DNA of 64,000 nucleotides, taken from positions 12,306 to 76,305 of the forward strand of contig SVBB01000006.1 in the NCBI GenBank assembly GCA_015059105.1, given 5' to 3'. The notes beneath the pieces were generated by a model. The model was not told where the DNA came from. It searched no databases and saw nothing but the letters and a program-made list of their open reading frames with translations. Positions 1 to 64,000 of the stretch are shown here, piece by piece (the stretch's first letter is position 1; each line of letters opens with the position of its first letter). Source of the stretch: Erysipelotrichaceae bacterium. Lineage in GTDB: Bacteria > Bacillota_I > Bacilli_A > RFN20 > CAG-826. Both the position numbers and the translations under genes were made by a program.

Positions 1-182
1 CCAAGCGAACCAACATATCCAGTCTTATCGATGAGGATGCAAACCACGGCAATAAGTAAACCAATCACTAAAAATGCAGTGACATTTGGAAGATTGATTT
101 TTCTAGATGCTCTAGTTGCAATGAGCCCTAAAAGAAGTAGTATGCCGACAAATAATGCAATATTCATACAAATAGATATCAT
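1..182 (-). CDS. Cation:proton antiporter (CPA-type), N-terminal part only; runs off the window
   Basis: Not in ORF track. Manual translation MISICMNIALFVGILLLLGLIATRASRKINLPNVTAFLVIGLL... is hydrophobic, with an LPxVTxFLxxG motif typical of CPA antiporter N-termini. Alternative start at 167. Confidence 0.6.
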   Translation of the reverse strand, partial: MISICMNIALFVGILLLLGLIATRASRKINLPNVTAFLVIGLLIAVVCILIDKTGYVGSL

Positions 183-344
183 AGTCTCATTTTTTATTAA
201 TTCAATCTTTTATTACATAAAAAACCATATGGACTTTACACTTTATAAAAATAATTTCCCGAAATTTTTCACTTTTTAGGGTCTATATATATAGAGACAT
301 GTTATTTAGCATATCTCAAAGCAAGTTTGATTGTTGTATGTGTT

Positions 345-364
345 TGTATTACAATTGAATTACA
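345..364 (+). promoter_or_regulatory. Putative TA autoregulatory operator overlapping -10 (TACAAT)
   Basis: Palindromes TGTATTACA (345-353) and TGAATTACA (356-364) lie directly before RBS GGAGG of the antitoxin gene. Confidence 0.45.
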
Positions 365-379
365 AATGGAGGTTTATTT

Positions 380-769
380 ATGGCATTAGTTCAATTCAGA
401 GTTGATGATAAAACCAAACAAGAAGCAACAGCAATATTTGAAAAACTTGGTATTGATTTATCTACCGCGCTAAGGATGTTTCTAAAGCGAAGTATCTCTA
501 TAGGTGGTATTCCTTTTCCAACGATGATTAACGATAGCGTTACAGGAGTTGTAGACCCCACACTTACTAAAAAGCAAAATGAAGTAAGAGAATTAGTTAG
601 AAAGATAAAAGAAATAGAGGCGTCAGAAGCAATTGCGGCAATGCGAAAATGCCAAGAAATATCCGAAAAAAACGGGAATTCTAAAATGACCCAAGAAGAA
701 GTAAATGAATATGTCAAACTTGCTCGAAAAAAATGGAGAGCAAAAGATGATATATTACGCGACGATTGA
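380..769 (+). CDS. RelB/DinJ-family ribbon-helix-helix antitoxin
   Basis: N-terminus VQFRVDDKTKQEATAIFEKLGIDLSTALRMFLK...GGIPF is the RelB/DinJ pattern. Overlaps the downstream toxin gene. Confidence 0.85.
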   Translation: MALVQFRVDDKTKQEATAIFEKLGIDLSTALRMFLKRSISIGGIPFPTMINDSVTGVVDPTLTKKQNEVRELVRKIKEIEASEAIAAMRKCQEISEKNGNSKMTQEEVNEYVKLARKKWRAKDDILRDD

Positions 770-1172
770 TACAAACATTCTCGTTTCAGCTCAAATCAAA
801 AAAGATTCAATACCAGATCAAATTATTCAATTAGCATTAGACGGAACAATTTGTCCATTACTAAACGATAGCATCATCGAAGAATATCGCAGAATATTGC
901 TAGGTAATAAATTTGACTTCAGTACACGTGATATTGAACAATTATTAAACGGCCTAACATCAAATGGTAGATTCTTAAAACCAACGCCTACTGATGAACC
1001 ATTCGAAGATATCAACGATATCATTTTCTACGAAATAACTCTTACAGGTAGATCGACAGGAGAAGCTTATTTAGTAACTGGAAATTTAAAAGACTTCCCT
1101 AAAAAATATTTTGTAGTTAGTCCAAAAGAAATGCTTGATATCATTAACAAAGATAAAGAAACTGGTAAATAG
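747..1172 (+). CDS. PIN-domain TA toxin
   Basis: IDTNILVSA, EEY, DIIFYE and LVTGNLKDF acidic PIN motifs. Start moved to ATG 747 (GGAG at 735-738). Confidence 0.85.
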   Translation: MIYYATIDTNILVSAQIKKDSIPDQIIQLALDGTICPLLNDSIIEEYRRILLGNKFDFSTRDIEQLLNGLTSNGRFLKPTPTDEPFEDINDIIFYEITLTGRSTGEAYLVTGNLKDFPKKYFVVSPKEMLDIINKDKETGK

Positions 1173-1211
1173 AAAATATGCCTTCCCAATTGACTGGGGA
1201 GGCATATTTTT
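1173..1211. terminator. Bidirectional intrinsic terminator
   Basis: AAAATATGCCTTCCCA-attgac-TGGGGAGGCATATTTT hairpin between convergent genes. Confidence 0.85.
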
Positions 1212-1232
1212 GAGGAGGTATTTTATTTAGCC

Positions 1233-4200
1233 TTATTTAGTTAAGCTAATCGCGTATTGATAGGATGAATCATCTCCATATGGATAGAAGACAAATGTGA
1301 CATCATAATCTTTAAATTCGTTTTTCGCTGCAATCTCACTTATTTGTTCTTTAGAGAAGCTATAAGCGCGAGGAGAATCTGTCTTATTGAAATCGATATC
1401 ATTGCTATTTAAAATCAACGGTTTGCCTTCATTTGGAGTTAATATAACCGCTTTGCTGAATTGAACAGGAGTGTTGAACGCATAGCCTACAACATAATAT
1501 TCATCATTGGATAAATCTTCTAATATAATTGAGCCGCTCACGCCTGTATCATTTTCTAATCCACATCTGCTACAGACATAGCATTCTTTTTGATCATCAT
1601 AACGGAAATCATGGTCTAAAGCGCGTTCATATTTGTCGGAAGCTTCTCCGCAAACAAGGCAGATATAACCCTCGACTGCATTTTGTGAACAGCTTACTTT
1701 TTCATAATAAATCCACGTTTCATGCAAGTGACGTACACCTTCATAGCTATATTTATAACCTTCGCTATCAGTATCAGTTTCGACATAGTGGCATGGATCA
1801 TTATCAGAATACTCATAATCGTTTCTATGCCAACTACCATCACTCTCAGTAATTAATCGAGTAGTTAATAATTGGTAAATTTCTTCGCCGATATAGTAAT
1901 AAGTGTATAGATTTAATTCACTACTGCCATTTGCATATGTGTGTAAATTTCTAACAATCTTGCCACCATTCCATTTATTGTCAACATAATCGCCTTCGAC
2001 ATATTCGTATTCGGAGATTTCTTGCCCACCACATCTTTCACAAGTAAATGTTTCAGTTTCGACATATCTACCTTCTTTTTCATCAATAGTTCTTTGAGCA
2101 AAAATATGGTCTTGGTCTTGGAAAGAATGGTTTTCATCATAATTTGAATAGACGATGTCGATGACATAAGGTTTTTCTGTTTGCGTGCCAACTTTTATAG
2201 TAACGACTCTATCAACTACACAGCTTCCTTCTTCATGATATTGGTAACTACTAGTTATTTCATATTGGAATCCACATTCCGCGCATGTATATCTATTTCC
2301 GCCTTCAATACTTGTATTATTAAAGTCGCATGTTGAATTTACATAGTAGTCATGATGTTCTCCACATGGGCACTTTTCAATAACTAGTTCACCTTCATGA
2401 GTTGACCCATATTTTGTAAAGTCAACTTTTTCCACAATAAATGGCCTATGGTAGTCACAATGCTCTTCATTTATATCACCACAGTTTTTGCACTTTGAAA
2501 CTACTAAGAAACCATTTTCACAGTTTTCATCTTTATCAAAAGTAAATGTATATTCGTAATCGTGATTATATACATAACCTTCATCAGAAACGCTAGTATA
2601 AACCACACTACCGTTAACGAACACTTGGCGAGTTACTTCAACAGATGTGCGGCAATTATCGACTGGCACATAACGGCGATCTGTAGAATCTCTAAATAGA
2701 TATTCGTCTTGATCATTTCTTAAGCCAGAATCGACATTAACATCATGTTTGTAGCCATCTTTATCGACATAACTATTGCTTGTGTTAATGAGCCCGCCAG
2801 GGACGTAACAATCAACATTGTTTGGTTGAACTTTACCGCAGTATTTGCATTCGGAATAAGAGATATATCCTTCTTGGTTAGGAATATATTGTGAGAGATT
2901 AACTTTCTTCTCCTCGTATTTGTGGCCATTGATAACATATTGTTTTTCACCTGATTCACCACAAATAATGCATTTAACTTTTACAAGAAGGCCATCTTTT
3001 TCGCAGTCTTCACCAATTGGTTCGTAATATTCTTGATATCTATGTCCATAACGTAATTCATCGACTTTTTGACCACATTTGGTGCATATCGCGTGATAGA
3101 TATAGCCATCTTTTTCACAGTTGCCACGTGACTCATAACTTTCATTTTCATAATAATGGCTATATCCTTCATGTGAATCAGAAAGTGTATATTTGAATTC
3201 ACCAATAGAGATAATAGTTTGATGGCTATCTAAATAATAGCAGCTCTCTTTAGCGTTGATATTATCAACAATATACTCTAACTGTAATCCACATTTTGAG
3301 CAAACTAGAGTCCTCTTATAATGGGAGTGACCATTCTTTTCATCATGGTCAGGATAATAATATGGTTCTCCACTTTCCTTAAAGTTACATGGTCCTTCTT
3401 TATAGTATTCTTCAAAAACTTCACCGCAAATATTACATTTCTCTATTTCGATAAGGTTGCCTTGACATGCACCATATTCGGATAAATCTATAGTTTGGTG
3501 AGTTCTTTCTTGATGCCAGCTACCAGAGATTTGTTCTTCTTCATGACAGACACTACAGACTTTAACGCCTTCATAGCCGCCTTCACATCCTTTTTCTGGA
3601 TCGAGGAATTCAACATTATATTCCCATTGATGGGATGATGAAGTGTAGCTATCAACTTTGACCATAAATGATGCAAAGACACCTTCTTCATTTTTCATCA
3701 AGAGTTCAATATATCTATTATTCGCTTCTTCACATGATGAAATTTTGAAATTAGCGGCAAGAACTTTTGCTTGTAAAGTGCCATCAGGGCTAGTTAGTAT
3801 ATAACCCTTATAATCTTTTCCATCAATAGTTTCTTGATGTTCTACACTGCTTTCAAAGGCTCCATAATTGACTTCAAGATTATGGACTACATCTTTACCA
3901 CAGATGTCACAAGTTGATTTGTGATAAGTAGCAAGTGAGTTTTTAGTCATATCGTCATAAATTGTGCCCGATTGATCTTTGTCTTTATAGGAATGACCAT
4001 AAGATCGTGATTCATAACTATCGCCACACTTATCACATTGATAAGAAACAATTGCGCCACCTTCACATCCTTTTTCTGGATCGAGGAATTCAACATTCTT
4101 TACGACATAATTATGGTCTTCTCGACGTTGGACAAGATAATCATTGATAACGAGAAGTGGGTTTTCAGCATCGTAATATGCTGTACCAGTGAATCTCATT

Positions 4201-7200
4201 TCAGTGACACATCCGTCAACGTGGGTAGAAGCAACGCCAGTGACAGTAAATCCGCAGTCTTTACAGACGAGAGTCATTGTCATATTGCCGTTTTCATCAG
4301 GAGTGCCGTAGTTTGAATCATAATTATGGATTTTAGAGTTCATTAATTCCATCAAGTTGAAGCTCGCAACTTCGTCGCAAACGCTACAAGTGGAGTATTC
4401 AAAGCTACCTTTACAAGTGCCGCCGCTTAATTCTGTGAAATCGATTACAGCTTGCTCATAGTTGCTATGTCCATATGTCACGCCATGTTGAGCAATACCG
4501 CATTTTTCACATTCACGAGTCATCTTGACGCCGCCAGAGCAGCCTTTTTCTTCATCCATCATTTCATAAGTGTATTTCCATTTATGAGTTTCTTCTTGTT
4601 TTGGTTCAGAAATGAATTCAAAGACCACCGCATTATCGATATAAACTGTCGCCATATTAGTAGTAGTAATCGTACAGCCATCAGTAACAGTTTCTTTCGC
4701 TATTTCAACAATGACATCATCATAAGAATAAGTAATTGTTTCAATCACTTTGTTATCATCGACGACTTGTTTACTATTAATAGTTTCAACATCGTCTCTA
4801 GAAATCACTACGCCTCTAATGCGAATGATTTTTTGACAATCTTCGCAATATTCATATGCGAGATAATTGCCCGCTTCATCTAAGGCAAATGATTTAAATG
4901 CAGTATGGTTATGATAAGTAGATTCATAATGGTAAATCGCATCTAAAACGATTTCACCTTCTGGATCAAAGATACGGAACGGATAGTTGACGATATTTGT
5001 ACAACCATCTTTTTCACTACCAGTGTTATACATGTGGTATTCCATTCCGCAATCTTGGCAAGTCATGATTTGTACTTGTACAACTTTGCCTTCATATTCG
5101 CGCTCTTCCATTCTTGGTTGAACCGCATAGATATTACATTGTGGTTCAAAATGATATTCATCTATAAATTTCACTTCCCCACATTCACAAGTTTTATATG
5201 TGATATAGCCACCACATCCACCAACATCGCTGATAGATAAAGTTTTATCATGTAATTCGGTGTGGTCACAAGTTTTCTCAACCTTGCCACACATCGAACA
5301 AACACCGTTCACATAATTATGAATACCAGTCTTTGGAATGCTTGTATCATATTCAAATCCACATTCTTCACAGACGTGGTGATAAACACCGTTAACACTA
5401 CAAGTTGCTTCTTTAGTAACAGTGTTCACATACGCGTGTTCTTCATAATCTAATACTTGACCACAGGCAGTACACATATGGAAATGCATATCTTCATCGC
5501 TGAGGAGTTCAGAGACGACGTGGTCTAATTTTGGAATAATAACGTGATTACGTTCGAGTTCTTTGCCACATTCCACACAATATTTAACTTCATCGTATCC
5601 ACCAGCTTGTGTACAGCTTGCTGCTACTTCATTTTCAATAACAGGAGCCGCGCTAGTATGTGGGAGGGCTGGAATGTCGTGATGTTCTTCATCAAGTTTT
5701 TCGTGACAAACTTCACAGTAGACAACTTCATCGTAGCCACCTCTATGTTCACAAGTCGCTTCGACTTCATTTTCTATAACCGCTTCACCTGGAACGTGTT
5801 CTAAAATGTAATCTTCTTTAATGAGTTCGGGTTCGGCATTATAAGTCACACCGTTATATGTGATGCTCGCTGCATAATGGACATCTCTTGCTTCAGAACA
5901 AGTTGGGCCATCACCAACAACAGTGGTCGCCACTTCTTTGCTAAAGTTATGCTCTTCATCTCTAGAACAGACGAAGGATGCTGTTGCTGTATTTGGATCA
6001 TCATTGAGAACAAATGTTACTTTATAATCATGTCCTAATGCTGGAATAGTAATGTCATCGTCATGAGATAATACTTCGTTGCAGTAAATACAGCGAATTA
6101 CTTCATCGTAATGTCCATCAGTTGTACAAGTCGCTTCCTCAACATTTTCTCTAGCTGGTTCGCCAGCAACGTGATCAGTTTGTGGAATAACTCTTGTTTC
6201 GACATGCTCGTTGTCATTGTTACATTTTCTTTGTTCTTCGCCAGCATGTTGACAAGTCGCTTCTGTTGTAATCACCCATTCGCCCCAATCATGACCAGTG
6301 GCAGGTACATTTATTGTTTCACGAGATAATTCATTACCACACACGCTACAACTAATGACTGATTCGTAATGTCCTGGTTCAGTACAAGTTGGGTCAACAT
6401 TATTTTCAATCACAGCTTCACCTGGAGTATGACCAGTTGCATAGCGGATTCTTTCTTCATAATGCTTATCGTCATTTTCACAGTATCTTCTTTCGACACC
6501 ATCTACAGTACAAGTGGCGTCTTCGCCATATAATGCCCATTCGCCCCACTTATGACCAAGTGCATCGTCTTGTTTTTTCACCTCGGTCGATAAGACTTCG
6601 TTACAACGAGTACAACGCACCACTTCATCGTGATAACCGATTTCAGTACAAGTTGGTTTCACAACATTTTCGTTATGCACTTCACCTGGATTATGTCCAA
6701 GTGGTTCTACATAATTAACGCTAGTGCTGACTGGTTCTTGTTCACCGTATTGAGCAGTTACAACAGTGTAACCCCAAGCAGTACAAGTTGGTTCAATTTC
6801 TTTAGTGGTAACTTTTGCATCACGTAATTCAGTGTGGTTTTTATCATGGTTACAAATAAATAACGCTTTTGCAGTGGAATAATCGCCACCCCATTGATAA
6901 CCGTTAAAGACCCATTCATGGCCAATCGCGGCAACGTTTTCTTGTTTGGTTTCGTGGCAAACGCTACATTCGTATGATTTTAATCCGCTAGTAGTACAAG
7001 TTGGATCTGTGCTACTACTACTAATAAGTGTCCAATTATGGCCTGGAGCAGGTTTAGTAATCTTAACAATCTTTTCATGACATCTTGCACAGACATCAAC
7101 AGTATAAGCACTATGAGTACAATCACCTTCCACTTCTTGTAAACGATTTAATGAGTGACCATATAAACCACAGAATTCTTCTGGACTTAATCGTGTCACA

Positions 7201-10200
7201 GTGTATTTAGAGAAGTGATTAGTTTTAAATGTGATATATCCGTTTGCGTAAGTCGCTTTAATTGATTCAACTTGTCCGGAATCATTGATAAACCAAACCG
7301 CAATGCTATCGGCATTGGTAACTTTTGTAGCAGGATATGGAATAGTAACAGTAACGTAGTTATCTTTACCAAAGTCGACTGGTTGATCTTGATCGCCAGA
7401 AGTCATTGTCATTGAGAAATCATAAACAGTGTTGTCACCGATTTGTGCTTTTTGTTCTGGGGTTATACCAGTGATTTTATCAACATCAACCTTTGCGATA
7501 TTAAGTTTTAAAGTCGCATTTTCTCCTAAATTATCAACTAAATTATCAATAATTTTGTCATCGATCTTCATTGAGGCATCGACTTTATCTTCGTCATTAC
7601 TGACAGCGATTTCTTTACCTTTTAGTCCTTCAGCGTTGGCTGAACCGGTAAAGATTGTGACTTGTCTAGTTGCATCACATCCTGAGACTGAGCAAGTATC
7701 AGTACGAACACCATCTACTGGTGTACCCAGTTGCCAAACGTGGTTATTTGCATCTACTGGGATGTCTTTAGGGTAAGAATGGTGACAGACGCTACATTCA
7801 TATGTTTTAACACCTTTATTTTGACAGTTAGCTTCAGTTGTAATCCTTGCAACATAGTCATGGTGTGCAACTGTACCATTCGTTACTTTAGTTCCACATC
7901 CATTTGTACAAGTGTAAACCTTGTCATAAATACAAGTTTCGCCTTCTTGTAAAACTTCTTTGACATGGCCTTCTTCATCATCGTAATGGTGACCTAAAGC
8001 TGGTCCAGTAACAACATCTTTAGTTTCTTCGCATCTGCTACATTTGTAGTGAGAAGTTTCGACTTCAGTACAAGTGGCATTTGTCTTATTAACTAATTGG
8101 AAATCATGACCTAATGCAGGTTCTTCAACATGACAAACGCTACAAGTGTGTCCGTGTGTGCAATCTCTATCATGATCCCAAACATGGCCTGTCGCTGAAA
8201 CTGGATTACGGTGTTCTTCAATATCATCATCACATGCACTACATTTATATAGATCGTATCCATCTTTAGTACAAGTTGGATCGATTTTCTTATCAAAAAC
8301 AAAGTTATGTCCAGTGGCTGGAACAATCTTATGCTCACTCTTAATTACGTGAGTTTTGCAAACACTACAATAAGTGACTTCATCGTAAGAGCCAGCTTCT
8401 GTGCAAGTTGCTGCTTGTACATTTTCATGGGCTGGAGTATCTGGAGTGTGATCACCAGTTGCAGGGTCACCTGCCACTACATAAGTACCGCTATATTTTA
8501 CTTCATTAACAATATATTCAGCAGTATATGTTCTATATCCAGCCGCCACACATGTTGGTTCTGTATCAACATAAGTGATGGAAACATCAGCAAATGTCTT
8601 ATGGTTATTATCGTTATGACAAATGAGTTCTGCCTTCGCGGACACTACACTATTTTCTTCACCCCAAACGATACGAGAGAATTGATAATCATGACCAGAA
8701 GCAGCTTTTGTATCAACTATTTGAACATCTTTGTAATCGCCATATGTCGCAGTGAATGTGGTCTTTTCTTCTTTTTCACATGTTTGTTGTTGAGTGACTA
8801 AAGAAGTGACGTCCGCATTATACTCTTCATGGTGAGTACAACCATCGTTTTGACAATCTAAAGAGATAACAGCAGTAGAATAATTAGGGTTCCACTGGAA
8901 TGAAGCCTCTAAATTATGTGGTAATAATTCACCAACTTCGATATCTTTACTATCTTGACGAATTACTTCGCCATCTTGATAAGTAGCAGTGAATGTTCTT
9001 ACTTCTTTACTGTAGCAAGTAGCAGGAGTTTTTTGTACACTACTAACTTCCGCGATCATTTGGAAAGTATGAGATGATTCAGTTTTACAAACTAAGCTAA
9101 CTTTGGCAGTCGTACCGTTCCAAATAAATCCTTTGAATTCATAATCGTGACCACCCTTAACGTCACCAGTCGTGATTTTTTGAACTTCTGGTTCTTCAGT
9201 GCCATAAGAAGCGGTATATTCGGTTTCATCTAATTTGATACAAGTGCTTGGAATTACTTTGCTCGTCACTACTGCATTTTCAAAAATAACGTGATTATTA
9301 TCATGGGAACAAACATATTTAGCTTGTGCAGTTGTATGATCAACAGCCCATACATAACCAGCGAAATCATATTCATGACCTAAGGCAGTATCTGCCATCG
9401 CATAATCTCTAGATTCATTATGACTATCATATGAGGCAGTATATGTATAAACAGCATCGTTTTCACAAGTGGCTGCAGTTTTTAATACACCTTCAGACAT
9501 TTCAGCATCGAAGAGTTGAACGTGGCTACCATCGTTAGCACATACATATTTAGCTTGTGCCGTTTTATTACTATCATTCCATATAAATCCGACAAATTCA
9601 TAATGGTGGCCAGTGGCTGGTTCGCCATCGACAATCTTGAAATCGCTGGTGCCTTGATAAGTGGCAGTATATTTAATCTTTTGAGCGTTTTCACAGTTTT
9701 TGCTGCTTTGGACGCTGATGGACATCTGTGCTGGAACTTGTTCAGTGTGGTCGCAGTTCGCACGTTGACAGACTAAGTTAGCCTTCGCACTCGTGCCGTC
9801 CCAAGTAAATGGATTATCTTGATCTAAAACAAGGTCATGTCCTAATGCATCAAGGACTCTAGTTTCTTTATGAGAAGAATCGTTCGCACATACACGTGTT
9901 TGAATGCCAGAAGTTGTACATGTTGGTTCTGTGGTTGTGCTCCAAACTCCGTAACTATGGCCAGTTGGTTCGCCATAATCACGAACTTCAACGTGGCTTT
10001 CATCATGGGAACAAACGCGTTTTTCTTCACCAGCTTCTTCACAAGTTGGCTGTTTAGTTATTTGCCAGTTGCCGTAATCATGGCCAGTGGCAGAAACAAC
10101 TCTTGTTTCAACGTGAGAAGAATCGTGAGAACAAACTCTTTGTTCTTCGCCATCAGTTGTACAAGTGGCTGGGGTAGTAACTTTCCAATCACCATAGTCA

Positions 10201-10748
10201 TGACCTAAAGCTGGAAGGACTCTAGTTTCAACATGGGAAGAGTCATGGGAACAGACTCTTTGTTCTTCTCCTGCTGTTGTACATGTAGCAGGTGTCTTAA
10301 CTGTCCAATCACCATAAGCATGGCCAGTTGCACTAAGAACTCTTGTTTCAACGTGACTTGCATCGCGGGAACAAACTCTTTGTTCTTCACCATCAACTGT
10401 ACAAGTTGCTGGGGTTTTAACTGTCCAGTCTCCATAATCATGGCCTAAAGCAGCAACAATCGTGTCTGCTTGGGTGATTTCTTGACCTTCTAAGTTAAAT
10501 AATTTTTCACATCCGGTACACACTTTATAAGCGATGCTACCAGGATTAGTACAAGTGGCATTAACCGCGGCAACATCTCTAAATGTATGCTGGTGAACTT
10601 CACTCGAACTACTCGGTGTGATGGAAGAAGATTCTGCCGAAGATGATGGCGGTATGATTGAATTTGAGGATTCAACCACACTTCCACAGGCAGCCATACC
10701 AAACACACCAAATGACGCTAATAAAAATAGTAAGGTTTTCTTTCTCAT
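1233..10748 (-). CDS. Giant (3171 aa) Cys/His-rich repeat lipoprotein
   Basis: Signal peptide with lipobox MAAC (Cys21) and Ser-rich linker, then dozens of GH...ATCT..G....CxxC repeats and a central non-repeat domain. RBS AGGAG upstream. Confidence 0.85.
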   Translation of the reverse strand: MRKKTLLFLLASFGVFGMAACGSVVESSNSIIPPSSSAESSSITPSSSSEVHQHTFRDVAAVNATCTNPGSIAYKVCTGCEKLFNLEGQEITQADTIVAALGHDYGDWTVKTPATCTVDGEEQRVCSRDASHVETRVLSATGHAYGDWTVKTPATCTTAGEEQRVCSHDSSHVETRVLPALGHDYGDWKVTTPATCTTDGEEQRVCSHDSSHVETRVVSATGHDYGNWQITKQPTCEEAGEEKRVCSHDESHVEVRDYGEPTGHSYGVWSTTTEPTCTTSGIQTRVCANDSSHKETRVLDALGHDLVLDQDNPFTWDGTSAKANLVCQRANCDHTEQVPAQMSISVQSSKNCENAQKIKYTATYQGTSDFKIVDGEPATGHHYEFVGFIWNDSNKTAQAKYVCANDGSHVQLFDAEMSEGVLKTAATCENDAVYTYTASYDSHNESRDYAMADTALGHEYDFAGYVWAVDHTTAQAKYVCSHDNNHVIFENAVVTSKVIPSTCIKLDETEYTASYGTEEPEVQKITTGDVKGGHDYEFKGFIWNGTTAKVSLVCKTESSHTFQMIAEVSSVQKTPATCYSKEVRTFTATYQDGEVIRQDSKDIEVGELLPHNLEASFQWNPNYSTAVISLDCQNDGCTHHEEYNADVTSLVTQQQTCEKEEKTTFTATYGDYKDVQIVDTKAASGHDYQFSRIVWGEENSVVSAKAELICHNDNNHKTFADVSITYVDTEPTCVAAGYRTYTAEYIVNEVKYSGTYVVAGDPATGDHTPDTPAHENVQAATCTEAGSYDEVTYCSVCKTHVIKSEHKIVPATGHNFVFDKKIDPTCTKDGYDLYKCSACDDDIEEHRNPVSATGHVWDHDRDCTHGHTCSVCHVEEPALGHDFQLVNKTNATCTEVETSHYKCSRCEETKDVVTGPALGHHYDDEEGHVKEVLQEGETCIYDKVYTCTNGCGTKVTNGTVAHHDYVARITTEANCQNKGVKTYECSVCHHSYPKDIPVDANNHVWQLGTPVDGVRTDTCSVSGCDATRQVTIFTGSANAEGLKGKEIAVSNDEDKVDASMKIDDKIIDNLVDNLGENATLKLNIAKVDVDKITGITPEQKAQIGDNTVYDFSMTMTSGDQDQPVDFGKDNYVTVTIPYPATKVTNADSIAVWFINDSGQVESIKATYANGYITFKTNHFSKYTVTRLSPEEFCGLYGHSLNRLQEVEGDCTHSAYTVDVCARCHEKIVKITKPAPGHNWTLISSSSTDPTCTTSGLKSYECSVCHETKQENVAAIGHEWVFNGYQWGGDYSTAKALFICNHDKNHTELRDAKVTTKEIEPTCTAWGYTVVTAQYGEQEPVSTSVNYVEPLGHNPGEVHNENVVKPTCTEIGYHDEVVRCTRCNEVLSTEVKKQDDALGHKWGEWALYGEDATCTVDGVERRYCENDDKHYEERIRYATGHTPGEAVIENNVDPTCTEPGHYESVISCSVCGNELSRETINVPATGHDWGEWVITTEATCQHAGEEQRKCNNDNEHVETRVIPQTDHVAGEPARENVEEATCTTDGHYDEVIRCIYCNEVLSHDDDITIPALGHDYKVTFVLNDDPNTATASFVCSRDEEHNFSKEVATTVVGDGPTCSEARDVHYAASITYNGVTYNAEPELIKEDYILEHVPGEAVIENEVEATCEHRGGYDEVVYCEVCHEKLDEEHHDIPALPHTSAAPVIENEVAASCTQAGGYDEVKYCVECGKELERNHVIIPKLDHVVSELLSDEDMHFHMCTACGQVLDYEEHAYVNTVTKEATCSVNGVYHHVCEECGFEYDTSIPKTGIHNYVNGVCSMCGKVEKTCDHTELHDKTLSISDVGGCGGYITYKTCECGEVKFIDEYHFEPQCNIYAVQPRMEEREYEGKVVQVQIMTCQDCGMEYHMYNTGSEKDGCTNIVNYPFRIFDPEGEIVLDAIYHYESTYHNHTAFKSFALDEAGNYLAYEYCEDCQKIIRIRGVVISRDDVETINSKQVVDDNKVIETITYSYDDVIVEIAKETVTDGCTITTTNMATVYIDNAVVFEFISEPKQEETHKWKYTYEMMDEEKGCSGGVKMTRECEKCGIAQHGVTYGHSNYEQAVIDFTELSGGTCKGSFEYSTCSVCDEVASFNLMELMNSKIHNYDSNYGTPDENGNMTMTLVCKDCGFTVTGVASTHVDGCVTEMRFTGTAYYDAENPLLVINDYLVQRREDHNYVVKNVEFLDPEKGCEGGAIVSYQCDKCGDSYESRSYGHSYKDKDQSGTIYDDMTKNSLATYHKSTCDICGKDVVHNLEVNYGAFESSVEHQETIDGKDYKGYILTSPDGTLQAKVLAANFKISSCEEANNRYIELLMKNEEGVFASFMVKVDSYTSSSHQWEYNVEFLDPEKGCEGGYEGVKVCSVCHEEEQISGSWHQERTHQTIDLSEYGACQGNLIEIEKCNICGEVFEEYYKEGPCNFKESGEPYYYPDHDEKNGHSHYKRTLVCSKCGLQLEYIVDNINAKESCYYLDSHQTIISIGEFKYTLSDSHEGYSHYYENESYESRGNCEKDGYIYHAICTKCGQKVDELRYGHRYQEYYEPIGEDCEKDGLLVKVKCIICGESGEKQYVINGHKYEEKKVNLSQYIPNQEGYISYSECKYCGKVQPNNVDCYVPGGLINTSNSYVDKDGYKHDVNVDSGLRNDQDEYLFRDSTDRRYVPVDNCRTSVEVTRQVFVNGSVVYTSVSDEGYVYNHDYEYTFTFDKDENCENGFLVVSKCKNCGDINEEHCDYHRPFIVEKVDFTKYGSTHEGELVIEKCPCGEHHDYYVNSTCDFNNTSIEGGNRYTCAECGFQYEITSSYQYHEEGSCVVDRVVTIKVGTQTEKPYVIDIVYSNYDENHSFQDQDHIFAQRTIDEKEGRYVETETFTCERCGGQEISEYEYVEGDYVDNKWNGGKIVRNLHTYANGSSELNLYTYYYIGEEIYQLLTTRLITESDGSWHRNDYEYSDNDPCHYVETDTDSEGYKYSYEGVRHLHETWIYYEKVSCSQNAVEGYICLVCGEASDKYERALDHDFRYDDQKECYVCSRCGLENDTGVSGSIILEDLSNDEYYVVGYAFNTPVQFSKAVILTPNEGKPLILNSNDIDFNKTDSPRAYSFSKEQISEIAAKNEFKDYDVTFVFYPYGDDSSYQYAISLTK
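9840..10450 (-). repeat. Intragenic 120-bp (40-aa) tandem repeats, about 5 copies
   Basis: GHDYGDW..TPATCT..GEEQRVCS.D.SHVETRV units. The 120-nt period is visible at 10081, 10201, 10321 and 10441. Confidence 0.9.
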
Positions 10749-10984
10749 ATAAAAACTCCTTGTTGGTATTACTATAATAAAGCATATGTGAAAGTAGTGT
10801 TAATAATTATAAAAATTATTCCTTAAAATATATTTAAGAAATCTATCGAAAAACAATTATTTAATAGTTAAAAATCCCAAATTGATTGGGAGATGTCATT
10901 AATATTTATTTAATTTGTGGTTTGCATCAACTATTTAATAAACGAATTTATAATCATTATTTTTTAATTTTTTATTATAAAATA

Positions 10985-11011
10985 CACCTCCCCGTTTTTG
11001 CTGGGGAGGTG
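10985..11011 (-). terminator. Terminator after clpB
   Basis: CACCTCCCC...GGGGAGGTG hairpin right after the stop codon, followed by a T-rich tract on the minus strand. Confidence 0.7.
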
Positions 11012-11016
11012 CATCA

Positions 11017-13131
11017 CTATATGGCCTTAACCACTACTTCATCGTTTTGATAATCAACCAAGTATTTGTGACTAGTGTCAACTTCTTGAGAGATGATCTT
11101 ATTCGCAATCGCGGTCTCAACTTTATTTTGAATGAATCTCTTTATTGGTCTTGCTCCAAATGTTGGAGAATAAGAACTATCTAAGATCCAATCTTTTAAA
11201 GTCTTAGAGAACTCGAATGAATAATAAGATTCTTTAAGTCTTTCATTAAGGTTATTAAGAAGTTTATCAACAATCTTACCTTGTGTTTCTTTACCAAGTG
11301 GAGAGAAATAAACGATTTCATCAATACGGTTTAAAAACTCTGGTTTAAATGTTTGATGTAATAATCCTTCTACTTTATCTCTTTCGTTATTTAAGAGATA
11401 TTCGCTACCAAGGTTAGAGGTCATGATGATAATGGTATTTTTGAAATCCACGACTCTGCCCTGAGAATCTGTTAATCGACCATCATCTAACATTTGAAGA
11501 AGTAAGTTGAATACTTCTGGATGGGCTTTTTCAATCTCATCGAATAAGACGATGGAGTAAGGATTTCTTCTCACCTTTTCAGTGAGTTGGCCGCCCTCTT
11601 CATAACCGACATATCCTGGTGGGGCTCCAATAAGACGAGACGTCGAGTATTTCTCCATATATTCCGACATATCAATTCTGATGATATGAGATTCGGAATC
11701 AAACAAGGCTTCCGCGAGGGCTCTTGCCACTTCTGTTTTACCAACACCCGTTGGACCTAAGAAGAGGAAGGAACCGATTGGACGATTGCTATCTTTAATA
11801 CCCGCACGTTGACGTAAGATCGCGTCGCTGACAAGAGATAAGGCTTCATCTTGACCGATGACACGTTTCGCTAATGTGGACTTTAAATCCAAGACTTTTT
11901 CTCTATCCCCTTTTTCAATCTTGCTAAGTGGGATATTCGTCATACGGGAAATGATACGAGCGATTTGTTCTTCGTCGACAACTTCAGATAGAAGCTTATC
12001 TTTACCTTCAGAATAATCAAATTGTTTGAGCTGTTTTTCGAGTTCTGGAATCGTTTTATACTGCAATTCCCCAGCCTTTTCATATTCAGAATGAGATAAA
12101 GCGACATCTAAATCGAACTTCGCTTTCTCTAATTTTTCTTTCACGTTTTTGATTTTTAAAATCTGTGATTTTTCTTCTTGCCACTGCTCTTTGAGTTCGT
12201 TATCTTCTTTTAAATAAGATGATAATTCTTTTTCTAAATCAGCAAGTCTCTTTTTCGAAGCATCATCAGATTCTTTCTTAAGAGCAACTTTTTCAATTTC
12301 AAGATTTCTAATCTTTCTTTCGAGTTCATCGAGTTTAGCAGGCATAGAAGCGAGTTCAACTTTAATCGAAGCGCAAGCTTCATCCACTAAGTCGATAGCC
12401 TTATCAGGAAGGAATCTCGATGTTAAATATCGATTAGATAAAGTAGAGGCAGCAACTAAAGCGCCATCAGTGATTTTCACCCCATGGAATGATTCAAATC
12501 TATTTTTTAAACCTCTAAGAATTGTAATCGTGTCTTCCACGCTTGGTTCATTGATCATCACCGGTTGAAATCTTCTTTCTAAAGCGCGGTCTTTTTCAAT
12601 ATACTCTCGATACTCTTTTAAAGTGGTCGCACCAATACAGTCAATTTCTCCTCTTGCGAGCATTGGTTTAAGCATATTAGATGCATCAAGCGCGCCATCT
12701 GTTCTACCTGCACCAACAATAAGGTGGATTTCATCAATAAAGAGAATGATTTTACCGTCCGACTCTTTAATCTTATTTAAAACAGCTTTAAGTCTTTCTT
12801 CGAATTCACCACGGTATTTAGCACCTGCGACTAATGCGCCCATATCTAATTCATAAATAGTTTTATCTTTTAAAATAGTTGGGACATCATCTTTGACAAT
12901 ACGCTCAGCAAGACCTTCAAGTATTGCGGTCTTACCAACACCTGGTTCACCTAAAAGAATGACGTTATTTTTTGTTTTTCTCGCTAAAATCTCGATAATT
13001 TTTCTAATCTCTTCATCTCTACCGATGACAGGGTCAATCTTCCCCTTCTTCACTTCTTCATTGATATTCCTACCAAATTTAGCAAGGATATCTTTATCAT
13101 TTTCATAGTCTGGAACTTGATTCATATTCAT
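11017..13131 (-). CDS. clpB: Chaperone ClpB lacking the N-terminal Clp-repeat domain
   Basis: Two AAA+ modules ([16 protein letters not shown]), [10 protein letters not shown] and a long coiled-coil M domain. Start at 13131 with RBS AGGAGG (13141-13146). Confidence 0.92.
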
Positions 13132-13169
13132 AATTTCTATCCTCCTAACACTAATAGTATAGCACAAAA

Positions 13170-13196
13170 TTAGCACTCTTCAAGCGAGAGTGCTAA
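13170..13196. promoter_or_regulatory. CIRCE (HrcA operator)
   Basis: Exact TTAGCACTC-N9-GAGTGCTAA overlapping a TTGAAG/TGcTATACT promoter upstream of clpB. Confidence 0.97.
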
Positions 13197-13265
13197 AAAC
13201 TTTCTTTACGTAGTAAAATATAAAAATATTCGCGGTTAGATACAAACATCATTTATAATGATGGT

Positions 13266-14165
13266 ATGAAAATTGGAAAACTAATACTCAACATCATTAA
13301 AGCCAAGATAAGTAAAGAAAACGCGAAGAAATGTAATAAGCTCGTTTTTGACCCTAAATATAACCCGAAACGAGATATTTCATATATTGATGATGGAAAT
13401 GACTATCATAAATTTGATTTATATTACACCCCTGTTAAAGATAAGAAAAACTGCTTAGTTATCGACATCCACGGAGGTGCCTACATATTTGGCCATCGAA
13501 AAGAAAACTATATGTTCGGCACAGTATTTTTAGATGCAGGCTTTGATTTCATCGCGGTTGATTATATCCCTAATGATGGTAATCACTCTATTAATGATAT
13601 TGTTGACCAATGCGTTAAATGCATAAGCTATATTGCTAACCATTTAAATGAATATGGATTTAGTAGCGATTATAAAATTGTCCTGACAGGTGATTCCGCA
13701 GGTGGACATATAGCGAGCACAATTGCCGAATTATTTCTAGATAAAGAATACGCTGGCTTATTAGGTTATAGTTTGCCCACAATCAATATCAAAGCCCTTG
13801 CCATTAATTGTCCAGTTTTTAAATTTGTCGGGCTAGGTAAAGATGCTTTAACAAAATCTGGATTAAAAAGAATGTTAGGCCCTCAATATAATGATAAAGA
13901 AAAAGCTGCTTTAATTTGTCCTGCTACTCATATTGATTCATTATCAGTCCCATTATTCGTCTCCACTTCTAAAAATGATTTCATTAGAACTATTGGGGCA
14001 GAATCCGTCTTACCATATATGAAAGATAATAAGGATTTCGAATATCTATATATTGAGGATGAATCCGCTGGTCATGTTCATAATATTATAGATATAACAA
14101 GCGAGCCATCAAAAAAAGTCAACCAGGCGATGATTGACTTCTTTACTAAGAGTATTAATAATTAA
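13266..14165 (+). CDS. Alpha/beta hydrolase (HSL-like esterase/lipase)
   Basis: HGGA oxyanion motif, GDSAGG nucleophile elbow, and C-terminal Asp and His (GHVH). Confidence 0.9.
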   Translation: MKIGKLILNIIKAKISKENAKKCNKLVFDPKYNPKRDISYIDDGNDYHKFDLYYTPVKDKKNCLVIDIHGGAYIFGHRKENYMFGTVFLDAGFDFIAVDYIPNDGNHSINDIVDQCVKCISYIANHLNEYGFSSDYKIVLTGDSAGGHIASTIAELFLDKEYAGLLGYSLPTINIKALAINCPVFKFVGLGKDALTKSGLKRMLGPQYNDKEKAALICPATHIDSLSVPLFVSTSKNDFIRTIGAESVLPYMKDNKDFEYLYIEDESAGHVHNIIDITSEPSKKVNQAMIDFFTKSINN

Positions 14166-14765
14166 TTACTTCAATTTAAACACAGTCATTCCGTTAACAA
14201 GATAAATAATAGTCAACACTATAATAAATATTAAGATAATAGAAGTAGTAATAAGATAAGTAACTACTCCTTTTTGTCCTTTCTTTAATGTAATGATACA
14301 TAAAATAATGACCACGATATCCAAAACCATCGCCGGTATTGCGACATATAAATAATATGGGCTTAATTCGGTTATATGGTTAGGCGCATCAAAAAACTTT
14401 TGAGTAATTTCCCACGTTTTTCCAACAAATTGACGATACCCTTCTGAGATTAAAATCAAAAATGCAGTTGCTAAAATTGGGATAATAATCACCAGTCCAT
14501 TAATGATAGTTGCAAATAAACCTGCAACCCCAGAAAGAACCGGCATAAAGTAAAATGATAATGAGGCGATAGAAAATATCATCGCTGGAATAAGAAAACC
14601 AAAAGTTACCTTCTGTAGTTTGCTCTTCCTTTGATTAGAGAATTTTATCTTCTTTTTATAGGAAGGAACACCATCATCAGGAACACTGTTTTTAGGAGGA
14701 GAATTAAAACCTATCTTTTCGACAGGTTTTTCTTCTAATTCGTTATTTATTTTTTCTTCTTCCAT
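14166..14765 (-). CDS. Hypothetical membrane protein (about 4 TM)
   Basis: Charged N-terminus followed by four hydrophobic segments. Adjacent to the upstream gene in an operon-like arrangement. Confidence 0.7.
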   Translation of the reverse strand: MEEEKINNELEEKPVEKIGFNSPPKNSVPDDGVPSYKKKIKFSNQRKSKLQKVTFGFLIPAMIFSIASLSFYFMPVLSGVAGLFATIINGLVIIIPILATAFLILISEGYRQFVGKTWEITQKFFDAPNHITELSPYYLYVAIPAMVLDIVVIILCIITLKKGQKGVVTYLITTSIILIFIIVLTIIYLVNGMTVFKLK

Positions 14766-14767
14766 TA

Positions 14768-15292
14768 TTAAAAATCGGAACTTGAACTTGAATCACTTGA
14801 TGAGCTTTGATCTCTTCTTTGTCTATCGACGATGAGGTCAATCGCAATCACTAAAGATACAAAAGTCGCTAAATCGTATTTATCATCTAAAGTTAAGATG
14901 AATGAGTCCCTTAAGGAAATCATACGAGAAATATGACCAATCTCCTCACCGTTAAGAGTAATATGATAATCGTATTGAAGGATGTTACCTCTAATTTGTA
15001 AATCACCTAAATCAGAAGTGACGTAATAATGATCATGAAGGGAAAAGATCTTTCTTCTTACTGTAGCGATGATAGTTTTATCTGGTTTTTCGACAAACGC
15101 TTTTCTTTGGAACAATCTCCAGAATTTGTTTCTCACAACAAACAAAGTGTTGCCTGATAAATCTTGTACGAATTTCTTACGAGTGAATGAAAAAATTCTT
15201 CCTTTAACAAATAAAAGGTCTTTTTCGTCCATATCTTTAACTGTGGAACTACCACCTAAAGATACCCATTTATTTCTAATTGAAACTTCCAT
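14768..15292 (-). CDS. LURP-one-related (Tubby C-like) family protein
   Basis: KWVSLGG..VKG..FSFTRK and IRGNILQYDYHI...LVIAID pattern. Start at 15292 with RBS AGGAG. Confidence 0.8.
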   Translation of the reverse strand: MEVSIRNKWVSLGGSSTVKDMDEKDLLFVKGRIFSFTRKKFVQDLSGNTLFVVRNKFWRLFQRKAFVEKPDKTIIATVRRKIFSLHDHYYVTSDLGDLQIRGNILQYDYHITLNGEEIGHISRMISLRDSFILTLDDKYDLATFVSLVIAIDLIVDRQRRDQSSSSDSSSSSDF

Positions 15293-15360
15293 AATTGTCT
15301 CTCCTATATATCTATATTTAATCGTATAAATATAAATATAGCAATTCATTTATAAAAGAA

Positions 15361-15378
15361 ATCCCTCAATTGAGGGAA
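15361..15378 (-). terminator. Terminator
   Basis: Palindrome CCCTCAATTGAGGG followed by TTTCTTTT on the minus strand. Confidence 0.55.
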
Positions 15379-15403
15379 ACCTTATCAATATAACAAATAA
15401 CTA

Positions 15404-16381
15404 TTATCTCGCATCCATCTTCGCACGAAGTTTTGCAATTTTTGGAGCTCTCTTTTCAAGTTGTTTGATATCTGCTTCAGTTGGGATATCATTTTTACCA
15501 ACTTCTATGAAATTGCGAAGAACGCCCACTAAAATGAATGGTCTAACAAGGACGGAATGGAACATGCTCCAAATCGCTATTGCTACTAAAGCACAAGCAT
15601 ATACCTTTAATAAATTTGGATTGGTGATAAATTCTACAGGTTGTCCACCATTCTTAAGCAATAAATCAGTGATTGTTTTTGATAAATCTTGGAAGGCTGT
15701 AGGGAATAATCCACTAACTGCGTATAATCCTCCAAATACTGCTCCACCAATAACTAACAAAGAAGCTATACCCATACCAAAAATTCTTCCGATGTTGCGG
15801 AATAAAGTTTTACCACTTTTAAAGAAGATAACTGCGCCTTCACAAGCTGCTTTAGTCACACTTTCATTTTTACGATACATAACCCAGCCTAAACAACAGT
15901 CACATAAATAGCCGAGAAGAACTTGTACACCAGTATCGATAGCCGAGGCAACACCTTCACCGGTTTGCCCACCTATTGCTCTGCCCACTCTACCAGTAAG
16001 TCTACCGATTTGCCTAAACATACTTTTAATGACACCGGTAACGAAAAAGAAAGCGGTAATCTTTGCAAATCTTCCTTTAAGTTCATCCATTCCAGCTTTT
16101 ACGACGTGATCAGGTAATTTGTTATTTGCGACCCCCTGCGTCATCATTGCGATTTGTCCTGCCAGGAATCTATTCAGAACTAGATAAGAATAAACAAATA
16201 ATAAAATTACGCCAATCACAAAGCCAATCACTAATCCAATAATTGCTCTTTCAGGAGTACCACCTGCTAAATAATAACCAGCAACTGGACAACCAACAAA
16301 AATGGCAATAGAAATTAGAGCAAGACCGGCACTAATAAAAGAAAAAGGCAACGTTTTCTTATAAATTTCAAAATTCGTCAT
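15404..16381 (-). CDS. Conserved hypothetical membrane protein
   Basis: Several TM segments and an RBS (AAGGAG). No catalytic motif recognised. Confidence 0.75.
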   Translation of the reverse strand: MTNFEIYKKTLPFSFISAGLALISIAIFVGCPVAGYYLAGGTPERAIIGLVIGFVIGVILLFVYSYLVLNRFLAGQIAMMTQGVANNKLPDHVVKAGMDELKGRFAKITAFFFVTGVIKSMFRQIGRLTGRVGRAIGGQTGEGVASAIDTGVQVLLGYLCDCCLGWVMYRKNESVTKAACEGAVIFFKSGKTLFRNIGRIFGMGIASLLVIGGAVFGGLYAVSGLFPTAFQDLSKTITDLLLKNGGQPVEFITNPNLLKVYACALVAIAIWSMFHSVLVRPFILVGVLRNFIEVGKNDIPTEADIKQLEKRAPKIAKLRAKMDAR

Positions 16382-16442
16382 AAACTAACTCCTTTTTAAT
16401 TAAGTTGATTATACAAAAATGATGAATAAAAGTGTATGAAAA

Positions 16443-17494
16443 TTAGAATTGGGGAATAACACCCAAAGTTCTTAAAATCAAATATGTGAGATATAAAACA
16501 TATATTAATAGGAAAATGATTCCGATTTTCCTGTCCAGTTTTTTGTTTAATGAGACAAGGAATAAAAGACTTGTTACCACCATCATTGTAATTAAATCGA
16601 CCACTATTTCTTTTCCTGTAGTAAGTGGATTTATAGAAGCTGACACACCAAGAACAAAAAGAATATTAAAAATATTTGAACCAACAACGTTTCCTAATGC
16701 AATATCATTTTCTCCTTTTCTAGCAGCAACCACACTCGTAACAAGTTCTGGAAGGGAAGTACCAACCGCAACAATAGTTAATCCCATAATGATTCTGCAA
16801 GATTATGATCAATACCTATTGCGTCAGCCCCAGCAATCGCAATTCCTTTCGCACCAAAGACGACAAATTCACCACCTGCAGCAATTCCTACCGCACCGAT
16901 AACGACGAAAAGGATAGCCTTCCATAATTTCATATCTTTTATTTCATTTTGCTCAGTTGTAACAGGATGCTTTTTTGCATCAATAACAAGAAAAACCATG
17001 TAGGCTATTTCTAATATCACAAATATTATTCCCATCCACCTCGTAATTACATAGTTGCCTGTTACTGAACCAATAATTAAGACGAAGACCATTAATAAAA
17101 GGGAAACAAATAACAAGACAGGAAACTCTTTTTTTAAACTCGACTTCTTAACGATAATCGGTGTAAAAAGAACCGATAACCCAAGAACTAACAAAATGTT
17201 ACATATATTAGAACCGACAACATTGCCGATTGATATATTCGCATATCCTCCTGAAATTAGACTAGCGATAGAATCGGAAACAGAAACAGCTAGTTCTGGA
17301 CAAGATGTTCCCATCGCTACCACGGTTAAACCAATAATCATTGGAGCAATGCGCAACTTCTTTGCAATCGCGCTTGAAGAAGAAACAAATAGATCGCAAA
17401 ACTTTACTAAAAAAATAACTCCTACCGCCATAAAAATGGATAGAACTAATAGTTGCAGCCCAATATGCCAATCTCTATAAAATTCTGGTATCAT
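16443..17494 (-). pseudogene. Calcium/sodium antiporter (YrbG-like), split by a 1-nt frameshift near 16788
   Basis: The alpha-1 repeat (GLTVVAMGTSCPE...GNVVGSNI) is in ORF 16778-17494 and the alpha-2 repeat (GLTIVAVGTSLPE...GNVVGSNI) is in overlapping ORF 16443-16787. This may be an assembly indel. Confidence 0.85.
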
Positions 17495-17507
17495 CCTTAC
17501 CCCTCCT

Positions 17508-17548
17508 AAATAAATAAGAGACTCCTACCACCATCTGGTAAAAGTCTC
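17508..17548 (-). terminator. Riboswitch expression-platform terminator
   Basis: GAGACTTTTACCA-gatgg-TGGTAGGAGTCTC-TTATTTATTT; the 5' arm overlaps the aptamer's 3' strand. Confidence 0.75.
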
Positions 17549-17629
17549 GAAATTTGATTTATGTCCGAGTATTAGATAATACTGTTCTGACGGATCATAA
17601 CCCTATAAATAGGTTTCTACTCCCTTTTA
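17539..17629 (-). ncRNA. yybP-ykoY (Mn2+) riboswitch aptamer
   Basis: Minus strand reads AAAAGGGAGTAG...CCGTCAGAACAGTATT-ATCT-AATACTCGG...TTTCGAGACTTTT, matching the GGGAGUAG / GUCANNAC / GAGAC architecture. It lies upstream of a cation antiporter. Confidence 0.8.
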
Positions 17630-17709
17630 TGGAATCGCTTATTCCGTTAATGATTATAACATCATATATTTATGTTGCCAGTCTTAATTTTGTGTATAAT
17701 ACATTAGGT

Positions 17710-18339
17710 ATGGTTAGTGAAGATATAAAAGAATTTGTAAAAAGTATTCCAAATAATGTCACCATAGTGGCGGCCACTAAATATGTTGGAACAGAAGACA
17801 TGCTTATCTTATTAAATAACGGCATTAATAATTTTGGCGAAAACCGCGTCGACGCTTTCATTACAAAACATGAAATATTAAAAGAATATAAAAATATAAA
17901 ATGGCATTTTATTGGACATTTGCAGAGAAATAAAGCAAAAAGTGTCATTAATTTAATTGACTGTTTGCATTCTTTAGACTCTCTTGAACTCGCGAAAAAG
18001 ATCGATGAATTAAGGTCAACACCACTTGATACATTTATCGAAGTTTCCATCAATTTAGAAGAGAATAAAAACGGTGTTCCTTATTATGAAGCTGAACAGT
18101 TCATTCAACAAATAATGAACTATAAAAATATCCATCTCGTCGGTCTTATGATGATGGCATATAAAGATAGCCGTAACCCATATGACGAATTTATTAAATT
18201 AAAACAGTTAAGAGATCAATTAGAAAACAAACTTAATATCAAATTACCTTATCTATCAATGGGTATGAGCGATGATTACCTTGATGCCATCAAAGCTGGG
18301 GCGACTCATGTTAGATTAGGAAGAATATTATTCAAATAA
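17710..18339 (+). CDS. yggS: YggS-family PLP homeostasis protein
   Basis: VAATKY, FGENRV, WHFIGHLQRNK, LSMGMSDDY and AGATHVRLGR motifs. Start at ATG 17710; the ORF-track extension overlaps the riboswitch. Confidence 0.92.
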   Translation: MVSEDIKEFVKSIPNNVTIVAATKYVGTEDMLILLNNGINNFGENRVDAFITKHEILKEYKNIKWHFIGHLQRNKAKSVINLIDCLHSLDSLELAKKIDELRSTPLDTFIEVSINLEENKNGVPYYEAEQFIQQIMNYKNIHLVGLMMMAYKDSRNPYDEFIKLKQLRDQLENKLNIKLPYLSMGMSDDYLDAIKAGATHVRLGRILFK

Positions 18340-18422
18340 GAAATGTTTCCGTTCTTAATAACCAATTAAGATCTTCCACACATATGATTTGGTTTTCATC
18401 AATGATATGTTTAGATAACTTA

Positions 18423-19208
18423 TCATTTCCTATGTTTTTCTTTAATTTCATTAAGAGAAGATTCGAATCCAATAGACCAATCGTAAGAAGTTAAAAACTC
18501 ATTATTATATAAATCGACGTTACCCGCGAGAAAATCATAATAATCACACTTGATATTATGTTTATCTAAAATTAATAAAGCACGCATGAATTCTACACAT
18601 TTAAAGTTAATTTCATTAAGCGTCTGACGTAATCTCCATACCGCATCACGATATAGTATTTTTGCCCTATCGATATCTTTATCTGGCCATAGATAAGTAA
18701 TAGCTTGCGACATCGTTAAACTTTTCCCATTAAGCGCGATCAATAAAGCGAATAATTCTTTACTCTTAGAAGAGGAAAAACGAACGACATTGCCATTCAT
18801 GAAACAATCAAAAGAACCAAATGTTTTTACCGTCATCTCTTTTCTTTTATCTTCAATCTCTAATAAATAGTTGGATAGTTTAATCTCATCAATGGGTTTA
18901 TAAATGAAACCGATGACGTTGTCTTTGATTTTTTCATCTAAATCATCTAGTCCTAAATTGCCACCGGTGATAAAGACAATCTTGATATCAGATTGGATTT
19001 TTACTAGTTTCTTCGCAAGGCTAACCCCATCAATATGCGGCATGTAAATATCAAGGAAAGCCCCATCGATATAGTTATTCTTCGTGTAAGAAAGAATCTT
19101 TTCTTCATCATCATTAAAAAAGTGATAATCAGCATCCCAGTGACCGATTATTTTGTTAAGAAAATGAGAAAGGGAAGAGAACTCATCATCAACGACTATG
19201 ACTTTCAT
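18423..19208 (-). CDS. Response regulator (REC plus SARP-like winged-helix output)
   Basis: VVDDE, FLDIYMP, FIT and YKP receiver motifs. C-terminal KTFGSF...KSKELFALL...LWPD...RLR. Confidence 0.9.
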   Translation of the reverse strand: MKVIVVDDEFSSLSHFLNKIIGHWDADYHFFNDDEEKILSYTKNNYIDGAFLDIYMPHIDGVSLAKKLVKIQSDIKIVFITGGNLGLDDLDEKIKDNVIGFIYKPIDEIKLSNYLLEIEDKRKEMTVKTFGSFDCFMNGNVVRFSSSKSKELFALLIALNGKSLTMSQAITYLWPDKDIDRAKILYRDAVWRLRQTLNEINFKCVEFMRALLILDKHNIKCDYYDFLAGNVDLYNNEFLTSYDWSIGFESSLNEIKEKHRK

Positions 19209-20550
19209 TGCTATCCTCCTTTGGGATTTTAATCACTATTTTAGTCCCTTTTTCAACGCTGCTTTTGATATTAAAAGAGGCGTTGAAAAGCAGTCTAAAT
19301 CTTTCACGGCTATTGTTAATTCCGTGACTGGTTTTTTTGATACTATTAATGTCAAAACCTTCTCCGTTATCTTCGATAGTGAGGATATATGATTCATCAT
19401 CTTCTTCCGCGGATATGATGATATGACCACTTTCTTTTTCATTTACCTTGGAATATTTGACAATGTTTTCAACTAGAGGTTGTAAAGAAAAATAAGGCAC
19501 AAGGAAATCGCTCCCAGTGATGTTATAAATAATCTGATATGGTTTATTATGTTTGAGGTTTTCTAATTCTATATAATTGTTCACATTTTTCAGTTCCACA
19601 TCCAAAGTGACAATATCTGAATCCGCCGCTGCGACATAATCACGAAGGTTTGAAGAGAATAGATCAAGTGCTTTTGCCCCTAAGTCATGACTATCTTCAT
19701 ATAGCATCTTAATAGTATTCAAAGAATTAAAAATATAATGGGGGTTGATTTGATGGTTGAGGACATTTGTTTGCAGTTCCTTAAGTCTCTTCTCAAATTC
19801 CTCCTTTTCATATGCTTTTTTGCTGACATTAATGGTGTAATTTAAATATATAAGGATATAGATGAACATGATCAATAATGAGACGATTGAATCCACTCCC
19901 CTATAAAATATTTTTCCATCTGATAGTCGCGAAATAATCTCGATTATTTGAGCATTAAAGAGCAAATAAACAATGGTATAGGTGGCAACGAATGGGAAAT
20001 CGTACTTCTTAGTATTGCTCACATAAGCAGAAATATAAAAGAGCAGAAATAGGAAATATACCATAGTCAATATTCTTGAAATCAGTTCAAAGTGAAAGAA
20101 ATAGGACACGATGTAGAAGGTTATGATTACAAATAATATGATGATGGATGAATTCCTTTGCACCTTATTATATGGTATTTGATAAGCAGAAATTAAAAAT
20201 AAAGCGCAGGAGAGCATCGTTCCAACAAAGAATACATAATGGAAGATATCGATATATTCCCAGTTAATATAAATAAAATCGCAAGAAGTAACAAGCATCC
20301 CAATAAGGGATAGAGACATAAAGAACGTATACCACGATGAAGTCTTGTCGATAAAGTTAGAGATGAATTCGAGGGTCGTTATCACCGCTAAAATCGCTAA
20401 CGCAGTAAATAATAAAATAGTCAAATAAGTGTCGATGTTTTCTTTATTCCCAATAGAAAATACATTGGACAAAACAAAATATAAATACACCACAATAGTA
20501 AATACTAATAACAATGGGATAAAGAAATTACGTAGACGTTTTTTGACCAT
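19189..20550 (-). CDS. Membrane sensor histidine kinase (LytS/YesM-type)
   Basis: Multi-TM N-terminus, QINPHYIFNSLN H-box, LQPLVEN, EDNGEGF and GTKI motifs. Confidence 0.9.
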   Translation of the reverse strand: MVKKRLRNFFIPLLLVFTIVVYLYFVLSNVFSIGNKENIDTYLTILLFTALAILAVITTLEFISNFIDKTSSWYTFFMSLSLIGMLVTSCDFIYINWEYIDIFHYVFFVGTMLSCALFLISAYQIPYNKVQRNSSIIILFVIITFYIVSYFFHFELISRILTMVYFLFLLFYISAYVSNTKKYDFPFVATYTIVYLLFNAQIIEIISRLSDGKIFYRGVDSIVSLLIMFIYILIYLNYTINVSKKAYEKEEFEKRLKELQTNVLNHQINPHYIFNSLNTIKMLYEDSHDLGAKALDLFSSNLRDYVAAADSDIVTLDVELKNVNNYIELENLKHNKPYQIIYNITGSDFLVPYFSLQPLVENIVKYSKVNEKESGHIIISAEEDDESYILTIEDNGEGFDINSIKKTSHGINNSRERFRLLFNASFNIKSSVEKGTKIVIKIPKEDSNESHSR

Positions 20551-20604
20551 ATATTTTTGTAAAATAACTGGTTAATGAGGACCGATGTATAATTTTAGAA
20601 AAGA

Positions 20605-21189
20605 CTAATCTTTTAAAATTAAGATGAGGAGATTAGCAAAGGCTAAAGCGAAACAACCAATCATCGAAATCGCAACGATCATATTTAAAACTGAAACCGC
20701 TCCAACAGGCATATTATTCATGTTCCAGAAGACGAACATTAAGTATACGAAAATCGCGACGACAGTGAGTACGAAGACGATGATTGTCAACACTTTAGTA
20801 AGAGTGTCTTCTAAATAATTTGTCGCAAATAAGCAGATATCACATACGGCAAATAATTCAAATGCTATTAAAGCAAGTTCGATGAAGAGGAAAACATAAT
20901 AAGGTATTTGTTCCGCCATAGCAGAAACAAGAATAAAATCAGCAACCGAGCCGATAATAACAAATAGACTCGCGCCATAGACGTTTTTCACATCCCCGTT
21001 GGCTTCTTCCCCGAAGAAATAAAGTAGCGCTCCGACAAAAAGCAATACATCGGCTGTAATTCTAACAAACACAATTGGTGTACCAAGATTGATAAATAAA
21101 CCCAATACCAATGTTACGAGACGCGTCAATAAGCCGATAAGCATAATCGTTCTCGCACTAGCAGCCAATGATCCAAAAAATTTACTCAT
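20605..21189 (-). CDS. Hypothetical membrane protein (about 6 TM), last gene of the accessory operon
   Basis: Almost entirely hydrophobic; RBS GGAGG. Confidence 0.75.
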   Translation of the reverse strand: MSKFFGSLAASARTIMLIGLLTRLVTLVLGLFINLGTPIVFVRITADVLLFVGALLYFFGEEANGDVKNVYGASLFVIIGSVADFILVSAMAEQIPYYVFLFIELALIAFELFAVCDICLFATNYLEDTLTKVLTIIVFVLTVVAIFVYLMFVFWNMNNMPVGAVSVLNMIVAISMIGCFALAFANLLILILKD

Positions 21190-21205
21190 GATTAAAACCT
21201 CCTAG

Positions 21206-22102
21206 TTAATGTCTCATGATCGCTGTGATGATACAGCATATAATTTTTAAAATAAGTAAGATGATGAAGGTAATCGCCGCAAATAATGCAAATAAGATAG
21301 CGACGATACCGATGTTGAAATATAAAGAGATCGGACTAGCGATGTAATAATATTTGACCGGGGAATAAAATACATAATTGCTCACATTATTCCACTGTCC
21401 TTTCGCATGTGATTCCATATCGCTAGCTAATCCATTTACAGAATCTTTAAAAGATAGCCAATAATCATTAATCTCACTACCCATATTTTTGAAATATGAA
21501 TATGTTGATATCTTTAAAGCACTGAATAAGTTATTTCTCATCATATTTTGATGGAGATATTTCATTCCAAAACCAAAACTGATGAAAAGAGAGATGACCA
21601 TCGATACCATTACCATAAGGGCGAAAACAAAGGCGATTGCAAAGATGATGGCGACCATCAACAAATATTGCACTAAACCAATGAAGATGATGAAGATGAT
21701 ACCGATGAGAATGATGAACAAAGAGAGGAAAAGCATGAAGAATTTCGCCGGGTTAGTGAAGCGATAAATCTTTTGACGGTTATATAAATTATCCGCATGT
21801 CTTAAGTTTTCCGTAAAAGCTTCTTTGCTCGCATCGAGGATATTTTTATTCCAAATGAGATAGAATTCTTTTAAATCCCTTGGGGTTCTGCCGTTATTTT
21901 TTAAACAATTAACGAAGGCACGAATATATAAGACAAGTGCGTAAATTAAACCCACTACTCCAGCGATGATACCGATGATGCCAAGAAAGATAAGGCCGAT
22001 GTATATCGTTAGAACAAGGATGAAAGCCGCGATGACTAAAGCAGTCATTATCGCCGCGAATACTTCTCCTGGTTCATATTTTTTTACAACGTAATATGCC
22101 AT
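21206..22102 (-). CDS. Hypothetical membrane protein with internal duplication
   Basis: TM clusters separated by amphipathic segments; RBS AGGAGG. Confidence 0.75.
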   Translation of the reverse strand: MAYYVVKKYEPGEVFAAIMTALVIAAFILVLTIYIGLIFLGIIGIIAGVVGLIYALVLYIRAFVNCLKNNGRTPRDLKEFYLIWNKNILDASKEAFTENLRHADNLYNRQKIYRFTNPAKFFMLFLSLFIILIGIIFIIFIGLVQYLLMVAIIFAIAFVFALMVMVSMVISLFISFGFGMKYLHQNMMRNNLFSALKISTYSYFKNMGSEINDYWLSFKDSVNGLASDMESHAKGQWNNVSNYVFYSPVKYYYIASPISLYFNIGIVAILFALFAAITFIILLILKIICCIITAIMRH

Positions 22103-22114
22103 GTCTCCTCCTTT

Positions 22115-23116
22115 CTAATAATCTAATGTAAGTTTTAGCTGTTTCCCGTTTTTAATATAGGAAACGGATCTGATATTGATCCTAAGATTAGACGCAACCA
22201 TCTTTACGCTTGAAGCTAGATTAGTATCAAATTGTTTTTCGCTGATTTCGATGTTGAGATAGAAACACATTTCTTTCTCTTTGCTATTAATCTTCTCTAT
22301 GAGTTGGTTACGCAGTTCATAAAACGAACTTATTTCGGTAAGAAGCGCATTCTTATCTTTTGATAAATTGCTTAATCTTTCTAAGGAGTCATCATCGCAT
22401 TTCGGCCATGATGGCTTTAAGAGGTGATCATTAGCAAATGCATTATCAGAATAAAATGCATATTGGTAAGAATAAGGCTTCTTCCCTTTTTGGTTATGCC
22501 CAATGCCATAAGTTGCATCGAGGTGATAATAATGGTTATTGATTTTTACAATATTCCATGAATGCGGAGATATCGTGCCGTTTACTTTGGCATTGCTATT
22601 AACGATAATGCAGTATAGTCCGACACTATCGGCCAACATTTTATAGGCGGCGGATATCCCGCTACATTGGGCTTTATGATAATAAAGTGCGCTAATCGCG
22701 TTTTGGTTAAGGATGTTATTGATCTGATAATCGACATTATCGACAAGATAATCGAAGATCATCATATGTTGTTCTAATTCTCCTTTACCTTGACACTCCA
22801 TTTTTATATTCGTGAGGACCTTGCTGATTTCACGATCAATCAAATGTTGTTCATGAACGTAATTTTCTTTATAGATAAGGGTAATATTTTGATTGATTCC
22901 CATTCCCCTACAACTACACGAAACTTGTGGTTGAACATAATATAATTCGGGGTGATCGCTGATTACGCTTTGGAAAATGTCGCTTACTTTTTGATTATCA
23001 ATACGGGACAGTTCACATTGTTTTTTATGCTGCAGCAAACTTTTATAAATCGTTTGATAAGCTAACTGTTCTTCCTTAGAAAGAATTTTAGAAAAGTAAT
23101 AAGCATCTTCCTTCAT
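22115..23116 (-). CDS. Transglutaminase-like domain protein
   Basis: AQCSGIS, HSWNIV and YHLDAT give the Cys-His-Asp triad. DHPELYYV precedes it. No signal peptide. Confidence 0.88.
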   Translation of the reverse strand: MKEDAYYFSKILSKEEQLAYQTIYKSLLQHKKQCELSRIDNQKVSDIFQSVISDHPELYYVQPQVSCSCRGMGINQNITLIYKENYVHEQHLIDREISKVLTNIKMECQGKGELEQHMMIFDYLVDNVDYQINNILNQNAISALYYHKAQCSGISAAYKMLADSVGLYCIIVNSNAKVNGTISPHSWNIVKINNHYYHLDATYGIGHNQKGKKPYSYQYAFYSDNAFANDHLLKPSWPKCDDDSLERLSNLSKDKNALLTEISSFYELRNQLIEKINSKEKEMCFYLNIEISEKQFDTNLASSVKMVASNLRINIRSVSYIKNGKQLKLTLDY

Positions 23117-23120
23117 ATAA

Positions 23121-24554
23121 TTAATCGACTAAAGAGATGATTTCGTTCTCGTCAAAGGCAATACCTTTTCCTTTACCGTTCATCACCCAGGCGAGGGCTC
23201 TAGCTGCGTTTTTGGAATAAAGTTTTCCATTTCCATCATCCGCTAAAGCAGTACAAGCAAAGAATTGGATGTTTTTAAACTTCGCTTTGAGGGTGTTAAC
23301 AAAGTTATCTTCTCCATATTCACGTAAGAAGTTCTCGCAGATTGCATTTTCGGCTTCTAGGAAAGTTGCCTTATGAGATGCGCGATATTCTTCGTTTCCA
23401 CTATCGCCAATCTTTTCATCTAAACCAGGTAAATCAAGTTTTGTGAAGACGACCGCACAATCTTTAGTAATTTTTTCTTTAGAATTAAGGTTTGATAAGC
23501 TATCGACAGTCGTGACGAGCATATCGAGTACTTCGTCTAAACTCATAGAAGAACCGTTAAAGCTAGAAATATCGTTTTTCTTTTCCACTTCTTTACGATA
23601 TTCCTTGATGGAAAGTGGATCGATGATGACGATATAACCTTGTGAGTTTGCATATCCGATTTGACGTTTAAGCGTTTCTTTATCCGCATAAGCTTCGCCT
23701 CCGATATCACAAAGAGAGATTTCATTTTTGACGGCTTGTTTATCTTTCGCCCAGTTGAAACGGTAGAAAGTTAAAGCCATATTGTTGGTCTTAGCGGGGA
23801 AAGCACCATTTTCAATTCCTTGAATATTGTTTTCATATTCCATTGTTCCCTCATCTTCATAATCGAAGTTATATCCAAGCTTCCCAGCATTTTTGCTTAA
23901 AGAATAAATGGACATATTGACGAAACAAGTCTTACCAGAAGATGGTCCACCAATGAGTGGGAAAGTCACTGCGACATGAGCGCCACCACTGGTCAAATCA
24001 AATTGACAGTGAGGACAAATCGCATTGAGTTTTTGTCGACCATTTAAGAAAGTAGTCGGTAACTGATTTCCACATTCACAAGTACGTTTTAAAATACCAT
24101 ATTTTGAAGGGATGAGTTTGGTATGCACTCTACCACAACTACAACGGTAATATGGGAGAGAAATTCTTTCTTGACAGTTAGAACAGTGAGAGACGATACC
24201 ATGCATCTTTCGATAGACGAAGTCGAGGAACCACACGACAGTAAATCCGATGTAGACAATACCCATAAAGATAGAGACGATCAAAGTATGGATAATCGTA
24301 CAGACGAGGACGATAACAGTCGCAAAAACGCTGGTGATAATCGCTTGAACGGTGAAGGCAATAGTTCGAATGAGACTAGTGATTAATCCACCGAAACTGA
24401 AATGGTGTATAATTCCCGCCCAAATATCGATAAAGCGCAAGAAGAGGTTATATTCAATCTTTCCAAGATTAATGAAAGCACCGAAAATAGTCTCAAAAAG
24501 AGAATACCATCCGGGACCGAAAAAATAATTAATTCTTGCTGGTTGTTTTTCCAT
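23121..24554 (-). CDS. Membrane-anchored TRAFAC GTPase (double-GTPase type) with Cys-rich Zn-binding region
   Basis: N-terminal TM helices; CSNC, CSCG..H, CECG and CPHC; G1 GGPSSGKT, G3 DIGGE, G4 TKLD, G5 CTA. Confidence 0.85.
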   Translation of the reverse strand: MEKQPARINYFFGPGWYSLFETIFGAFINLGKIEYNLFLRFIDIWAGIIHHFSFGGLITSLIRTIAFTVQAIITSVFATVIVLVCTIIHTLIVSIFMGIVYIGFTVVWFLDFVYRKMHGIVSHCSNCQERISLPYYRCSCGRVHTKLIPSKYGILKRTCECGNQLPTTFLNGRQKLNAICPHCQFDLTSGGAHVAVTFPLIGGPSSGKTCFVNMSIYSLSKNAGKLGYNFDYEDEGTMEYENNIQGIENGAFPAKTNNMALTFYRFNWAKDKQAVKNEISLCDIGGEAYADKETLKRQIGYANSQGYIVIIDPLSIKEYRKEVEKKNDISSFNGSSMSLDEVLDMLVTTVDSLSNLNSKEKITKDCAVVFTKLDLPGLDEKIGDSGNEEYRASHKATFLEAENAICENFLREYGEDNFVNTLKAKFKNIQFFACTALADDGNGKLYSKNAARALAWVMNGKGKGIAFDENEIISLVD

Positions 24555-24568
24555 AATAATATTCCTCC

Positions 24569-24967
24569 TTAAGCCCCAAAAGTGTTTTCCGCTAATGAAT
24601 GGATGTAGGCCGCAAAGGCGTCAACAATACCAAACATAATGCCCATCACTACCTGGTAAACTGCAAAGATGATTACCAAGACAACAAAGACGAATGCCAC
24701 TAGAGATACAATCACCAAAATCGTCCAGCTCGTGACCACGAAGTATGAGATTGCAATAGAAGCGAAGAAAGCTGTTTTAATAATGCACCAGAAAGTGTGC
24801 AAGGAGAAAAACGAATCGTTATCTGACCATGTATCTCCGATGATTGCAAAACAGTTCATTGCATGTTCAAACATTCTTTTGAATGAACCGACGATCAATA
24901 TTCCGATGATGCCAAAAGCTTTATGGAATACGAAATCTTCAAATACGTTAGATTTAATGTTAGCCAT
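24569..24967 (-). CDS. Small membrane protein
   Basis: Hydrophobic; RBS GGAGG; tight operon spacing. Confidence 0.75.
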   Translation of the reverse strand: MANIKSNVFEDFVFHKAFGIIGILIVGSFKRMFEHAMNCFAIIGDTWSDNDSFFSLHTFWCIIKTAFFASIAISYFVVTSWTILVIVSLVAFVFVVLVIIFAVYQVVMGIMFGIVDAFAAYIHSLAENTFGA

Positions 24968-24981
24968 ATTATTCCTCCATA

Positions 24982-25158
24982 TTAAAGATTGCCAATTCCT
25001 AGAACATCAGTGATAAAGGCTTGGATGATGAAGAAGATTCCACGATAAAATCCCCATACAGCCCCGATCATAATGCTAGCGGCGAGAACTCCTGCAAAAA
25101 GAAACGGACTTGCAAAGATGATTCCCACACCTAGTAAAAAACCAATAATAGATAGCAT
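24982..25158 (-). CDS. Unannotated 58-aa hydrophobic protein
   Basis: MLSIIGFLLGVGIIFASPFLFAGVLAASIMIGAVWGFYRGIFFIIQAFITDVLGIGNL*. Strong RBS AGGAGGAG (25164-25171). Fills the gap between two operon genes exactly. Confidence 0.85.
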   Translation of the reverse strand: MLSIIGFLLGVGIIFASPFLFAGVLAASIMIGAVWGFYRGIFFIIQAFITDVLGIGNL

Positions 25159-25172
25159 AGTATCTCCTCCTT

Positions 25173-27974
25173 TTATTTCTTCTTGTGGAAAAGATTATTC
25201 CAGAATCCACTTTTTTTCTCTTCCACTTCATTGGTTTGTTTTTGTGTATTATTAACATCAGCGTTACTGCTGGTGCTACTTCCTTTTTGTTGAGGCTCAA
25301 TTTTTATTTCCTCAAAATTTGGATTATTATTCATTAACGGTGGCTTACTATTCGTTGGAGTTGGTAAAGGCACTATGCCGTTAAGTTCATCCGCTAATCT
25401 TTTTAATTCAGGATAATATTGACCTTCTTTATCTTGCCTGACTTCTTTAGTAAGATATTTTGCTAATCCCTTCTTGTCTTTTGGAGTCATATTAGAAGAG
25501 AGTTTCTTATAAATTTTATCCGCGATAGGAGAGAATGTATCTCCGCGTTTGCTGGCCAAATAGAGAATTACATAATATTTATCTGCATCAATTTTCTCTA
25601 AGTTAGAAAGGTTGTATAAATCATTCACCATGTTTTCCTGGTCCGCATAAGGGGCGCAGATATTATTAAATAAGGTCGCATCATTACTAAATGAAACGGT
25701 TTTATATTTTAATAAGGTCGTAACTAAAGAACGGAGATAAGTTCTCGCGAAGAGGAATTTACGATTATTATCATCAACACCATTAAAGATGGAAGCATAT
25801 AAATTCTTATCCATGAGACGTTGACGCATCATCACCTCTTTTAAAGATAGTAATTCTTCTGCAAATAATTTAACTTCCACGTTACTGCTCACAGCGCCGA
25901 GACGTTTTAAGGCATTGAATTCATTTTTATAACGAGCTAAATCACCACCCGCGATTTTCTCTAAACTACTTAAAAGAGCAGAATAGATCGCTTTATCTTC
26001 ATCTTTAACTCCTTGTGTAGTGAAAATATTTAACCAATAAGAAATATCATTTGGCTGAATTGCAACGAGCAAATAACCTTTAAAGGCTTTGATGAATAAA
26101 CCTTCTTCATCATCATCTTTTAGATAATATTTCTCATAGTATGATTTAAGGGATTCGTTGGTGCGGCGAGGGGCAGAAGCAAAATCATCTTTTTCAATCT
26201 TTTTAACGATGTTTTTGATGTCGTCGCGTTTAAATAACTCATCATCAATTCTTTGATATCTATTAATATCACTCTTAATGAAATTAGAATAAGCGGTATA
26301 TGCTTCCTTTTTATCACTATGGCAGATGAGTAGCTTATATAGCCTATTTGCAATATAATTGATATCGTTTATATCTTTTAGATAAAGGAGATATTCTTGG
26401 TGAGATTTAATGTCGATCTTATCCACGATTTTCTTATATAAATCACTCTTAAAAGTTACTAAATATGGACTAATAACATTAACGATATATGCCATGAATT
26501 GTTTATCGTTATTGTTATAACTTTCTTCACATATTTTCATCATGAGGTCATAGAGCACTTCTTTGTCTTTATCGATGTTATATGAAGAATCACTAAATAA
26601 AGAATCAAGATAAAGAGCGAGCAAAGCATGATTATTTCTATTCTTATTTAATAATTCTTTACCTTCTCCACTTAATGGATATAGACGCGCGAATTCTTTA
26701 TATATATTAGAATATTTATTTTTAGTTTCATTGATAAAGGCATTCTCATTTTGATTAGAAGACTGCAGATATGGATCAAAGATAAAATGAACATATTTTT
26801 CTTTATCCGCTTCGCTGAGAAGAGGATAGAGGAATCTTTCCATCGCCAAAGTGGCTTCACCTTTAGGATATTTTCCACTTATGACATTATTAAAGGCATC
26901 CGGAATGAAACGAGATAAATTAGTCCCCCTGGAATAGACATTGAGAAGTTCAAGAGCTTCATTAACATCATAATTATCTAGGCCATTCTTCTCGAGTTCA
27001 TTGATGCGCACCGCCATATGATTATCCACACTATATGTGTTTTTGATGCGCTCAATGGTTGCTACAAAAGTCATCGCAGAATAGATATCTTTTTCGAGAT
27101 ATTTTTCTTCTTGATCGACCAATTCATCAACAGTAAGATTTTGAGTGAACTGGTTATTTGGAATATCCACTACCACGCTCGTCAATAATTTTTGTTGGAG
27201 TTTCATTCTCGAAGAAGAACCAGTAATGAATTGAATGCGATATTTTGAACCTTCTGGTAAACCGAGTTTTACATTATTATCATCATAAGAATAAGTATTG
27301 AAGAATATTTGTTCTGCTTCTTCGGGAGATAATAATAAAGAAATCGCGGAAATCCATAGACGTGCATTTTCTAATTTATCATTGATAAAAATCGGTTGTT
27401 TATTATTTTTATCCTTTAAAATGGTGACAATTTTTTTAATATGTTCTTTACGATTATCACTATTTAAGAACGCAGTAATTTCACTTTGTGAAAAACTTGC
27501 GGATGTTTCAACATCAATAGACGGTAATGGAGCGGGATTTTTAGCTGTCCATTCTTCAAGAGTTAAATCATGGCGGAATATGCTTGATCCCATATAGAGA
27601 ATCGGAAATTTTTCGACTTTATCCATAACTAGAGCGTGAATTAAATAGTTCCCCGTTCTCCCACTTGGAGTAAAGCCTTTAAATTCTGGTCCGATATAGC
27701 CAGATTCCGCTAAACAGTATTTTCCACTTGGAAGTTTGAAATAAGCAAAATTACGTGGACATACACCTTCGATATCTTTCATATCAACAGGGTTCCAGGT
27801 CATGTTATTTAAAGACCTACGCATATCAGAAAGCATCGGTACCGCTGGATATTGCATAAGCAAGAAAATCACTTTCGCATCATCTTGAGAAATATCAGAA
27901 GACATCGAATAAACGGCGTAACCACCATTAGGTGAGTTCTTATAGGAAGTATAAAGATATTGACTTACTTTCAT
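25173..27974 (-). CDS. GTPase-associated protein 1-like (GAP1-N2 N-terminus, long helical C-terminus)
   Basis: QYLYTS...GGY...FAYFKLPSG...YIG...GRTGNYLIHALV and WISAISLLL...FNTY resemble GAP1-N2 and GAP1-M. It lies between two GTPase genes. Start at 27974 with RBS AAGGAG. Confidence 0.75.
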   Translation of the reverse strand: MKVSQYLYTSYKNSPNGGYAVYSMSSDISQDDAKVIFLLMQYPAVPMLSDMRRSLNNMTWNPVDMKDIEGVCPRNFAYFKLPSGKYCLAESGYIGPEFKGFTPSGRTGNYLIHALVMDKVEKFPILYMGSSIFRHDLTLEEWTAKNPAPLPSIDVETSASFSQSEITAFLNSDNRKEHIKKIVTILKDKNNKQPIFINDKLENARLWISAISLLLSPEEAEQIFFNTYSYDDNNVKLGLPEGSKYRIQFITGSSSRMKLQQKLLTSVVVDIPNNQFTQNLTVDELVDQEEKYLEKDIYSAMTFVATIERIKNTYSVDNHMAVRINELEKNGLDNYDVNEALELLNVYSRGTNLSRFIPDAFNNVISGKYPKGEATLAMERFLYPLLSEADKEKYVHFIFDPYLQSSNQNENAFINETKNKYSNIYKEFARLYPLSGEGKELLNKNRNNHALLALYLDSLFSDSSYNIDKDKEVLYDLMMKICEESYNNNDKQFMAYIVNVISPYLVTFKSDLYKKIVDKIDIKSHQEYLLYLKDINDINYIANRLYKLLICHSDKKEAYTAYSNFIKSDINRYQRIDDELFKRDDIKNIVKKIEKDDFASAPRRTNESLKSYYEKYYLKDDDEEGLFIKAFKGYLLVAIQPNDISYWLNIFTTQGVKDEDKAIYSALLSSLEKIAGGDLARYKNEFNALKRLGAVSSNVEVKLFAEELLSLKEVMMRQRLMDKNLYASIFNGVDDNNRKFLFARTYLRSLVTTLLKYKTVSFSNDATLFNNICAPYADQENMVNDLYNLSNLEKIDADKYYVILYLASKRGDTFSPIADKIYKKLSSNMTPKDKKGLAKYLTKEVRQDKEGQYYPELKRLADELNGIVPLPTPTNSKPPLMNNNPNFEEIKIEPQQKGSSTSSNADVNNTQKQTNEVEEKKSGFWNNLFHKKK

Positions 27975-27990
27975 CACACCTTCTCCTTTC

Positions 27991-29127
27991 TTACAACTTC
28001 TTGGTTGTCGTGACAAATTTGTATTGGGCTAAAATCCAAATTAATGGGTCGAGGATATTTTTAGGTTTTGGACCTTCTTCTGGAAGTTGTTCGAATTCAT
28101 CGGGAGCTGTTCCAAGAGCGCTGCAAGCGAAAAAGCCAACTTTAGTAAAAGCTTTGAGTCCTTGCGTTAATTCCCCGTCTCCTTCAAAGAAGTTGCCAAG
28201 TAGTCCATCCATATCAATCTGACATGATTCGAAATGGCTCTTGATGAAAGTTCCATATTTTTCATGTGGTGAAACATCATAGATTGCCATCGTATCATCG
28301 ATCAAACCATATTTTTCTAAAACGTCCATCTTCGTGAAGACGAGAGCGATTGGAATATCGATGTTTCCACGGATGTTAGTTTTTCTTCTAATCTGCTCCA
28401 CAATATTGGATAAAACAGTTTCAATGTCTGTATTTTTCTGTGGTAAAGATACTCCTTTGGCCGCTAATACCTTACGAATTGACGGGACCTGTAATGGGTC
28501 GAGGAGGAGGATGATACCTTTGGAGTTAGCGATATATTGGTTATAAACATCCATCGAGTTTGAAGAATCTAAGTTTTCACCTGCGGTATCATAGAAAGTC
28601 AAAGTGACGATGTTTTTAATGTTATTTTTCTTATCCATAAAACGGAGAGGGAAAATGAGAGGTGGGGTTTCACCGGCGTCAGTCGCAGTGATGACTTGAT
28701 GGGCCTCATATAAGGGCTCCCCGTAGAATTGGTTATAATGGTTTTTGCTCTCTTCATCCGCGGAGATTGCTAAAGAACAATTGAAGCGAAGAGACATTTT
28801 CTTTCTAATTTCGTGAATTAAAACACCGATGTAATTACTTTTACCAGTAGCTTTCGCTCCTAATAAAGCAATCGGTAAAGATATTTCATTTAAAAAATCA
28901 CGTGGAATTGCGCGTTGAATATGTGGACAAAGAATAGTCTTAGACGCGTGGTTGCAGTTCATGCAGCGACGCACATCCTTTGGATTGACACTACTATCGG
29001 GATTTCTCTGCACTTTGTTTGGGCACGGTGCAGTCGTATCGCCAGCGATGTTATAAGAACACAAAACTTTGCATTCTTCTAGAGTGTGCTCGTTATAACA
29101 GTACGGACAAGTAAATCTATTAGCCAT
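27991..29127 (-). CDS. Soluble TRAFAC GTPase (double-GTPase type) with N-terminal Zn-binding Cys cluster
   Basis: CPYC...C..C...CPH; G1 GAKATGKS, G3 DTAGE, LLLDPLQ, G4 TKMD, G5 CSALG. Confidence 0.88.
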   Translation of the reverse strand: MANRFTCPYCYNEHTLEECKVLCSYNIAGDTTAPCPNKVQRNPDSSVNPKDVRRCMNCNHASKTILCPHIQRAIPRDFLNEISLPIALLGAKATGKSNYIGVLIHEIRKKMSLRFNCSLAISADEESKNHYNQFYGEPLYEAHQVITATDAGETPPLIFPLRFMDKKNNIKNIVTLTFYDTAGENLDSSNSMDVYNQYIANSKGIILLLDPLQVPSIRKVLAAKGVSLPQKNTDIETVLSNIVEQIRRKTNIRGNIDIPIALVFTKMDVLEKYGLIDDTMAIYDVSPHEKYGTFIKSHFESCQIDMDGLLGNFFEGDGELTQGLKAFTKVGFFACSALGTAPDEFEQLPEEGPKPKNILDPLIWILAQYKFVTTTKKL

Positions 29128-29136
29128 AAGAACCTC

Positions 29137-32100
29137 CTATAATTTTTCTTGTCTTCTAAGCTTCACATAGCAACCATTTTCACTTTTCACAAAGAGAGCG
29201 AATTTAGCTCCAAGCGGTAAAGGTGGGCAAGTGAAGGAGAGTGAACCTTTATACTTCTTTCCTATAAATCCTTTTTTCAAAGTAATAGCAGGGAAGGAAG
29301 TTAGTTCATCACCAGAATTTTTATCTAGCGGTAATTTACGATCATGATAACGGAGAGTAGTTTCAGGAACTGTAGCCTCGTGATCACATTCAAAACTCAC
29401 CGTTAATTTACAAGATTTCCCTACCACCCCAGGGTGATCGATAGCAAAGAACACCACTTCTCTAGTACGAGGAGTGATCACATCATCAATATGAGTAGCG
29501 CGGGAATATATTTTGTTGCCACCCACCACTAATTCCGAGAATAAAGAGATGTAGTGGCTAACATTTTTCTTTAAAGGTAATTTAAAGCCATCTTGACTTA
29601 AGAAATCGCTTGGTTTTCCTTCATAGACATCGTCAGCTTCTTCTAGAAAATCGTTGACAAAATGGGAGTTACTAACTTTGACATAGATTTTTGAAGCGGA
29701 TTGGTTCGGAGTTCCTTTGATAATCAAAGTATTTTCTGTCTCTTCATAAGAAAGTCCATCGATACCAGTGATAGTATTGACGGGAATCGGCTCGCTGATG
29801 ATGAATAATTGGTCATTAGCGATGTAAGGATAAACGAAACCGACAGATCCGACAGGAAGAGTGAATATCTTATTGCCGTTATTATCTTTTTTAATGTCGA
29901 TGAATGATAAGCCATTAATCATCTTGGCTTGTTCGCTGATCTTGGTAATTACATTAGTGATAATCGAACTAGATTTTGCATTAGCGAATAATAATTTTGC
30001 ATTTCCTGTATCATTTTCATCAAAAGAAATATTAAATGCACTATCGCTTATCTGATTAACTTTCACATTTTTAAGTGGGGAAAGAGCGCTGAAAGTTGTA
30101 AATACTTGTTTGCTGCCTCTCGAAGAGATGATTCGACCGTTATTTTCATAATTAACGATGATCAAATAACCGACACTCTGCGCCGTTGGTGAATCAGTGA
30201 AACCTTTTAAAGTTGCTTCTACTTTACGAGCACTAGTTTTGCTGATTGGAGCAATAGCGTTATCGGAACAATATACTTCGATGGATTTAGCGTTAGCAGG
30301 GGCGCTATAAGAGACCTTGATAATATTTGGCTCCATCGATTGGACAACGTTATTCACTTCTTGGAAAAGCACAACCGGGCTCATCGCTTTGGTGAGAGAA
30401 GAATTAACATCTGCACGCGTTGCAAAAACAGCATAATAATATTGCACCGCACTCACCACACCGCTATCATCAAAGAAATTTAATGAAAGATTATTGATAA
30501 CAATCTCGCCATCGGTTGCCGATGTCGGCGCACTACCGATTTTCTTGATGACGGTATATAGATTCCCATCTGCATCTTTTCCAACATCCCATTCGATACG
30601 AACAAATTTATTATCGTTGACCATAACCTTAAGGTTACTTGGCGCATTAGGCGGATATTTGCTCATGAAGGCTTTCGCATCAGAATAGTCAGAGCAAATC
30701 TCTAATGAAGCGATGGCGCATTTGATTGCCTCACTGATGCGACCACCATTCACAAAAGTGCGGGCTTTATTAATTTCTGCATTCGCCTTCGCGATATTAT
30801 TCTTGATGTCGAGAATGAGATCGTCAGTGACTTTGCCGTTATATGTTAAATATTTATTTTTTAAGGCAATCGCTAAAGAAAGAGCTCGCATGAAGCATTT
30901 TTTGACAATTGCTTCATCGATGGTTTTAAGTTCTTCTTTATAAGCTGCCCCTAATGTTTCTTCTTCTTTTTTACGTTTTTCAATTTCTTGAGTGGCTTTA
31001 TTAATCTTGCTTGCCACTTTACTACCCGCGAAATCTGGTTCGGGGACGCATGAACGTATAGAGCTGATCGCCGCATTGGCTTTCGCCTCATCATAAGCGA
31101 CAGATAGTAGTTCTTTATCTAATAAAGCGGAAGCTTGATCGAATAATTTTTTATTGTTGTAATTAGCTTTACATGTTGGACATGTCTGACTCTTCTTGGT
31201 GAAAGCCATCTTTGAACCACAGTTCCAACATGAAACTTCAAGAGGGCGACCACAATGTGGACAAACTGTCGCGCCTACTTCATAGATTTTTCCACAATCA
31301 TCGTATGGACAAATCTCGAGATGTTTGATACCAAGTTGGCCTTTGACACTATCCGCATCATCACCGCCACTTACCATCAAATTGTAATATTTTAATCCCG
31401 CGCCAAGCATCTCTTCCACTTCGTTGATTGGAAGTTTGGTACGCGATTGAATGATCGTCGCAAAATCATAATATTCTTTTAAAGTGATATCTTTTGCGCC
31501 ATAAGATTTGCGGAGTCTAAAATTCCCCCACACTTCGTCTTTAAGCATGATATAAAAATCATATTGTTGACGAGTTTTCTTGTCTTTTAAAAGAATACTT
31601 TTTACAAGACCACAAATAGTATTAGCGGTCTGTTTGACCTTAAGATCACTTTTCTTATTCGCTTCCTGATATACCCTTTGTTGAGCAGCATCGATTTCAG
31701 ATTCGCTTGCGCTATTAGCGATGCCGAGGAATTCATACATATCTTTCTTTGCCGGAGGAGTTGCTAAAATATCGCTGACCTTATCGAAGTCACTAAGCGG
31801 AATCACATTTGTAATATTATCGATATATTTTACGGCTTTATTAGAATTGAATTTATTGAAACAATCTTCTAATTCTGGGAACGTAAAATATTTCATCGTC
31901 TTATTGACGGTGTTGCATAAATCTTGTAATTCACTGCGGTAAATGATGCCATTACTCTTCACTTTTGAAGAGATGATTTGCATGACATCATCAAGTTTGA
32001 AGTGCTTTGCTCTTTCAGCTTCTTCCTTCTTTTTTGCGGGATCTTTGAGCAAGGTTTCTTCAATATCTGAACGAAGTTCTATTAAGCGACGAGAAACGAT

Positions 32101-32238
32101 GTCACCGCTTGTATTGCCACATGCCGAGGCGATGGCTTTAGTAATTTCGTTAGCGTTATTTGCATCGATACCAAGTTTGCATGCGATGAAATAATTATAT
32201 TTAGGATTCTTAAGCTCCTCTGGTGTACGTACGCTCAT
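29137..32238 (-). CDS. Multidomain co-chaperone-like protein: degenerate J-like domain, four Cys knuckles, helical/TPR-like region, FN3-like repeats
   Basis: DMYEFLGIANSASESEI...LKDKKTRQQYD with no HPD; CPYDDC, CPHC, CWNC, CPTC; PNAPSNLKV...IEW...YTV...YYYAVFA. Confidence 0.72.
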   Translation of the reverse strand: MSVRTPEELKNPKYNYFIACKLGIDANNANEITKAIASACGNTSGDIVSRRLIELRSDIEETLLKDPAKKKEEAERAKHFKLDDVMQIISSKVKSNGIIYRSELQDLCNTVNKTMKYFTFPELEDCFNKFNSNKAVKYIDNITNVIPLSDFDKVSDILATPPAKKDMYEFLGIANSASESEIDAAQQRVYQEANKKSDLKVKQTANTICGLVKSILLKDKKTRQQYDFYIMLKDEVWGNFRLRKSYGAKDITLKEYYDFATIIQSRTKLPINEVEEMLGAGLKYYNLMVSGGDDADSVKGQLGIKHLEICPYDDCGKIYEVGATVCPHCGRPLEVSCWNCGSKMAFTKKSQTCPTCKANYNNKKLFDQASALLDKELLSVAYDEAKANAAISSIRSCVPEPDFAGSKVASKINKATQEIEKRKKEEETLGAAYKEELKTIDEAIVKKCFMRALSLAIALKNKYLTYNGKVTDDLILDIKNNIAKANAEINKARTFVNGGRISEAIKCAIASLEICSDYSDAKAFMSKYPPNAPSNLKVMVNDNKFVRIEWDVGKDADGNLYTVIKKIGSAPTSATDGEIVINNLSLNFFDDSGVVSAVQYYYAVFATRADVNSSLTKAMSPVVLFQEVNNVVQSMEPNIIKVSYSAPANAKSIEVYCSDNAIAPISKTSARKVEATLKGFTDSPTAQSVGYLIIVNYENNGRIISSRGSKQVFTTFSALSPLKNVKVNQISDSAFNISFDENDTGNAKLLFANAKSSSIITNVITKISEQAKMINGLSFIDIKKDNNGNKIFTLPVGSVGFVYPYIANDQLFIISEPIPVNTITGIDGLSYEETENTLIIKGTPNQSASKIYVKVSNSHFVNDFLEEADDVYEGKPSDFLSQDGFKLPLKKNVSHYISLFSELVVGGNKIYSRATHIDDVITPRTREVVFFAIDHPGVVGKSCKLTVSFECDHEATVPETTLRYHDRKLPLDKNSGDELTSFPAITLKKGFIGKKYKGSLSFTCPPLPLGAKFALFVKSENGCYVKLRRQEKL

Positions 32239-32294
32239 ATGATAAATTCCTTATATTTAAAGTAATAATTACACTGCTAAACAAGTGCTAAAAA

Positions 32295-34427
32295 CTAATT
32301 GCCACTTGCAAGGGAAGAACCAATCGACTTGAAAGTGGTAACGAGTTGACTCAAGTCAACCTTCTTAGCACAGCCTGGGGAAGCGATTTGGTTAAGGAAC
32401 GATTGATTGCTGTCGGCGACGCCTACCGCATATATCGTTGCTCCTTTATTTTTCACATCATTCGCGGAGTTTTTCGCTACTTCTGGTTCCCACCATTCGC
32501 CATCTGTTAAAACGATGATAATCTCTGTGCCAGCTTGCACTGATCCCCCGCCACCGAAGGCGCTTTTAAGAGAAAATTTTGGTTTAGCCCCACCACTCGT
32601 ATTCATTCTGTAATACCTTAAGTAATGGTTGAATGGGTCCGCGCTTGTGCCACCATCAGCATCTAATGCATTAACCGCCGACATGATACGTGATTTATTT
32701 TGTTCATGATCTAACACCATTTGACAATTTTCATTGAAGGAAATGAGTGAAACATGGGTGAAAGATAAATCTATTTGATTTACAAATTCTTCGACAGCTT
32801 GAACCGCCGCTCTGATACCAGACCCATACATAGAACCAGAAATATCGATCATGAATGTAACATCAAATACCGGTTTACGGCTCTCAGCTTTCTCTTTCTT
32901 TAAACGCGCTTCAATTTCACTTAAGGATTCAGTGATTGGACACTGTTTAACATTCAAGGATTGACCGCCTTGAATCTTGGCTTTCACTTCCACGACACCG
33001 TTTTGGTTATATAGATATGAAACGACAACTTGGTTCTTTCCGCTTGGGAAACCTGTTATTTCATATTTATATAAAATATTTGCGTCATAAGGATCCTCAG
33101 TCTCGCCTTGGAGAACATAGGCTTCCATCTTTGTGCCTTGATAGGAATAACTCTTATCGAAGTCTTCTCCAACATTGGAATTTTTCTTGATGACGATGGA
33201 GTTAATTAATTTATCACTTTCATCATTTTCCCAAATCAATAAGCCTAAAGAATGGGAAGTGATATCTTTGATACTGTTATTAGACAGGGTGAAGGCTGCT
33301 GGTTTTTCTCCCCCAGAGAAATTCGCCATCCCCAAATTAACGGGATTAAGAGTCAGGGTTCCAAATTTGCATAGATGGGCTTGCATAGCTGCCCCTGCGG
33401 CGACGATAGAGTCAACTTTGTTTCCGATGATGCGTGGTTTTTTTCCGAATTCTCTTTCCACTGCTTCTGCAATCTGTGGCATTCTTGTGGAACCACCGAC
33501 AAGGACGACCTCATCGAGATTCTTCCAAGAAAATCCTCCGCCAATTTCTGTGAAACACTGCTCTGTTAAAAGCATCGTTTCATTGAGTAAATTTTCTGTT
33601 GCACGATCAAAATCAGCGCGTGTTATCTCGTATTTTCCATACATTCCATCACATTGAATGGCAATATTAGTAGATGGAACATTAGTTAAGACCTTCTTGG
33701 CTTTTTCACATTTGACCATGAGCTCGTTAAAATCTTCAGGGTAGGCGGTGATATCAATGCCAAATTCGCTATTGAATTTATCGACGACAAAATCAATCAA
33801 AGCGCGATCCCAGTCTCTTCCTCCGAGTTGGTGGTTACCATTAGTGCAAAGCGGGGTGACGTTTGGTCCGACAATCTTTGCAATCGTGACGTCAAAAGTA
33901 CCACCGCCAAGGTCATAAACCATGACATTTTTTGTTCCGACCCCAGTTAAACCATAAGCGATGATTGCTGCCGTTGGTTCGTTGAGTATTTTTAATACTT
34001 TAAGACCTGCTCTTTCACCGGCATGAATAGTAGCCTGTCTTTGAGCTTCATTAAAATAAGCTGGGCAAGTGATAACTGCTCCTTCAATTTCCACATCATT
34101 AGATTCTTCAATCTGTTTTTTGAGATTTTCCAGAAAAATAGCCGACAAATCTTCAGCAGAATAATCTTTTCCGTCTAAATATGCCGAATAATTTGGCTCT
34201 CCCATCTGGGACTTATAGAATGAAGCAGTGTTAGTGTTTCCACTAGCTTGTAAGTCTTTTGCTTCTTGTCCGATGAGAATTTGCCCACCTTCGATATAGA
34301 CTACCGAGGGGGTAGTTTCCTCACCGATTTCATTTTTTAAAATATTTATTTTGGAGGTACCCTCATCAAAGAGAGCAACCGCCGAATAGGTCGTGCCTAA
34401 ATCAATTCCAACATTAACTTTTTTCAT
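32295..34427 (-). CDS. Hsp70-family protein fused to a C-terminal vWA domain
   Basis: GIDLGTTYS, TCPAYF, NEPTAA, DLGGGTFD and VGGSTRMP; vWA MIDAS DISGS...GGT...LTDG. Start at 34427 with GAGG upstream. Confidence 0.92.
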   Translation of the reverse strand: MKKVNVGIDLGTTYSAVALFDEGTSKINILKNEIGEETTPSVVYIEGGQILIGQEAKDLQASGNTNTASFYKSQMGEPNYSAYLDGKDYSAEDLSAIFLENLKKQIEESNDVEIEGAVITCPAYFNEAQRQATIHAGERAGLKVLKILNEPTAAIIAYGLTGVGTKNVMVYDLGGGTFDVTIAKIVGPNVTPLCTNGNHQLGGRDWDRALIDFVVDKFNSEFGIDITAYPEDFNELMVKCEKAKKVLTNVPSTNIAIQCDGMYGKYEITRADFDRATENLLNETMLLTEQCFTEIGGGFSWKNLDEVVLVGGSTRMPQIAEAVEREFGKKPRIIGNKVDSIVAAGAAMQAHLCKFGTLTLNPVNLGMANFSGGEKPAAFTLSNNSIKDITSHSLGLLIWENDESDKLINSIVIKKNSNVGEDFDKSYSYQGTKMEAYVLQGETEDPYDANILYKYEITGFPSGKNQVVVSYLYNQNGVVEVKAKIQGGQSLNVKQCPITESLSEIEARLKKEKAESRKPVFDVTFMIDISGSMYGSGIRAAVQAVEEFVNQIDLSFTHVSLISFNENCQMVLDHEQNKSRIMSAVNALDADGGTSADPFNHYLRYYRMNTSGGAKPKFSLKSAFGGGGSVQAGTEIIIVLTDGEWWEPEVAKNSANDVKNKGATIYAVGVADSNQSFLNQIASPGCAKKVDLSQLVTTFKSIGSSLASGN

Positions 34428-34466
34428 AAGAGTACCTCGCAAAAAAATAAATAATTTTTTAAATAA

Positions 34467-36146
34467 TTAAGCTAAAGTGAGTTTAGAAGCGACATCCATA
34501 CCGACTTTATCGGCATCGCCACCTTTTCTCACTGGTTTAAGGACGTGTTTCACACCAGAATTAATTTCGATGAGAGTGAGAGTCAATTGTCCGTTCATAT
34601 CAACGTCGAGTTGAATGTCAACTGGAGTGGACGCTGGAATAGCTGGTGAGAAAGCGATTGGCATATCTTCATAAAGTTCTGCACATTCGTCTGCGGCGAC
34701 ATCAGCATTCAAAGATTCGTTTTCCATAATCTTGAGGTTGATACTATCGACGAGATTATTACCTTCTGCGATGACAAGGCCCTGTCCACCACTGAGTTGC
34801 GCGTAGGATGCTGAGGCTGGTTTAGGTGTATCTTTAACGATGAGGTTATAATATCTTTCTTCACCGCCATTATAGTAACGGAAGCAGTAAGATTTAGTGC
34901 ATAATTCAACGACCTTATTGACTGTACCATTGCTACCAGCAAATTCTGTAGAAGCTCCACTGCTTAAAGCGAATGGGCTATTTGCATCACCACCGAATGC
35001 TGCTGATTCGCTAGTTGGAGCCACTACTTCACCAGTCGCTTCATCAATAGCTAAACCACTAGCCACTAGAGCAGCACCATTAGAAACAGCCTTATCTGGA
35101 TCAAACGACACTAATGGTTTGTTATACTGTGCTGTTAACCCAGCTTCGACTTGTTTCATTCTTGTCGATCCACCGACTAAGATGATTTCATCGATTTGAT
35201 CGATCGTCATGCCTTTCTTAGTGAGCATATCGTCGATTAAAAGAATCGTTTGATTGAATAAGTCCGCTGTTAATTCATCAAATTTTTCTTGGGTGATTTC
35301 CACACGATATTTATTACCATCAAATGATGGAGTGACAGTTGCAGTTGGTTTAGCAGTGAGCATCTTCTTGGCTGCTTCAATCTTCTCAGAGAAGAAAGCT
35401 TTCATTTCTGGATCTTCATCTAAAACCGAACGATCAACACCGGTATTATTGCAGAATTCATCTTTGACATAATTCGCTAATGCTGCATCCCAGTCTTTAC
35501 CACCGAGTTGGTGATTACCACCAGTTGTGATGACTTGGTATTTACGATCAGTGCCTTCAAAATCAAGTCTCATAACTGTACAGTCGAAAGTACCACCACC
35601 TAAGTCATAAATTAAAACTGTTTTATGAATATTTTCATTTCTGGAATTACCATAAGCGATAGCCGCCGCGGTTGGTTCATCCATGATTTTTAAGACTTTT
35701 AATGGTTGTCCATTTGCTAAAGTGACATTTTCACCAGCTAATCTAGTGGCCGCACGGGCTGCATCACCAAAGTAAGCTGGACAAGTGATGACCGCACCTT
35801 CAATTTCTTCGCCACCTAACGCTAACTCCGCATCAGCGATAAGTTTCTTTAAAATAAGGGTAGAGACGGCAGAGGCACTATATTCAACACCATTGACTGT
35901 TGCACGATAGTCAGGATCACCCATGTAGTTTTTAATTCTTTCTACTAAACATTCAGGATTCATCGCCCCCGCTTCTCTAGCCACGGAGCCAACAGTCACT
36001 GTTTCTCCATTTGGATCAAAGAAAACGATAGATGGAGTTGTCTTTTCTCCTTCGCTAGATTCAATGTTGACGATGTTTTGTGTTTCATCAACATAAGAAA
36101 CAACTGAGTATGTTGTTCCTAAATCAATACCAACTTTTTTACCCAT
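34467..36146 (-). CDS. Specialised Hsp70-family protein lacking the helical lid
   Basis: GIDLGTTYS, TCPAYF, DEPTAA, DLGGGTFD and VGGSTRM. The substrate-binding domain is divergent and ends soon after the beta subdomain. Not housekeeping DnaK. Confidence 0.92.
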   Translation of the reverse strand: MGKKVGIDLGTTYSVVSYVDETQNIVNIESSEGEKTTPSIVFFDPNGETVTVGSVAREAGAMNPECLVERIKNYMGDPDYRATVNGVEYSASAVSTLILKKLIADAELALGGEEIEGAVITCPAYFGDAARAATRLAGENVTLANGQPLKVLKIMDEPTAAAIAYGNSRNENIHKTVLIYDLGGGTFDCTVMRLDFEGTDRKYQVITTGGNHQLGGKDWDAALANYVKDEFCNNTGVDRSVLDEDPEMKAFFSEKIEAAKKMLTAKPTATVTPSFDGNKYRVEITQEKFDELTADLFNQTILLIDDMLTKKGMTIDQIDEIILVGGSTRMKQVEAGLTAQYNKPLVSFDPDKAVSNGAALVASGLAIDEATGEVVAPTSESAAFGGDANSPFALSSGASTEFAGSNGTVNKVVELCTKSYCFRYYNGGEERYYNLIVKDTPKPASASYAQLSGGQGLVIAEGNNLVDSINLKIMENESLNADVAADECAELYEDMPIAFSPAIPASTPVDIQLDVDMNGQLTLTLIEINSGVKHVLKPVRKGGDADKVGMDVASKLTLA

Positions 36147-36161
36147 AAAAATTCCTTCCTT

Positions 36162-37334
36162 TTATTGTTGTTCGTATTTATAAACATCCACTTTACATAA
36201 GTAGATGACTTTACCGCCGTAAAGATATGTATCGGTATGTCTAAAGGCAATCGTCTTGTCGAGTTCCTCTTTATTTGTTGGAACAAATTTCAGCATACGA
36301 TTAGTCTTCATGTCATAAACGTTAGAGACATCGATATCAATCTCCACTCCCAAACGTGAGAGAATATCGCTAGTTGAGGAGATGACAAAGATGAGGACAT
36401 CGCTATAAAGAGATGTTTTGTTATCTTCGTTAATAGCCTCCATAGTATTCTCGATTTTCTTCTTAAGTTTGAGATAGAAATTAGTCACAATCTTGTAAGA
36501 TGGGAGAAGAAGCGCATCGGCATAATTAGCATCCACACTCGCAGCAACTGCCTCCACTTCTTTATATGCTTCATCAAGCAAAGCATTATCTTTTAAGATT
36601 GCTTCTATATTTGCTTTATTCTCTTCGACAAGTTTAATGACATCATTAAGTGAATAAGCACCTTCTTCTTTCGCTTGTTCATCGCTTTCTTCAACGATGA
36701 CGTTTTCAGTTTCTGGCTCTTTAACATAGTTATCCACTTTACGCATTGGGATAGTTGCTAAATCTTTACCATCGAGTAAAAATTTCTCCCCATCATATTC
36801 GATAGAGAAGTTTGCTAGCATCTCCACAAAATCATCATCGAGGTAACCGAGATACTTTTTTGTTGTTTCAATATCTGTAGAAAACTTAGCGACATTCCGC
36901 AAAGTATTTTTCGCATCCTCGCGATAGGAAATAAGACCCATGATAATTTGTTTGAGGAGAGTATAACCAAAATCTTCGCGATATTTGTTGAGCTCATTTT
37001 TCATCTTTACAATCGTTTCATCTTTAGTTTTCGCTAAGCGAATAGAATCGCGCAAAGCATTAAAATATTGTTTGAGCAAAACAACGATTTCTTCATATTT
37101 TGGTTCTGGTTCAATTGGTTTTTCTTGGGCAGGTTCTTCGTTAACAATTTCTTCATTAACTGGCTCTGCTTCTAGAGGTGTCTCTTCAATAACGATCTCT
37201 ATTTTCTCTTCAGGATTTGCTTCTACCGGCTGTTCTTTCTTTTCCTCAATAACAGGCTTTTCTTCCTCGTTAGAAGACTCATCATTAATTGGTTCAATCA
37301 CAATCTTGTCTAAATCAAAAACTGATATTGTCAC
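36162..37334 (-). CDS. GrpE-like nucleotide exchange factor with duplicated helical region
   Basis: Acidic N-terminus; KDETIVKMKNELNKY...EMLANFSIE; second half DILSRLGVE...YDMKTN...DKTIA...YLYGGKVIY..KVDVY. GTG start with RBS AAGGGGG. First gene before two Hsp70 genes. Confidence 0.72.
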   Translation of the reverse strand: MTISVFDLDKIVIEPINDESSNEEEKPVIEEKKEQPVEANPEEKIEIVIEETPLEAEPVNEEIVNEEPAQEKPIEPEPKYEEIVVLLKQYFNALRDSIRLAKTKDETIVKMKNELNKYREDFGYTLLKQIIMGLISYREDAKNTLRNVAKFSTDIETTKKYLGYLDDDFVEMLANFSIEYDGEKFLLDGKDLATIPMRKVDNYVKEPETENVIVEESDEQAKEEGAYSLNDVIKLVEENKANIEAILKDNALLDEAYKEVEAVAASVDANYADALLLPSYKIVTNFYLKLKKKIENTMEAINEDNKTSLYSDVLIFVISSTSDILSRLGVEIDIDVSNVYDMKTNRMLKFVPTNKEELDKTIAFRHTDTYLYGGKVIYLCKVDVYKYEQQ

Positions 37335-37549
37335 AATATAAACCCCCTTTACTTTTATAGTAAAAATAGCATCATAAGTGCTAAAAAAGCGCTATAGTGT
37401 AAAGTCCTTTTAAAAAAATTATTTAAGGCTTTTTGAGTTAGTTAATACTACTTTTGGAGTAATAAATATTAACCTTAGTTAACTTAGACACGGGTTTGAA
37501 CAAGGCTCTGTAACTTTTTATAATTTTTTATAGAAGCGAGGGTATAGCC

Positions 37550-38665
37550 ATGATGAATAAATCAAAAAAAAGAAAACAAAGAAGTGTCACCATCGTGTTA
37601 ACAGAAGCATGCAATTTACGCTGTACATATTGTTATGAATCATTCAAAACACCACACAAGATGACACTCGAAATGGCTAAATCCATCGTCGATAAAGAGA
37701 TGGCAAACTCCCAGAATTATGACTATATTCAATTCGACCTTTTCGGTGGTGAACCCTTCTTAGCGTTTGATGTTATCAAACCACTCGTAGAATATGCAGA
37801 AGAAAAAGGCTATACAAAAAAGTGCTTCTTCTTCCCAACTTCTAACGGCACATTGATACATGGAGAAATCCAAGACTGGTTAGTCGCTCATAAAGATTCT
37901 ATCTGGGTAGGACTAAGTCTAGATGGGACGAAAGAGATGCATGACACAAATCGTGACAATTCTTTTGATTTAATCGATTTAGACTTCTTCGCGAAGAACT
38001 ACCCCACTCAAGATATCAAAATGACCATTTCTAAAGAGAGCCTTCCACATCTCGCTGAAGGGGTGATTTTTTGCCACGATAAAGGATTCGGCGTTTCCTG
38101 TAACCTCGCCTATAACATTGACTGGTCAGATAAAGAAAACGAAGAAATTCTTAAACGTGAATTATCAAAACTGATAGATTTCTATCTCGAACATCCAAAT
38201 TATAATCCTTGCTCCATATTAGCAGGTTCAATCCTCGGGGTAGTTCGCGATGAGAGCAAACCTTTAAAACGTCAATGTGGATCTGGCCTCACAATGGTGG
38301 CTTATGAAATCGATGGAAAACGTTATCCATGTCAATTCTTCATGCCGACATCAATCGGCAAAGAAAAAGCACGAGAAATAGGTAAAATTGATCTCCCTGA
38401 GTTTACCACTGATGACATGCTTGATAAAAAATGTCGAAACTGCGTTGCTAAGCAAATATGCATGATTTGTTATGGGGCTAACTACGCGGCAACCGGATCA
38501 CCTTTCTCCCGCGACGAAAACACATGCGAACTAAATAAAATCATTTTTAAAGCCAGATCATATTTCTACGCTATGCAGTGGAAAAAAGGCTATCTCAAAG
38601 ATATGCCAAAAAGAGAATTAAATCGTCTATTAAAAGCTATAAAAATCATACAGACAGAACTATAA
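37550..38665 (+). CDS. Radical SAM enzyme with SPASM domain (peptide-maturase-like)
   Basis: CNLRCTYC, FGGEP, SLDG; CGSG...GKRYPC...CRNC.....CMIC...C. Confidence 0.93.
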   Translation: MMNKSKKRKQRSVTIVLTEACNLRCTYCYESFKTPHKMTLEMAKSIVDKEMANSQNYDYIQFDLFGGEPFLAFDVIKPLVEYAEEKGYTKKCFFFPTSNGTLIHGEIQDWLVAHKDSIWVGLSLDGTKEMHDTNRDNSFDLIDLDFFAKNYPTQDIKMTISKESLPHLAEGVIFCHDKGFGVSCNLAYNIDWSDKENEEILKRELSKLIDFYLEHPNYNPCSILAGSILGVVRDESKPLKRQCGSGLTMVAYEIDGKRYPCQFFMPTSIGKEKAREIGKIDLPEFTTDDMLDKKCRNCVAKQICMICYGANYAATGSPFSRDENTCELNKIIFKARSYFYAMQWKKGYLKDMPKRELNRLLKAIKIIQTEL

Positions 38666-38683
38666 GAAAGGAGGATGTTAAAT

Positions 38684-38851
38684 ATGTTCGTTTTGACTAA
38701 TGAGCTCTTAGCCGAAATCGAAAGCTCTATCATCGAAGAGGAAATAGATCTCTCCGTAGAAGCAGAGCCAGATTGCTACACTTGCCAAGATGCATGCCAT
38801 AGAGAATGCTCAGGCAACTGCGGTGGTCCACAAAAATCTGGTCAACCATAG
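38684..38851 (+). CDS. Unannotated 55-aa Cys-rich RiPP-like precursor peptide
   Basis: MFVLTNELLAEIESSIIEEEIDLSVEAEPDCYTCQDACHRECSGNCGGPQKSGQP*. RBS AAGGAGG at 38668-38674. Starts 18 nt after the radical SAM stop. Confidence 0.88.
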   Translation: MFVLTNELLAEIESSIIEEEIDLSVEAEPDCYTCQDACHRECSGNCGGPQKSGQP

Positions 38852-38864
38852 GGACGATGTCAAT

Positions 38865-38902
38865 AAAAAAGGCAGTTCTCAACGTAGAATCCGCCTTTTT
38901 TT
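38865..38902. terminator. Bidirectional terminator
   Basis: AAAAAAGGCagTTCT-caacgt-AGAAtccGCCTTTTTTT between convergent genes. Confidence 0.75.
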
Positions 38903-38910
38903 GTCCTTTG

Positions 38911-39132
38911 TTATACATGATACTCTTCTTCGTATCCACAATCTTTGCAGCGCATTTTAATGATGAATTTCTTCTTGCCTGACATCCCTCCGATAATCGT
39001 GCCAGGAGTCCCAAATAATGCGGTTCCCACTACTGCTTTACCAACGCTGAAACCTTCGCGATATTTCGTTTTAGAAACAACACGATAATTCTTGCTTTTG
39101 CAGCTTGGGCATTTGCTAGGAATTCTTGCCAT
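38911..39132 (-). CDS. Small Zn-ribbon protein with Gly-rich hydrophobic insert
   Basis: CPSC...GFSVGKAVVGTALFGTPGTIIGG...CKDCG. Confidence 0.8.
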   Translation of the reverse strand: MARIPSKCPSCKSKNYRVVSKTKYREGFSVGKAVVGTALFGTPGTIIGGMSGKKKFIIKMRCKDCGYEEEYHV

Positions 39133-39141
39133 ATAATAACT

Positions 39142-39663
39142 CTACTTTCTTATAATATTGAGGGTCGCAGGAAAAGGACACTGACTCAAAACGTTATTGA
39201 ATGCTTTTTCAACTTTAGCTGATAAATTATTAAACACTTTATCTTCTTCGTCTAAATCGTTAGCTTTTCCTGATCCCGTCCAGACTTTTGGAGTGATCTC
39301 TACATTAACATTAGGCAACGAAACATCAACCACGACCTTAGCTTGGTAATTGTTAATTCTTTTAATCGCCCGTTTAAACTGATTTTCCCAATAAGCCTCA
39401 TCTTGAGTGGAACTACTCGGTGGTTTTGGATGTCCAAAACGAATTGGTTTATGCGATGTTCCCCCATTAGAACTGCTGCTATTAGCCTTGTGTCTAATTC
39501 GAATCTCTTTATAGCCCATCACTAAGCAAGAGACTGCAACTATTAGAAGTATGATTCCAAATATAATGCCTGCCGGACTCCCATTAGAAAAAAGAGAAAC
39601 ACCGACGGCAAAGGCTATTATTCCAATAACTAAAAATAATATTGGTTTAAGGTTGTTTTTCAT
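39142..39663 (-). CDS. Hypothetical protein with two N-terminal TM helices
   Basis: Hydrophobic hairpin, Ser/Pro linker and a small soluble domain. Confidence 0.7.
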   Translation of the reverse strand: MKNNLKPILFLVIGIIAFAVGVSLFSNGSPAGIIFGIILLIVAVSCLVMGYKEIRIRHKANSSSSNGGTSHKPIRFGHPKPPSSSTQDEAYWENQFKRAIKRINNYQAKVVVDVSLPNVNVEITPKVWTGSGKANDLDEEDKVFNNLSAKVEKAFNNVLSQCPFPATLNIIRK

Positions 39664-39847
39664 GTTTTTTCCACAAAATATTATACAAAACCCTACTTTT
39701 TTTGAAAGATGTATTACGACTTAAAAACCCAATAATATCCTTAGCATTAAGCTACTGCAATTATTATTTTTTACAGATATTTCTGCTCAAGCGCTTTTCT
39801 AGCGTACATCTTGCTATTATAAGTTCATCAATTAGGAGACTATAGTA

Positions 39848-40093
39848 ATGGCAAGAGCAGACAAATATTCAAACAATATTATTACTGTGGAAGGAACAGG
39901 AGAAAAAGTTAAAGTCAGCGAACTTTTGAAAGTTGATGGAAAACACATTATTGTTACCCTTGATTTAAGATACTTCATCGAAGAAGGCTTCTTAAAATAC
40001 AAGTATAGAGAAGTAACTGATCCTGTCTTTAAAGATAAATGTTTCAAGGCATTAGAAGAAAAGCTTAACAGAATTAAAAAATTATTAGGATAG
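39848..40093 (+). CDS. Hypothetical protein
   Basis: RBS AGGAG; upstream TGcTATTAT extended -10; co-oriented with the next gene. Confidence 0.65.
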   Translation: MARADKYSNNIITVEGTGEKVKVSELLKVDGKHIIVTLDLRYFIEEGFLKYKYREVTDPVFKDKCFKALEEKLNRIKKLLG

Positions 40094-40101
40094 GAGACCA
40101 T

Positions 40102-40374
40102 ATGACAGAAGATAACGATATCGTCACATTACTTTCAAATGATGGCGAAGAAATAGATTTCACGCAGATTGCTGGCATCAACTATAAAGGAAAATTCTAC
40201 GCTATTTTGCAACCAGTAGAACTCCTTGAAGGAATGGACGATGATGAAGCTCTCGTCTTCAGGGTGAAGCAAAGCTGGAAAGGCGAAGATAAATTTGAGA
40301 TCGTAACCGATGATGAAATAATCGATGCCGTATTCAAAGAATATAATCGCCTTCTTACTGAAGCAATAAAGTAA
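40102..40374 (+). CDS. DUF1292-domain protein
   Basis: Acidic; IVTL..DGEEIDF...YAILQP...IVTDDE..DAVFKEY. Confidence 0.85.
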   Translation: MTEDNDIVTLLSNDGEEIDFTQIAGINYKGKFYAILQPVELLEGMDDDEALVFRVKQSWKGEDKFEIVTDDEIIDAVFKEYNRLLTEAIK

Positions 40375-40396
40375 AGGTGTGCTAAAATAGTAATTA

Positions 40397-41589
40397 CTAT
40401 AAAGAATTTTCAAATACTAATGACCAGTCATATTCTGGCATTAATGGCGAACCATCGTATTCGTTTTTGCTGTCGATTACATCATAATAGTCGCAATCAA
40501 GGTTAGAGATGTCGAGGAATGCTTCCCCTCTTCTATAGGTAATCGCATCATAATTGATGCTCTTAAAATATTTTCTTAGTTTCATGATTACATTGCGGTA
40601 AGAATCTTTTGATTTTTCAACATCTTTATCAGGCCATAAATAAGTGATAGCTTTTTCCATCGTTAGTGATTTACCTCTTAATATGACGAGCAAAGCGAAA
40701 TATTCTTTGGCTTTCTTAGAAGGGAAATCGAGATGTTTATCGTCATAATAACAATCAAAGCAGTGAAAACAAGAGACCTTCATTCTGTGTTTTTTCTTCT
40801 CGTTGATTGCTTTGATTTCATCTTCGTAGCTATAAGCAGTGCTAGTTCTCGCGAGTAAAAAATGGAAATAAACAAGAATATAAGAGATGGTCACCACCAT
40901 ATGAAGCAAGATATCAATTCCAAAGAAGTTATATTCTTGAGCAAAGAAAATATCAAGTACGAATGAAATCATCACGATGATAACCATGATTGAAGTCATG
41001 TATCCAGGAAGGGTGTTATCATTCCCCCTCATTTTAAACATATAGTAAATATCAAATCCAACAGAGTAATCGCTTGAATGATGACCACTACCATGGTCCC
41101 AACGAATATATGAAGGCCTGCAAATACACCGTGTACAACTGTCGTTATTAATAAAACAGTCAAATGATATTTATGAAAACTTTTCTTAACATAATCACGT
41201 TCAAAAAATAGAAACATGAAATAAGTAAAGCAAACCATGAACAAGTTATGAAAAATAAGCATGATTTTCGCGACTACTTCATAAGGTAAACTTCCACCAA
41301 AGAATTCAATGCTTAAGAATGTATTTGCAGAAGTGATATAAGAAAGGAACAAGAAAATCGTCGCATAAACAGTGTAGATGCATTTCGTACGATCAAACTT
41401 CGTTGAAACAATCTCTGCAACCACTAATATTAATAACATCACAACGTTATAAATATTGATACCAAAAGCAAAGGCACGATATCCTGGATTAAGCGATAAT
41501 TTAAAAATACAAACAAAAATACCTAATAACAAAATCGCAGCACTCAATAATGCGATTATCAATAGTTTCTTCTTTTCTGTATAAGGCAT
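40397..41589 (-). pseudogene. Membrane one-component regulator (sensor TMs plus SARP-like winged helix), frameshifted near 41065
   Basis: ORFs 41029-41589 and 40397-41041 overlap. Together they align with the TM domain of the kinase at 19189-20550 and the output domain of the regulator at 18423-19208. Confidence 0.75.
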
Positions 41590-41778
41590 TGCAATAATAT
41601 TTTATAGTAAAAATATCGTTCTCACTCAATAGAAAAATAACTGCGGGTGTTACATTTGTTCATAAAACAATTATCAATAACGTAACGTTATTACTTTTTG
41701 TATAAATTTTCTAAAAAATTGTAGTTTTGCTACATTTTTTTGCAAATGCACATTTTTTAATATTACCTCCCCCATAAT

Positions 41779-41810
41779 AAAAAACCGCCTTAAATTAGCT
41801 AAAACGGTTT
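41779..41810 (-). terminator. Terminator
   Basis: Minus strand AAACCGTTTTA-gctaatt-TAAGGCGGTTTTTT after the oxidoreductase gene. Confidence 0.6.
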
Positions 41811-41823
41811 CAATATTTTAAGC

Positions 41824-43185
41824 TTATTTCTTAAGCATTAAAGGAATTAATGAAGAGATTAACCCGTAGGTCGTTGTTGGGAATGAGAATATCATCTTTG
41901 ATAAATCTCTCGCCTTCAATTTTTGATTGATGATAATCGTTAATAAGTCGAGATATTCTCCTGCACGGTTTGATAACATTGAAGCACCAACAAGTTCCTT
42001 TTTATTGTTGAAGATAAAGGTGATATGTTCATCGACTTCGTTTGCGTTAGCCCACGCCATCGTCTTACCGATTTCCACTTCTTCAACGCGGTAGCCAAGC
42101 TTCTTTGCTTCTTCGATAGAAACACCAACTTGACCGATGCGTGGTAATGTGAAGACGAGGTTTGGAACTACCGGATAGTTGATTTTTCTTTTTAATGGAG
42201 CTGGTAAGAGAATATCAAGGGCGATGTAGTTGGATTCAAACTCCGCAGTTGGGGTGAGCTTTGGAATGGATTTATCGATGACATCACCAGAAGCATAGAT
42301 GTTTTTCACACTAGTTCTTAAGTGGCTATCAACCTTAATTCCACGAGCAGAATATTCAATGCCTAAGGCTTCTAAGTTAAGACCTTCCGCATTTGCTTTT
42401 CTACCAACTGCGACGAGGACGTAATTAGATTTGATTTCATCGCCTTCGCTTGTCTTTAAGATATATTCACCTTCTTTCACTTTTTCTAAAGAAGAAACAT
42501 GTCTATTGAATAAGAAGTTTGCCCCTTCTTTCTTCATCTTTTCACTGACGTAGTTAACATATCTCTCTGGATATTGGTTGAGGGCTCTTGGAGCTAAATC
42601 AACGATATCAACTTTCTTACCAAGTGATAAGCAGATTGAAGCGAATTCCATACCGATGATACCCGCGCCAACAAAGGTGACATGATCAGGGATATTATCT
42701 AGTGATAAGAAGTCTCTTGAATCCTTGAAATATTCTTTTCCTGGAATGTCGAGTGGGATATATGTTTGGCCTGTGCCGATGACGAAGTAATCCGCTTTAT
42801 ATTGTTTACCTGCAACATCAATCGTATGAGCGTCAACAAACTTTGCCGAACCTCTGATAACATCAAATCCAAATTGGGTGAATAAGCCGTTCAAAGCATC
42901 TGGCATTGAACCAATATATTGCTTTTTATACTGCATTAATTGGTTCCAGTTGATTTCCGCTTGCTTGGCTAAACCGATATTTTGATATCTATCTAACGAT
43001 TCTTTTAGTTCAATTGGGGAATCGAGCAATATTTTCGCGTCACAGCCATAGTTCGTGCATGTACCGCCTAATAAATCTTTTTCCACTAATGCGACTTTCT
43101 TGCCTTGGAATTTGAGGATCAATGCCCCATGCCAGCAGGAATGTCCACTACCGATAAATATGACATCATATTTTTCCATAATCAT
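41824..43185 (-). CDS. Pyridine nucleotide-disulfide oxidoreductase (glutathione reductase-like)
   Basis: GSGHSC FAD motif, GGTCTNYGC redox pair, GAGIIG and IYASGD. Confidence 0.9.
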   Translation of the reverse strand: MIMEKYDVIFIGSGHSCWHGALILKFQGKKVALVEKDLLGGTCTNYGCDAKILLDSPIELKESLDRYQNIGLAKQAEINWNQLMQYKKQYIGSMPDALNGLFTQFGFDVIRGSAKFVDAHTIDVAGKQYKADYFVIGTGQTYIPLDIPGKEYFKDSRDFLSLDNIPDHVTFVGAGIIGMEFASICLSLGKKVDIVDLAPRALNQYPERYVNYVSEKMKKEGANFLFNRHVSSLEKVKEGEYILKTSEGDEIKSNYVLVAVGRKANAEGLNLEALGIEYSARGIKVDSHLRTSVKNIYASGDVIDKSIPKLTPTAEFESNYIALDILLPAPLKRKINYPVVPNLVFTLPRIGQVGVSIEEAKKLGYRVEEVEIGKTMAWANANEVDEHITFIFNNKKELVGASMLSNRAGEYLDLLTIIINQKLKARDLSKMIFSFPTTTYGLISSLIPLMLKK

Positions 43186-43622
43186 TTCTCTCCTTTTTCA
43201 TCATCAAGTATCTTGTAAAGTATTTTATATAATAGTGTTGCTTCTTCTTCAGTGAGGTTGAACTCTGTCGCGATAGATGGTGGAACATCCACAGCTTTTT
43301 CCTTTAATTCTTCACCCTCTTTGGTCAATGAGATAATGATATTTCTTTTATCTTTTTTGTCTTTTTTAATGGAGATATATCCTTTTTCTTTTAATCTTTT
43401 GATTAGTGGGGCTAATGTGTTCGATTTTAAGAATAATGATTCACATAATTCTTTTTCATTGACACTACCTTTTTCCCACATCACCATCATCACTATGTAC
43501 TGCGTATAGGTGAGGTTGAGATTATCGAGCAAAGGTTGATATCTTCTTAATATTTTATTCGCGACCGCATAAGTGGGGAAACAGAGTTGATTCTTGAGCA
43601 ACAAGGAATCGTACTTGTCCAT
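43182..43622 (-). CDS. MarR-family regulator, OhrR-like
   Basis: NQLCF reactive Cys, YQPLL..LNLTYTQY and DKR wing. Confidence 0.88.
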   Translation of the reverse strand: MDKYDSLLLKNQLCFPTYAVANKILRRYQPLLDNLNLTYTQYIVMMVMWEKGSVNEKELCESLFLKSNTLAPLIKRLKEKGYISIKKDKKDKRNIIISLTKEGEELKEKAVDVPPSIATEFNLTEEEATLLYKILYKILDDEKGEK

Positions 43623-43627
43623 TTTTA

Positions 43628-44041
43628 TTATTTGATAACCTCTTCTAAGAATTTATCGAGTTTTGCGAAGTCTTCCTCATTTGGTCTGCCTTTATTTAAG
43701 AAGATCCAAGATGCAACTGTGTGGAATTCTTTTTCGGAAATTGGAATATTATATTCATCGCAAGTCTTTTTCACTGTTTTATAAGTGGAAGCACCAGAAG
43801 CAGCACTATTGACATTGATAACGCATTTAATGTTATCTTTGTTCGCCTTTAAGAATTCTTTGACTTCCTTATCGATATTTGCAGCATACATCGCGTTCAC
43901 TAAGATCAATGTATCCACCACTTCTTCTAATGGATGGGTGACATCAAGAGCCTCAATGTTAATCTTGTTTTCAATGTGTTTAGCAATCTTTTCAGTATTG
44001 CCTTTCTTACTTTTTGTATAGTATCTAATCGCTACTTTCAT
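43628..44041 (-). CDS. Flavodoxin-like protein
   Basis: YYTKSKKGNTEKIA FMN-loop and GRPNEED C-terminus. Confidence 0.8.
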   Translation of the reverse strand: MKVAIRYYTKSKKGNTEKIAKHIENKINIEALDVTHPLEEVVDTLILVNAMYAANIDKEVKEFLKANKDNIKCVINVNSAASGASTYKTVKKTCDEYNIPISEKEFHTVASWIFLNKGRPNEEDFAKLDKFLEEVIK

Positions 44042-44070
44042 AAACGTAGCCTCCTATGTTACGAATAAAT

Positions 44071-44088
44071 TATATCGCGTACGACATA
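44071..44088. promoter_or_regulatory. Putative OhrR-type operator
   Basis: Imperfect palindrome TATATCG-CGTA-CGACATA just upstream of the RBS of the flavodoxin-ohrR-reductase operon. Confidence 0.45.
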
Positions 44089-44188
44089 TTTTTGTAAATA
44101 GAATAATAATTAATTACCACACAACTCCTAACTGTAATTGTCGTAGAGGAGAGTAATTATCTATTTATAGTGTAATTACAATATAATT

Positions 44189-44394
44189 ATGTTACAATTT
44201 GAATACGACGAATCAAAAAACATAGCAAAGACGAGGAACGATTTCTACTAATAGGTTTCAGTTATAAAGCGAATCTTCTAGTTGTCTGCTATTGTTATCG
44301 TCAAAGTGATACAGTAATTAGACTAATTTCTGCGAGGAAAGCAAATTCCAAAAAAAGAGAGGGATACAACAAAAACAATGAAAGCAAATTATGA
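44189..44394 (+). pseudogene. BrnT-family toxin remnant (internal deletion with frameshift)
   Basis: Frame A: MLQFEYDESKNIAK...stop. Frame B: HSKDEERFLLIG...LLVVCY...IRLISARKA. Lies directly upstream of a BrnA-like gene, with palindrome TGTAATTACA at 44171-44180. Confidence 0.85.
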
Positions 44395-44587
44395 TTTTTC
44401 AAAAGGGAAAAAGAATCCGTATATCAAACAATTAAAAAAGCAGGTCACAATAAACCTCAGCGAAGAAGTATTGGATTATTTTAAGGATTTATCTGAAAAG
44501 ACCACTATTCCCTATCAAACATTAATAAACTTCTATCTTCTCGATTGTGTAAAAAACAAAAGAACGATTGAATCTATGTGGAAATAA
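44378..44587 (+). CDS. BrnA/CopG-like antitoxin
   Basis: YDFSKGKKNPY..LKKQVTI.L...LDYFK...IPYQTLIN. Confidence 0.88.
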   Translation: MKANYDFSKGKKNPYIKQLKKQVTINLSEEVLDYFKDLSEKTTIPYQTLINFYLLDCVKNKRTIESMWK

Positions 44588-44616
44588 TATGTTTAATATA
44601 ATATCGCTTAAATACT

Positions 44617-44644
44617 AGATGACTTATTAATGAGTCATCTTTTT
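44617..44644 (+). terminator. Terminator
   Basis: AGATGACT-tattaatg-AGTCATCT-TTTT; a second weaker hairpin follows. Confidence 0.65.
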
Positions 44645-44749
44645 ATATAAAAAAGACTCTAATGAGTCGTTTTTCGTATCCAGTCACTAATCACAATTAG
44701 TAGGTTTAACTAATCCAAACAACTATAATGTGAAGATGCCTTAGTTTTA

Positions 44750-45784
44750 TCAAATATTAGGTTGGTTAGAAACAAACACATTAAATCGTGGCAATGATAA
44801 AGATGCTTTACCGTATTCATTTCCTATAATCAAACCTCTTTTTATTAGACGATCTCGGTATACAGAAAAAGACTTAATATCAAACGGAACTTTTTTAATC
44901 AGTTCTTCAGTCGACATTTCATCTTTCTCAAAACACCTTAGTAGTTCTTTTTCGTTTTTTGGCAAAGCTGACCATATTTTGTCATATACATAAATTGATA
45001 AATATTGATCAAGTTCATCATAAATCTTTTCAATTTTATTATATTTAGAGAAAAGATAACCAACCACTTGGTATGCAAAAGCATATCCTTTGGTTAATTC
45101 AGCCAAAGTCTCAATAGTTTCATGCTTTTCATTACTAAATATGGAAGAGTATTCCTTTATAATAGATTCTTTGTTTAAAGGGTGGAGTTCAATTTTAGGA
45201 GCGCGATACAAGAAAGTAAGATTTTTATTATTCTGCAAAGAATTCACATTCTCATAAAGACCGGTCATCAAAGTAAAGACAGGATAATCGCTTCTTAGCA
45301 GACTTTGAAAGTCATGTGCAAAAGAACGCATGTGTATATTGTTGGACGCCTCATCGATTGTAATCAATAGCTTTTTATTATGCTTCTTTAAAACATTTAA
45401 CATTTTTTCTAGAATGGTTTTTACATTAGAAACAGGCGTATCACCTTCAATTGAGAATCCAAATCCATGAAATGAGAACGAGAAAGATTTTGAAAGAAAT
45501 AAATGTTTAACATGTGTATTCTCATATATTCCTGAGGCAATCTGTTCTAATATTTCACGATTAGGATTAATATCAACCACTACCCATTCTTTCTTCTCGG
45601 CAATATTTTTAGATACATTAGTCAACAAAACCGTTTTTCCAGAGCCTCTTACCCCGCTAATGATATAAATATGAGAGAGTGGAAAATCCAAGCAAAAGTC
45701 TCTACATATGTTTTCAGAAATATGTTCCCTATTTATGTAGCTTGATGGCAATTGACCAAAGGTCACTGTAAATATATTATCCAT
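44750..45784 (-). CDS. AAA-type ATP-binding protein with C-terminal winged helix
   Basis: Walker A GVRGSGKT, Walker B ITIDE, LTFLYRA, GYAFAYQ and YRDRLIKRG. Confidence 0.85.
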   Translation of the reverse strand: MDNIFTVTFGQLPSSYINREHISENICRDFCLDFPLSHIYIISGVRGSGKTVLLTNVSKNIAEKKEWVVVDINPNREILEQIASGIYENTHVKHLFLSKSFSFSFHGFGFSIEGDTPVSNVKTILEKMLNVLKKHNKKLLITIDEASNNIHMRSFAHDFQSLLRSDYPVFTLMTGLYENVNSLQNNKNLTFLYRAPKIELHPLNKESIIKEYSSIFSNEKHETIETLAELTKGYAFAYQVVGYLFSKYNKIEKIYDELDQYLSIYVYDKIWSALPKNEKELLRCFEKDEMSTEELIKKVPFDIKSFSVYRDRLIKRGLIIGNEYGKASLSLPRFNVFVSNQPNI

Positions 45785-45796
45785 AGTGTGCTCCTC

Positions 45797-45845
45797 TTTT
45801 TGTTAGGTTTGTTAGGTTTTATTTTTTGTTAGGTTTGTTAGGTTT
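45797..45845. repeat. Four TGTTAGGTT direct repeats (two tandem pairs)
   Basis: Copies start at 45801, 45810, 45827 and 45836, immediately upstream of the ATPase RBS. Confidence 0.9.
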
Positions 45846-46037
45846 ATTGTAATAATTTAATGATAAAAAATCAATACGATTATGGTATCCATCCGTGGCA
45901 GTTATTCGAAAATTTCGAACAACTTGATTTTCGTTTAATTCAGCCGCCGAGAAAAGTTTCTTAAGATGGTAATTAATGGTTTTGATATTTTCATTTGCTT
46001 TTGAAGCGTAATATTGATCATTTTTCAAATTATCCAT
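45819..46037 (-). pseudogene. Probable DUF86/HepT toxin remnant
   Basis: MDNLKNDQYY..K..ENI N-terminus overlaps the MNT gene stop. Only 72 aa and no clean RNxxxH HEPN motif. Confidence 0.55.
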
Positions 46038-46509
46038 ATATTTTTATCCCGTCCTTCATAATTTCGCAGACTAATTCCAAATTGTTTTGTAAATTATTGA
46101 ACCTAATTAAATCAATCCTTTTATGTAGAACAGTTCGAATGGCTTCACTCAATCCAGCAAACTTTAATCCAGTAAGAGAAGTTGATACACATAAATCTAC
46201 ATTGCTGTTGTCTTTTGCGTAGCCTTTTGCATAACTGCCAAACAGATAACAAAATTCAATTTTTCCTTTGTATTCGCTATCAAATAAAGAAGTTAATTCG
46301 TTCTTAATTGTTTCTATTGAAAGCATTCCCTTATCTTCTGTAATTTCATATTTATTCATAAGCTTTTGAATCATTGACTCTCGCTTCAAAGAGTTACCGT
46401 AATCATTATTATTTTCATAACGTATATACGTTCTTAAAGGAATACCAACACTACTAGCCGCCAAAGCTTGCGATATTTGATATTTATTTCTAATTTGTAA
46501 AAGAGTCAT
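46030..46509 (-). CDS. HTH-fused minimal nucleotidyltransferase (MntA-like antitoxin)
   Basis: Xre HTH (ISQALAASSVGIPLRTYIRYE), YLFGSYAKG...SNVDL, KRIDL and EIMKDGI. Confidence 0.88.
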   Translation of the reverse strand: MTLLQIRNKYQISQALAASSVGIPLRTYIRYENNNDYGNSLKRESMIQKLMNKYEITEDKGMLSIETIKNELTSLFDSEYKGKIEFCYLFGSYAKGYAKDNSNVDLCVSTSLTGLKFAGLSEAIRTVLHKRIDLIRFNNLQNNLELVCEIMKDGIKIYG

Positions 46510-46531
46510 ATTTCTATCTCCGATTGCATCC

Positions 46532-46610
46532 TATCATATTTGGCATACGTTTTCAACATATATATGCCATTTTGTCATATTATATTTAATATTCATGCCA
46601 TTTTGTCATA
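46532..46610. promoter_or_regulatory. Repeated pseudo-palindromic operator sites
   Basis: ATGCCATTTTGTCATA occurs exactly at 46564-46579 and 46595-46610, with a partial inverted copy near 46532-46547, upstream of the HTH-MNT gene. Confidence 0.6.
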
Positions 46611-46840
46611 CTTTAGTCATCATACATTGATAGACGCAATAACAACTTTTATTTATCAAGCCATTCCAAACCAGTGGTAGAAAGAATCGAGCCTTGTGCG
46701 GGGCATAACAAAACTCAATCTATCCTATCCTGCTTTTTTGGTGGATATGAGTGTACTTTTAGCCTGTTTTTACATCGTGACAGATGTCGTCGATAATACC
46801 GATTCGGGCAAAAATGGCGATGTTTATTATATTTACATAA

Positions 46841-46866
46841 TAAAAACGACCGTTACAGGTCGTCTC
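46841..46866 (-). terminator. Terminator after tRNA-Trp
   Basis: Minus strand GACGACC-tgtaac-GGTCGTT-TTA. Confidence 0.7.
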
Positions 46867-46877
46867 ATTTTTAGCTG

Positions 46878-46951
46878 TGGCGGGGGCACAAGGACTCGAA
46901 CCCTGATTGACGGTTTTGGAGACCGCTGTACTACCTTTGTACGATACCCCC
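46878..46951 (-). tRNA. tRNA-Trp (CCA)
   Basis: GGGGGTA..GTAC/GTAC..GCGGT-CTCCAAA-ACCGT..CAGGG-TTCGAGT-CCTTG-TGCCCCC-G-CCA cloverleaf. Confidence 0.96.
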
Positions 46952-46961
46952 GTAGGAAATA

Positions 46962-47384
46962 TTATAAGTTCCTTGCGATAGAACTTACAAGAGACATGTC
47001 AACTTTTCCTGAAAAATTTGCTTTGAAATGCTTCATAATAGAAGGCACTGATTTGTCTTCAAGCTTGTTAATTTCCGCTCTGATTTCTTCTTCAGAGAGT
47101 TGACGTGGAAGATAAGCTTTTAATGTCTCTTCTTGTTTAGAAATAGAAGCGATTCTTTCAGTGTTATTAACTTTTACATATCCTTCTTTTTCATCGCTTA
47201 ATTCTTTGATGACCTTTTGGATGATGCTTAAGAGTTCACTATCACCGATTTCTTTCCCTTGGGAACGGGCTTCAACTTCTTGGAGTTTATATTTAGTTAA
47301 AACGACAGATAATGCTGCACGCGCATCACTATCTCTATTTTTCATCGCTTCAATATTTGCTTTTTTGAGTTCATCAATCAACAT
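46962..47384 (-). CDS. GatB/YqeY domain protein
   Basis: EAMKNRD...LKAYLPRQLSEEEI...GKVDM. Confidence 0.9.
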   Translation of the reverse strand: MLIDELKKANIEAMKNRDSDARAALSVVLTKYKLQEVEARSQGKEIGDSELLSIIQKVIKELSDEKEGYVKVNNTERIASISKQEETLKAYLPRQLSEEEIRAEINKLEDKSVPSIMKHFKANFSGKVDMSLVSSIARNL

Positions 47385-47495
47385 AAATATGTCCTCTGAG
47401 TGATTATTATACCAAAATATTTAATAAATTGAATATTTTTATTGTAGGATGAGGACAAAACAAAATATTATTTATACTAACGAGGTACAAAATAT

Positions 47496-48722
47496 ATGAA
47501 CGAAAAGAAATTACAACAATACGCAGAACTCGTCGTCAAACAAGGTATTCACGTTGAAAAGGGTGAAGAAGTTTGGATTACGGGTGGTGTTGAAAACTCA
47601 AAATTCATCGCGAAAGTCGTTGAAGAAAGTTATAAAGCCGGCGCGAAGAAAGTTGTCGTCGACTGGGTGTGCGATGCCACTGCAAGACTCAAATACAAAT
47701 ATGAAACAGTCTCTGAACTCGGCAAAGTCCCACCATACCAATTAGCGAAATTCAAATATGCGGCGAAGAAATTACCATCCAGATTATATATCGATGATGA
47801 AGATCCAGATGCATTCAAAGGTATCGATCCAACCAAGATGGCGAAAGCGAGAATGAAGTCTTATCCAAAAATTAAACCATATAGAGATGCGATGGACGGC
47901 AAATACAAATGGTGTATCGCCGCGGTTCCTTCTAAAGCCTGGGCCAAGAAAATCTTCCCAGATGTTAACGAAGAAGAAGCGATGGAAAAATTATGGGAAG
48001 CCATCTTCTACACTTGCCGTGTTGAAGAAAGCGGCACTAATGATAACTGGGATAAACACAATGCATATTTAATTCAAAAGAGAGATTTATTAGGTTCCCT
48101 CAACCTCAAATATCTCGAATATAAATCATCCACTGGTACTGATTTCAAAATCGAACTCATCAAAGGTATCACCTGGGGTGCTGGCATTGAAAAAACTAAT
48201 CTTGGTAAAACATTCAATCCAAATATTCCAACTGAAGAAGTCTTCACCACTCCTCTTCAAGGAACTGGGGATGGCTTATTAGTAGCGACCAAACCACTAT
48301 CATACCAAGGTCAACTCATCGAAGATTTCTCCATCAGATTTGAAAATGGTAAAGCTGTTGAAGTCAAAGCGAAAAAAGGCCAACAACTCTTAGAACATAT
48401 GATCAAGATGGATGAGAACGCTTGTAAATTAGGCGAATGTGCCTTAGTCCCATATTCATCTCCAATCAACCAAAGCGGCATTCTCTTCTATAACACATTA
48501 TTCGATGAAAACGCAGTCTGCCACGTCGCCTTAGGAGCAGGATTTAAAGAACTCCTCCCTGATGGACCAGAGCTCACTACTGAGCAAGCTTATGAAAGAG
48601 GCATCAACGATTCAATGATTCATGTCGACTTCATGATTGGTTCTCCAGACTTATCCATCGTCGGCATCGATGAAAACGGCAAAAGAATTCAATTATTTAA
48701 AGACGGCACTTGGGCTATTTAA
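47496..48722 (+). CDS. Aminopeptidase, M29 family (PepS/AmpS-like)
   Basis: PNIPTEEVFT, LGECALV, NTLFDENAVCHVALG and NDSMIHVDFMIG. Confidence 0.93.
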   Translation: MNEKKLQQYAELVVKQGIHVEKGEEVWITGGVENSKFIAKVVEESYKAGAKKVVVDWVCDATARLKYKYETVSELGKVPPYQLAKFKYAAKKLPSRLYIDDEDPDAFKGIDPTKMAKARMKSYPKIKPYRDAMDGKYKWCIAAVPSKAWAKKIFPDVNEEEAMEKLWEAIFYTCRVEESGTNDNWDKHNAYLIQKRDLLGSLNLKYLEYKSSTGTDFKIELIKGITWGAGIEKTNLGKTFNPNIPTEEVFTTPLQGTGDGLLVATKPLSYQGQLIEDFSIRFENGKAVEVKAKKGQQLLEHMIKMDENACKLGECALVPYSSPINQSGILFYNTLFDENAVCHVALGAGFKELLPDGPELTTEQAYERGINDSMIHVDFMIGSPDLSIVGIDENGKRIQLFKDGTWAI

Positions 48723-48738
48723 TCAATTAATCAAAAAA

Positions 48739-48770
48739 TAGAAAAAGCGAGGTTTTTCTCGCTTTTTCTA
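48739..48770. terminator. Bidirectional terminator
   Basis: TAGAAAAAGCGAG-gttttt-CTCGCTTTTTCTA. Confidence 0.85.
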
Positions 48771-48782
48771 TGCAAATTTCAA

Positions 48783-49685
48783 TTATTTTATGTCTCGATG
48801 TTTTAAATAATAACGGATGGAATAAACGAATTCAAATGTTCCAAATCCAATCATTAAGACGACATAAACGATCGTATCAATTGGTAAGGAAGCAAGTCTT
48901 TCAAGTGGTAATACTGGAGAGATAGCAGAGATGAACTGCGTGTTATTCATACCGATTAAAACAATCGTTAATGATAAGGCAATTGATAAACCTAAGACTA
49001 TTGAAGCATGGATGATTCCACCCTTAGGAGACTTACGATACACTCCAAAACTATATAAAGCAGTATGGGTCAATATAGCGATTGGAAGAAGCATCGCTAC
49101 GTAGAACGGCCAAGTGAGATAAAGAGTTCTCCACTGGATGAATGCTGGGCCTAATAAATCCGCCCCTAAACGATAGAAGGCAAAGCACGTGAGAAGAGAT
49201 AACGAGATTGTATATAAAACATACTTGAATGTTATCTTTCTTTTCTCTTCATCATCCTTCATCCATTTGTAAGCATTGTAATAACCGCCGATGGAGAAGA
49301 ATAAAATCAATGTATGGGCGACTAAAGAAATCACCATATAGCCTTTAAATGGGTATGGGGAAAGTAAAGATGGATACACCAATGTGCCAGATAAAATGCA
49401 AGAGGCAATACCTAATAAAGAGAACACCCCAAGAATAATCAAATAAGTAAGGGTCATTCTTTTCTTATATTTAGGTGTACGCACATAACGGATGACATAA
49501 ATAGAAGCGAGGATAAAGTCTAAAGTGAATATAAATCCTGGTAGGGATGAGATGACGTCTACCGTTATTTTTGACATCAACATATTCGCAACATCAGAGA
49601 ACAACAAATTGAGACCATAGAAAGTTACTACGGAACCAACTAACACTAAAACGATTAATACGATTGCAGCGGTTTTCTTACTCAT
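48783..49685 (-). CDS. Hypothetical multi-pass membrane protein
   Basis: About 8 hydrophobic segments; overlaps the upstream gene. Confidence 0.75.
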   Translation of the reverse strand: MSKKTAAIVLIVLVLVGSVVTFYGLNLLFSDVANMLMSKITVDVISSLPGFIFTLDFILASIYVIRYVRTPKYKKRMTLTYLIILGVFSLLGIASCILSGTLVYPSLLSPYPFKGYMVISLVAHTLILFFSIGGYYNAYKWMKDDEEKRKITFKYVLYTISLSLLTCFAFYRLGADLLGPAFIQWRTLYLTWPFYVAMLLPIAILTHTALYSFGVYRKSPKGGIIHASIVLGLSIALSLTIVLIGMNNTQFISAISPVLPLERLASLPIDTIVYVVLMIGFGTFEFVYSIRYYLKHRDIK

Positions 49686-50679
49686 TGTTCTTCACCACCT
49701 CATCATATGTATGGAATATTTGACTGATAGTAAAACTATTATCTTCATGTAAAGTGATGACTTGACCACCCATCATGGTTTCAGAATAATAAATTCTATC
49801 TGTGGAATTAACACCATAGGACAAAACGATACCGTTATAGTTGATCGCATAATCATTGAGATGGTCATGCGCGCAGAATACTCCATCTGTCGATCCTAAT
49901 TCATACATCTTGTTATATAATCCGGAATTAATTTTTGGACAACTGACTTTTTCACCTTTTTCACCGATGATATATTCAGCGCCTGCTTCTCCATTTTTAT
50001 ATGCAGTCCAAGCGGTTTCAAATTCAGCAAATGGAATATGGAAGAAGGCAAGGGAACGAACAACTTCACCTTTGACATCACTCACATAATTAATAACGTT
50101 CTCATACCATTCAATCTGGTCTTCTTTGATATAGTCATATCCAAAATAGCTACCGAAATAATAACGGTTGGAATCCATGATTACTATCGTTTCAAATATC
50201 TCTCCACCATCCATCAAATTGATTGCGAAGTTCGCGTTGCCAAAAACATCATCGTCTTGAATATCTTTAAATAAACAATATGAGCCGAAATTATTGAGAT
50301 AACCAGTGAGCCAATCGATTGAGAAATAGCACTGTTCATCATGGTTACCAAATGTTGCAGTCCATGGAATCTTGTGAGAGTCGATGAATTTGAATAATTC
50401 TTCTGCGGTATAGCGAGAGGCAAAAGTGAAAATATCGCCATCGAGAACGATTAAATCTGGGTTAGCATCTTTAATTGTTAAGTCTATAAAATCATAATGG
50501 AGTTTGCGATTATCTTTGTCGCCGATATGAATATCGTTGAGTTGGAGAATCTTAAAATCCTTCTTATAATCCATCTGCAAAATATATTCATCAATCGCGT
50601 GATGAACATTGACGTTTGCGCATGAAGAAAGGGACACCGCAAATAAAGGAAGCAATGGTAGAAGTATTCTTTTATTCAT
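49678..50679 (-). CDS. Calcineurin-like metallophosphoesterase, probable lipoprotein
   Basis: DIH, GD, GNHD, HIP and AHDH motifs; lipobox LSSC after MNKRILL. Confidence 0.88.
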   Translation of the reverse strand: MNKRILLPLLPLFAVSLSSCANVNVHHAIDEYILQMDYKKDFKILQLNDIHIGDKDNRKLHYDFIDLTIKDANPDLIVLDGDIFTFASRYTAEELFKFIDSHKIPWTATFGNHDEQCYFSIDWLTGYLNNFGSYCLFKDIQDDDVFGNANFAINLMDGGEIFETIVIMDSNRYYFGSYFGYDYIKEDQIEWYENVINYVSDVKGEVVRSLAFFHIPFAEFETAWTAYKNGEAGAEYIIGEKGEKVSCPKINSGLYNKMYELGSTDGVFCAHDHLNDYAINYNGIVLSYGVNSTDRIYYSETMMGGQVITLHEDNSFTISQIFHTYDEVVKNNE

Positions 50680-50734
50680 AGTATTATTATCATAACTCAA
50701 TAAAATATTTATTTAAATAAGGATTAATATAGCT

Positions 50735-51250
50735 ATGAAACAAAAAATGGACGAATTCACAAAAGCAAAACTCATATACACTATTGAAATCTCAATCTTT
50801 GCATTAGCCTTCCTCGTCATCGCGATACTTCAAATCGTTCGCGTCATCAAATTTGGGGAAACGCATTTAAGAGTCATCAACTGGATCACCATCTTCGGTG
50901 CTTCTATCGGCGTCCTCGATTTCATCTGGTTTTTAAATTCACCAGTAAGAAGAAAAAAGAATTCAATGCTCGATAAATGTTTGCTCGTTCCTCTAATGAT
51001 TTATATCCTCGTCTTTGACATCATCTGCTTTATCAATTATGAAAATCCACAAGTTGACCTCGCACAAATTATGATTCCAATCGCCTTGATATATGTCTCC
51101 GCAGTTTATACATTAGAAGCTGTTTATCACTGGTATAAACCAGTCCCAATGTTATTCGAAGCTCTTGAAGAAGAAAAAGAAAATCCACAAGAGGAAGTTA
51201 ATCCCGATGTGGATGATAATTCTAACCAAGAAAACAAAGAAGAAAACTAA
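50735..51250 (+). CDS. Hypothetical membrane protein (4 TM)
   Basis: Four hydrophobic segments and an acidic tail. Confidence 0.72.
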   Translation: MKQKMDEFTKAKLIYTIEISIFALAFLVIAILQIVRVIKFGETHLRVINWITIFGASIGVLDFIWFLNSPVRRKKNSMLDKCLLVPLMIYILVFDIICFINYENPQVDLAQIMIPIALIYVSAVYTLEAVYHWYKPVPMLFEALEEEKENPQEEVNPDVDDNSNQENKEEN

Positions 51251-52266
51251 TCGACGAAATGGCCAAATTTGGCTTTTTCTTCATAATCGATATCTAATAG
51301 TTTCAAATCGTTGATGATGTTTTTTGGTTCGCATTCAACATAATAAGATTCAGGCACTTCAATGTTACCGATATCACTATCGACATAAATCGCCATTGGA
51401 CGAGCCACCCCAATCGCATAGGATAGTTGGACTTCACACCACTTGAGGTTCTTTTCTTTTAATAGTCTCTTCGCGATTTCTCTTGCCTTATATGCGGCAG
51501 AGATATCAACCTTAGTAGGATCTTTCCCGTTCATCGACCCACCACCGACATTTGCAAAACCTTCATAAGCATCGACAACGATCTTTCTACCAGTAAGACC
51601 ACTATCCGCAAAAGAACCGCCTAGAAGGAACTTACCAGTTGGATTTATGAGGATTCTGCGGGGTTTTTCAATATTATAGGTCTTGCAAAGGTTCAATATT
51701 TTATTTTTGATTAATTGGTCTGTAATATCACGATGTTCTTCATTATTGCAGTAGCTCACTAGGAAAGTATCAATTGCTACAAGATTGAAATCATCATCGT
51801 ATAAACCGGTGATTTGAGCCTTGCCGTCAGGGTTGAAATTATTGTTAGAATGAGCCAAAGCATCATACCATCTCGATAAGTCTTGAAGGATGACCATCGC
51901 TTTTGGTAAATACTGCTTTGTATCGTTACAAGCATAACCAAACATCATCCCTTGGTCGCCTGCTCCTAAAACATCGACGCCGTCGGAGATATCTTGTGAT
52001 TGTTTAGAGAGTTTGACGATGACGTTATATTCTTCTTTATAGCCGATATCTTTAAGGACTCTTTTGGCAATCGCAGGAATATCAATGTTCGCGTTACTAG
52101 TCACTTCACCGACGACATAGATTTGTTCATCTTTAATCATCACTTCCACCGCAACACGTGATTTCTTATCTCCTTTTAAATATGCGGTTAATAACGCGCC
52201 TGCGATTTGGTCACATATCTTATCTGGATGGCCTCTAAAAACGATTTCATTTGAATATAGCTTCAT
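51247..52266 (-). CDS. metK: S-adenosylmethionine synthetase
   Basis: GHPDKICDQI, GAGDQG, DGKAQ, DSGLTGRKI and GKDPTKVD. Start at 52266 with RBS GGAGG. Confidence 0.95.
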   Translation of the reverse strand: MKLYSNEIVFRGHPDKICDQIAGALLTAYLKGDKKSRVAVEVMIKDEQIYVVGEVTSNANIDIPAIAKRVLKDIGYKEEYNVIVKLSKQSQDISDGVDVLGAGDQGMMFGYACNDTKQYLPKAMVILQDLSRWYDALAHSNNNFNPDGKAQITGLYDDDFNLVAIDTFLVSYCNNEEHRDITDQLIKNKILNLCKTYNIEKPRRILINPTGKFLLGGSFADSGLTGRKIVVDAYEGFANVGGGSMNGKDPTKVDISAAYKAREIAKRLLKEKNLKWCEVQLSYAIGVARPMAIYVDSDIGNIEVPESYYVECEPKNIINDLKLLDIDYEEKAKFGHFVD

Positions 52267-52281
52267 TTGTTTTACCTCCCA

Positions 52282-52307
52282 AAAATAAAGCCCATACATA
52301 GATGGGC
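52282..52307 (-). terminator. SAM riboswitch terminator
   Basis: GCCCAT-ctatgt-ATGGGC-TTTATTTT. GCCCATC can alternatively pair with the aptamer's GATGGGT. Confidence 0.8.
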
Positions 52308-52321
52308 ATCGTTAACTAAGT

Positions 52322-52407
52322 TACCCATCATTCAAGCATTAGCACTTTGCTTTAGCAAGTTGCTGACGGGTCATAGAGCTTGTCTCTCGCCGTACTCTTT
52401 ATGGTGA
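52322..52407 (-). ncRNA. SAM-I-family riboswitch (compact)
   Basis: CCATAAAGAG...GAGAGACAAGCTCTATGA...CAGCAAC...AGTGCTAA...GATGG upstream of metK. Confidence 0.88.
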
Positions 52408-52449
52408 TTAGATTATAGATAATAATAACTATTTTGTAAATATAAATAT

Positions 52450-52659
52450 TTACTTTGTTGGGCCGAGCAAAAGAATAGTAATCACAAGGGCGATGACGAT
52501 CACAAGTAATGCACCCGCGATAATCACTCCTGTCCAAGGAATATCGAAATGCGATTTCTTCTCCTCAGGAGTTTCATCGGCTTTTAAATCCTTTGTTGGG
52601 ATATAGCCCTCTTCTTTTTTCGCTTCTTCTTCTGCGATTCTTCCTCTAGTCTTGAACAT
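52450..52659 (-). CDS. Small C-terminally anchored membrane protein
   Basis: Charged N-terminus and one TM helix; overlaps the upstream gene. Confidence 0.65.
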   Translation of the reverse strand: MFKTRGRIAEEEAKKEEGYIPTKDLKADETPEEKKSHFDIPWTGVIIAGALLVIVIALVITILLLGPTK

Positions 52660-53437
52660 TGTATTTCCTCTTTGCGAATATCATGATGTATGAAATTAAG
52701 AATGTGTTAAGTGGAATGTTGATAAAGCCCACCATTAACTGGGTAATTAGTATCACTGGGTAAGTTTGGAAACCAAACGCGAAACCTTTCATCAATGTGC
52801 CAAATAATATCATGACGAATAATTCGATGATGAAACAGGCGAAGGAGACTTGATAAGCATTGAATAGCTGTGAGTCTTTTCTCTTTTTAAAATATCTTTC
52901 AGTAAAGATGATGCAAATAGTTAAAGCCGCTAATAACGCAAATAAGATAAGAGGGATAGCTATTTTTTGCCATATTTCAATCGTATAAGTTGAACTATAT
53001 AATGTTATTTCATTATTGAGAGTGATGAATAAAGTGACCGCTGTTAATACAGCAGCAAAGGATAACATCTCAACGATAAACATCACCTTTTTATTTTTAA
53101 TTTGACGAATGAGCATAAAGACAAAATAGCTCACAAATCCCATCAATCCATATATCGCTGTAATCTGTGGGAAGAATGACATACTCTTTGGATCGAATAT
53201 TAAATATCCTAATAAGTCTTCTGCTATTCCAATTAATAAACCATACCATGGGCCGAGGAATATCGAAGCGAATATTAATAAAGCACATCCGCCTAATGAG
53301 ATGCGTAAAAATGGAACGACAGGAATATAATTTATCGCTAAAACTTTCTGCAAAATGATAATCAAAGAAATGAGAATACCTGCTAAAGTAATCTTCTGAA
53401 CTTGTGAAAGGTTACTTTTAATCAGTTCGATTTTCAT
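52646..53437 (-). CDS. ECF transporter S component, folate (FolT-like)
   Basis: ITLAGILISL...LRISLG...FLGPWYG..IGIAEDLLG...FFPQIT. Coupled to folC. Confidence 0.75.
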   Translation of the reverse strand: MKIELIKSNLSQVQKITLAGILISLIIILQKVLAINYIPVVPFLRISLGGCALLIFASIFLGPWYGLLIGIAEDLLGYLIFDPKSMSFFPQITAIYGLMGFVSYFVFMLIRQIKNKKVMFIVEMLSFAAVLTAVTLFITLNNEITLYSSTYTIEIWQKIAIPLILFALLAALTICIIFTERYFKKRKDSQLFNAYQVSFACFIIELFVMILFGTLMKGFAFGFQTYPVILITQLMVGFINIPLNTFLISYIMIFAKRKYNVQD

Positions 53438-54651
53438 CTTATTAATTCCTTTTTCACCAAAGAAGCAAACGCTAATGAACCAGTTACCAAAATATTATCA
53501 TCTGGATATTGTTCCATTAATGATTTGATAAGAGCTATATGATCTTCTTCAAAACGATAATCCTCCGCGAAGAGGAAATAGTCCTCATATGTTCTCGCTC
53601 TTGGATGGTCAAACGTTGTTAAAATCACTTCACTACCAGCAAGACCAATTCTTGGTAACATCGTTGTAATATTCTTATCTCTAAAACAGGCAAAGACGAT
53701 ATGAGTCACTGTTCCCGCAAATTTACGGTTATAAGAATCCACTAATGCATTGATACCTTCAGGATTATGTGCACCGTCAACAATGATACGCGGATGTTCG
53801 TTAATCGTTTCCATTCTCACTGGAATAACCACTTCTTTTAACCCTGACTTAATCGCATCTAAAGTAATGTTAAAATGATTCTTCAAAGTCTTGACTGCTT
53901 CAACGGCAATACAAGCATCAGTGATGGAATAATAAGCATCCGAAGATATTTCTAAATCTTTAAAAGTATCGTAGCTAAAACGTATCCCTTTTTCTAATAA
54001 TTCAAAGCTCGCGATTTCACCAATGCGATTGATAGGCGCTTCTTTTTCTTTTGCGATTTCCGCAATAGTGTTAAGCGACTCTTCTTCGACAATATTTCCA
54101 AGCAAAACTGGCACATTTTCTTTAATAATGCCACCTTTATGCGCGGCAATTTCTGTTAAAGTACTGCCTAAAACATGGGTGTGTTCTAACGCGATTGTGG
54201 TGATGATTGATAATATCGGTTCAAAGATATTGGTCGCGTCATATTCGCCGCCCAAACAACATTCGATAACGCAGACATCACACTTATTATTTTGGAAATA
54301 TTTAAAAGCGATAAAGGTCATAATTTCATAAAAAGATAAGTCATACTTTTTAAACATCTTTTCATATTCATCAAATATGCTATTGATGTCGTCATCAGAT
54401 ATATCGACATCGTTGATTTTTATCAGTTCATTGGGCTTATAAAAATATGGAGAAGTAAATGAACCAACCTTATAGCCAGCATTTTTTAAGATGCTAGAGA
54501 TGTAATAAGCTGTACTGCCTTTACCGTTACTACCAGCGATATGAACTGAAGGGATGTTAAAACTAAATTTCTCTTTCTTTAAAAAAGCATCAAAATTATC
54601 TCTTTGATAATCGCCCCTATTAAACTGTTTCATTTTCGTTAAGATGTCCAT
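53434..54651 (-). CDS. folC: Folylpolyglutamate synthase/dihydrofolate synthase
   Basis: HIAGSNGKGS, FTSP, E..LGG..DATN, HKGGIIK, DGAHNPEG and GSL. Confidence 0.92.
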   Translation of the reverse strand: MDILTKMKQFNRGDYQRDNFDAFLKKEKFSFNIPSVHIAGSNGKGSTAYYISSILKNAGYKVGSFTSPYFYKPNELIKINDVDISDDDINSIFDEYEKMFKKYDLSFYEIMTFIAFKYFQNNKCDVCVIECCLGGEYDATNIFEPILSIITTIALEHTHVLGSTLTEIAAHKGGIIKENVPVLLGNIVEEESLNTIAEIAKEKEAPINRIGEIASFELLEKGIRFSYDTFKDLEISSDAYYSITDACIAVEAVKTLKNHFNITLDAIKSGLKEVVIPVRMETINEHPRIIVDGAHNPEGINALVDSYNRKFAGTVTHIVFACFRDKNITTMLPRIGLAGSEVILTTFDHPRARTYEDYFLFAEDYRFEEDHIALIKSLMEQYPDDNILVTGSLAFASLVKKELIR

Positions 54652-55127
54652 TAATAGTCACCTCTTCTCACTTCGCGTTCAATATCACGGTTCTTAATCG
54701 CTTCTTTCTTATCGTAATTCTTTTTACCTTTCGCTAGAGCGATTTCCACTTTGCATCTACCTTTTTTAAGATAAACCTTAGTAGGAACAATCGTATATCC
54801 TTCTGCATTAGTCTTGTGATCAAACCATCTGATTTGTTTTTTATGAAGCAATAATTTACGAGTTCTAAGTGGGTCATGGTTAAAGATGTTGCCATGGTCA
54901 TATGTAGGAATATGCATATTGACGATTTCTGCTTCCCCATTTCTAATGAGAATATAGGCATCACCAATTGAACAGCCTTTAACGCGTAGGGCTTTTATCT
55001 CTGTTCCAAGTAAAGCGATACCACATTCTTCAAAATCGGAAAGAAAATAGTTAAAAGACGCCTTGCGGTTAGATGCAAGAAGACAGTTATTTTTGCTCTC
55101 TTCACGTCCTTTGTTCTTATTAGCCAT
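54651..55127 (-). CDS. smpB: SsrA-binding protein
   Basis: NRKA.FNY, GIAL.GTEIK, RTRKLLLHK and KGKKNYDK. Confidence 0.97.
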   Translation of the reverse strand: MANKNKGREESKNNCLLASNRKASFNYFLSDFEECGIALLGTEIKALRVKGCSIGDAYILIRNGEAEIVNMHIPTYDHGNIFNHDPLRTRKLLLHKKQIRWFDHKTNAEGYTIVPTKVYLKKGRCKVEIALAKGKKNYDKKEAIKNRDIEREVRRGDY

Positions 55128-55172
55128 AATCTCTCCTTAATAGGAAGCGTAAGATATCTTACGTGTTAGATT

Positions 55173-55201
55173 ATTCTATCATTACTCCTAAGCGCGAGCA
55201 A
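55173..55201 (-). promoter_or_regulatory. Sigma-A promoter of the smpB-folC-folT operon
   Basis: TTGCTC-N17-TAGAAT with an extended TG. Confidence 0.6.
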
Positions 55202-55271
55202 CCCGCAAAGAAAATAATTATTTTCAAATCGGTAAACATTTTTATAAATATGTGCTAATATCATTCTTGCT

Positions 55272-55511
55272 ATGGAAAATATTGAGATTGAAATTAACAA
55301 AACATTAGACAAAATTAGACACTTCTTACAGAAAGATGGCGGCGATATCAAATTCGTCTCATTTGCTGATGGCATTGTTTATGTTGAGATGCACGGCGCT
55401 TGTGCCGGATGCTCTTTCGCTAGCGATGATATCAAAGAATTAGTAGAAGTTATTCTCACTGAAGAAGTACCTGGTGTAAAAGAAGTCAAGCTTGCCGAAA
55501 GCAACTTTTAG
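55272..55511 (+). CDS. NifU-domain (Nfu) Fe-S carrier
   Basis: IRHFLQKDGGD...GACAGC. Confidence 0.92.
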   Translation: MENIEIEINKTLDKIRHFLQKDGGDIKFVSFADGIVYVEMHGACAGCSFASDDIKELVEVILTEEVPGVKEVKLAESNF

Positions 55512-55515
55512 TTTT

Positions 55516-55591
55516 TGGGGTATCGCCAAGCGGTAAGGCATCGGCCTCTGACTCCGACATTTCCTAGGTTCGAATCCTAGTACCCCAGCCA
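55516..55591 (+). tRNA. tRNA-Gln (CTG)
   Basis: TGGGGTA TC GCCAAGCGGTAAGGC A TCGGC-CTCTGAC-TCCGA...CTAGG-TTCGAAT-CCTAG TACCCCA G CCA. Confidence 0.96.
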
Positions 55592-55601
55592 AACAAAAAA
55601 T

Positions 55602-55627
55602 AAGCAGTTCGTGATGAGCTGCTTTTT
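55602..55627. terminator. Bidirectional terminator
   Basis: AAGCAGTTC-gtgat-GAGCTGCTT-TTT. Confidence 0.75.
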
Positions 55628-56402
55628 ATAACAAGAGATTATCTTTTGAGTTAAGAATGATAAAACCTTCTCGGTTATTAACATCCCTTCGGTTATATCT
55701 TATGGGAGTGCTATCTGGTTTTAAGAAATAGCCACCTGCTTCTTCCACTAAAATTTGAGGAGCCGCGGTATCCCATTCTTTTGTATTTGGATAAAGTCGA
55801 TAACATATTTCCGCTTTTCCTTCAGCGATCAAGCAGGCCTTAATTGATGCCCCTGCTCCACGACAATTTGTAATCCTGTCTGCGTGTTTATTAATCAATT
55901 CTTTTTCCTCTTTTCCAAAGAAATGTAGAGAGGTTAAGCAGGTTAAATCACTAGTTTTGTTGCTCACATTAATTCTATTGGTTATATTATGGCGAACACA
56001 GAATGAACCATTGCCTTTCGAGGCATAATATAATTCGTCATTCACTGGAACATAAACAACTCCAACGACGACCTTGTGTTTATAAGCAAGAGCGATATTA
56101 ACGGCAAATCCGTTACCGTGATCAACAAAGTCTTGTGTACCATCAAGAGGATCAATAATCCAAACAAAATCATTATCTAATCTAGAAAAATCATCGTCAT
56201 TTTCCTCGGATAATATCGCATAATACGGATATTTTCTTTTTAATTCGCTGATGATAATTTCATTTGAAGCACGGTCTGCACTAGTGACTGGAGAATCATC
56301 ACTTTTAATATCAACTTCAAAAGAACCATGATAATATTCCATGATTTTCTTTCCCGCTTTAACGGCGATGTTTTTAGCTACTTCTAGTTCGTTTTCCCAC
56401 AT
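55626..56402 (-). CDS. 3'(2'),5'-bisphosphate nucleotidase CysQ-like (inositol monophosphatase family)
   Basis: K.DDSPVTSAD, SEE, WIIDPLDGT and EWDTAA. Confidence 0.88.
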   Translation of the reverse strand: MWENELEVAKNIAVKAGKKIMEYYHGSFEVDIKSDDSPVTSADRASNEIIISELKRKYPYYAILSEENDDDFSRLDNDFVWIIDPLDGTQDFVDHGNGFAVNIALAYKHKVVVGVVYVPVNDELYYASKGNGSFCVRHNITNRINVSNKTSDLTCLTSLHFFGKEEKELINKHADRITNCRGAGASIKACLIAEGKAEICYRLYPNTKEWDTAAPQILVEEAGGYFLKPDSTPIRYNRRDVNNREGFIILNSKDNLLL

Positions 56403-56411
56403 AAACAAAAT

Positions 56412-56457
56412 AATAAAAGTCTATCTAGAATCTAGAATATTGGATTTAAGATAGACT
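56412..56457 (-). terminator. Terminator after rpoE
   Basis: AGTCTATCT...AGATAGACT hairpin followed by TTTATT on the minus strand. Confidence 0.6.
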
Positions 56458-56474
56458 GAATAAATATAGGTTAA

Positions 56475-56888
56475 TTAGCTATTGAGAGCTTCTTCTTCCT
56501 TGCTGGACTCGTCATCCTCATCTTCATCTTGGCCAAAATCGGATCTTTCTTCTTCGACTGGTTCAGCAAATGTCTTGTTGTACTCTTCCTCTTCATCGGC
56601 CTCTTCGCTATCGGAATCAGAAGTATCCATATCGGAATAAACATCCTTCATATCGATGTGGACTTTGTCGAAAGTATGTCTGCTTCTTAAATCCCATTTG
56701 TTTTCACCGAGAGTCACAAAGCGACCATCGAGAAGTAAGGAAGTATAGAAAGAGCTAACTTTCTTATTGGCTTCTTCTTCACTGAAGCCTTTTTGTTTAA
56801 CAACATACGCCCAAAGTTGTTTGAATGTTACCGATTTTGGTTTTGAGTTTAAGTACTCATGGGCTAATTCTAACATTGATCCTTGCAT
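56475..56888 (-). CDS. rpoE: RNA polymerase delta subunit
   Basis: SMLELA...FYTSLLLDGRFVTLGENKWDLR plus an acidic tail. Confidence 0.93.
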   Translation of the reverse strand: MQGSMLELAHEYLNSKPKSVTFKQLWAYVVKQKGFSEEEANKKVSSFYTSLLLDGRFVTLGENKWDLRSRHTFDKVHIDMKDVYSDMDTSDSDSEEADEEEEYNKTFAEPVEEERSDFGQDEDEDDESSKEEEALNS

Positions 56889-56901
56889 ATCTTTATCTCC
56901 T

Positions 56902-58521
56902 TTACATATGTTCGGGTGCGCTTACTCCAACGAGGAATAAGGCATTTTTAATAACTTGTTTGATTGCATCGCATAAAGCGAGTCGAGATGCGGAGGTTTC
57001 TAAGTCGCCACGATCAACAATCTTTGTATCGTTATACCAAGAATGAACGCTTTCCGCAAGTTCATGTACATAATTTGTAATTTTATTTGGTAATAAATCA
57101 CGGCAAGCATCAGAGACAACCTTTGGGAAATCCGCTAATGTTTTAAGAATTAATTTCTCTTTTTCTAAGCCGAGACATTTACCGCTTTCATCAATCGCGA
57201 TATCTTCACCCATCTTCATAACGGAACACATACGTGCATATGCGTATTGACTATAATAAACAGGGTTAGATGAACTTTGTTCAACCGCGAGAGATAAATC
57301 GAAATCTAAATGGGTGCTTGGCATACGCATCGCGAAGAAATATCTCGCTGCATCGATACCAACTTCCTCCACTAGTTCTCTTAATTTATAAGCATCGCCT
57401 GCTCTTTTAGAAGCTTTCTTTTCGACACCATCTTTGATGAAACGCACCATTTGGATTAATTCGACGCTTAAGACGTCTTCTTTATATCCGTGCATCATCA
57501 AAGCGCTTTTCATACGATTGATATAACCATGATGGTCCGCTCCTAAAACATCGATTAAGCGATTAGCTTTACGAGATAATTTATTGAGGTGATAAACGAT
57601 ATCAGGAAGGAAATAAGTGTAATCACCATCGCTTTTCACAATGACTCTATCCTTATCATCGATAAAGTCGGTGGTTTTCAATAATAATGCACCATCTTCT
57701 TGATATGTATATTTTTCTAAATATTTGAGTTCGTTTTCAATTGCGTTATTCTTTCTAATTTCTTTTTCAGAAGTGAAGACATCGAATTCCACTCCAAAAT
57801 TAGATAAGTCAGTTCTCGCTTTCTTCATCTCTTTCGCGATACCGATTTCCTTAAAGAAAGCGATTGGGTCTTCATAGGTAAGTGGGTCTTCTCCATATTC
57901 ATCTAAAACATCTTTAGCGATATCGATGATATCTTGCCCGTGGTAGCCATCTTCTGGGAGAGTAAATGGTTTACCTAATAATTCGAAATAACGCGCTTGG
58001 ATAGATAAGGCGAGATTGTCGATTTGTTTACCCGCATCGTTAATATAATATTCTTTAATCACGTCATAGCCTGAGAAAGCAAGGATTCTCGCTAAGCAGT
58101 CACCGATTGCTGCTCCTCTCGCCGTTCCGACATGTAAATCACCAGTTGGGTTAGCAGAGACGAATTCAACATTCACTGTTTCGTTTTTATATTCGCCACG
58201 ACCATAGTTATCTTTTTGATTCAAAATGAGAGAGATGACGTTTTGTAAAGAATCATCTTTCATAAAGAAATTCATGAAACCAGGGCCAGCAATTTCTACA
58301 TGGTCAATATACGTTTTATCTAAGTTATCAATTAATAAATTCGCGAATTCTACAGGGTTTTTGCCGTTCTTTTTCGCATATTTTAAGCAAACGTTACTCG
58401 CGTAATCCCCGTGAGAAGCATCGCGACTTTTCTCTACAAAGACATCTTCAAAAGAAGCCTCAATACCAATTTTATTTAAGGCATTTTTGATATTGTTTTT
58501 TAATTCCTCTACCAAATCCAT
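56902..58521 (-). CDS. argS: Arginine--tRNA ligase
   Basis: HGDYASN, GPGFMNF, VEFVSANPTGDLHVG, GADHHGY and NPVYYSQYA. Confidence 0.97.
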   Translation of the reverse strand: MDLVEELKNNIKNALNKIGIEASFEDVFVEKSRDASHGDYASNVCLKYAKKNGKNPVEFANLLIDNLDKTYIDHVEIAGPGFMNFFMKDDSLQNVISLILNQKDNYGRGEYKNETVNVEFVSANPTGDLHVGTARGAAIGDCLARILAFSGYDVIKEYYINDAGKQIDNLALSIQARYFELLGKPFTLPEDGYHGQDIIDIAKDVLDEYGEDPLTYEDPIAFFKEIGIAKEMKKARTDLSNFGVEFDVFTSEKEIRKNNAIENELKYLEKYTYQEDGALLLKTTDFIDDKDRVIVKSDGDYTYFLPDIVYHLNKLSRKANRLIDVLGADHHGYINRMKSALMMHGYKEDVLSVELIQMVRFIKDGVEKKASKRAGDAYKLRELVEEVGIDAARYFFAMRMPSTHLDFDLSLAVEQSSSNPVYYSQYAYARMCSVMKMGEDIAIDESGKCLGLEKEKLILKTLADFPKVVSDACRDLLPNKITNYVHELAESVHSWYNDTKIVDRGDLETSASRLALCDAIKQVIKNALFLVGVSAPEHM

Positions 58522-58997
58522 TATTCGTTCTCCAATGTCACAACTGCGTATGCTTCAACAGCTTTTCCTTCTCCGACTGGACCAAGCTTTTCATTAGTTC
58601 CTGCTTTAACAGAAACTACAGAAATATCCGCGTGAAGTAAGCTAGCAATATTCTTTCTCATCTCTTCGATATAATCTTTGAGTTTTGGTTTTTCTAAAGA
58701 GATAAATACATCGAGATTGTTGAGATGATAACCAAGAAGTTTCATCATCTTATAAACCTCATTCATAATGATCGCGGAATTCATATTTTCGGTATCGCGG
58801 TCATTATCTGGGAAATGTTTTCCTAAGTCACCAAGGGCTAATGCACCTAAAATCGCTTCTGCCACTGCATGATAAACAACATCTCCATCGCTATGGGCGG
58901 CTTCTCCTAAATAATAAGGAACATGGACACCACCAAGCATCAATTTGCGATCCATCACTAAGCGATGAATATCTTTACTGAATCCAATTCTAATCAT
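58521..58997 (-). CDS. ispF: 2-C-methyl-D-erythritol 2,4-cyclodiphosphate synthase
   Basis: DIH, HSDGDV..HA, GDLGKHFPD and VSVKAGT.E. Confidence 0.95.
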   Translation of the reverse strand: MIRIGFSKDIHRLVMDRKLMLGGVHVPYYLGEAAHSDGDVVYHAVAEAILGALALGDLGKHFPDNDRDTENMNSAIIMNEVYKMMKLLGYHLNNLDVFISLEKPKLKDYIEEMRKNIASLLHADISVVSVKAGTNEKLGPVGEGKAVEAYAVVTLENE

Positions 58998-58998
58998 A

Positions 58999-60114
58999 TT
59001 ATTTCTTACTCACATTGAACTTGAAGAACATGATATCACCATCGTTTGGATAATACCCCTTACCTTCAGTTCTCAACTTTCCGTTATCTTTAACAGCGGC
59101 TTCGCTGCCGAACTGCTTAATTGCGTCATAAGTATAAACTTCCGCGCAGATAAAACCTTTTTGGAAGTCTGTATGAATCACACCAGCGCATTCTGGTGCG
59201 CTCATGCCTTTGATAAATGTCCACGCGCGGCACTCATCACTACCAACTGTAAAAAATGTTGATAGATTTAGTAACTTATATGTGGATTTGATAACTTTCT
59301 CTAATCCTGATTCTTCAACACCGAGTTCTGCGAGATATTCTTTTCTATCTTCTTCGCTTAATTCGGATAATTCACTTTCAATCTCACAGGAAACCGGAAT
59401 GACTTCACTGCCTTCTTTAGAAGCATATTCAACTACTTGCTTATATAATTCGCAGTTATTGATATCGCCTAATGCATCTTCTGAAACATTCGCGACATAA
59501 ATAATTGGTTTTTTCGTTAATAAGAAATAGTTTTTAGCCGCGTATTCTTCTTGTTCCTTGCTGAGTTCAACAGTTCTCGCTGCTAAGCCTTGTTCAAGAG
59601 CCTCTTTAATTGGAGAGAGAATGCTCATCTCTAACATCGATTCTTTATCTTTTAAAATACGTGCTTTGTTTGCCACTTTGTCAATGCGTTTATTAACCGC
59701 ATCTAAATCCGCCATCACGAGTTCGAGATTGATAACTTCAATGTCTCTTACTGGATCAACGCTACCTTCAACGTGGATGATGTCATCGCTTTCAAAAGCT
59801 CTCACCACTTCCACGATCGCGTCGCATTCTCGGATGTGCGCTAGAAATTGGTTACCAAGGCCTTCACCTTTAGAAGCACCTCTTACAAGTCCAGCGATAT
59901 CATAGAATTCGACAGTCGCGGGGATTGTTCTTTCTGGCTTAAATAAATTTGATAAAAATTTCAATCTTTCATCTGGTACATTGACAACACCAGTATTTGG
60001 ATTGATAGTCGCAAAAGGATAATTCGCTGCTTCGACATGCGAATTAGTTATTGCGTTGAATAATGTGGATTTACCAACATTTGGTAATCCGACGATACCT
60101 GCTTTTAGTCCCAT
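58999..60114 (-). CDS. ychF: Redox-regulated ATPase YchF
   Basis: GIVGLPNVGKSTLFNA, ANYPFATI, DIAGLV and GEGLGNQFL. Confidence 0.97.
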   Translation of the reverse strand: MGLKAGIVGLPNVGKSTLFNAITNSHVEAANYPFATINPNTGVVNVPDERLKFLSNLFKPERTIPATVEFYDIAGLVRGASKGEGLGNQFLAHIRECDAIVEVVRAFESDDIIHVEGSVDPVRDIEVINLELVMADLDAVNKRIDKVANKARILKDKESMLEMSILSPIKEALEQGLAARTVELSKEQEEYAAKNYFLLTKKPIIYVANVSEDALGDINNCELYKQVVEYASKEGSEVIPVSCEIESELSELSEEDRKEYLAELGVEESGLEKVIKSTYKLLNLSTFFTVGSDECRAWTFIKGMSAPECAGVIHTDFQKGFICAEVYTYDAIKQFGSEAAVKDNGKLRTEGKGYYPNDGDIMFFKFNVSKK

Positions 60115-60166
60115 AACGCCTATTAGTATACCCTAATACTCTTCTAAATCAAAGATTTATCATATA

Positions 60167-62971
60167 TTAATGCTTAATTGCCTCAATAGGTGAGATATTT
60201 GCATATTTCAAACAAATTAACAAACTTGAGACAAACGATATCGATGTCGCTAAAACAAACATCGCCAAGAATGCAATCGGATTAAGCGTGAATGACGTTG
60301 AACTAGACAAAGTTTCACCAATGCTCCGAGATATAAAGTAACTGACAAACACTAATTCAACTGACGAAAGAAGGAAAGACAACAAACTGATCATCATCGA
60401 ATAGAAAACCATAAACTTACACGATTCGAGTTTTGATACTCCCAAGCACCGCGATAAGCCAATGTCTTTTTTACTTTCCAAGAAATGTAACAAATTAGTA
60501 ACACTCATTAATATGATTGATATCGTCACCGCAATAAGGGAGAAGATGTTCATCGCCATTTCAATATAGCCGCATACTTCTCTCACATTTTCATCGATAT
60601 CGCCTAACGGGTTGACCACATCAAATTCAGGGTAATCTCTTTGTAGTTCATCTCTCACTTTATTCATATCGCGAGAATCAGAAACATCAAAGCATAAACT
60701 ATTGATGAATAAACCATATGAAGATATACCAAATCTTTGTTTGAATATCGATACTAGCCAATCCGTATCCTGATAAATGCAATAATCTTCTTCGTCAATT
60801 ATACCAACAATTTTTAAAGGCACAGTGACATAATCCCTGACCACAAAATCATCATTAAAAACGCGTTGATTTACGAGATATGCAAAATATAAAATCTGAC
60901 CATTGTTTTTATCGATATTTAAGGAATTATATAAGCCTCGTGACACCACTATTTCGTCGATGCTATTAAATGAAAATGTTTGGCTTTTGCAAGAAATATT
61001 GCTGAAATTCACACCTTTTTGTAACCCTCTGGAATAATGGCCAATACATAATCCCGGACTATTTTGAACGTGTTCATATTCTTCTACTGGCAAGGTTGAA
61101 AAAATGTTTAAATTTTCTTCTAATAACTGATTATCCAAGGAGAAATATGCGTAGTTAGAAAAACCCATCATCAAATTTGAGGAATAAATTGCAAATCCAG
61201 ACGGGGTGCCGACAAGTGGGTTAGACAAATATGGATGGGTATCTAAAATATGTTCAATTTTGCGATATGGTAAATCAATGCCATTATTAATTAAAAGCAT
61301 TATCTTATCCACCGTCGATATCGGAGTGTCCTCTTCTATCGTAAGCGGGAAATAAGACGAATTAGCGATTTCAAAAATATAGTCATCAGATAGCTTGTCT
61401 TCCCTTAGCTTTTTAAATAACATATCGGTCTCTTCATCGCACTGCAGATAATATAGTTTTTTAAGTGTCCACGGCTTCTTGCTATTAGTAGAGACACTGG
61501 TAGTCGAAGGAAAACGCATGCTGGTTTCAAAGACAAACTCATTCCATAAATGGTTATAGTGATATATCGTTGGTCTTATCGAAAGAATAAAGCCTTTAAT
61601 CACAAATGATTGTTGATCGCTATATTCCCAGTTATCGTTAACACCGTTAAAAACAATCTTCAAATCATGCGTAGAGATATAGTTAGATAGATAATCAACA
61701 TTTTTCACTATCTTTAATTCATCACATATAAGCTGGATAAGGTTTAAATTTAACCCAATCACAATTTCATTATTGTCTAGTGACGTAGGGCGACGTGGAA
61801 AGACAGTTTCTTTATATAAATCGAGCCACTGAAATTCGTTTATTTGTTTTGCACCTAAGCCTGGAAGCACAAATCTAGCCTTTTCATCATCGATAACAAA
61901 GTTATTTTCACTTATAAAATGCTTATCTAAATTATTTAAATATACTTCACCAACATCATAGATGCTCTCTTGATATTTACTAGCGATTAATGTCGCATCA
62001 TCATAATTAACCCCTTCCATTGTCGGAGTGATGTTTTTTTCATTTTTTAAGTTCATGATGATTTTCGTTTCATCGATCAATTCTGAATATGCTTGTTTAA
62101 TATTCGTCGATATCGAATTTGATAATGTTAAAGATAAACCAGTGCCAATCAATCCTAAAGAAATCAATAAAGTGCAAAAAGATGTTCTCCACTTACGGTT
62201 TTTTAAAGCGAGAAAAGAATGTTTGAATAAAAATCGAAAAGGTATCCTTGCTCTTCCGTTATTCACCCCATTATTGATGATGAGATGTTTTTCTTCTTTT
62301 TCGTTAATTGGAAGCACCTCGTGGTTAATGATTTCACCATCTTTCATTTCAACAATGACATCCGCATACTTACGCGTTAACTGTAAGTCATGAGAAACGA
62401 GAACCACTAAAGTATTTGAGCTTATCTCTTTTAATAAAGACATAATGTTATTCGCATTCACTTCATCTAATGCACCTGTTGGTTCATCCGCTAAGATGAC
62501 TTTCGGATCGTTTGCAAGACTTCTAGCAATCGCCACACGCTGCTTTTCTCCTCCTGATAATGTATTGACGATTTGTTTTTCTTTTCCGGATAATCCAACA
62601 AGAGATAATAAGTCGTCGCATTTTCTCTTCTTCCTTAAATGCGGAATATTAGGGGTGATATCTAAAGCAAACATCACGTTGTTAATAACGTTATCAAGAT
62701 TAAAAAGTTTAAAGTCTTGAAAGATGAATCCAATGCTTTTATTTCTAAAATCATTTCTTCCTTTTTCTGAAAGATTTTCCAAGGTAGTTCCGTTAACAGT
62801 AATAGAGCCGTTATAGGTTAATAACGACGATATGCAGTTAAGCAGTGTTGTCTTCCCACATCCTGAATCTCCACATATTAAAACTAGACCAGTATCAGGA
62901 AGTGTTAGATTGATATTTTTAAGCACTTCATGATCGTTAAAACTTTTACATACATCACTTAAAATAATCAT
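60167..62971 (-). CDS. ABC transporter, fused ATPase and FtsX-like permease (MacB-type)
   Basis: GDSGCGKT, LSGGEKQ, ADEPTGALD and SHD; one TM, a large extracellular region, then three C-terminal TMs. Confidence 0.9.
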   Translation of the reverse strand: MIILSDVCKSFNDHEVLKNINLTLPDTGLVLICGDSGCGKTTLLNCISSLLTYNGSITVNGTTLENLSEKGRNDFRNKSIGFIFQDFKLFNLDNVINNVMFALDITPNIPHLRKKRKCDDLLSLVGLSGKEKQIVNTLSGGEKQRVAIARSLANDPKVILADEPTGALDEVNANNIMSLLKEISSNTLVVLVSHDLQLTRKYADVIVEMKDGEIINHEVLPINEKEEKHLIINNGVNNGRARIPFRFLFKHSFLALKNRKWRTSFCTLLISLGLIGTGLSLTLSNSISTNIKQAYSELIDETKIIMNLKNEKNITPTMEGVNYDDATLIASKYQESIYDVGEVYLNNLDKHFISENNFVIDDEKARFVLPGLGAKQINEFQWLDLYKETVFPRRPTSLDNNEIVIGLNLNLIQLICDELKIVKNVDYLSNYISTHDLKIVFNGVNDNWEYSDQQSFVIKGFILSIRPTIYHYNHLWNEFVFETSMRFPSTTSVSTNSKKPWTLKKLYYLQCDEETDMLFKKLREDKLSDDYIFEIANSSYFPLTIEEDTPISTVDKIMLLINNGIDLPYRKIEHILDTHPYLSNPLVGTPSGFAIYSSNLMMGFSNYAYFSLDNQLLEENLNIFSTLPVEEYEHVQNSPGLCIGHYSRGLQKGVNFSNISCKSQTFSFNSIDEIVVSRGLYNSLNIDKNNGQILYFAYLVNQRVFNDDFVVRDYVTVPLKIVGIIDEEDYCIYQDTDWLVSIFKQRFGISSYGLFINSLCFDVSDSRDMNKVRDELQRDYPEFDVVNPLGDIDENVREVCGYIEMAMNIFSLIAVTISIILMSVTNLLHFLESKKDIGLSRCLGVSKLESCKFMVFYSMMISLLSFLLSSVELVFVSYFISRSIGETLSSSTSFTLNPIAFLAMFVLATSISFVSSLLICLKYANISPIEAIKH

Positions 62972-63999
62972 TCTTCTTTTAACTCCTCTATCACTGATAT
63001 TTTCTTACTGAAAAGAATTGGGACTGTTGTAGAAATAACAATCACTAATAATGAGACAACTATAAGGAACAAATAATATGAATATGGAAGATTGATATTA
63101 GGAAGAATACTAGAAGGAAGAGAGATAACATTATCAATTCCAATAATTTGAAATAACAAGCGATTTACAAGTGTTTTTATTGGAATAATCAACGAAAATG
63201 TCAATATTAACGCTAGAGATACAATCATCATATTTTCATAGATATAGATATCTGTGATTTGAAATAGATCTGCCCCTAAACATGTAAGAATCGCGCTTCT
63301 TTTCTTATCTTCGCTATATGAAGAAAATGAGATCAGTCCCACTATTAAAACCGTGCCAATAATCGCGATGATTAAGAATAACTCTACCCCAATTGAAGAA
63401 GCCGATATTAAGTCGGTTAAAGCCTGCTCTATAACAAGAGAATTATTGTTGATTGTAAAATCGTCTTTTATCTTTTCTTTATCTAGAGATACATTTGGAT
63501 AGTAACGATAGTTTTTCAAAAATATTTTATAGGAATAAGAGGTTAAGTTATTCGTATTAACTTCATCCATTATTTTCTCTTTCCACGAATAGGGATAATC
63601 CACATAACTCGAGTAGTTATTAAGCAAATAAGAAGAGAGATATTCATCTAATGCGACATACGGATAATAGATGGTTGGAACAGATAAAAAGCTTAACTCA
63701 TCAACAACCCCCACTACCTTCGCTCTAAAGGAATAAACAAAGGTGTCATTTATAACATTATTTTCTTCATCATACGTATAATAATTTGTTTCAAATATAT
63801 GAGATAATGATATCCATTTGTTTAATGGCTCATTAACATATGCTTTTAATGATTCATATGCCTTCTTATTAATCACTACTTCTAATAAATTGTCTTCTTT
63901 TGGAAAAGCACCTTTAATAAGTAACGACTTATCTACACTTTCATCTTGAAAAGAATAAACACTGTTATAAACGTACTCTTTCAGTTCGTTATTCTCGTA
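62968..63999 (-). CDS. ABC transporter FtsX-like permease, C-terminal part; runs off the window
   Basis: Frame is open to the window edge; EDKKRSAILTCLGA and C-terminal TM pattern. Confidence 0.82.
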   Translation of the reverse strand, partial: YENNELKEYVYNSVYSFQDESVDKSLLIKGAFPKEDNLLEVVINKKAYESLKAYVNEPLNKWISLSHIFETNYYTYDEENNVINDTFVYSFRAKVVGVVDELSFLSVPTIYYPYVALDEYLSSYLLNNYSSYVDYPYSWKEKIMDEVNTNNLTSYSYKIFLKNYRYYPNVSLDKEKIKDDFTINNNSLVIEQALTDLISASSIGVELFLIIAIIGTVLIVGLISFSSYSEDKKRSAILTCLGADLFQITDIYIYENMMIVSLALILTFSLIIPIKTLVNRLLFQIIGIDNVISLPSSILPNINLPYSYYLFLIVVSLLVIVISTTVPILFSKKISVIEELKEE

Positions 64000-64000
64000 A

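Follow-up and report, generated by a model that had tools for sequence, protein, structure and literature searches.

The window analysed here, a stretch of 64,000 nucleotides, carries a run of 12 co-directional ORFs on the minus strand between positions 20605 and 37334. All 12 are present at the coordinates below, given in gene order with the basis of each assignment; the last two lines are the genes that follow the operon.

36162..37334, minus strand: g1, GrpE-like nucleotide-exchange factor, 390 aa (GrpE through transitive phmmer/Pfam matches)
34467..36146, minus strand: g2, Hsp70 paralogue, 559 aa (PF00012)
32295..34442, minus strand: g3, Hsp70 with C-terminal vWA (PF00012 and PF00092)
29137..32238, minus strand: g4, J-like/double zinc ribbon/FN3 protein, 1033 aa, cytoplasmic (AF2, Foldseek, sub-cutoff Pfam)
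27991..29127, minus strand: g5, soluble zinc-ribbon GTPase of the double-GTPase family (PF19993)
25173..27974 (listed ORF up to TTG 28016), minus strand: g6, GAP1 (PF20013 and PF20014)
24982..25158, minus strand: g7, two-TM peptide, 58 aa (TM segments, strong ribosome site)
24569..24967, minus strand: g8, TM protein, 132 aa (TM segments)
23121..24554, minus strand: g9, membrane-anchored double-GTPase (PF19993 and TM block)
22115..23116, minus strand: g10, putative transglutaminase-like Cys-His-Asp enzyme, cytoplasmic (PF01841)
21206..22102, minus strand: g11, polytopic membrane protein, 298 aa (three hydrophobic blocks)
20605..21189, minus strand: g12, polytopic membrane protein, 194 aa (about six hydrophobic segments, ribosome site)
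19189-20550, minus strand: LytS/YehU-type histidine kinase (PF06580 and PF02518)
18423-19208, minus strand: response regulator (PF00072)

The gaps between consecutive ORFs are 15, 24, 56, 9, 16, 14, 14, 14, 4, 12 and 16 bp when g6 is counted from its conserved ATG at 27974 rather than from the listed TTG at 28016, so that 10 of the 11 are at most 24 bp. The conserved ATG is preceded by the ribosome site AAAGGAGAAGG, and the TTG start gives a 26-bp overlap with g5. GGAGG-like ribosome sites lie upstream of most of the genes, with g10 as the clearest exception. Hydrophobic TM segments are found in five of the 12 products (g7, g8, g9, g11 and g12), and all core proteins lack signal peptides; all except the TM proteins are cytoplasmic. 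The operon is genuine, and the earlier note was right to describe a minus-strand run with gaps mostly under 25 bp.

Six other loci were found, in an Anaeroplasma MAG and in uncultured Clostridia MAGs, and all share this gene order as far as their contigs extend. The recurring order is GrpE-like, Hsp70, Hsp70-vWA, J-like/zinc ribbon/FN3, zinc-ribbon GTPase, GAP1, two-TM peptide, TM-GTPase, transglutaminase-like and TM protein, with orthologues of g1 heading four of the other loci. From this colinearity, the arrangement is more than chance. A juxtaposition of unrelated or decaying genes that form no functional unit would fit the promoter and terminator scans, which found nothing above shuffled expectation. 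We give it almost no credence, since it is contradicted by synteny across six loci at 25-64% protein identity, by invariant catalytic motifs and by intact, closely spaced ORFs (4-56 bp apart) that have ribosome sites. One of these loci, L003, also encodes an LRR protein and a second FN3 paralogue, which carries a TM segment and ends in a long C-terminal extension.

Nearly all domain assignments in the earlier note were reproduced by Pfam, phmmer or AF2 models searched with Foldseek. The DO-GTPase2, GAP1-N2, GAP1-M, HSP70 and VWA profiles match above cutoff, whereas GrpE is undetected and DnaJ reaches an E-value of 0.8. The g1 product has an acidic N-terminus, long helices and a GrpE-type C-terminal domain at about residues 300-390, and matches nothing in Pfam. 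A phmmer search of 1.8e9 representatives returned 125 matches, and PF01025 GrpE was above cutoff in all 10 of the weak matches that were scanned (E 2.4e-9 to 1.6e-4, lengths 166-293 aa). By this transitive route, its sequence is confirmed as GrpE-like.

Both Hsp70s lack the helical lid. In g2, PF00012 (258 bits) covers residues 5-367 only, leaving about 190 C-terminal residues with no family match behind an intact ATPase domain whose nucleotide-binding motifs are invariant compared with the DnaK of the host genome; identity to its counterparts in the other loci is 50-64%. In g3, whose true start is probably Met6, PF00012 (334 bits, 11-510) spans the ATPase and the beta substrate-binding part, and a vWA domain (PF00092, 63 bits, 527-690) stands where the lid would be. 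Its MIDAS residues (DxSxS...T...D) are kept in all four g3-type sequences aligned, and the fusion recurs in all six other loci; the protein database contains 57 clusters with it. NCBIfam DnaK scores for the two proteins are 264 and 315 bits against a cutoff of 648 bits.

The g4 protein has a helical N-terminus, a J-like domain (about 166-230), a double zinc ribbon (310-356), a further helical region (362-525) and FN3-type repeats (536-1033). The J-like domain, weak in Pfam, can be aligned to the J-domain of the genome's own DnaJ, and the HPD motif is missing from all eight g4-type sequences. Zinc-ribbon profiles score below cutoff (DZR 1.6e-4, TerY_C 3.6e-4), and eight cysteines are invariant among the homologues aligned. 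The FN3 repeats are undetected by Pfam; with an AF2 model (pLDDT 75.5), the best Foldseek matches are tandem FNIII structures (fibronectin FNIII 7-10, 1fnf, E 3.4e-7), which confirms the C-terminal beta-sandwich repeats as FN3 at the level of the predicted fold. Like the canonical DnaK-DnaJ-GrpE system, the operon has complete Hsp70 nucleotide-binding motifs, a GrpE-type C-terminal domain and a J-type helical hairpin; unlike it, the operon has neither HPD nor helical lid, and its GrpE falls under Pfam detection. The canonical grpE-dnaK-dnaJ genes of the host lie on a different contig. These features support the view, put forward in the earlier note, of a private and deviant chaperone set.

The two GTPases both match DO-GTPase2 (PF19993, cutoff 27), with 33.2 bits for g5, whose N-terminus consists of Cys-rich zinc ribbons, and 40.4 bits for g9, in which a TM block (64-114) is followed by a zinc ribbon and the GTPase domain. 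All 11 sequences compared keep the P-loop GxxxxGK[ST], switch Thr, DxxGE and [TV]KxD unchanged, the Walker-B Glu included. A g9 counterpart occurs in all five loci that extend to its position, with two copies in L004. The g6 product combines GAP1-N2 (PF20013, 44.8 bits) and GAP1-M (PF20014, 27.6 bits, cutoff 24) with an alpha-solenoid of about 580 residues and a disordered polar tail. Its AF2 model has a pLDDT of 77 overall and about 90 in the solenoid, and Foldseek returned generic HEAT/TPR-type matches only (best E 8.4e-4).

Between GAP1 and the TM-GTPase, a two-TM ORF of 55-63 aa with a ribosome site is present in all five loci that reach this point. The adjacent g8 is similar to the TM region at the start of the TM-GTPase (blastp E 5e-6 against the N-termini of g9 orthologues); in the six other loci, no orthologue of g8 itself was found. 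The g10 product matches Transglut_core (PF01841, 26.4 bits, cutoff 23), has no TM segment, and carries Cys151, His185 and Asp200, invariant in five of five sequences; it is a putative thiol peptidase or transglutaminase. The gene is found in four of five comparable loci, being missing from L003. Orthologues of g11, which has no family match and for which Atlas gave nothing, are likewise found in four of five comparable loci, at 24-30% identity. A blastp search with g12 gave no match in the six other loci; like g8, it is seen only in the present operon.

GAP1 is found in none of 40 relatives, and PF20013 in four of 401 genomes of the class, the other three of which carry a different, solo GAP1 context. 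At the syntenic site of a genome from the same genus, about 740 bp separate the flanks, and thus about 27.6 kb at the present locus is extra, an island that contains the operon. This island is marked by neither an integrase nor a tRNA junction nor flanking repeats, and no copy of the operon was found among the viral contigs searched. Housekeeping genes, which differ between loci, flank the operon here and in four other loci. The operon is well supported as a self-contained, accessory cassette that moves horizontally. Neighbouring genes encode a peptide-maturase-like radical SAM protein and an MntA-like antitoxin; viperin was considered for the former and rejected in favour of the peptide-maturase type.

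Kaur, Burroughs, Iyer and Aravind (eLife 2020; PMC7159879) predicted computationally that double-GTPase/GAP1 systems mediate NTP-dependent conflict with invaders, and their main text ties the class to multicellular bacteria. It divides GAP1-N2 systems into themes described as non-overlapping. Systems of the second theme carry GrpE and two HSP70s, one of which lacks the peptide-binding domain, together with an FNIII protein to which DnaJ is fused. The present operon matches this theme in its pair of DO-GTPase paralogues, of which one bears zinc ribbons and the other N-terminal TM helices, and in having GAP1 (N2 and M) encoded immediately downstream of one GTPase gene. Further shared features are a protein with FNIII repeats and a J-type domain, HSP70 and GrpE, a second HSP70 with no recognisable peptide-binding domain, TM components and occurrence in Firmicutes. 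Its identity as a GAP1-N2 type double-GTPase (DO-GTPase) cassette of the HSP70/GrpE theme is well supported, and the class assignment in the earlier note holds. The link between an Hsp70 machine and a GTPase/GAP1 module, which that note had highlighted, is genuine here; as a member of the predicted theme, however, the operon brings no new combination of components. What goes beyond the main text of that paper is the Hsp70-vWA fusion, the conserved Cys-His-Asp (transglutaminase-like) gene, a J-like domain without HPD and a host of 1.5 Mb, a small-genome gut bacterium that is not evidently multicellular. The TM-GTPase also differs in having no C-terminal TM. With the tubulin and kinase/PP2C/vWA themes of the same text the operon has in common a DO-GTPase, GAP1-N2 and FNIII core, vWA and membrane components, although no tubulin, kinase or PP2C is among its 12 products.

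The model of Kaur et al. (PMC7159879) treats the FN3 repeats as a rapidly evolving part, and the earlier note had them recognise a target. Here, variability in the FN3 segments does not exceed that in the remainder of g4, and it is the alpha-solenoid of GAP1 that evolves fastest, with 17-95% identity across the same eight homologues in which the N2 domain retains 52-97%. Between L006 and L007, identity is 98% for g5 and 95.5% for g4, compared with 78.5% for GAP1 and 71% for g7; between L005 and L008, it is 98% for g5 and 53% for g3. Target recognition by FN3 is thus unsupported by the variation. Judged from these alignments, such mosaic, uneven evolution is as would be expected of conflict genes.

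Taken as a whole, the locus is probably best explained as a conflict cassette of the HSP70/GrpE theme, and for its contacts, trigger and output we infer the following scheme. The TM-anchored GTPase g9 would sit at the membrane with the small TM proteins g7 and g8, and would pair with the soluble g5 to form a GTP-gated switch. The conserved N2 and M domains of GAP1 would bind the GTPases, while its rapidly evolving solenoid would perhaps serve as the specificity or docking surface. The g4 protein might recruit both private Hsp70 ATPases, to be reset by g1, while the MIDAS site of the g3 vWA domain might grip a peptide ligand. With HPD missing from the J-like domain and lids from the Hsp70s, this set would presumably hold or remodel a particular partner rather than serve general folding. 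Output might come from cleavage or cross-linking by g10, or from membrane damage or growth arrest caused by g11 and g12.

The defence role in this scheme, which we also infer, met with no match in PADLOC, where none of the 12 proteins was significant (best E-values 0.003-0.005, to unrelated models). The products include no nuclease, NADase or other classic effector, and the surroundings here and in four other loci hold no recognisable defence island. The lack of mobility markers and viral copies, the small genome of the host and FN3 repeats that do not evolve fastest weigh against the preferred reading as well. No experimental work on Hsp70-linked double-GTPase/GAP1 systems was found in the literature searched. 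The earlier interpretation is partly supported; of the outcomes that it named as refuting, neither a gene order confined to this locus nor a failure of the profile searches was observed. The lack of classic effectors and PADLOC matches would also suit a non-immune, membrane-proximal assembly or quality-control machine, whose task would be to insert, assemble or remodel the operon's own membrane proteins or an envelope structure by means of the GTPase pair and the private Hsp70/J-like/GrpE set. Membrane proteins make up five of 12 products, and Kaur et al. (PMC7159879) remark in their main text on a likeness to the regulated assembly of cytoskeleton-like complexes. Control would fall to the LytS/YehU-type kinase and response regulator, encoded on the same strand 54 bp downstream and inside the same island. 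This pair is possibly linked to the operon, but a homologous pair (30% and 48% identity) lies downstream in only one of the other loci, L006. We consider such a machine unlikely: none of the 40 relatives has the cassette, nor does the syntenic site in the same genus, which argues that no conserved cell function is served. Conflict also accounts better than housekeeping for the mosaic, uneven divergence seen in GAP1, the small TM peptide and the transglutaminase-like gene.

Conflict need not be directed at phages, and the cassette, which lies in a strain-variable 27.6 kb island, could instead serve inter-bacterial conflict or its own maintenance as an addiction-like module of a mobile island. 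The cassette moves as a unit between different genomic contexts, adjoins the radical SAM and antitoxin genes, and in L003 is accompanied by the extended FN3 paralogue and the LRR protein. This is a still less probable reading, as the island showed neither a secretion system nor a toxin domain, and no gene for an integrase, a transposase or conjugation, and as the core proteins are cytoplasmic or membrane-bound.

The preferred reading, a conflict cassette of the HSP70/GrpE theme, has parallels among other predicted systems. Type III CoCoNuT McrBC systems (Bell et al., eLife 2024; PMC11090510), as described there, are predicted to act in defence and include Hsp70-like NBD/SBD units and TerY-like vWA genes; they share with the operon a GTPase, a non-canonical Hsp70-like unit and a MIDAS-bearing vWA. 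They differ in having a McrB-like GTPase, degenerate Hsp70-like ATPase motifs, predicted RNA binding and nucleases, whereas the operon has intact ATPase motifs and no nuclease. The MoxR-vWA ternary conflict systems (PMC7159879, main text) likewise combine an NTPase switch, a peptide-binding vWA co-factor and a large 'third' scaffold protein, although the ATPase here is Hsp70 rather than AAA+ MoxR and the scaffold GAP1 rather than VMAP/iSTAND. In those systems, a transglutaminase-like thiol peptidase occurs as a rare signalling peptidase.

The operon and the gene pair that follows it occupy these positions:

20605-37334, minus strand: operon of 12 co-directional ORFs, numbered g1 to g12 in the order of transcription
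18423-20550, minus strand: LytS/YehU-type histidine kinase and response regulator, downstream of g12

The operon products are a GrpE-like protein (g1), an Hsp70 (g2), an Hsp70-vWA fusion (g3), a J-like/zinc-ribbon/FN3 protein (g4), a soluble GTPase (g5), a GAP1 protein (g6), a 58-aa protein with two transmembrane (TM) segments (g7), a TM-GTPase (g9), a transglutaminase-like protein (g10), and the TM proteins g8, g11, and g12. Successive genes from g1 to g12 are separated by 15, 24, 56, 9, 16, 14, 14, 14, 4, 12, and 16 bp, as counted from the listed starts except for GAP1, whose start was taken as a conserved ATG at 27974 preceded by a strong ribosome site; starting from the listed TTG (28016), it would run into g5. 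GGAGG-type ribosome sites are present upstream of most operon genes, the clearest exception being g10. The listed TTG start of g3 has no ribosome site, and the true start is probably Met6, where the g3 orthologues begin. Upstream of g1 there is a divergent intergenic region of 215 bp. Scans for regulatory signals yielded 51 promoter-like sites versus 72 in shuffled sequences and 12 terminator-like sites versus 12.6 expected from shuffles, so no operon boundary can be set by these scans. Hydropathy analysis places TM segments in g7, g8, g9 (as an N-terminal block), g11, and g12, and reveals none in the remaining seven products.

Nearly all of the domain assignments made in the earlier note were reproduced one for one by Pfam searches, with g1 and g4 resolved through further work. 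Specifically, HMMs for HSP70, VWA, DO-GTPase2, GAP1-N2, and GAP1-M matched their expected products, and GrpE was reached only via intermediate sequences. For g1, Pfam gives no match even at E 10. When 1.8 billion representatives were searched with phmmer, 125 hits were returned, the weaker of which are proteins of 166-293 aa that align to g1 residues ~300-390. Because Pfam GrpE scores above its cutoff in all 10 of these weaker hits that were scanned, g1 is assigned a GrpE-type C-terminal domain.

Both Hsp70 proteins match PF00012, with g2 matched over the ATPase domain only (258 bits, residues 5-367) and g3 matching over residues 11-510 (334 bits) ahead of a C-terminal vWA domain (63 bits). 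When aligned with the DnaK of the same genome, g2 and g3 retain the phosphate- and adenosine-binding motifs and are both missing the helical lid. The vWA domain of g3 stands where the lid would be, and its MIDAS site is intact in all four aligned g3-type sequences. Fusions of this type (~666-720 aa, proteins P0136-P0192) form at least 57 clusters in the protein database, with source names that include Methanosarcina, Myxococcota, Deltaproteobacteria, and Alphaproteobacteria, and thus reach far beyond this operon family.

The fourth protein, g4, matches the Pfam DnaJ model weakly (E 0.8) across the full model length. The DnaJ of the same genome has a J-domain to which g4 residues 166-230 can be aligned, and an AlphaFold2 model shows a helical hairpin in this region. 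The HPD motif is found in none of eight aligned g4-type sequences; in these, the corresponding loop is either K-[SG]-D or T-N-D, and its Asp is invariant. Zinc-ribbon matches fall below the Pfam cutoff, and the alignment reveals eight invariant cysteines that form a double zinc ribbon. Pfam fn3 has no match in g4. The model, built from the eight-sequence alignment (mean pLDDT 75.5), is helical to residue ~525, with residues 536-1033 rich in beta structure, and a Foldseek search against the PDB places tandem fibronectin type III domains on top (1fnf, E 3.4e-7, probability 1.0) of the 128 matches with an E-value of at most 0.001. We also considered g4 as part of a TerY-P triad, in which a PP2C and a Ser/Thr kinase accompany the vWA protein. 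This candidate was rejected because Pfam detects neither a kinase nor a PP2C domain among the 12 products; the sole link is a TerY_C zinc-ribbon match of 21 bits versus a cutoff of 28.4.

The claim that this chaperone set departs from the standard one is borne out by the missing HPD motif and lid, by NCBIfam DnaK scores for g2 and g3 (264 and 315 bits) that lie below the 648-bit cutoff, and by a GrpE-like protein without a Pfam match. Canonical DnaK/DnaJ/GrpE systems exhibit the HPD motif, the lid, and equivalog-level scores, whereas the operon set has none of the three. Moreover, an ordinary grpE-dnaK-dnaJ operon is present elsewhere in the genome (contig C16, separate from the contig of the window), and the Hsp70 set of the 12-gene operon is therefore an extra one.

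The second half of the operon is built around GTPases and GAP1. Both g5 (33.2 bits) and g9 (40.4 bits) match DO-GTPase2 (PF19993, cutoff 27), and the P-loop, the switch Thr, the DxxGE motif with its Walker-B Glu (the residue by which the family is defined), and [TV]KxD are invariant in all 11 aligned g5/g9-type sequences. The former protein carries Cys-rich zinc ribbons and the latter a zinc ribbon in addition to its N-terminal TM block. The GAP1 gene lies directly downstream of g5, and its product matches GAP1-N2 (PF20013, 44.8 bits) and GAP1-M (PF20014, 27.6 bits; cutoff 24). Its structural model (pLDDT 77) includes an alpha/beta N-terminal part of lower confidence, the M domain, a predicted alpha-solenoid of ~580 residues with pLDDT near 90 that makes up the C part, and a disordered polar tail. 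Foldseek with the full model recovers only generic HEAT/TPR/importin-like solenoids (best E 8.4e-4). The g10 protein scores 26.4 bits against the transglutaminase core (cutoff 23), and its Cys151, His185, and Asp200 residues are kept in five of five aligned sequences. For g11, an Atlas structure search gave nothing usable (best feature score 0.75, TM scores below 0.5).

Relatives of the GAP1 protein are few, with only 10 present in a word-indexed set of 5.8 billion proteins. An alignment-based GAP1 scan of one genome per species uncovered six other loci, five of them in MAGs of uncultured Clostridia and the sixth in an Anaeroplasma MAG. As judged by blastp, all six preserve the order g1-g2-g3-g4-g5-g6-small TM-g9-g10-g11 as far as their contigs extend, and the condition that would have refuted the earlier interpretation, an unconserved gene order, does not apply. 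The best identities to the window proteins among these loci are 64% for g2, 58% for g3, 53% for g5, 45% for g9, 39% for g4, 38% for g10, 37% for g1, and 30% for both g6 and g11. The Hsp70-vWA fusion is present in every locus, and in five of five GAP1 is separated from the TM-GTPase by an ORF of 55-63 aa that has two TM segments and a ribosome site. Likewise, the transglutaminase-like gene occurs in four of the five loci extending that far, being absent from the Anaeroplasma locus (L003), and g11 occurs in four of five. The genes g8 and g12 are found in the window operon only and not in the six other loci. One locus (L004) has two TM-GTPases, and two others (L006 and L008) carry one additional Hsp70-like gene. 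The kinase, which starts 54 bp after the operon, and its regulator recur downstream in L006 only, so their linkage to the operon is facultative. The flanks are housekeeping genes that vary from locus to locus (DXP synthase, SpoVAD, alcohol dehydrogenase, HTH regulator), which indicates that the cassette moves as one unit. In the Anaeroplasma locus, the region 15631-21495 also encodes a second FN3-protein paralogue (1219 aa), which has a TM segment and is extended over a long stretch at its C-terminus. Next come an ORF of 211 aa and a leucine-rich-repeat protein of 526 aa.

The earlier note put the joining of an Hsp70 machine to a double-GTPase/GAP1 module in its title. The junction is real, and it was predicted in 2020. 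The main text of Kaur, Burroughs, Iyer, and Aravind (eLife 2020; PMC7159879) defines DO-GTPase/GAP1 systems and splits them by the type of GAP1-N domain. According to this text, GAP1-N2 systems carry an FNIII-repeat protein and are associated with organisms of multicellular habit. A 'second theme', accounting for ~14% of GAP1-N2 neighbourhoods and mostly from actinobacteria and firmicutes, is described there as having HSP70 and GrpE, with a subset having a second HSP70 that lacks the peptide-binding domain, and an FNIII protein that is typically fused to DnaJ or TPR. One GTPase is reported to have two zinc ribbons and the second to have N-terminal TM helices plus one C-terminal TM helix, both being TRAFAC GTPases with a conserved Walker-B Glu, and GAP1, with N2, M, and C domains, is encoded downstream of the DO-GTPase gene (PMC7159879). 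The operon shares with this theme DO-GTPases, GAP1 N2 and M, the FNIII protein, the HSP70 pair, and GrpE. Since its component set fits the second theme, the junction was already in print as a computational prediction, and the operon is a member of an already predicted kind with some lineage-specific features. In contrast to the published theme, hydropathy analysis finds no C-terminal TM segment in g9, and the DnaJ-type region of g4 is recognised only weakly and lacks HPD. In the main text of the 2020 paper, transglutaminase-like peptidases are given for VMAP systems only, and 'HSP70-vWA' does not appear, though Figure 6B or Figure 1-source data 1 may show this fusion, the transglutaminase-like gene, or the lineages concerned.

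Sequence divergence is distributed unevenly over the cassette. Between the closely related loci L006 and L007, identity is 98.4% for g5, 95.5% for g4, 95.0% for g3, and 91.3% for g9, and it is lower for g11 (82.7%), g10 (80.9%), GAP1 (78.5%), and the small TM peptide (70.9%). Within GAP1, the N2 domain is 52-97% identical to that of the window, versus as little as 17-21% for the solenoid in the same distant homologues. The FNIII repeats of the published systems are described as rapidly evolving and as a proposed sensor (PMC7159879, main text), and the FN3 part of g4 had likewise been proposed in the earlier note to recognise a target. However, the mean pairwise identity among seven g4 orthologues, a small sample, is 45-50% for the FN3 segments versus 44-50% for the helical remainder outside the zinc ribbons. 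The FN3 repeats are no less conserved than these helical parts in this sample, and the pattern of variation does not back their proposed role as the target-recognising part. On this evidence from a small set of sequences, the diversifying surface comprises the GAP1 solenoid and, along with it, the membrane and peptidase genes further downstream, rather than the FN3 repeats. Another pair of loci, L005 and L008, is mosaic (g5 98.4%, GAP1 87.7%, g4 72.2%, and g3 52.8% identity), which suggests recombinational exchange of the chaperone half.

In the host assembly (1.50 Mb, 26 contigs, 92% complete), the cassette is an accessory element. GAP1 is found in none of 40 relatives searched, of which three are from the same genus, 21 from the same family, and 16 from the same order. 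PF20013 occurs in four of 401 sampled genomes of the class, namely the host genome and three of one other genus; the latter were rejected as carriers of the same operon because tblastn with 15 query proteins at E 1e-4 gave no match. In the one of these three that was annotated (genome G231), locus L026 (2874-16188) encodes a GAP1 protein of 945 aa with N2 and M domains and no detectable DO-GTPase or Hsp70 gene beside it. Genes for type IV pili (prepilin peptidase, PilC-like, PilB-like) are on one side, and on the other are an alkaline-phosphatase-domain protein and a McrBC-like pair (AAA_5, DUF2357).

A genome of the same genus as the host (G003) has both flanks on a single contig, separated by ~740 bp; its counterparts of the genes to the left of 18339 are 71-98% identical, and those of the genes to the right of 46030 are 70-97% identical. 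Consequently, ~27.6 kb of the window (18340-46030) is an island relative to this genome. It holds the response regulator, the kinase, the 12 operon genes, a radical SAM gene, and seven further genes (three unknowns, an oxidoreductase, a MarR regulator, a flavodoxin, and a P-loop ATPase). Searches of repeats and annotations found no integrase, flanking direct repeats, or att-like repeats for the island, and no tRNA gene at its edges; a tRNA-Trp gene lies ~0.85 kb beyond the right edge. Other features of the island and its surroundings are listed here.

37550-38665, plus strand: radical SAM/SPASM gene, divergent from the operon, nearest to PapB/CXXX-repeat peptide maturases; small ORFs that follow it (e.g. 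38675-38851) might encode a precursor peptide
44750-45784, minus strand: P-loop ATPase just inside the island, with a weak PADLOC mad8 likeness (E 7e-7)
45797-45845, intergenic at the right island edge: 23-nt unit in two exact copies, 26 nt apart start to start
46030-46509, minus strand: MntA-like nucleotidyltransferase of the type VII antitoxin family (47 bits versus cutoff 60), just outside the island and 97% identical in G003
48783-50700, minus strand: two ORFs (300 and 340 aa) for which the Pfam and PADLOC models scanned give no match and which are missing from the syntenic part of G003, forming a second small indel beside the island
1233-10748, minus strand: giant ORF of 3171 aa, unmatched by Pfam at E 0.001 and by tblastn (E 1e-10) against the syntenic part of G003
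11017-13176: ClpC-like gene next to the giant ORF, 98% identical in G003

Assignment of the radical SAM gene as a viperin was rejected. The PADLOC pVip match (5.2e-16) covers the radical SAM core only, and NCBIfam peptide maturases match at 4.1e-46 versus 1.4e-14 for viperin, all below their cutoffs.

A role in defence, as had been proposed for the operon, is favoured by its patchy distribution and island location, by its movement as a unit, by its mosaic and uneven divergence, and by its place in a class for which a conflict role has been argued. Evidence against this role is also present. No operon protein matches a defence system in PADLOC-DB v2.0.0, where all 12 lack a hit better than E 0.003, and there is no classic effector among them. 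No defence island surrounds the operon in the window or its counterparts in four other loci, and a scan of viral contigs with the GAP1 alignment found no viral copy, with none of 14 pattern matches being a relative. Furthermore, a literature search by system names, Pfam accessions, and Hsp70 plus defence found no experiments on DO-GTPase/GAP1 systems, returning only comparative genomics and unrelated work on Hsp70 and defence. The accessible text of a 2026 ParA preprint calls DO-GTPases 'recently characterized' (its refs 28, 31, 34), a phrase that may or may not refer to experiment.

The genes, folds, intact active sites, synteny, and accessory status are established by the analysis, and all else about mechanism we infer from the protein families. 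The two GTPases g5 and g9 are taken to form a membrane-tethered GTP switch, with GAP1 as a scaffold that would hold them via its N2 and M domains and display its variable solenoid. The J-like/FN3 protein would fit the two lidless Hsp70s to a particular partner, g1 would recycle both of them, and the vWA MIDAS site of g3 would bind a peptide. Output would then be provided by g10, the transglutaminase-like enzyme, along with the polytopic membrane proteins.

These elements can be combined into a more ambitious reading of the operon as an immune system, which we regard as improbable when taken as a whole. The sensor of invaders in this lineage would be the hypervariable solenoid, acting with the small TM peptide, the transglutaminase-like enzyme, and the TM protein that co-vary with it, and not the FN3 repeats; the solenoid would serve as a HEAT-like receptor by analogy with the repeat sensors of NLR proteins. 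The lidless Hsp70s, the J-like protein without HPD, and the GrpE-like factor would constitute an ATP-driven clamp that seizes a specific ligand via the vWA MIDAS site, rather than a folding machine. In keeping with the mosaic of L005 and L008, the chaperone and GTPase/GAP1 halves would be swapped between cassettes by recombination. The Hsp70-vWA fusion, found likewise in proteins whose source names are archaeal or proteobacterial, would be a wider immune building block.

Among predicted conflict systems, those of the DO-GTPase/GAP1 type constitute a large class, in which the Hsp70 theme stands out as the oddest because a whole chaperone cycle has been recruited to a non-folding use. At 16.7 kb, the operon is a compact and complete example with intact catalytic motifs and six syntenic relatives, and the same-genus genome gives a clean contrast between presence and absence. 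Together, these properties make the operon practical to use as a construct in an initial functional test. Should the system turn out to be immune, Hsp70 would be a dedicated immune component in bacteria.

Three RNA-library runs, which come from two studies, have contigs that match the stretch at 90-99% likeness over 30, 30, and 28 of its 30 bins and span several gene junctions, including that of the kinase with g12. Coverage by contigs of this kind does not establish transcription. Near-identical DNA is also present in public gut and faeces metagenome runs, and one DNA run, belonging to none of the studies that could be the source, covers all 30 bins.

Follow-up and report, generated by a model that had tools for sequence, protein, structure and literature searches.

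A two-gene locus in an Erysipelotrichaceae bacterium pairs a radical SAM/SPASM enzyme lacking an RRE with a Cys-rich peptide that is probably its substrate

The 64,000-nucleotide stretch of DNA analyzed here (the window) carries a two-gene unit on the forward strand, consisting of a radical SAM/SPASM gene (37550-38665) and, 18 nt beyond its end, a small open reading frame (38684-38851) for a Cys-rich peptide of 55 aa. The unit is probably a RiPP operon, whose SPASM maturase, lacking an RRE, would bind its 55-aa substrate by the leader; Cys thioether cross-linking is the most likely enzyme function by analogy with characterized relatives. As judged by sequence, the pair is a member of a large unnamed family, related to peptide systems that have already been catalogued. 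The features of the locus are as follows:

37496..37524, forward strand: promoter-like site (TTGAAC, 17-nt spacer, TATAAT), 10 of 12 matches, 26 nt before the enzyme start
37550..38665, forward strand: radical SAM/SPASM peptide maturase (putative) without N-terminal RRE, 371 aa
37610..37633, forward strand: CX3CX2C radical SAM cluster motif (Cys 21, 25, 28), invariant in 22 of 22 aligned members
38276..38527, forward strand: SPASM region with seven Cys (243, 261, 295, 298, 304, 307, 326), invariant in 22 of 22 aligned members
38516..38659, forward strand: two C-terminal helices (residues 323-345 and 354-370), the predicted leader docking site
38670..38674, forward strand: GGAGG ribosome-binding site, 9-nt spacer to the precursor ATG at 38684
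38684..38773, forward strand: precursor leader, residues 1-30, with a Met-Phe start, amphipathic and acidic
38774..38851, forward strand: precursor core, residues 31-55, plus stop codon, with five Cys spaced 2-3-3-3
38866..38902, no strand assigned: hairpin between an A-run and a T-run, found by folding

An earlier reading of this DNA from its letters alone (the sequence-only reading) had described the small frame as a 55-aa gene with a good ribosome-binding site, an acidic 30-aa leader and a five-Cys core, and all three descriptions hold: a GGAGG motif follows the TAA stop codon of the enzyme gene (38663-38665), the leader has 10 acidic and no basic residues, and the core Cys are residues 31, 34, 38, 42 and 46. 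The residues four places after each core Cys are Gln, Cys, Cys, Cys and Gln; the core has no Cys-X3-Asp or Cys-X3-Glu, the motifs used by PapA, and differs in this respect from PapB-type substrates. A second possible start codon at 38675 directly abuts the GGAGG motif; the ATG at 38684 is preferred because the peptides of relatives begin with Met-Phe. The peptide gene had also been credited with a terminator of its own. Folding of 38852-38905 produced a hairpin with a T-run behind it (-12.4 kcal/mol, z -2.24), with 7 of 200 shuffles folding as well, and a consensus terminator scan flagged nothing after the small frame; the hairpin is a plausible but not a strong terminator, and is likely a two-way one, common to the convergent gene at 38911-39132. 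The promoter-like site is weak, since the eight such sites of the region do not exceed the number in shuffles (6.1 +/- 2.7).

The enzyme belongs to the radical SAM/SPASM superfamily by its CX3CX2C motif, its seven-Cys SPASM motif and the fold of its structure model (pLDDT 91.6); Pfam Radical_SAM matched with 42.6 bits, and a Gly-Gly-Glu-Pro motif (GGEP, residues 66-69) is invariant in the 22 aligned family members. The SPASM region aligned to the SPASM domains of CteB and anSME, and its seven Cys are the presumptive sites of two auxiliary [4Fe-4S] clusters. As the sequence-only reading had noticed, the CX3CX2C motif begins at residue 21, too near the start for an N-terminal RRE to precede it; in the alignment with CteB, residue 9 of the window enzyme corresponds to CteB residue 92. 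Its observation that a stand-alone PqqD-like gene is absent was likewise confirmed for the window by a whole-genome PF05402 search (E <= 0.01), the sole match of which lies in a different gene cluster on another contig (C13 in our numbering; the window is on C19). The locus is therefore unlike RRE-dependent RiPP systems, in which a PqqD-like RRE forms part of the enzyme or comes from a neighboring gene.

Among solved structures, the best relative is CteB, partner of CteA in the thermocellin system, a SCIFF-type ranthipeptide (PDB 5wgg, 5why), with a profile score of 110.8 bits and a fold match of Z 29.9 (rmsd 3.0, 306 residues aligned, enzyme model residues 9-342). The two enzymes share the radical SAM core and the seven-Cys SPASM domain, and each has a Cys-rich peptide as its substrate (putative in the window); the RRE of CteB (residues 1-91) is without counterpart in the window enzyme, and CteB, whose end aligns with enzyme residue 342-344, lacks the last helix. 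The anaerobic sulfatase maturase anSME (PDB 4k36-4k39) has the same architecture without RRE and the same length (Z 23.8); its substrate is a large protein, of which it oxidizes a single Cys or Ser, and no leader peptide is involved. ChlB (with ChlA; PDB 9gm3, 9gmc) equals the window enzyme in the size of its radical SAM/SPASM domain, again lacks an N-terminal RRE, and was solved together with its substrate leader; it matched with Z 24.6 over model residues 9-347 at 18% identity, and ends where residue 347 aligns. ChlB is a cyclophane synthase, forming carbon-carbon cyclophanes, as stated in the title of a reference cited by PMC12912966. With such peptide enzymes already among the solved structures, the missing RRE is not the novelty that it had been taken for. 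Solved relatives align no further than enzyme residues 342-355, so that the final helix has no counterpart there; however, 77 residues follow the SPASM CX2CX5C motif in the window enzyme and 68-76 in distant relatives that bear an RRE, and since these tails are nearly as long, the last helix may not be special to enzymes without RRE.

In the favored mechanism, a maturase with one SAM-binding and two auxiliary [4Fe-4S] clusters would act on the 55-aa peptide. The amphipathic leader helix with its Met-Phe start would, in place of an RRE, dock in the groove between helices 323-345 and 354-370, while its remaining part would follow the SPASM region and bring the five Cys of the core to the active site. 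Judging from CteB and PapB, the most likely reaction is abstraction of a hydrogen from a core residue, which would then be joined to a Cys sulfur; with repeated linking, small thioether rings would build up into a ladder, each link costing 2 Da. The chemistry, the position of the link (the alpha carbon, as in sactipeptides, or a side-chain, non-alpha carbon, as in ranthipeptides) and the biological role are points that we can only infer.

The same enzyme-substrate pair might carry out another chemistry: oxidation of Cys to formylglycine, the anSME reaction, epimerization, a carbon-carbon cross-link of the ChlB or PqqE kind, or another Cys-derived modification. The shared architecture and fold of anSME and ChlB would accommodate this, as would the predominance of Ser, Thr and Gly between the Cys, which offers no obvious acceptor rule; and SPASM enzymes are chemically diverse, as PMC10114670 makes plain. 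We nevertheless consider such a chemistry rather unlikely, since thioether synthases lead the matches in both sequence and fold: CteB surpasses anSME in fold, and the PapB model NF047865 scored 157.7 bits, compared to 69 bits for the anaerobic sulfatase maturase model TIGR03942 (cut-off 349, which places the enzyme outside that family). The regular Cys array is moreover the only strictly conserved feature of the core, which fits a Cys reacting in every repeat, and few aromatic residues are available for cyclophanes.

That the peptide is a substrate at all is suggested by its modeled complex with the enzyme. In three runs, ipSAE, which is the model's own confidence, was 0.80, 0.81 and 0.81, and the best of three controls reached 0.00; in the calibration, 58 of 80 complexes of known structure attained this mark, as did 2 of 110 mismatched pairs, although, unlike there, the runs used custom alignments and ligands rode along, and the model may remember solved leader complexes of related enzymes. 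At least 40% of contacts agreed between runs, and the pLDDT of the partner was 60-61. The leader helix is predicted to sit between the last two helices of the enzyme, with modeled contacts from leader residues 2, 4, 8, 9 and 12 to enzyme residues 331-345 and 361-368, all docking contacts on the enzyme falling within 331-369. Contact residues are conserved on both sides; on the enzyme, A335 and L361 recur in 22 of 22 members, and I364 and Q368 in 20 of 22.

The competing view gives the small protein another role, that of a regulator or of a partner that binds a metal or an iron-sulfur cluster, co-encoded with the enzyme without being its substrate. Regular CXXXC arrays can bind metals, and no gene for a leader protease or an exporter was found beside the window pair. 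A further parallel comes from CrpC/CrpA (TIGR04463): according to PMC13692751, CrpA, a repetitive Cys-rich protein on which a different SPASM enzyme acts, is a suspected metal binder. Yet even CrpA is a substrate, on which CrpC installs ranthionine links (same source), and the leader-plus-core layout is kept across 121 precursor clusters, with the leader predicted to dock on the enzyme; a role apart from substrate therefore appears improbable. CrpC itself is a distant comparison, as it has an RRE and a 28.8-kDa target, and its model matched the core of the window enzyme only (52.9 bits).

Membership of a named family, either SCIFF/ScfB or freyrasin/PapB, was considered on the basis of the curated models. 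The Cys spacing of the window peptide resembles that of SCIFF, and PapB heads the NCBIfam matches of the enzyme; its model and that of TIGR04115 were matched over their full length, whereas families bearing an RRE matched the enzyme core only, with profile offsets of about 80-110. The PapB score nonetheless falls far short of its cut-off of 340 bits, and across 22 family members the best E value for this model was 1.7e-46, none doing better than about 1e-46 with the ScfB or PapB models. ScfB (TIGR03974), matched over residues 6-138 only, scored 101.3 bits where 425 are required, and the SCIFF precursor model (TIGR03973) did not match the peptide at E <= 1; five Cys instead of six and the missing RRE likewise set the pair apart from SCIFF. 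The sequence-only reading was thus right to distinguish the pair from SCIFF; as its nearest relative, however, SCIFF gives way to PapB and TIGR04115. PapA shares with the window peptide a regularly spaced core with multiple Cys, into which several thioethers are installed, according to PMC9413430. In PMC12715619, PapB is described with an RRE at residues 1-85, which the window enzyme, with CX3CX2C at residue 21, lacks. Neither the enzyme nor the peptide falls under a curated NCBIfam model, every maturase score being far below its cut-off and the peptide remaining without any match at E <= 1. Assignment to either named family is very improbable.

TIGR04115 resembles the window enzyme in layout: it likewise lacks an RRE, is of similar length, and was matched over profile positions 2-359 of 359. 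The score, 143.1 bits where 350 are needed, keeps the enzyme outside the family. Its CXXX-repeat targets TIGR04114, TIGR04117 and TIGR04118 are Cys-rich and already curated. The window enzyme also has an adjacent CXXX-repeat peptide by its Cys spacing of 2-3-3-3; this peptide remained unmatched by the three target models at E <= 1, and the peptides of relatives scored 10-19 bits, below cut-offs of 20-50. The TIGR04118 model, run on 399 scored genomes of the phylum, found nothing above cut-off and three weak matches that contained stops. Our literature search found no published chemistry on the TIGR04115 CXXX-repeat systems, which stand as curated predictions.

The pairing of enzyme and peptide extends well beyond the window. 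More than 1370 relatives of the enzyme were found, and small frames selected by a strict rule (an SD-like site, a length of 30-130 aa, and no fewer than 4 Cys among the C-terminal 30 aa) adjoin its homologs in 24 of 41 loci; 27 such frames lie in the 51.8 kb flanking the homologs and one in 500.7 kb of control sequence from the same loci, an enrichment of about 260-fold. Inspection of the loci missed by the strict rule revealed more Cys-rich frames. A precursor profile search yielded 121 clusters (E <= 1e-3), 104 of which start with Met-Phe (Phe2 is present in 14 of 14 aligned sequences), and SD-like sites resembling GGAGG precede most homologous precursors. These results bear out the earlier claim of an enzyme-precursor pair. 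Short and unmatched by curated models as it is, the window frame can hardly be a chance open frame without function, a reading contradicted by this enrichment, by the conserved leader and Cys register, by the 121 related clusters, and by the properly spaced GGAGG.

The breadth of the family also changes how the pair is to be described. Most precursor clusters carry CxxC(xxxC)n cores, with 2-3-3-3 (25 clusters) and 2-3-3-3-3-3-3 (24) as the commonest Cys spacings; the Cys count ranges from 3 to 13, and in the majority of loci the precursor lies upstream of the enzyme, a downstream position being seen, by our reading, in about 6 of about 26 distinct groups. Five Cys and a downstream precursor, which had been proposed as marks of a distinct family, do not define it; the maturase without RRE stands as part of that proposal, and an isolated new family is replaced by membership in this large one. 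A PapB-like rule of linking Cys to Asp or Glu does not fit, because Asp, Glu, Asn or Gln occurs in only 278 of the 559 CXXXC units of the family's precursors, where Ser, Thr and Gly dominate. A bolder generalization is possible, if somewhat doubtful: that this large, unnamed and mostly gut-borne RiPP family replaces the RRE by a Met-Phe leader clamp, the leader helix being held between the SPASM C-terminal helix and the extra terminal helix of the maturase, and that it would yield a scaffold of a new kind, a thioether ladder of contiguous four-residue rings on CxxC(xxxC)n cores, with acceptors that are mostly Ser, Thr or Gly and not mainly Asp or Glu.

The family is abundant in gut metagenomes and uncovered by any curated model; public records label its members only as "hypothetical," "uncharacterized" or "4Fe-4S cluster-binding domain-containing protein," and a literature search, covering main texts, found no study of the enzyme-precursor family. 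No current idea is overturned, since Cys-rich CXXX-repeat targets of SPASM enzymes lacking an RRE have long been catalogued as predictions. Thioether-forming radical SAM/SPASM maturases are of interest as tools for peptide cyclization, pursued in the PapB papers, and how such maturases recognize substrates without an RRE is poorly understood; the pair offers a minimal two-gene system with a clear leader motif and a specific docking hypothesis that is open to testing by mutation.

Clustering of 222 neighboring ORFs from 38 loci revealed no universal partner gene, the largest groups covering seven loci, partly duplicates. PADLOC, run on the enzyme and nine neighbors, made no defense call and gave only generic radical SAM core matches to pVip (56.9 and 46.2 bits). 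Base composition is steady from 24 to 46 kb (GC 0.35-0.40), without a shift at the cassette. Short contigs from two metatranscriptome libraries cover 38185-38372 and 38595-38809, and 38903-39200 on the neighboring gene; the contig at 38595-38809, identical over 215 nt, spans the gene junction and gives a faint hint of a joint transcript, DNA carry-over being another possible source.

The enzyme-precursor pair proposed by the sequence-only reading and its lack of an RRE (the PqqD-like peptide-recognition domain) are confirmed; the pair is one of a widespread family, as yet without a name, that combines RRE-less SPASM maturases with precursors carrying a Met-Phe leader and a CxxC(xxxC)n core. 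The pair and its signals are arranged as follows:

37496-37524, promoter-like site (TTGAAC, 17 nt, TATAAT)
37550-38665, + strand, enzyme ORF, 371 aa, with Cys 21, 25 and 28 forming the CX3CX2C motif
38670-38674, + strand, GGAGG after the enzyme stop codon, 9 nt before the precursor ATG
38684 (ATG) to 38851 (end), + strand, precursor ORF, 55 aa

The ribosome-binding site, acidic leader and five Cys originally described for the precursor are all present; residues 1-30 include ten acidic and no basic residues, and the last 25 residues contain Cys at 31, 34, 38, 42 and 46. The claim that it has its own terminator is only partly borne out: a terminator scan listed none 3' of the small ORF, whereas folding of 38852-38905 yields a hairpin with an A-run on one side and a T-run on the other (-12.4 kcal/mol, z -2.24, equalled in 7 of 200 shuffles). 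Promoter-like sites in the region around the enzyme do not exceed the shuffle level (8 found vs. 6.1 +/- 2.7 expected). Since the genes on either side are on the opposite strand, enzyme and precursor form a two-gene unit by themselves. A convergent 73-aa ORF (38911-39132, - strand) with two zinc-ribbon-like CxxC pairs ends at the shared hairpin; it has no Pfam match, and an RNA-library contig covering 38903-39200 runs across it.

Within Pfam, the enzyme matched the radical SAM core alone. In NCBIfam, full-length matches scored 157.7 bits with the model of the PapB ranthipeptide maturase, whose cut-off is 340, and 143.1 bits with that of the 'CXXX-repeat target' maturase, TIGR04115, whose cut-off is 350; all 22 aligned members fell far under both cut-offs (best E 1.7e-46 and 6.9e-45, respectively). 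Models of RRE-bearing families (CcpM, nif11-type, QhpD, ScfB and others) matched only enzyme residues ~6-138, at profile offsets of 73-111. The suggested kinship to SCIFF, the ScfB-type precursor family, was overstated. The best solved relative of a 22-member enzyme profile was the SPASM enzyme CteB (residues 93-451 on positions 5-341, 110.8 bits), followed by anSME (65 bits). Superposition on the AlphaFold2 model of the enzyme (pLDDT 91.6, pTM 0.88) gave the following order, consistent with the Foldseek ranking:

CteB, Z 29.9, chain residues 92-448 on model residues 9-342
ChlB, Z 24.6, chain residues 6-375 on model residues 9-347
anSME, Z 23.8, chain residues 3-370 on model residues 10-350

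CteB is matched by its catalytic domain only; the enzyme starts where this domain starts, and space for an N-terminal RRE is therefore absent. In 22/22 enzyme sequences the radical SAM Cys triplet and the GGEP motif are invariant, as are seven Cys of the SPASM region (243, 261, 295, 298, 304, 307, 326). As noted earlier, no RRE gene stands beside the pair: a whole-genome search with PF05402 gave a single match, on contig C13, the window being on C19. A PqqD-like partner encoded elsewhere in the genome may act on the pair in trans. The match itself (locus L156, C13:1931-5134 in the window's own genome, G000) is the genome's sole PqqD-family ORF (94 aa, 39 bits), accompanied by ORFs of 238 and 140 aa and a fragmentary ABC-transporter-like ORF; this cluster is separate from the pair and may represent a second peptide-modification or export cluster.

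A C-terminal docking site for the leader is predicted instead by complex models combining enzyme and precursor alignments, three [4Fe-4S] clusters and SAM. The three runs scored 0.80, 0.81 and 0.81 (best of three controls, 0.00), with at least 40% contact agreement and a partner pLDDT of 60-61. In calibration, 58 of 80 solved complexes attained this mark, as did 2 of 110 mismatched pairs; as a caveat, alignments and ligands differ here from the calibration, and solved complexes of relatives were possibly remembered. Leader residues 1-4, 8-9, 11-13 and 15-18 are confidently predicted to touch the enzyme at 331-345 and 354-369; for leader residues 20-30, the predicted contacts are at 202-206, 227-242 and 302. 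Conservation at the contact site among 22 enzymes is highest for A335 and L361 (22/22), followed by I364 and Q368 (20/22), S337 and A341 (19/22), and I331, K334, Y338 and W344 (18/22). CteB, ChlB and anSME lack a counterpart of enzyme helix 354-370, their alignments stopping at model residues 342-350. Distant RRE-bearing relatives may nevertheless have a similar C-terminal tail: the SPASM CX2CX5C motif is followed by 68-76 residues in them vs. 77 in the enzyme, a point against the view that the docking site simply replaces the RRE. The predicted docking site is open to testing.

Cys-rich ORFs recur beside enzyme homologues. The sample comprised 41 loci, window included, whose enzyme homologue scored 200 bits or more; near-duplicate metagenome loci were kept. 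In 21/41 loci an adjoining ORF on the same strand contained two or more CXXXC units; a second strict rule (SD-like site, 30-130 aa, at least four Cys in the final 30 residues) identified ORFs in 24/41, with 27 matches in 51.8 kb beside enzymes vs. one in 500.7 kb of control sequence (both strands, remainder of the 41 loci). Inspection of the misses revealed more Cys-rich ORFs, which had three Cys or a weaker SD site or lay on a cut contig; no precursor candidate was seen in two loci with complete flanks (L002, L112) and two with cut, incomplete flanks (L003, L111). By our reading of the inspected loci, the precursor lies upstream of the enzyme in most distinct groups and downstream in six (the window, L088, L004, L006, L007, L114). 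In L088 (G016 contig C1:210000-229000) it has a radical SAM paralogue on either side, one with 51% and one with 36% identity to the window's enzyme. Two tandem precursor genes, with cores off the CXXXC register, adjoin a single enzyme in L101-L103 (3557-3960) and L006 (7094-7554).

A word-based search with the peptide found two close relatives and no more. An alignment of 14 precursors has an invariant Phe2, Leu, Ile or Val at position 4, mostly hydrophobic residues at positions 8, 9, 12 and 16, and Cys in register; the profile built from it, searched against 1.84 billion representatives, retrieved 121 clusters at E <= 0.001 (11 at E <= 1e-10), of which 104 start with Met-Phe. Cys numbers range from 3 to 13 per cluster, the most frequent spacings being:

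2-3-3-3, 25/121 clusters
2-3-3-3-3-3-3, 24/121 clusters
2-3-3-3-3, 12/121 clusters
2-3-3-3-3-3, 10/121 clusters

The core ending of the window's precursor is common to four clusters. The hallmark of the family is therefore the Met-Phe leader with the CxxC(xxxC)n core; given the varied Cys counts, spacings and gene positions, the five Cys and downstream precursor once taken as defining are within-family variants.

Of 3847 candidates, 1370 were related to the enzyme at E <= 0.001; the best 119 of these, self left out, share 50-68% identity with it and have lengths of 364-410 aa, with one 599-aa exception. This protein, P0029, is called as the enzyme fused to a TraG/VirD4-type coupling-protein tail (PF10412, PF02534, PF12696), which could reflect an artefact of gene calling or assembly, or else carriage on conjugative elements. 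Farther full-length relatives (36-42% identity) come from records titled Eubacterium, Tyzzerella, Bacteroidales, Muribaculaceae, Chlorobiaceae and Synergistales. In the host's order the gene is sporadic (5/401 genomes at E <= 1e-40, the window's own included). Near-identical DNA occurs in faeces and gut metagenome runs, and bovine gut runs contain relatives 95-99% alike. In metatranscriptomes, a contig with 215 identical nt (38595-38809) bridges the enzyme-precursor junction and another covers 38185-38372; both are of low depth and give no proof of transcription.

Public names, where given, are 'uncharacterized protein' or '4Fe-4S cluster-binding domain-containing protein', and 'hypothetical protein' for one precursor. 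The window's peptide has no NCBIfam match and no convincing Pfam match; relatives' peptides reach 10-19 bits, under cut-offs of 20-50, with TIGR04114 ('Cys-rich repeat'), TIGR04117 ('Cys-Xaa-Xaa-Xaa repeat radical SAM target') and TIGR04118 ('AC3_0185 family rSAM-modified Cys-rich RiPP'). Systems of this kind are thus already catalogued, but the enzyme-precursor family is not; the pair is real and its family lacks a curated model, but its uniqueness was overstated. A literature search, with supplements outside its coverage, found no study of this maturase-precursor family.

PapB, with an RRE at residues 1-85, is described as joining Cys to Asp/Glu within Cys-X3-Asp/Glu motifs (PMC9413430, PMC12715619), and CrpC as placing ranthionine on a repetitive Cys-rich protein (PMC13692751). 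Because the closest characterised enzymes make Cys thioethers, thioether formation is, by analogy, our best guess for the enzyme. In the precursor family, Ser, Thr, Gly and Asn dominate the CXXXC units; Asp, Glu, Asn or Gln occur inside only 278 of 559.

No protease or exporter adjoins the pair, and no universal partner gene was found across the family's loci. Downstream lie small unmatched ORFs, a DUF1292 gene, an oxidoreductase, a MarR regulator and a flavodoxin-like protein. Upstream, six - strand genes occupy 25173-37334:

GAP1-N2/GAP1-M protein, 947 aa
Double-GTPase 2 protein, 378 aa
1033-aa protein with zinc-ribbon and TerY-C matches under the Pfam cut-off
Hsp70-vWA fusion, 715 aa
second Hsp70-like protein, 559 aa
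acidic 390-aa protein without match

PADLOC gave no match on this run; in its domains it resembles a conflict system centred on GTPases. Farther upstream, a 3171-aa ORF (1233-10748, - strand) has no Pfam match at E <= 0.001. Some relatives' loci contain a second radical SAM paralogue, or an extra acyl-CoA ligase and GNAT; in L089 (2767-6154), L092 and L115, an acyl-CoA/fatty-acid ligase (254 bits to PRK06187, under cut-off) and a small GNAT-like acetyltransferase flank the precursor-enzyme pair, which hints at peptide acylation in this sub-clade.
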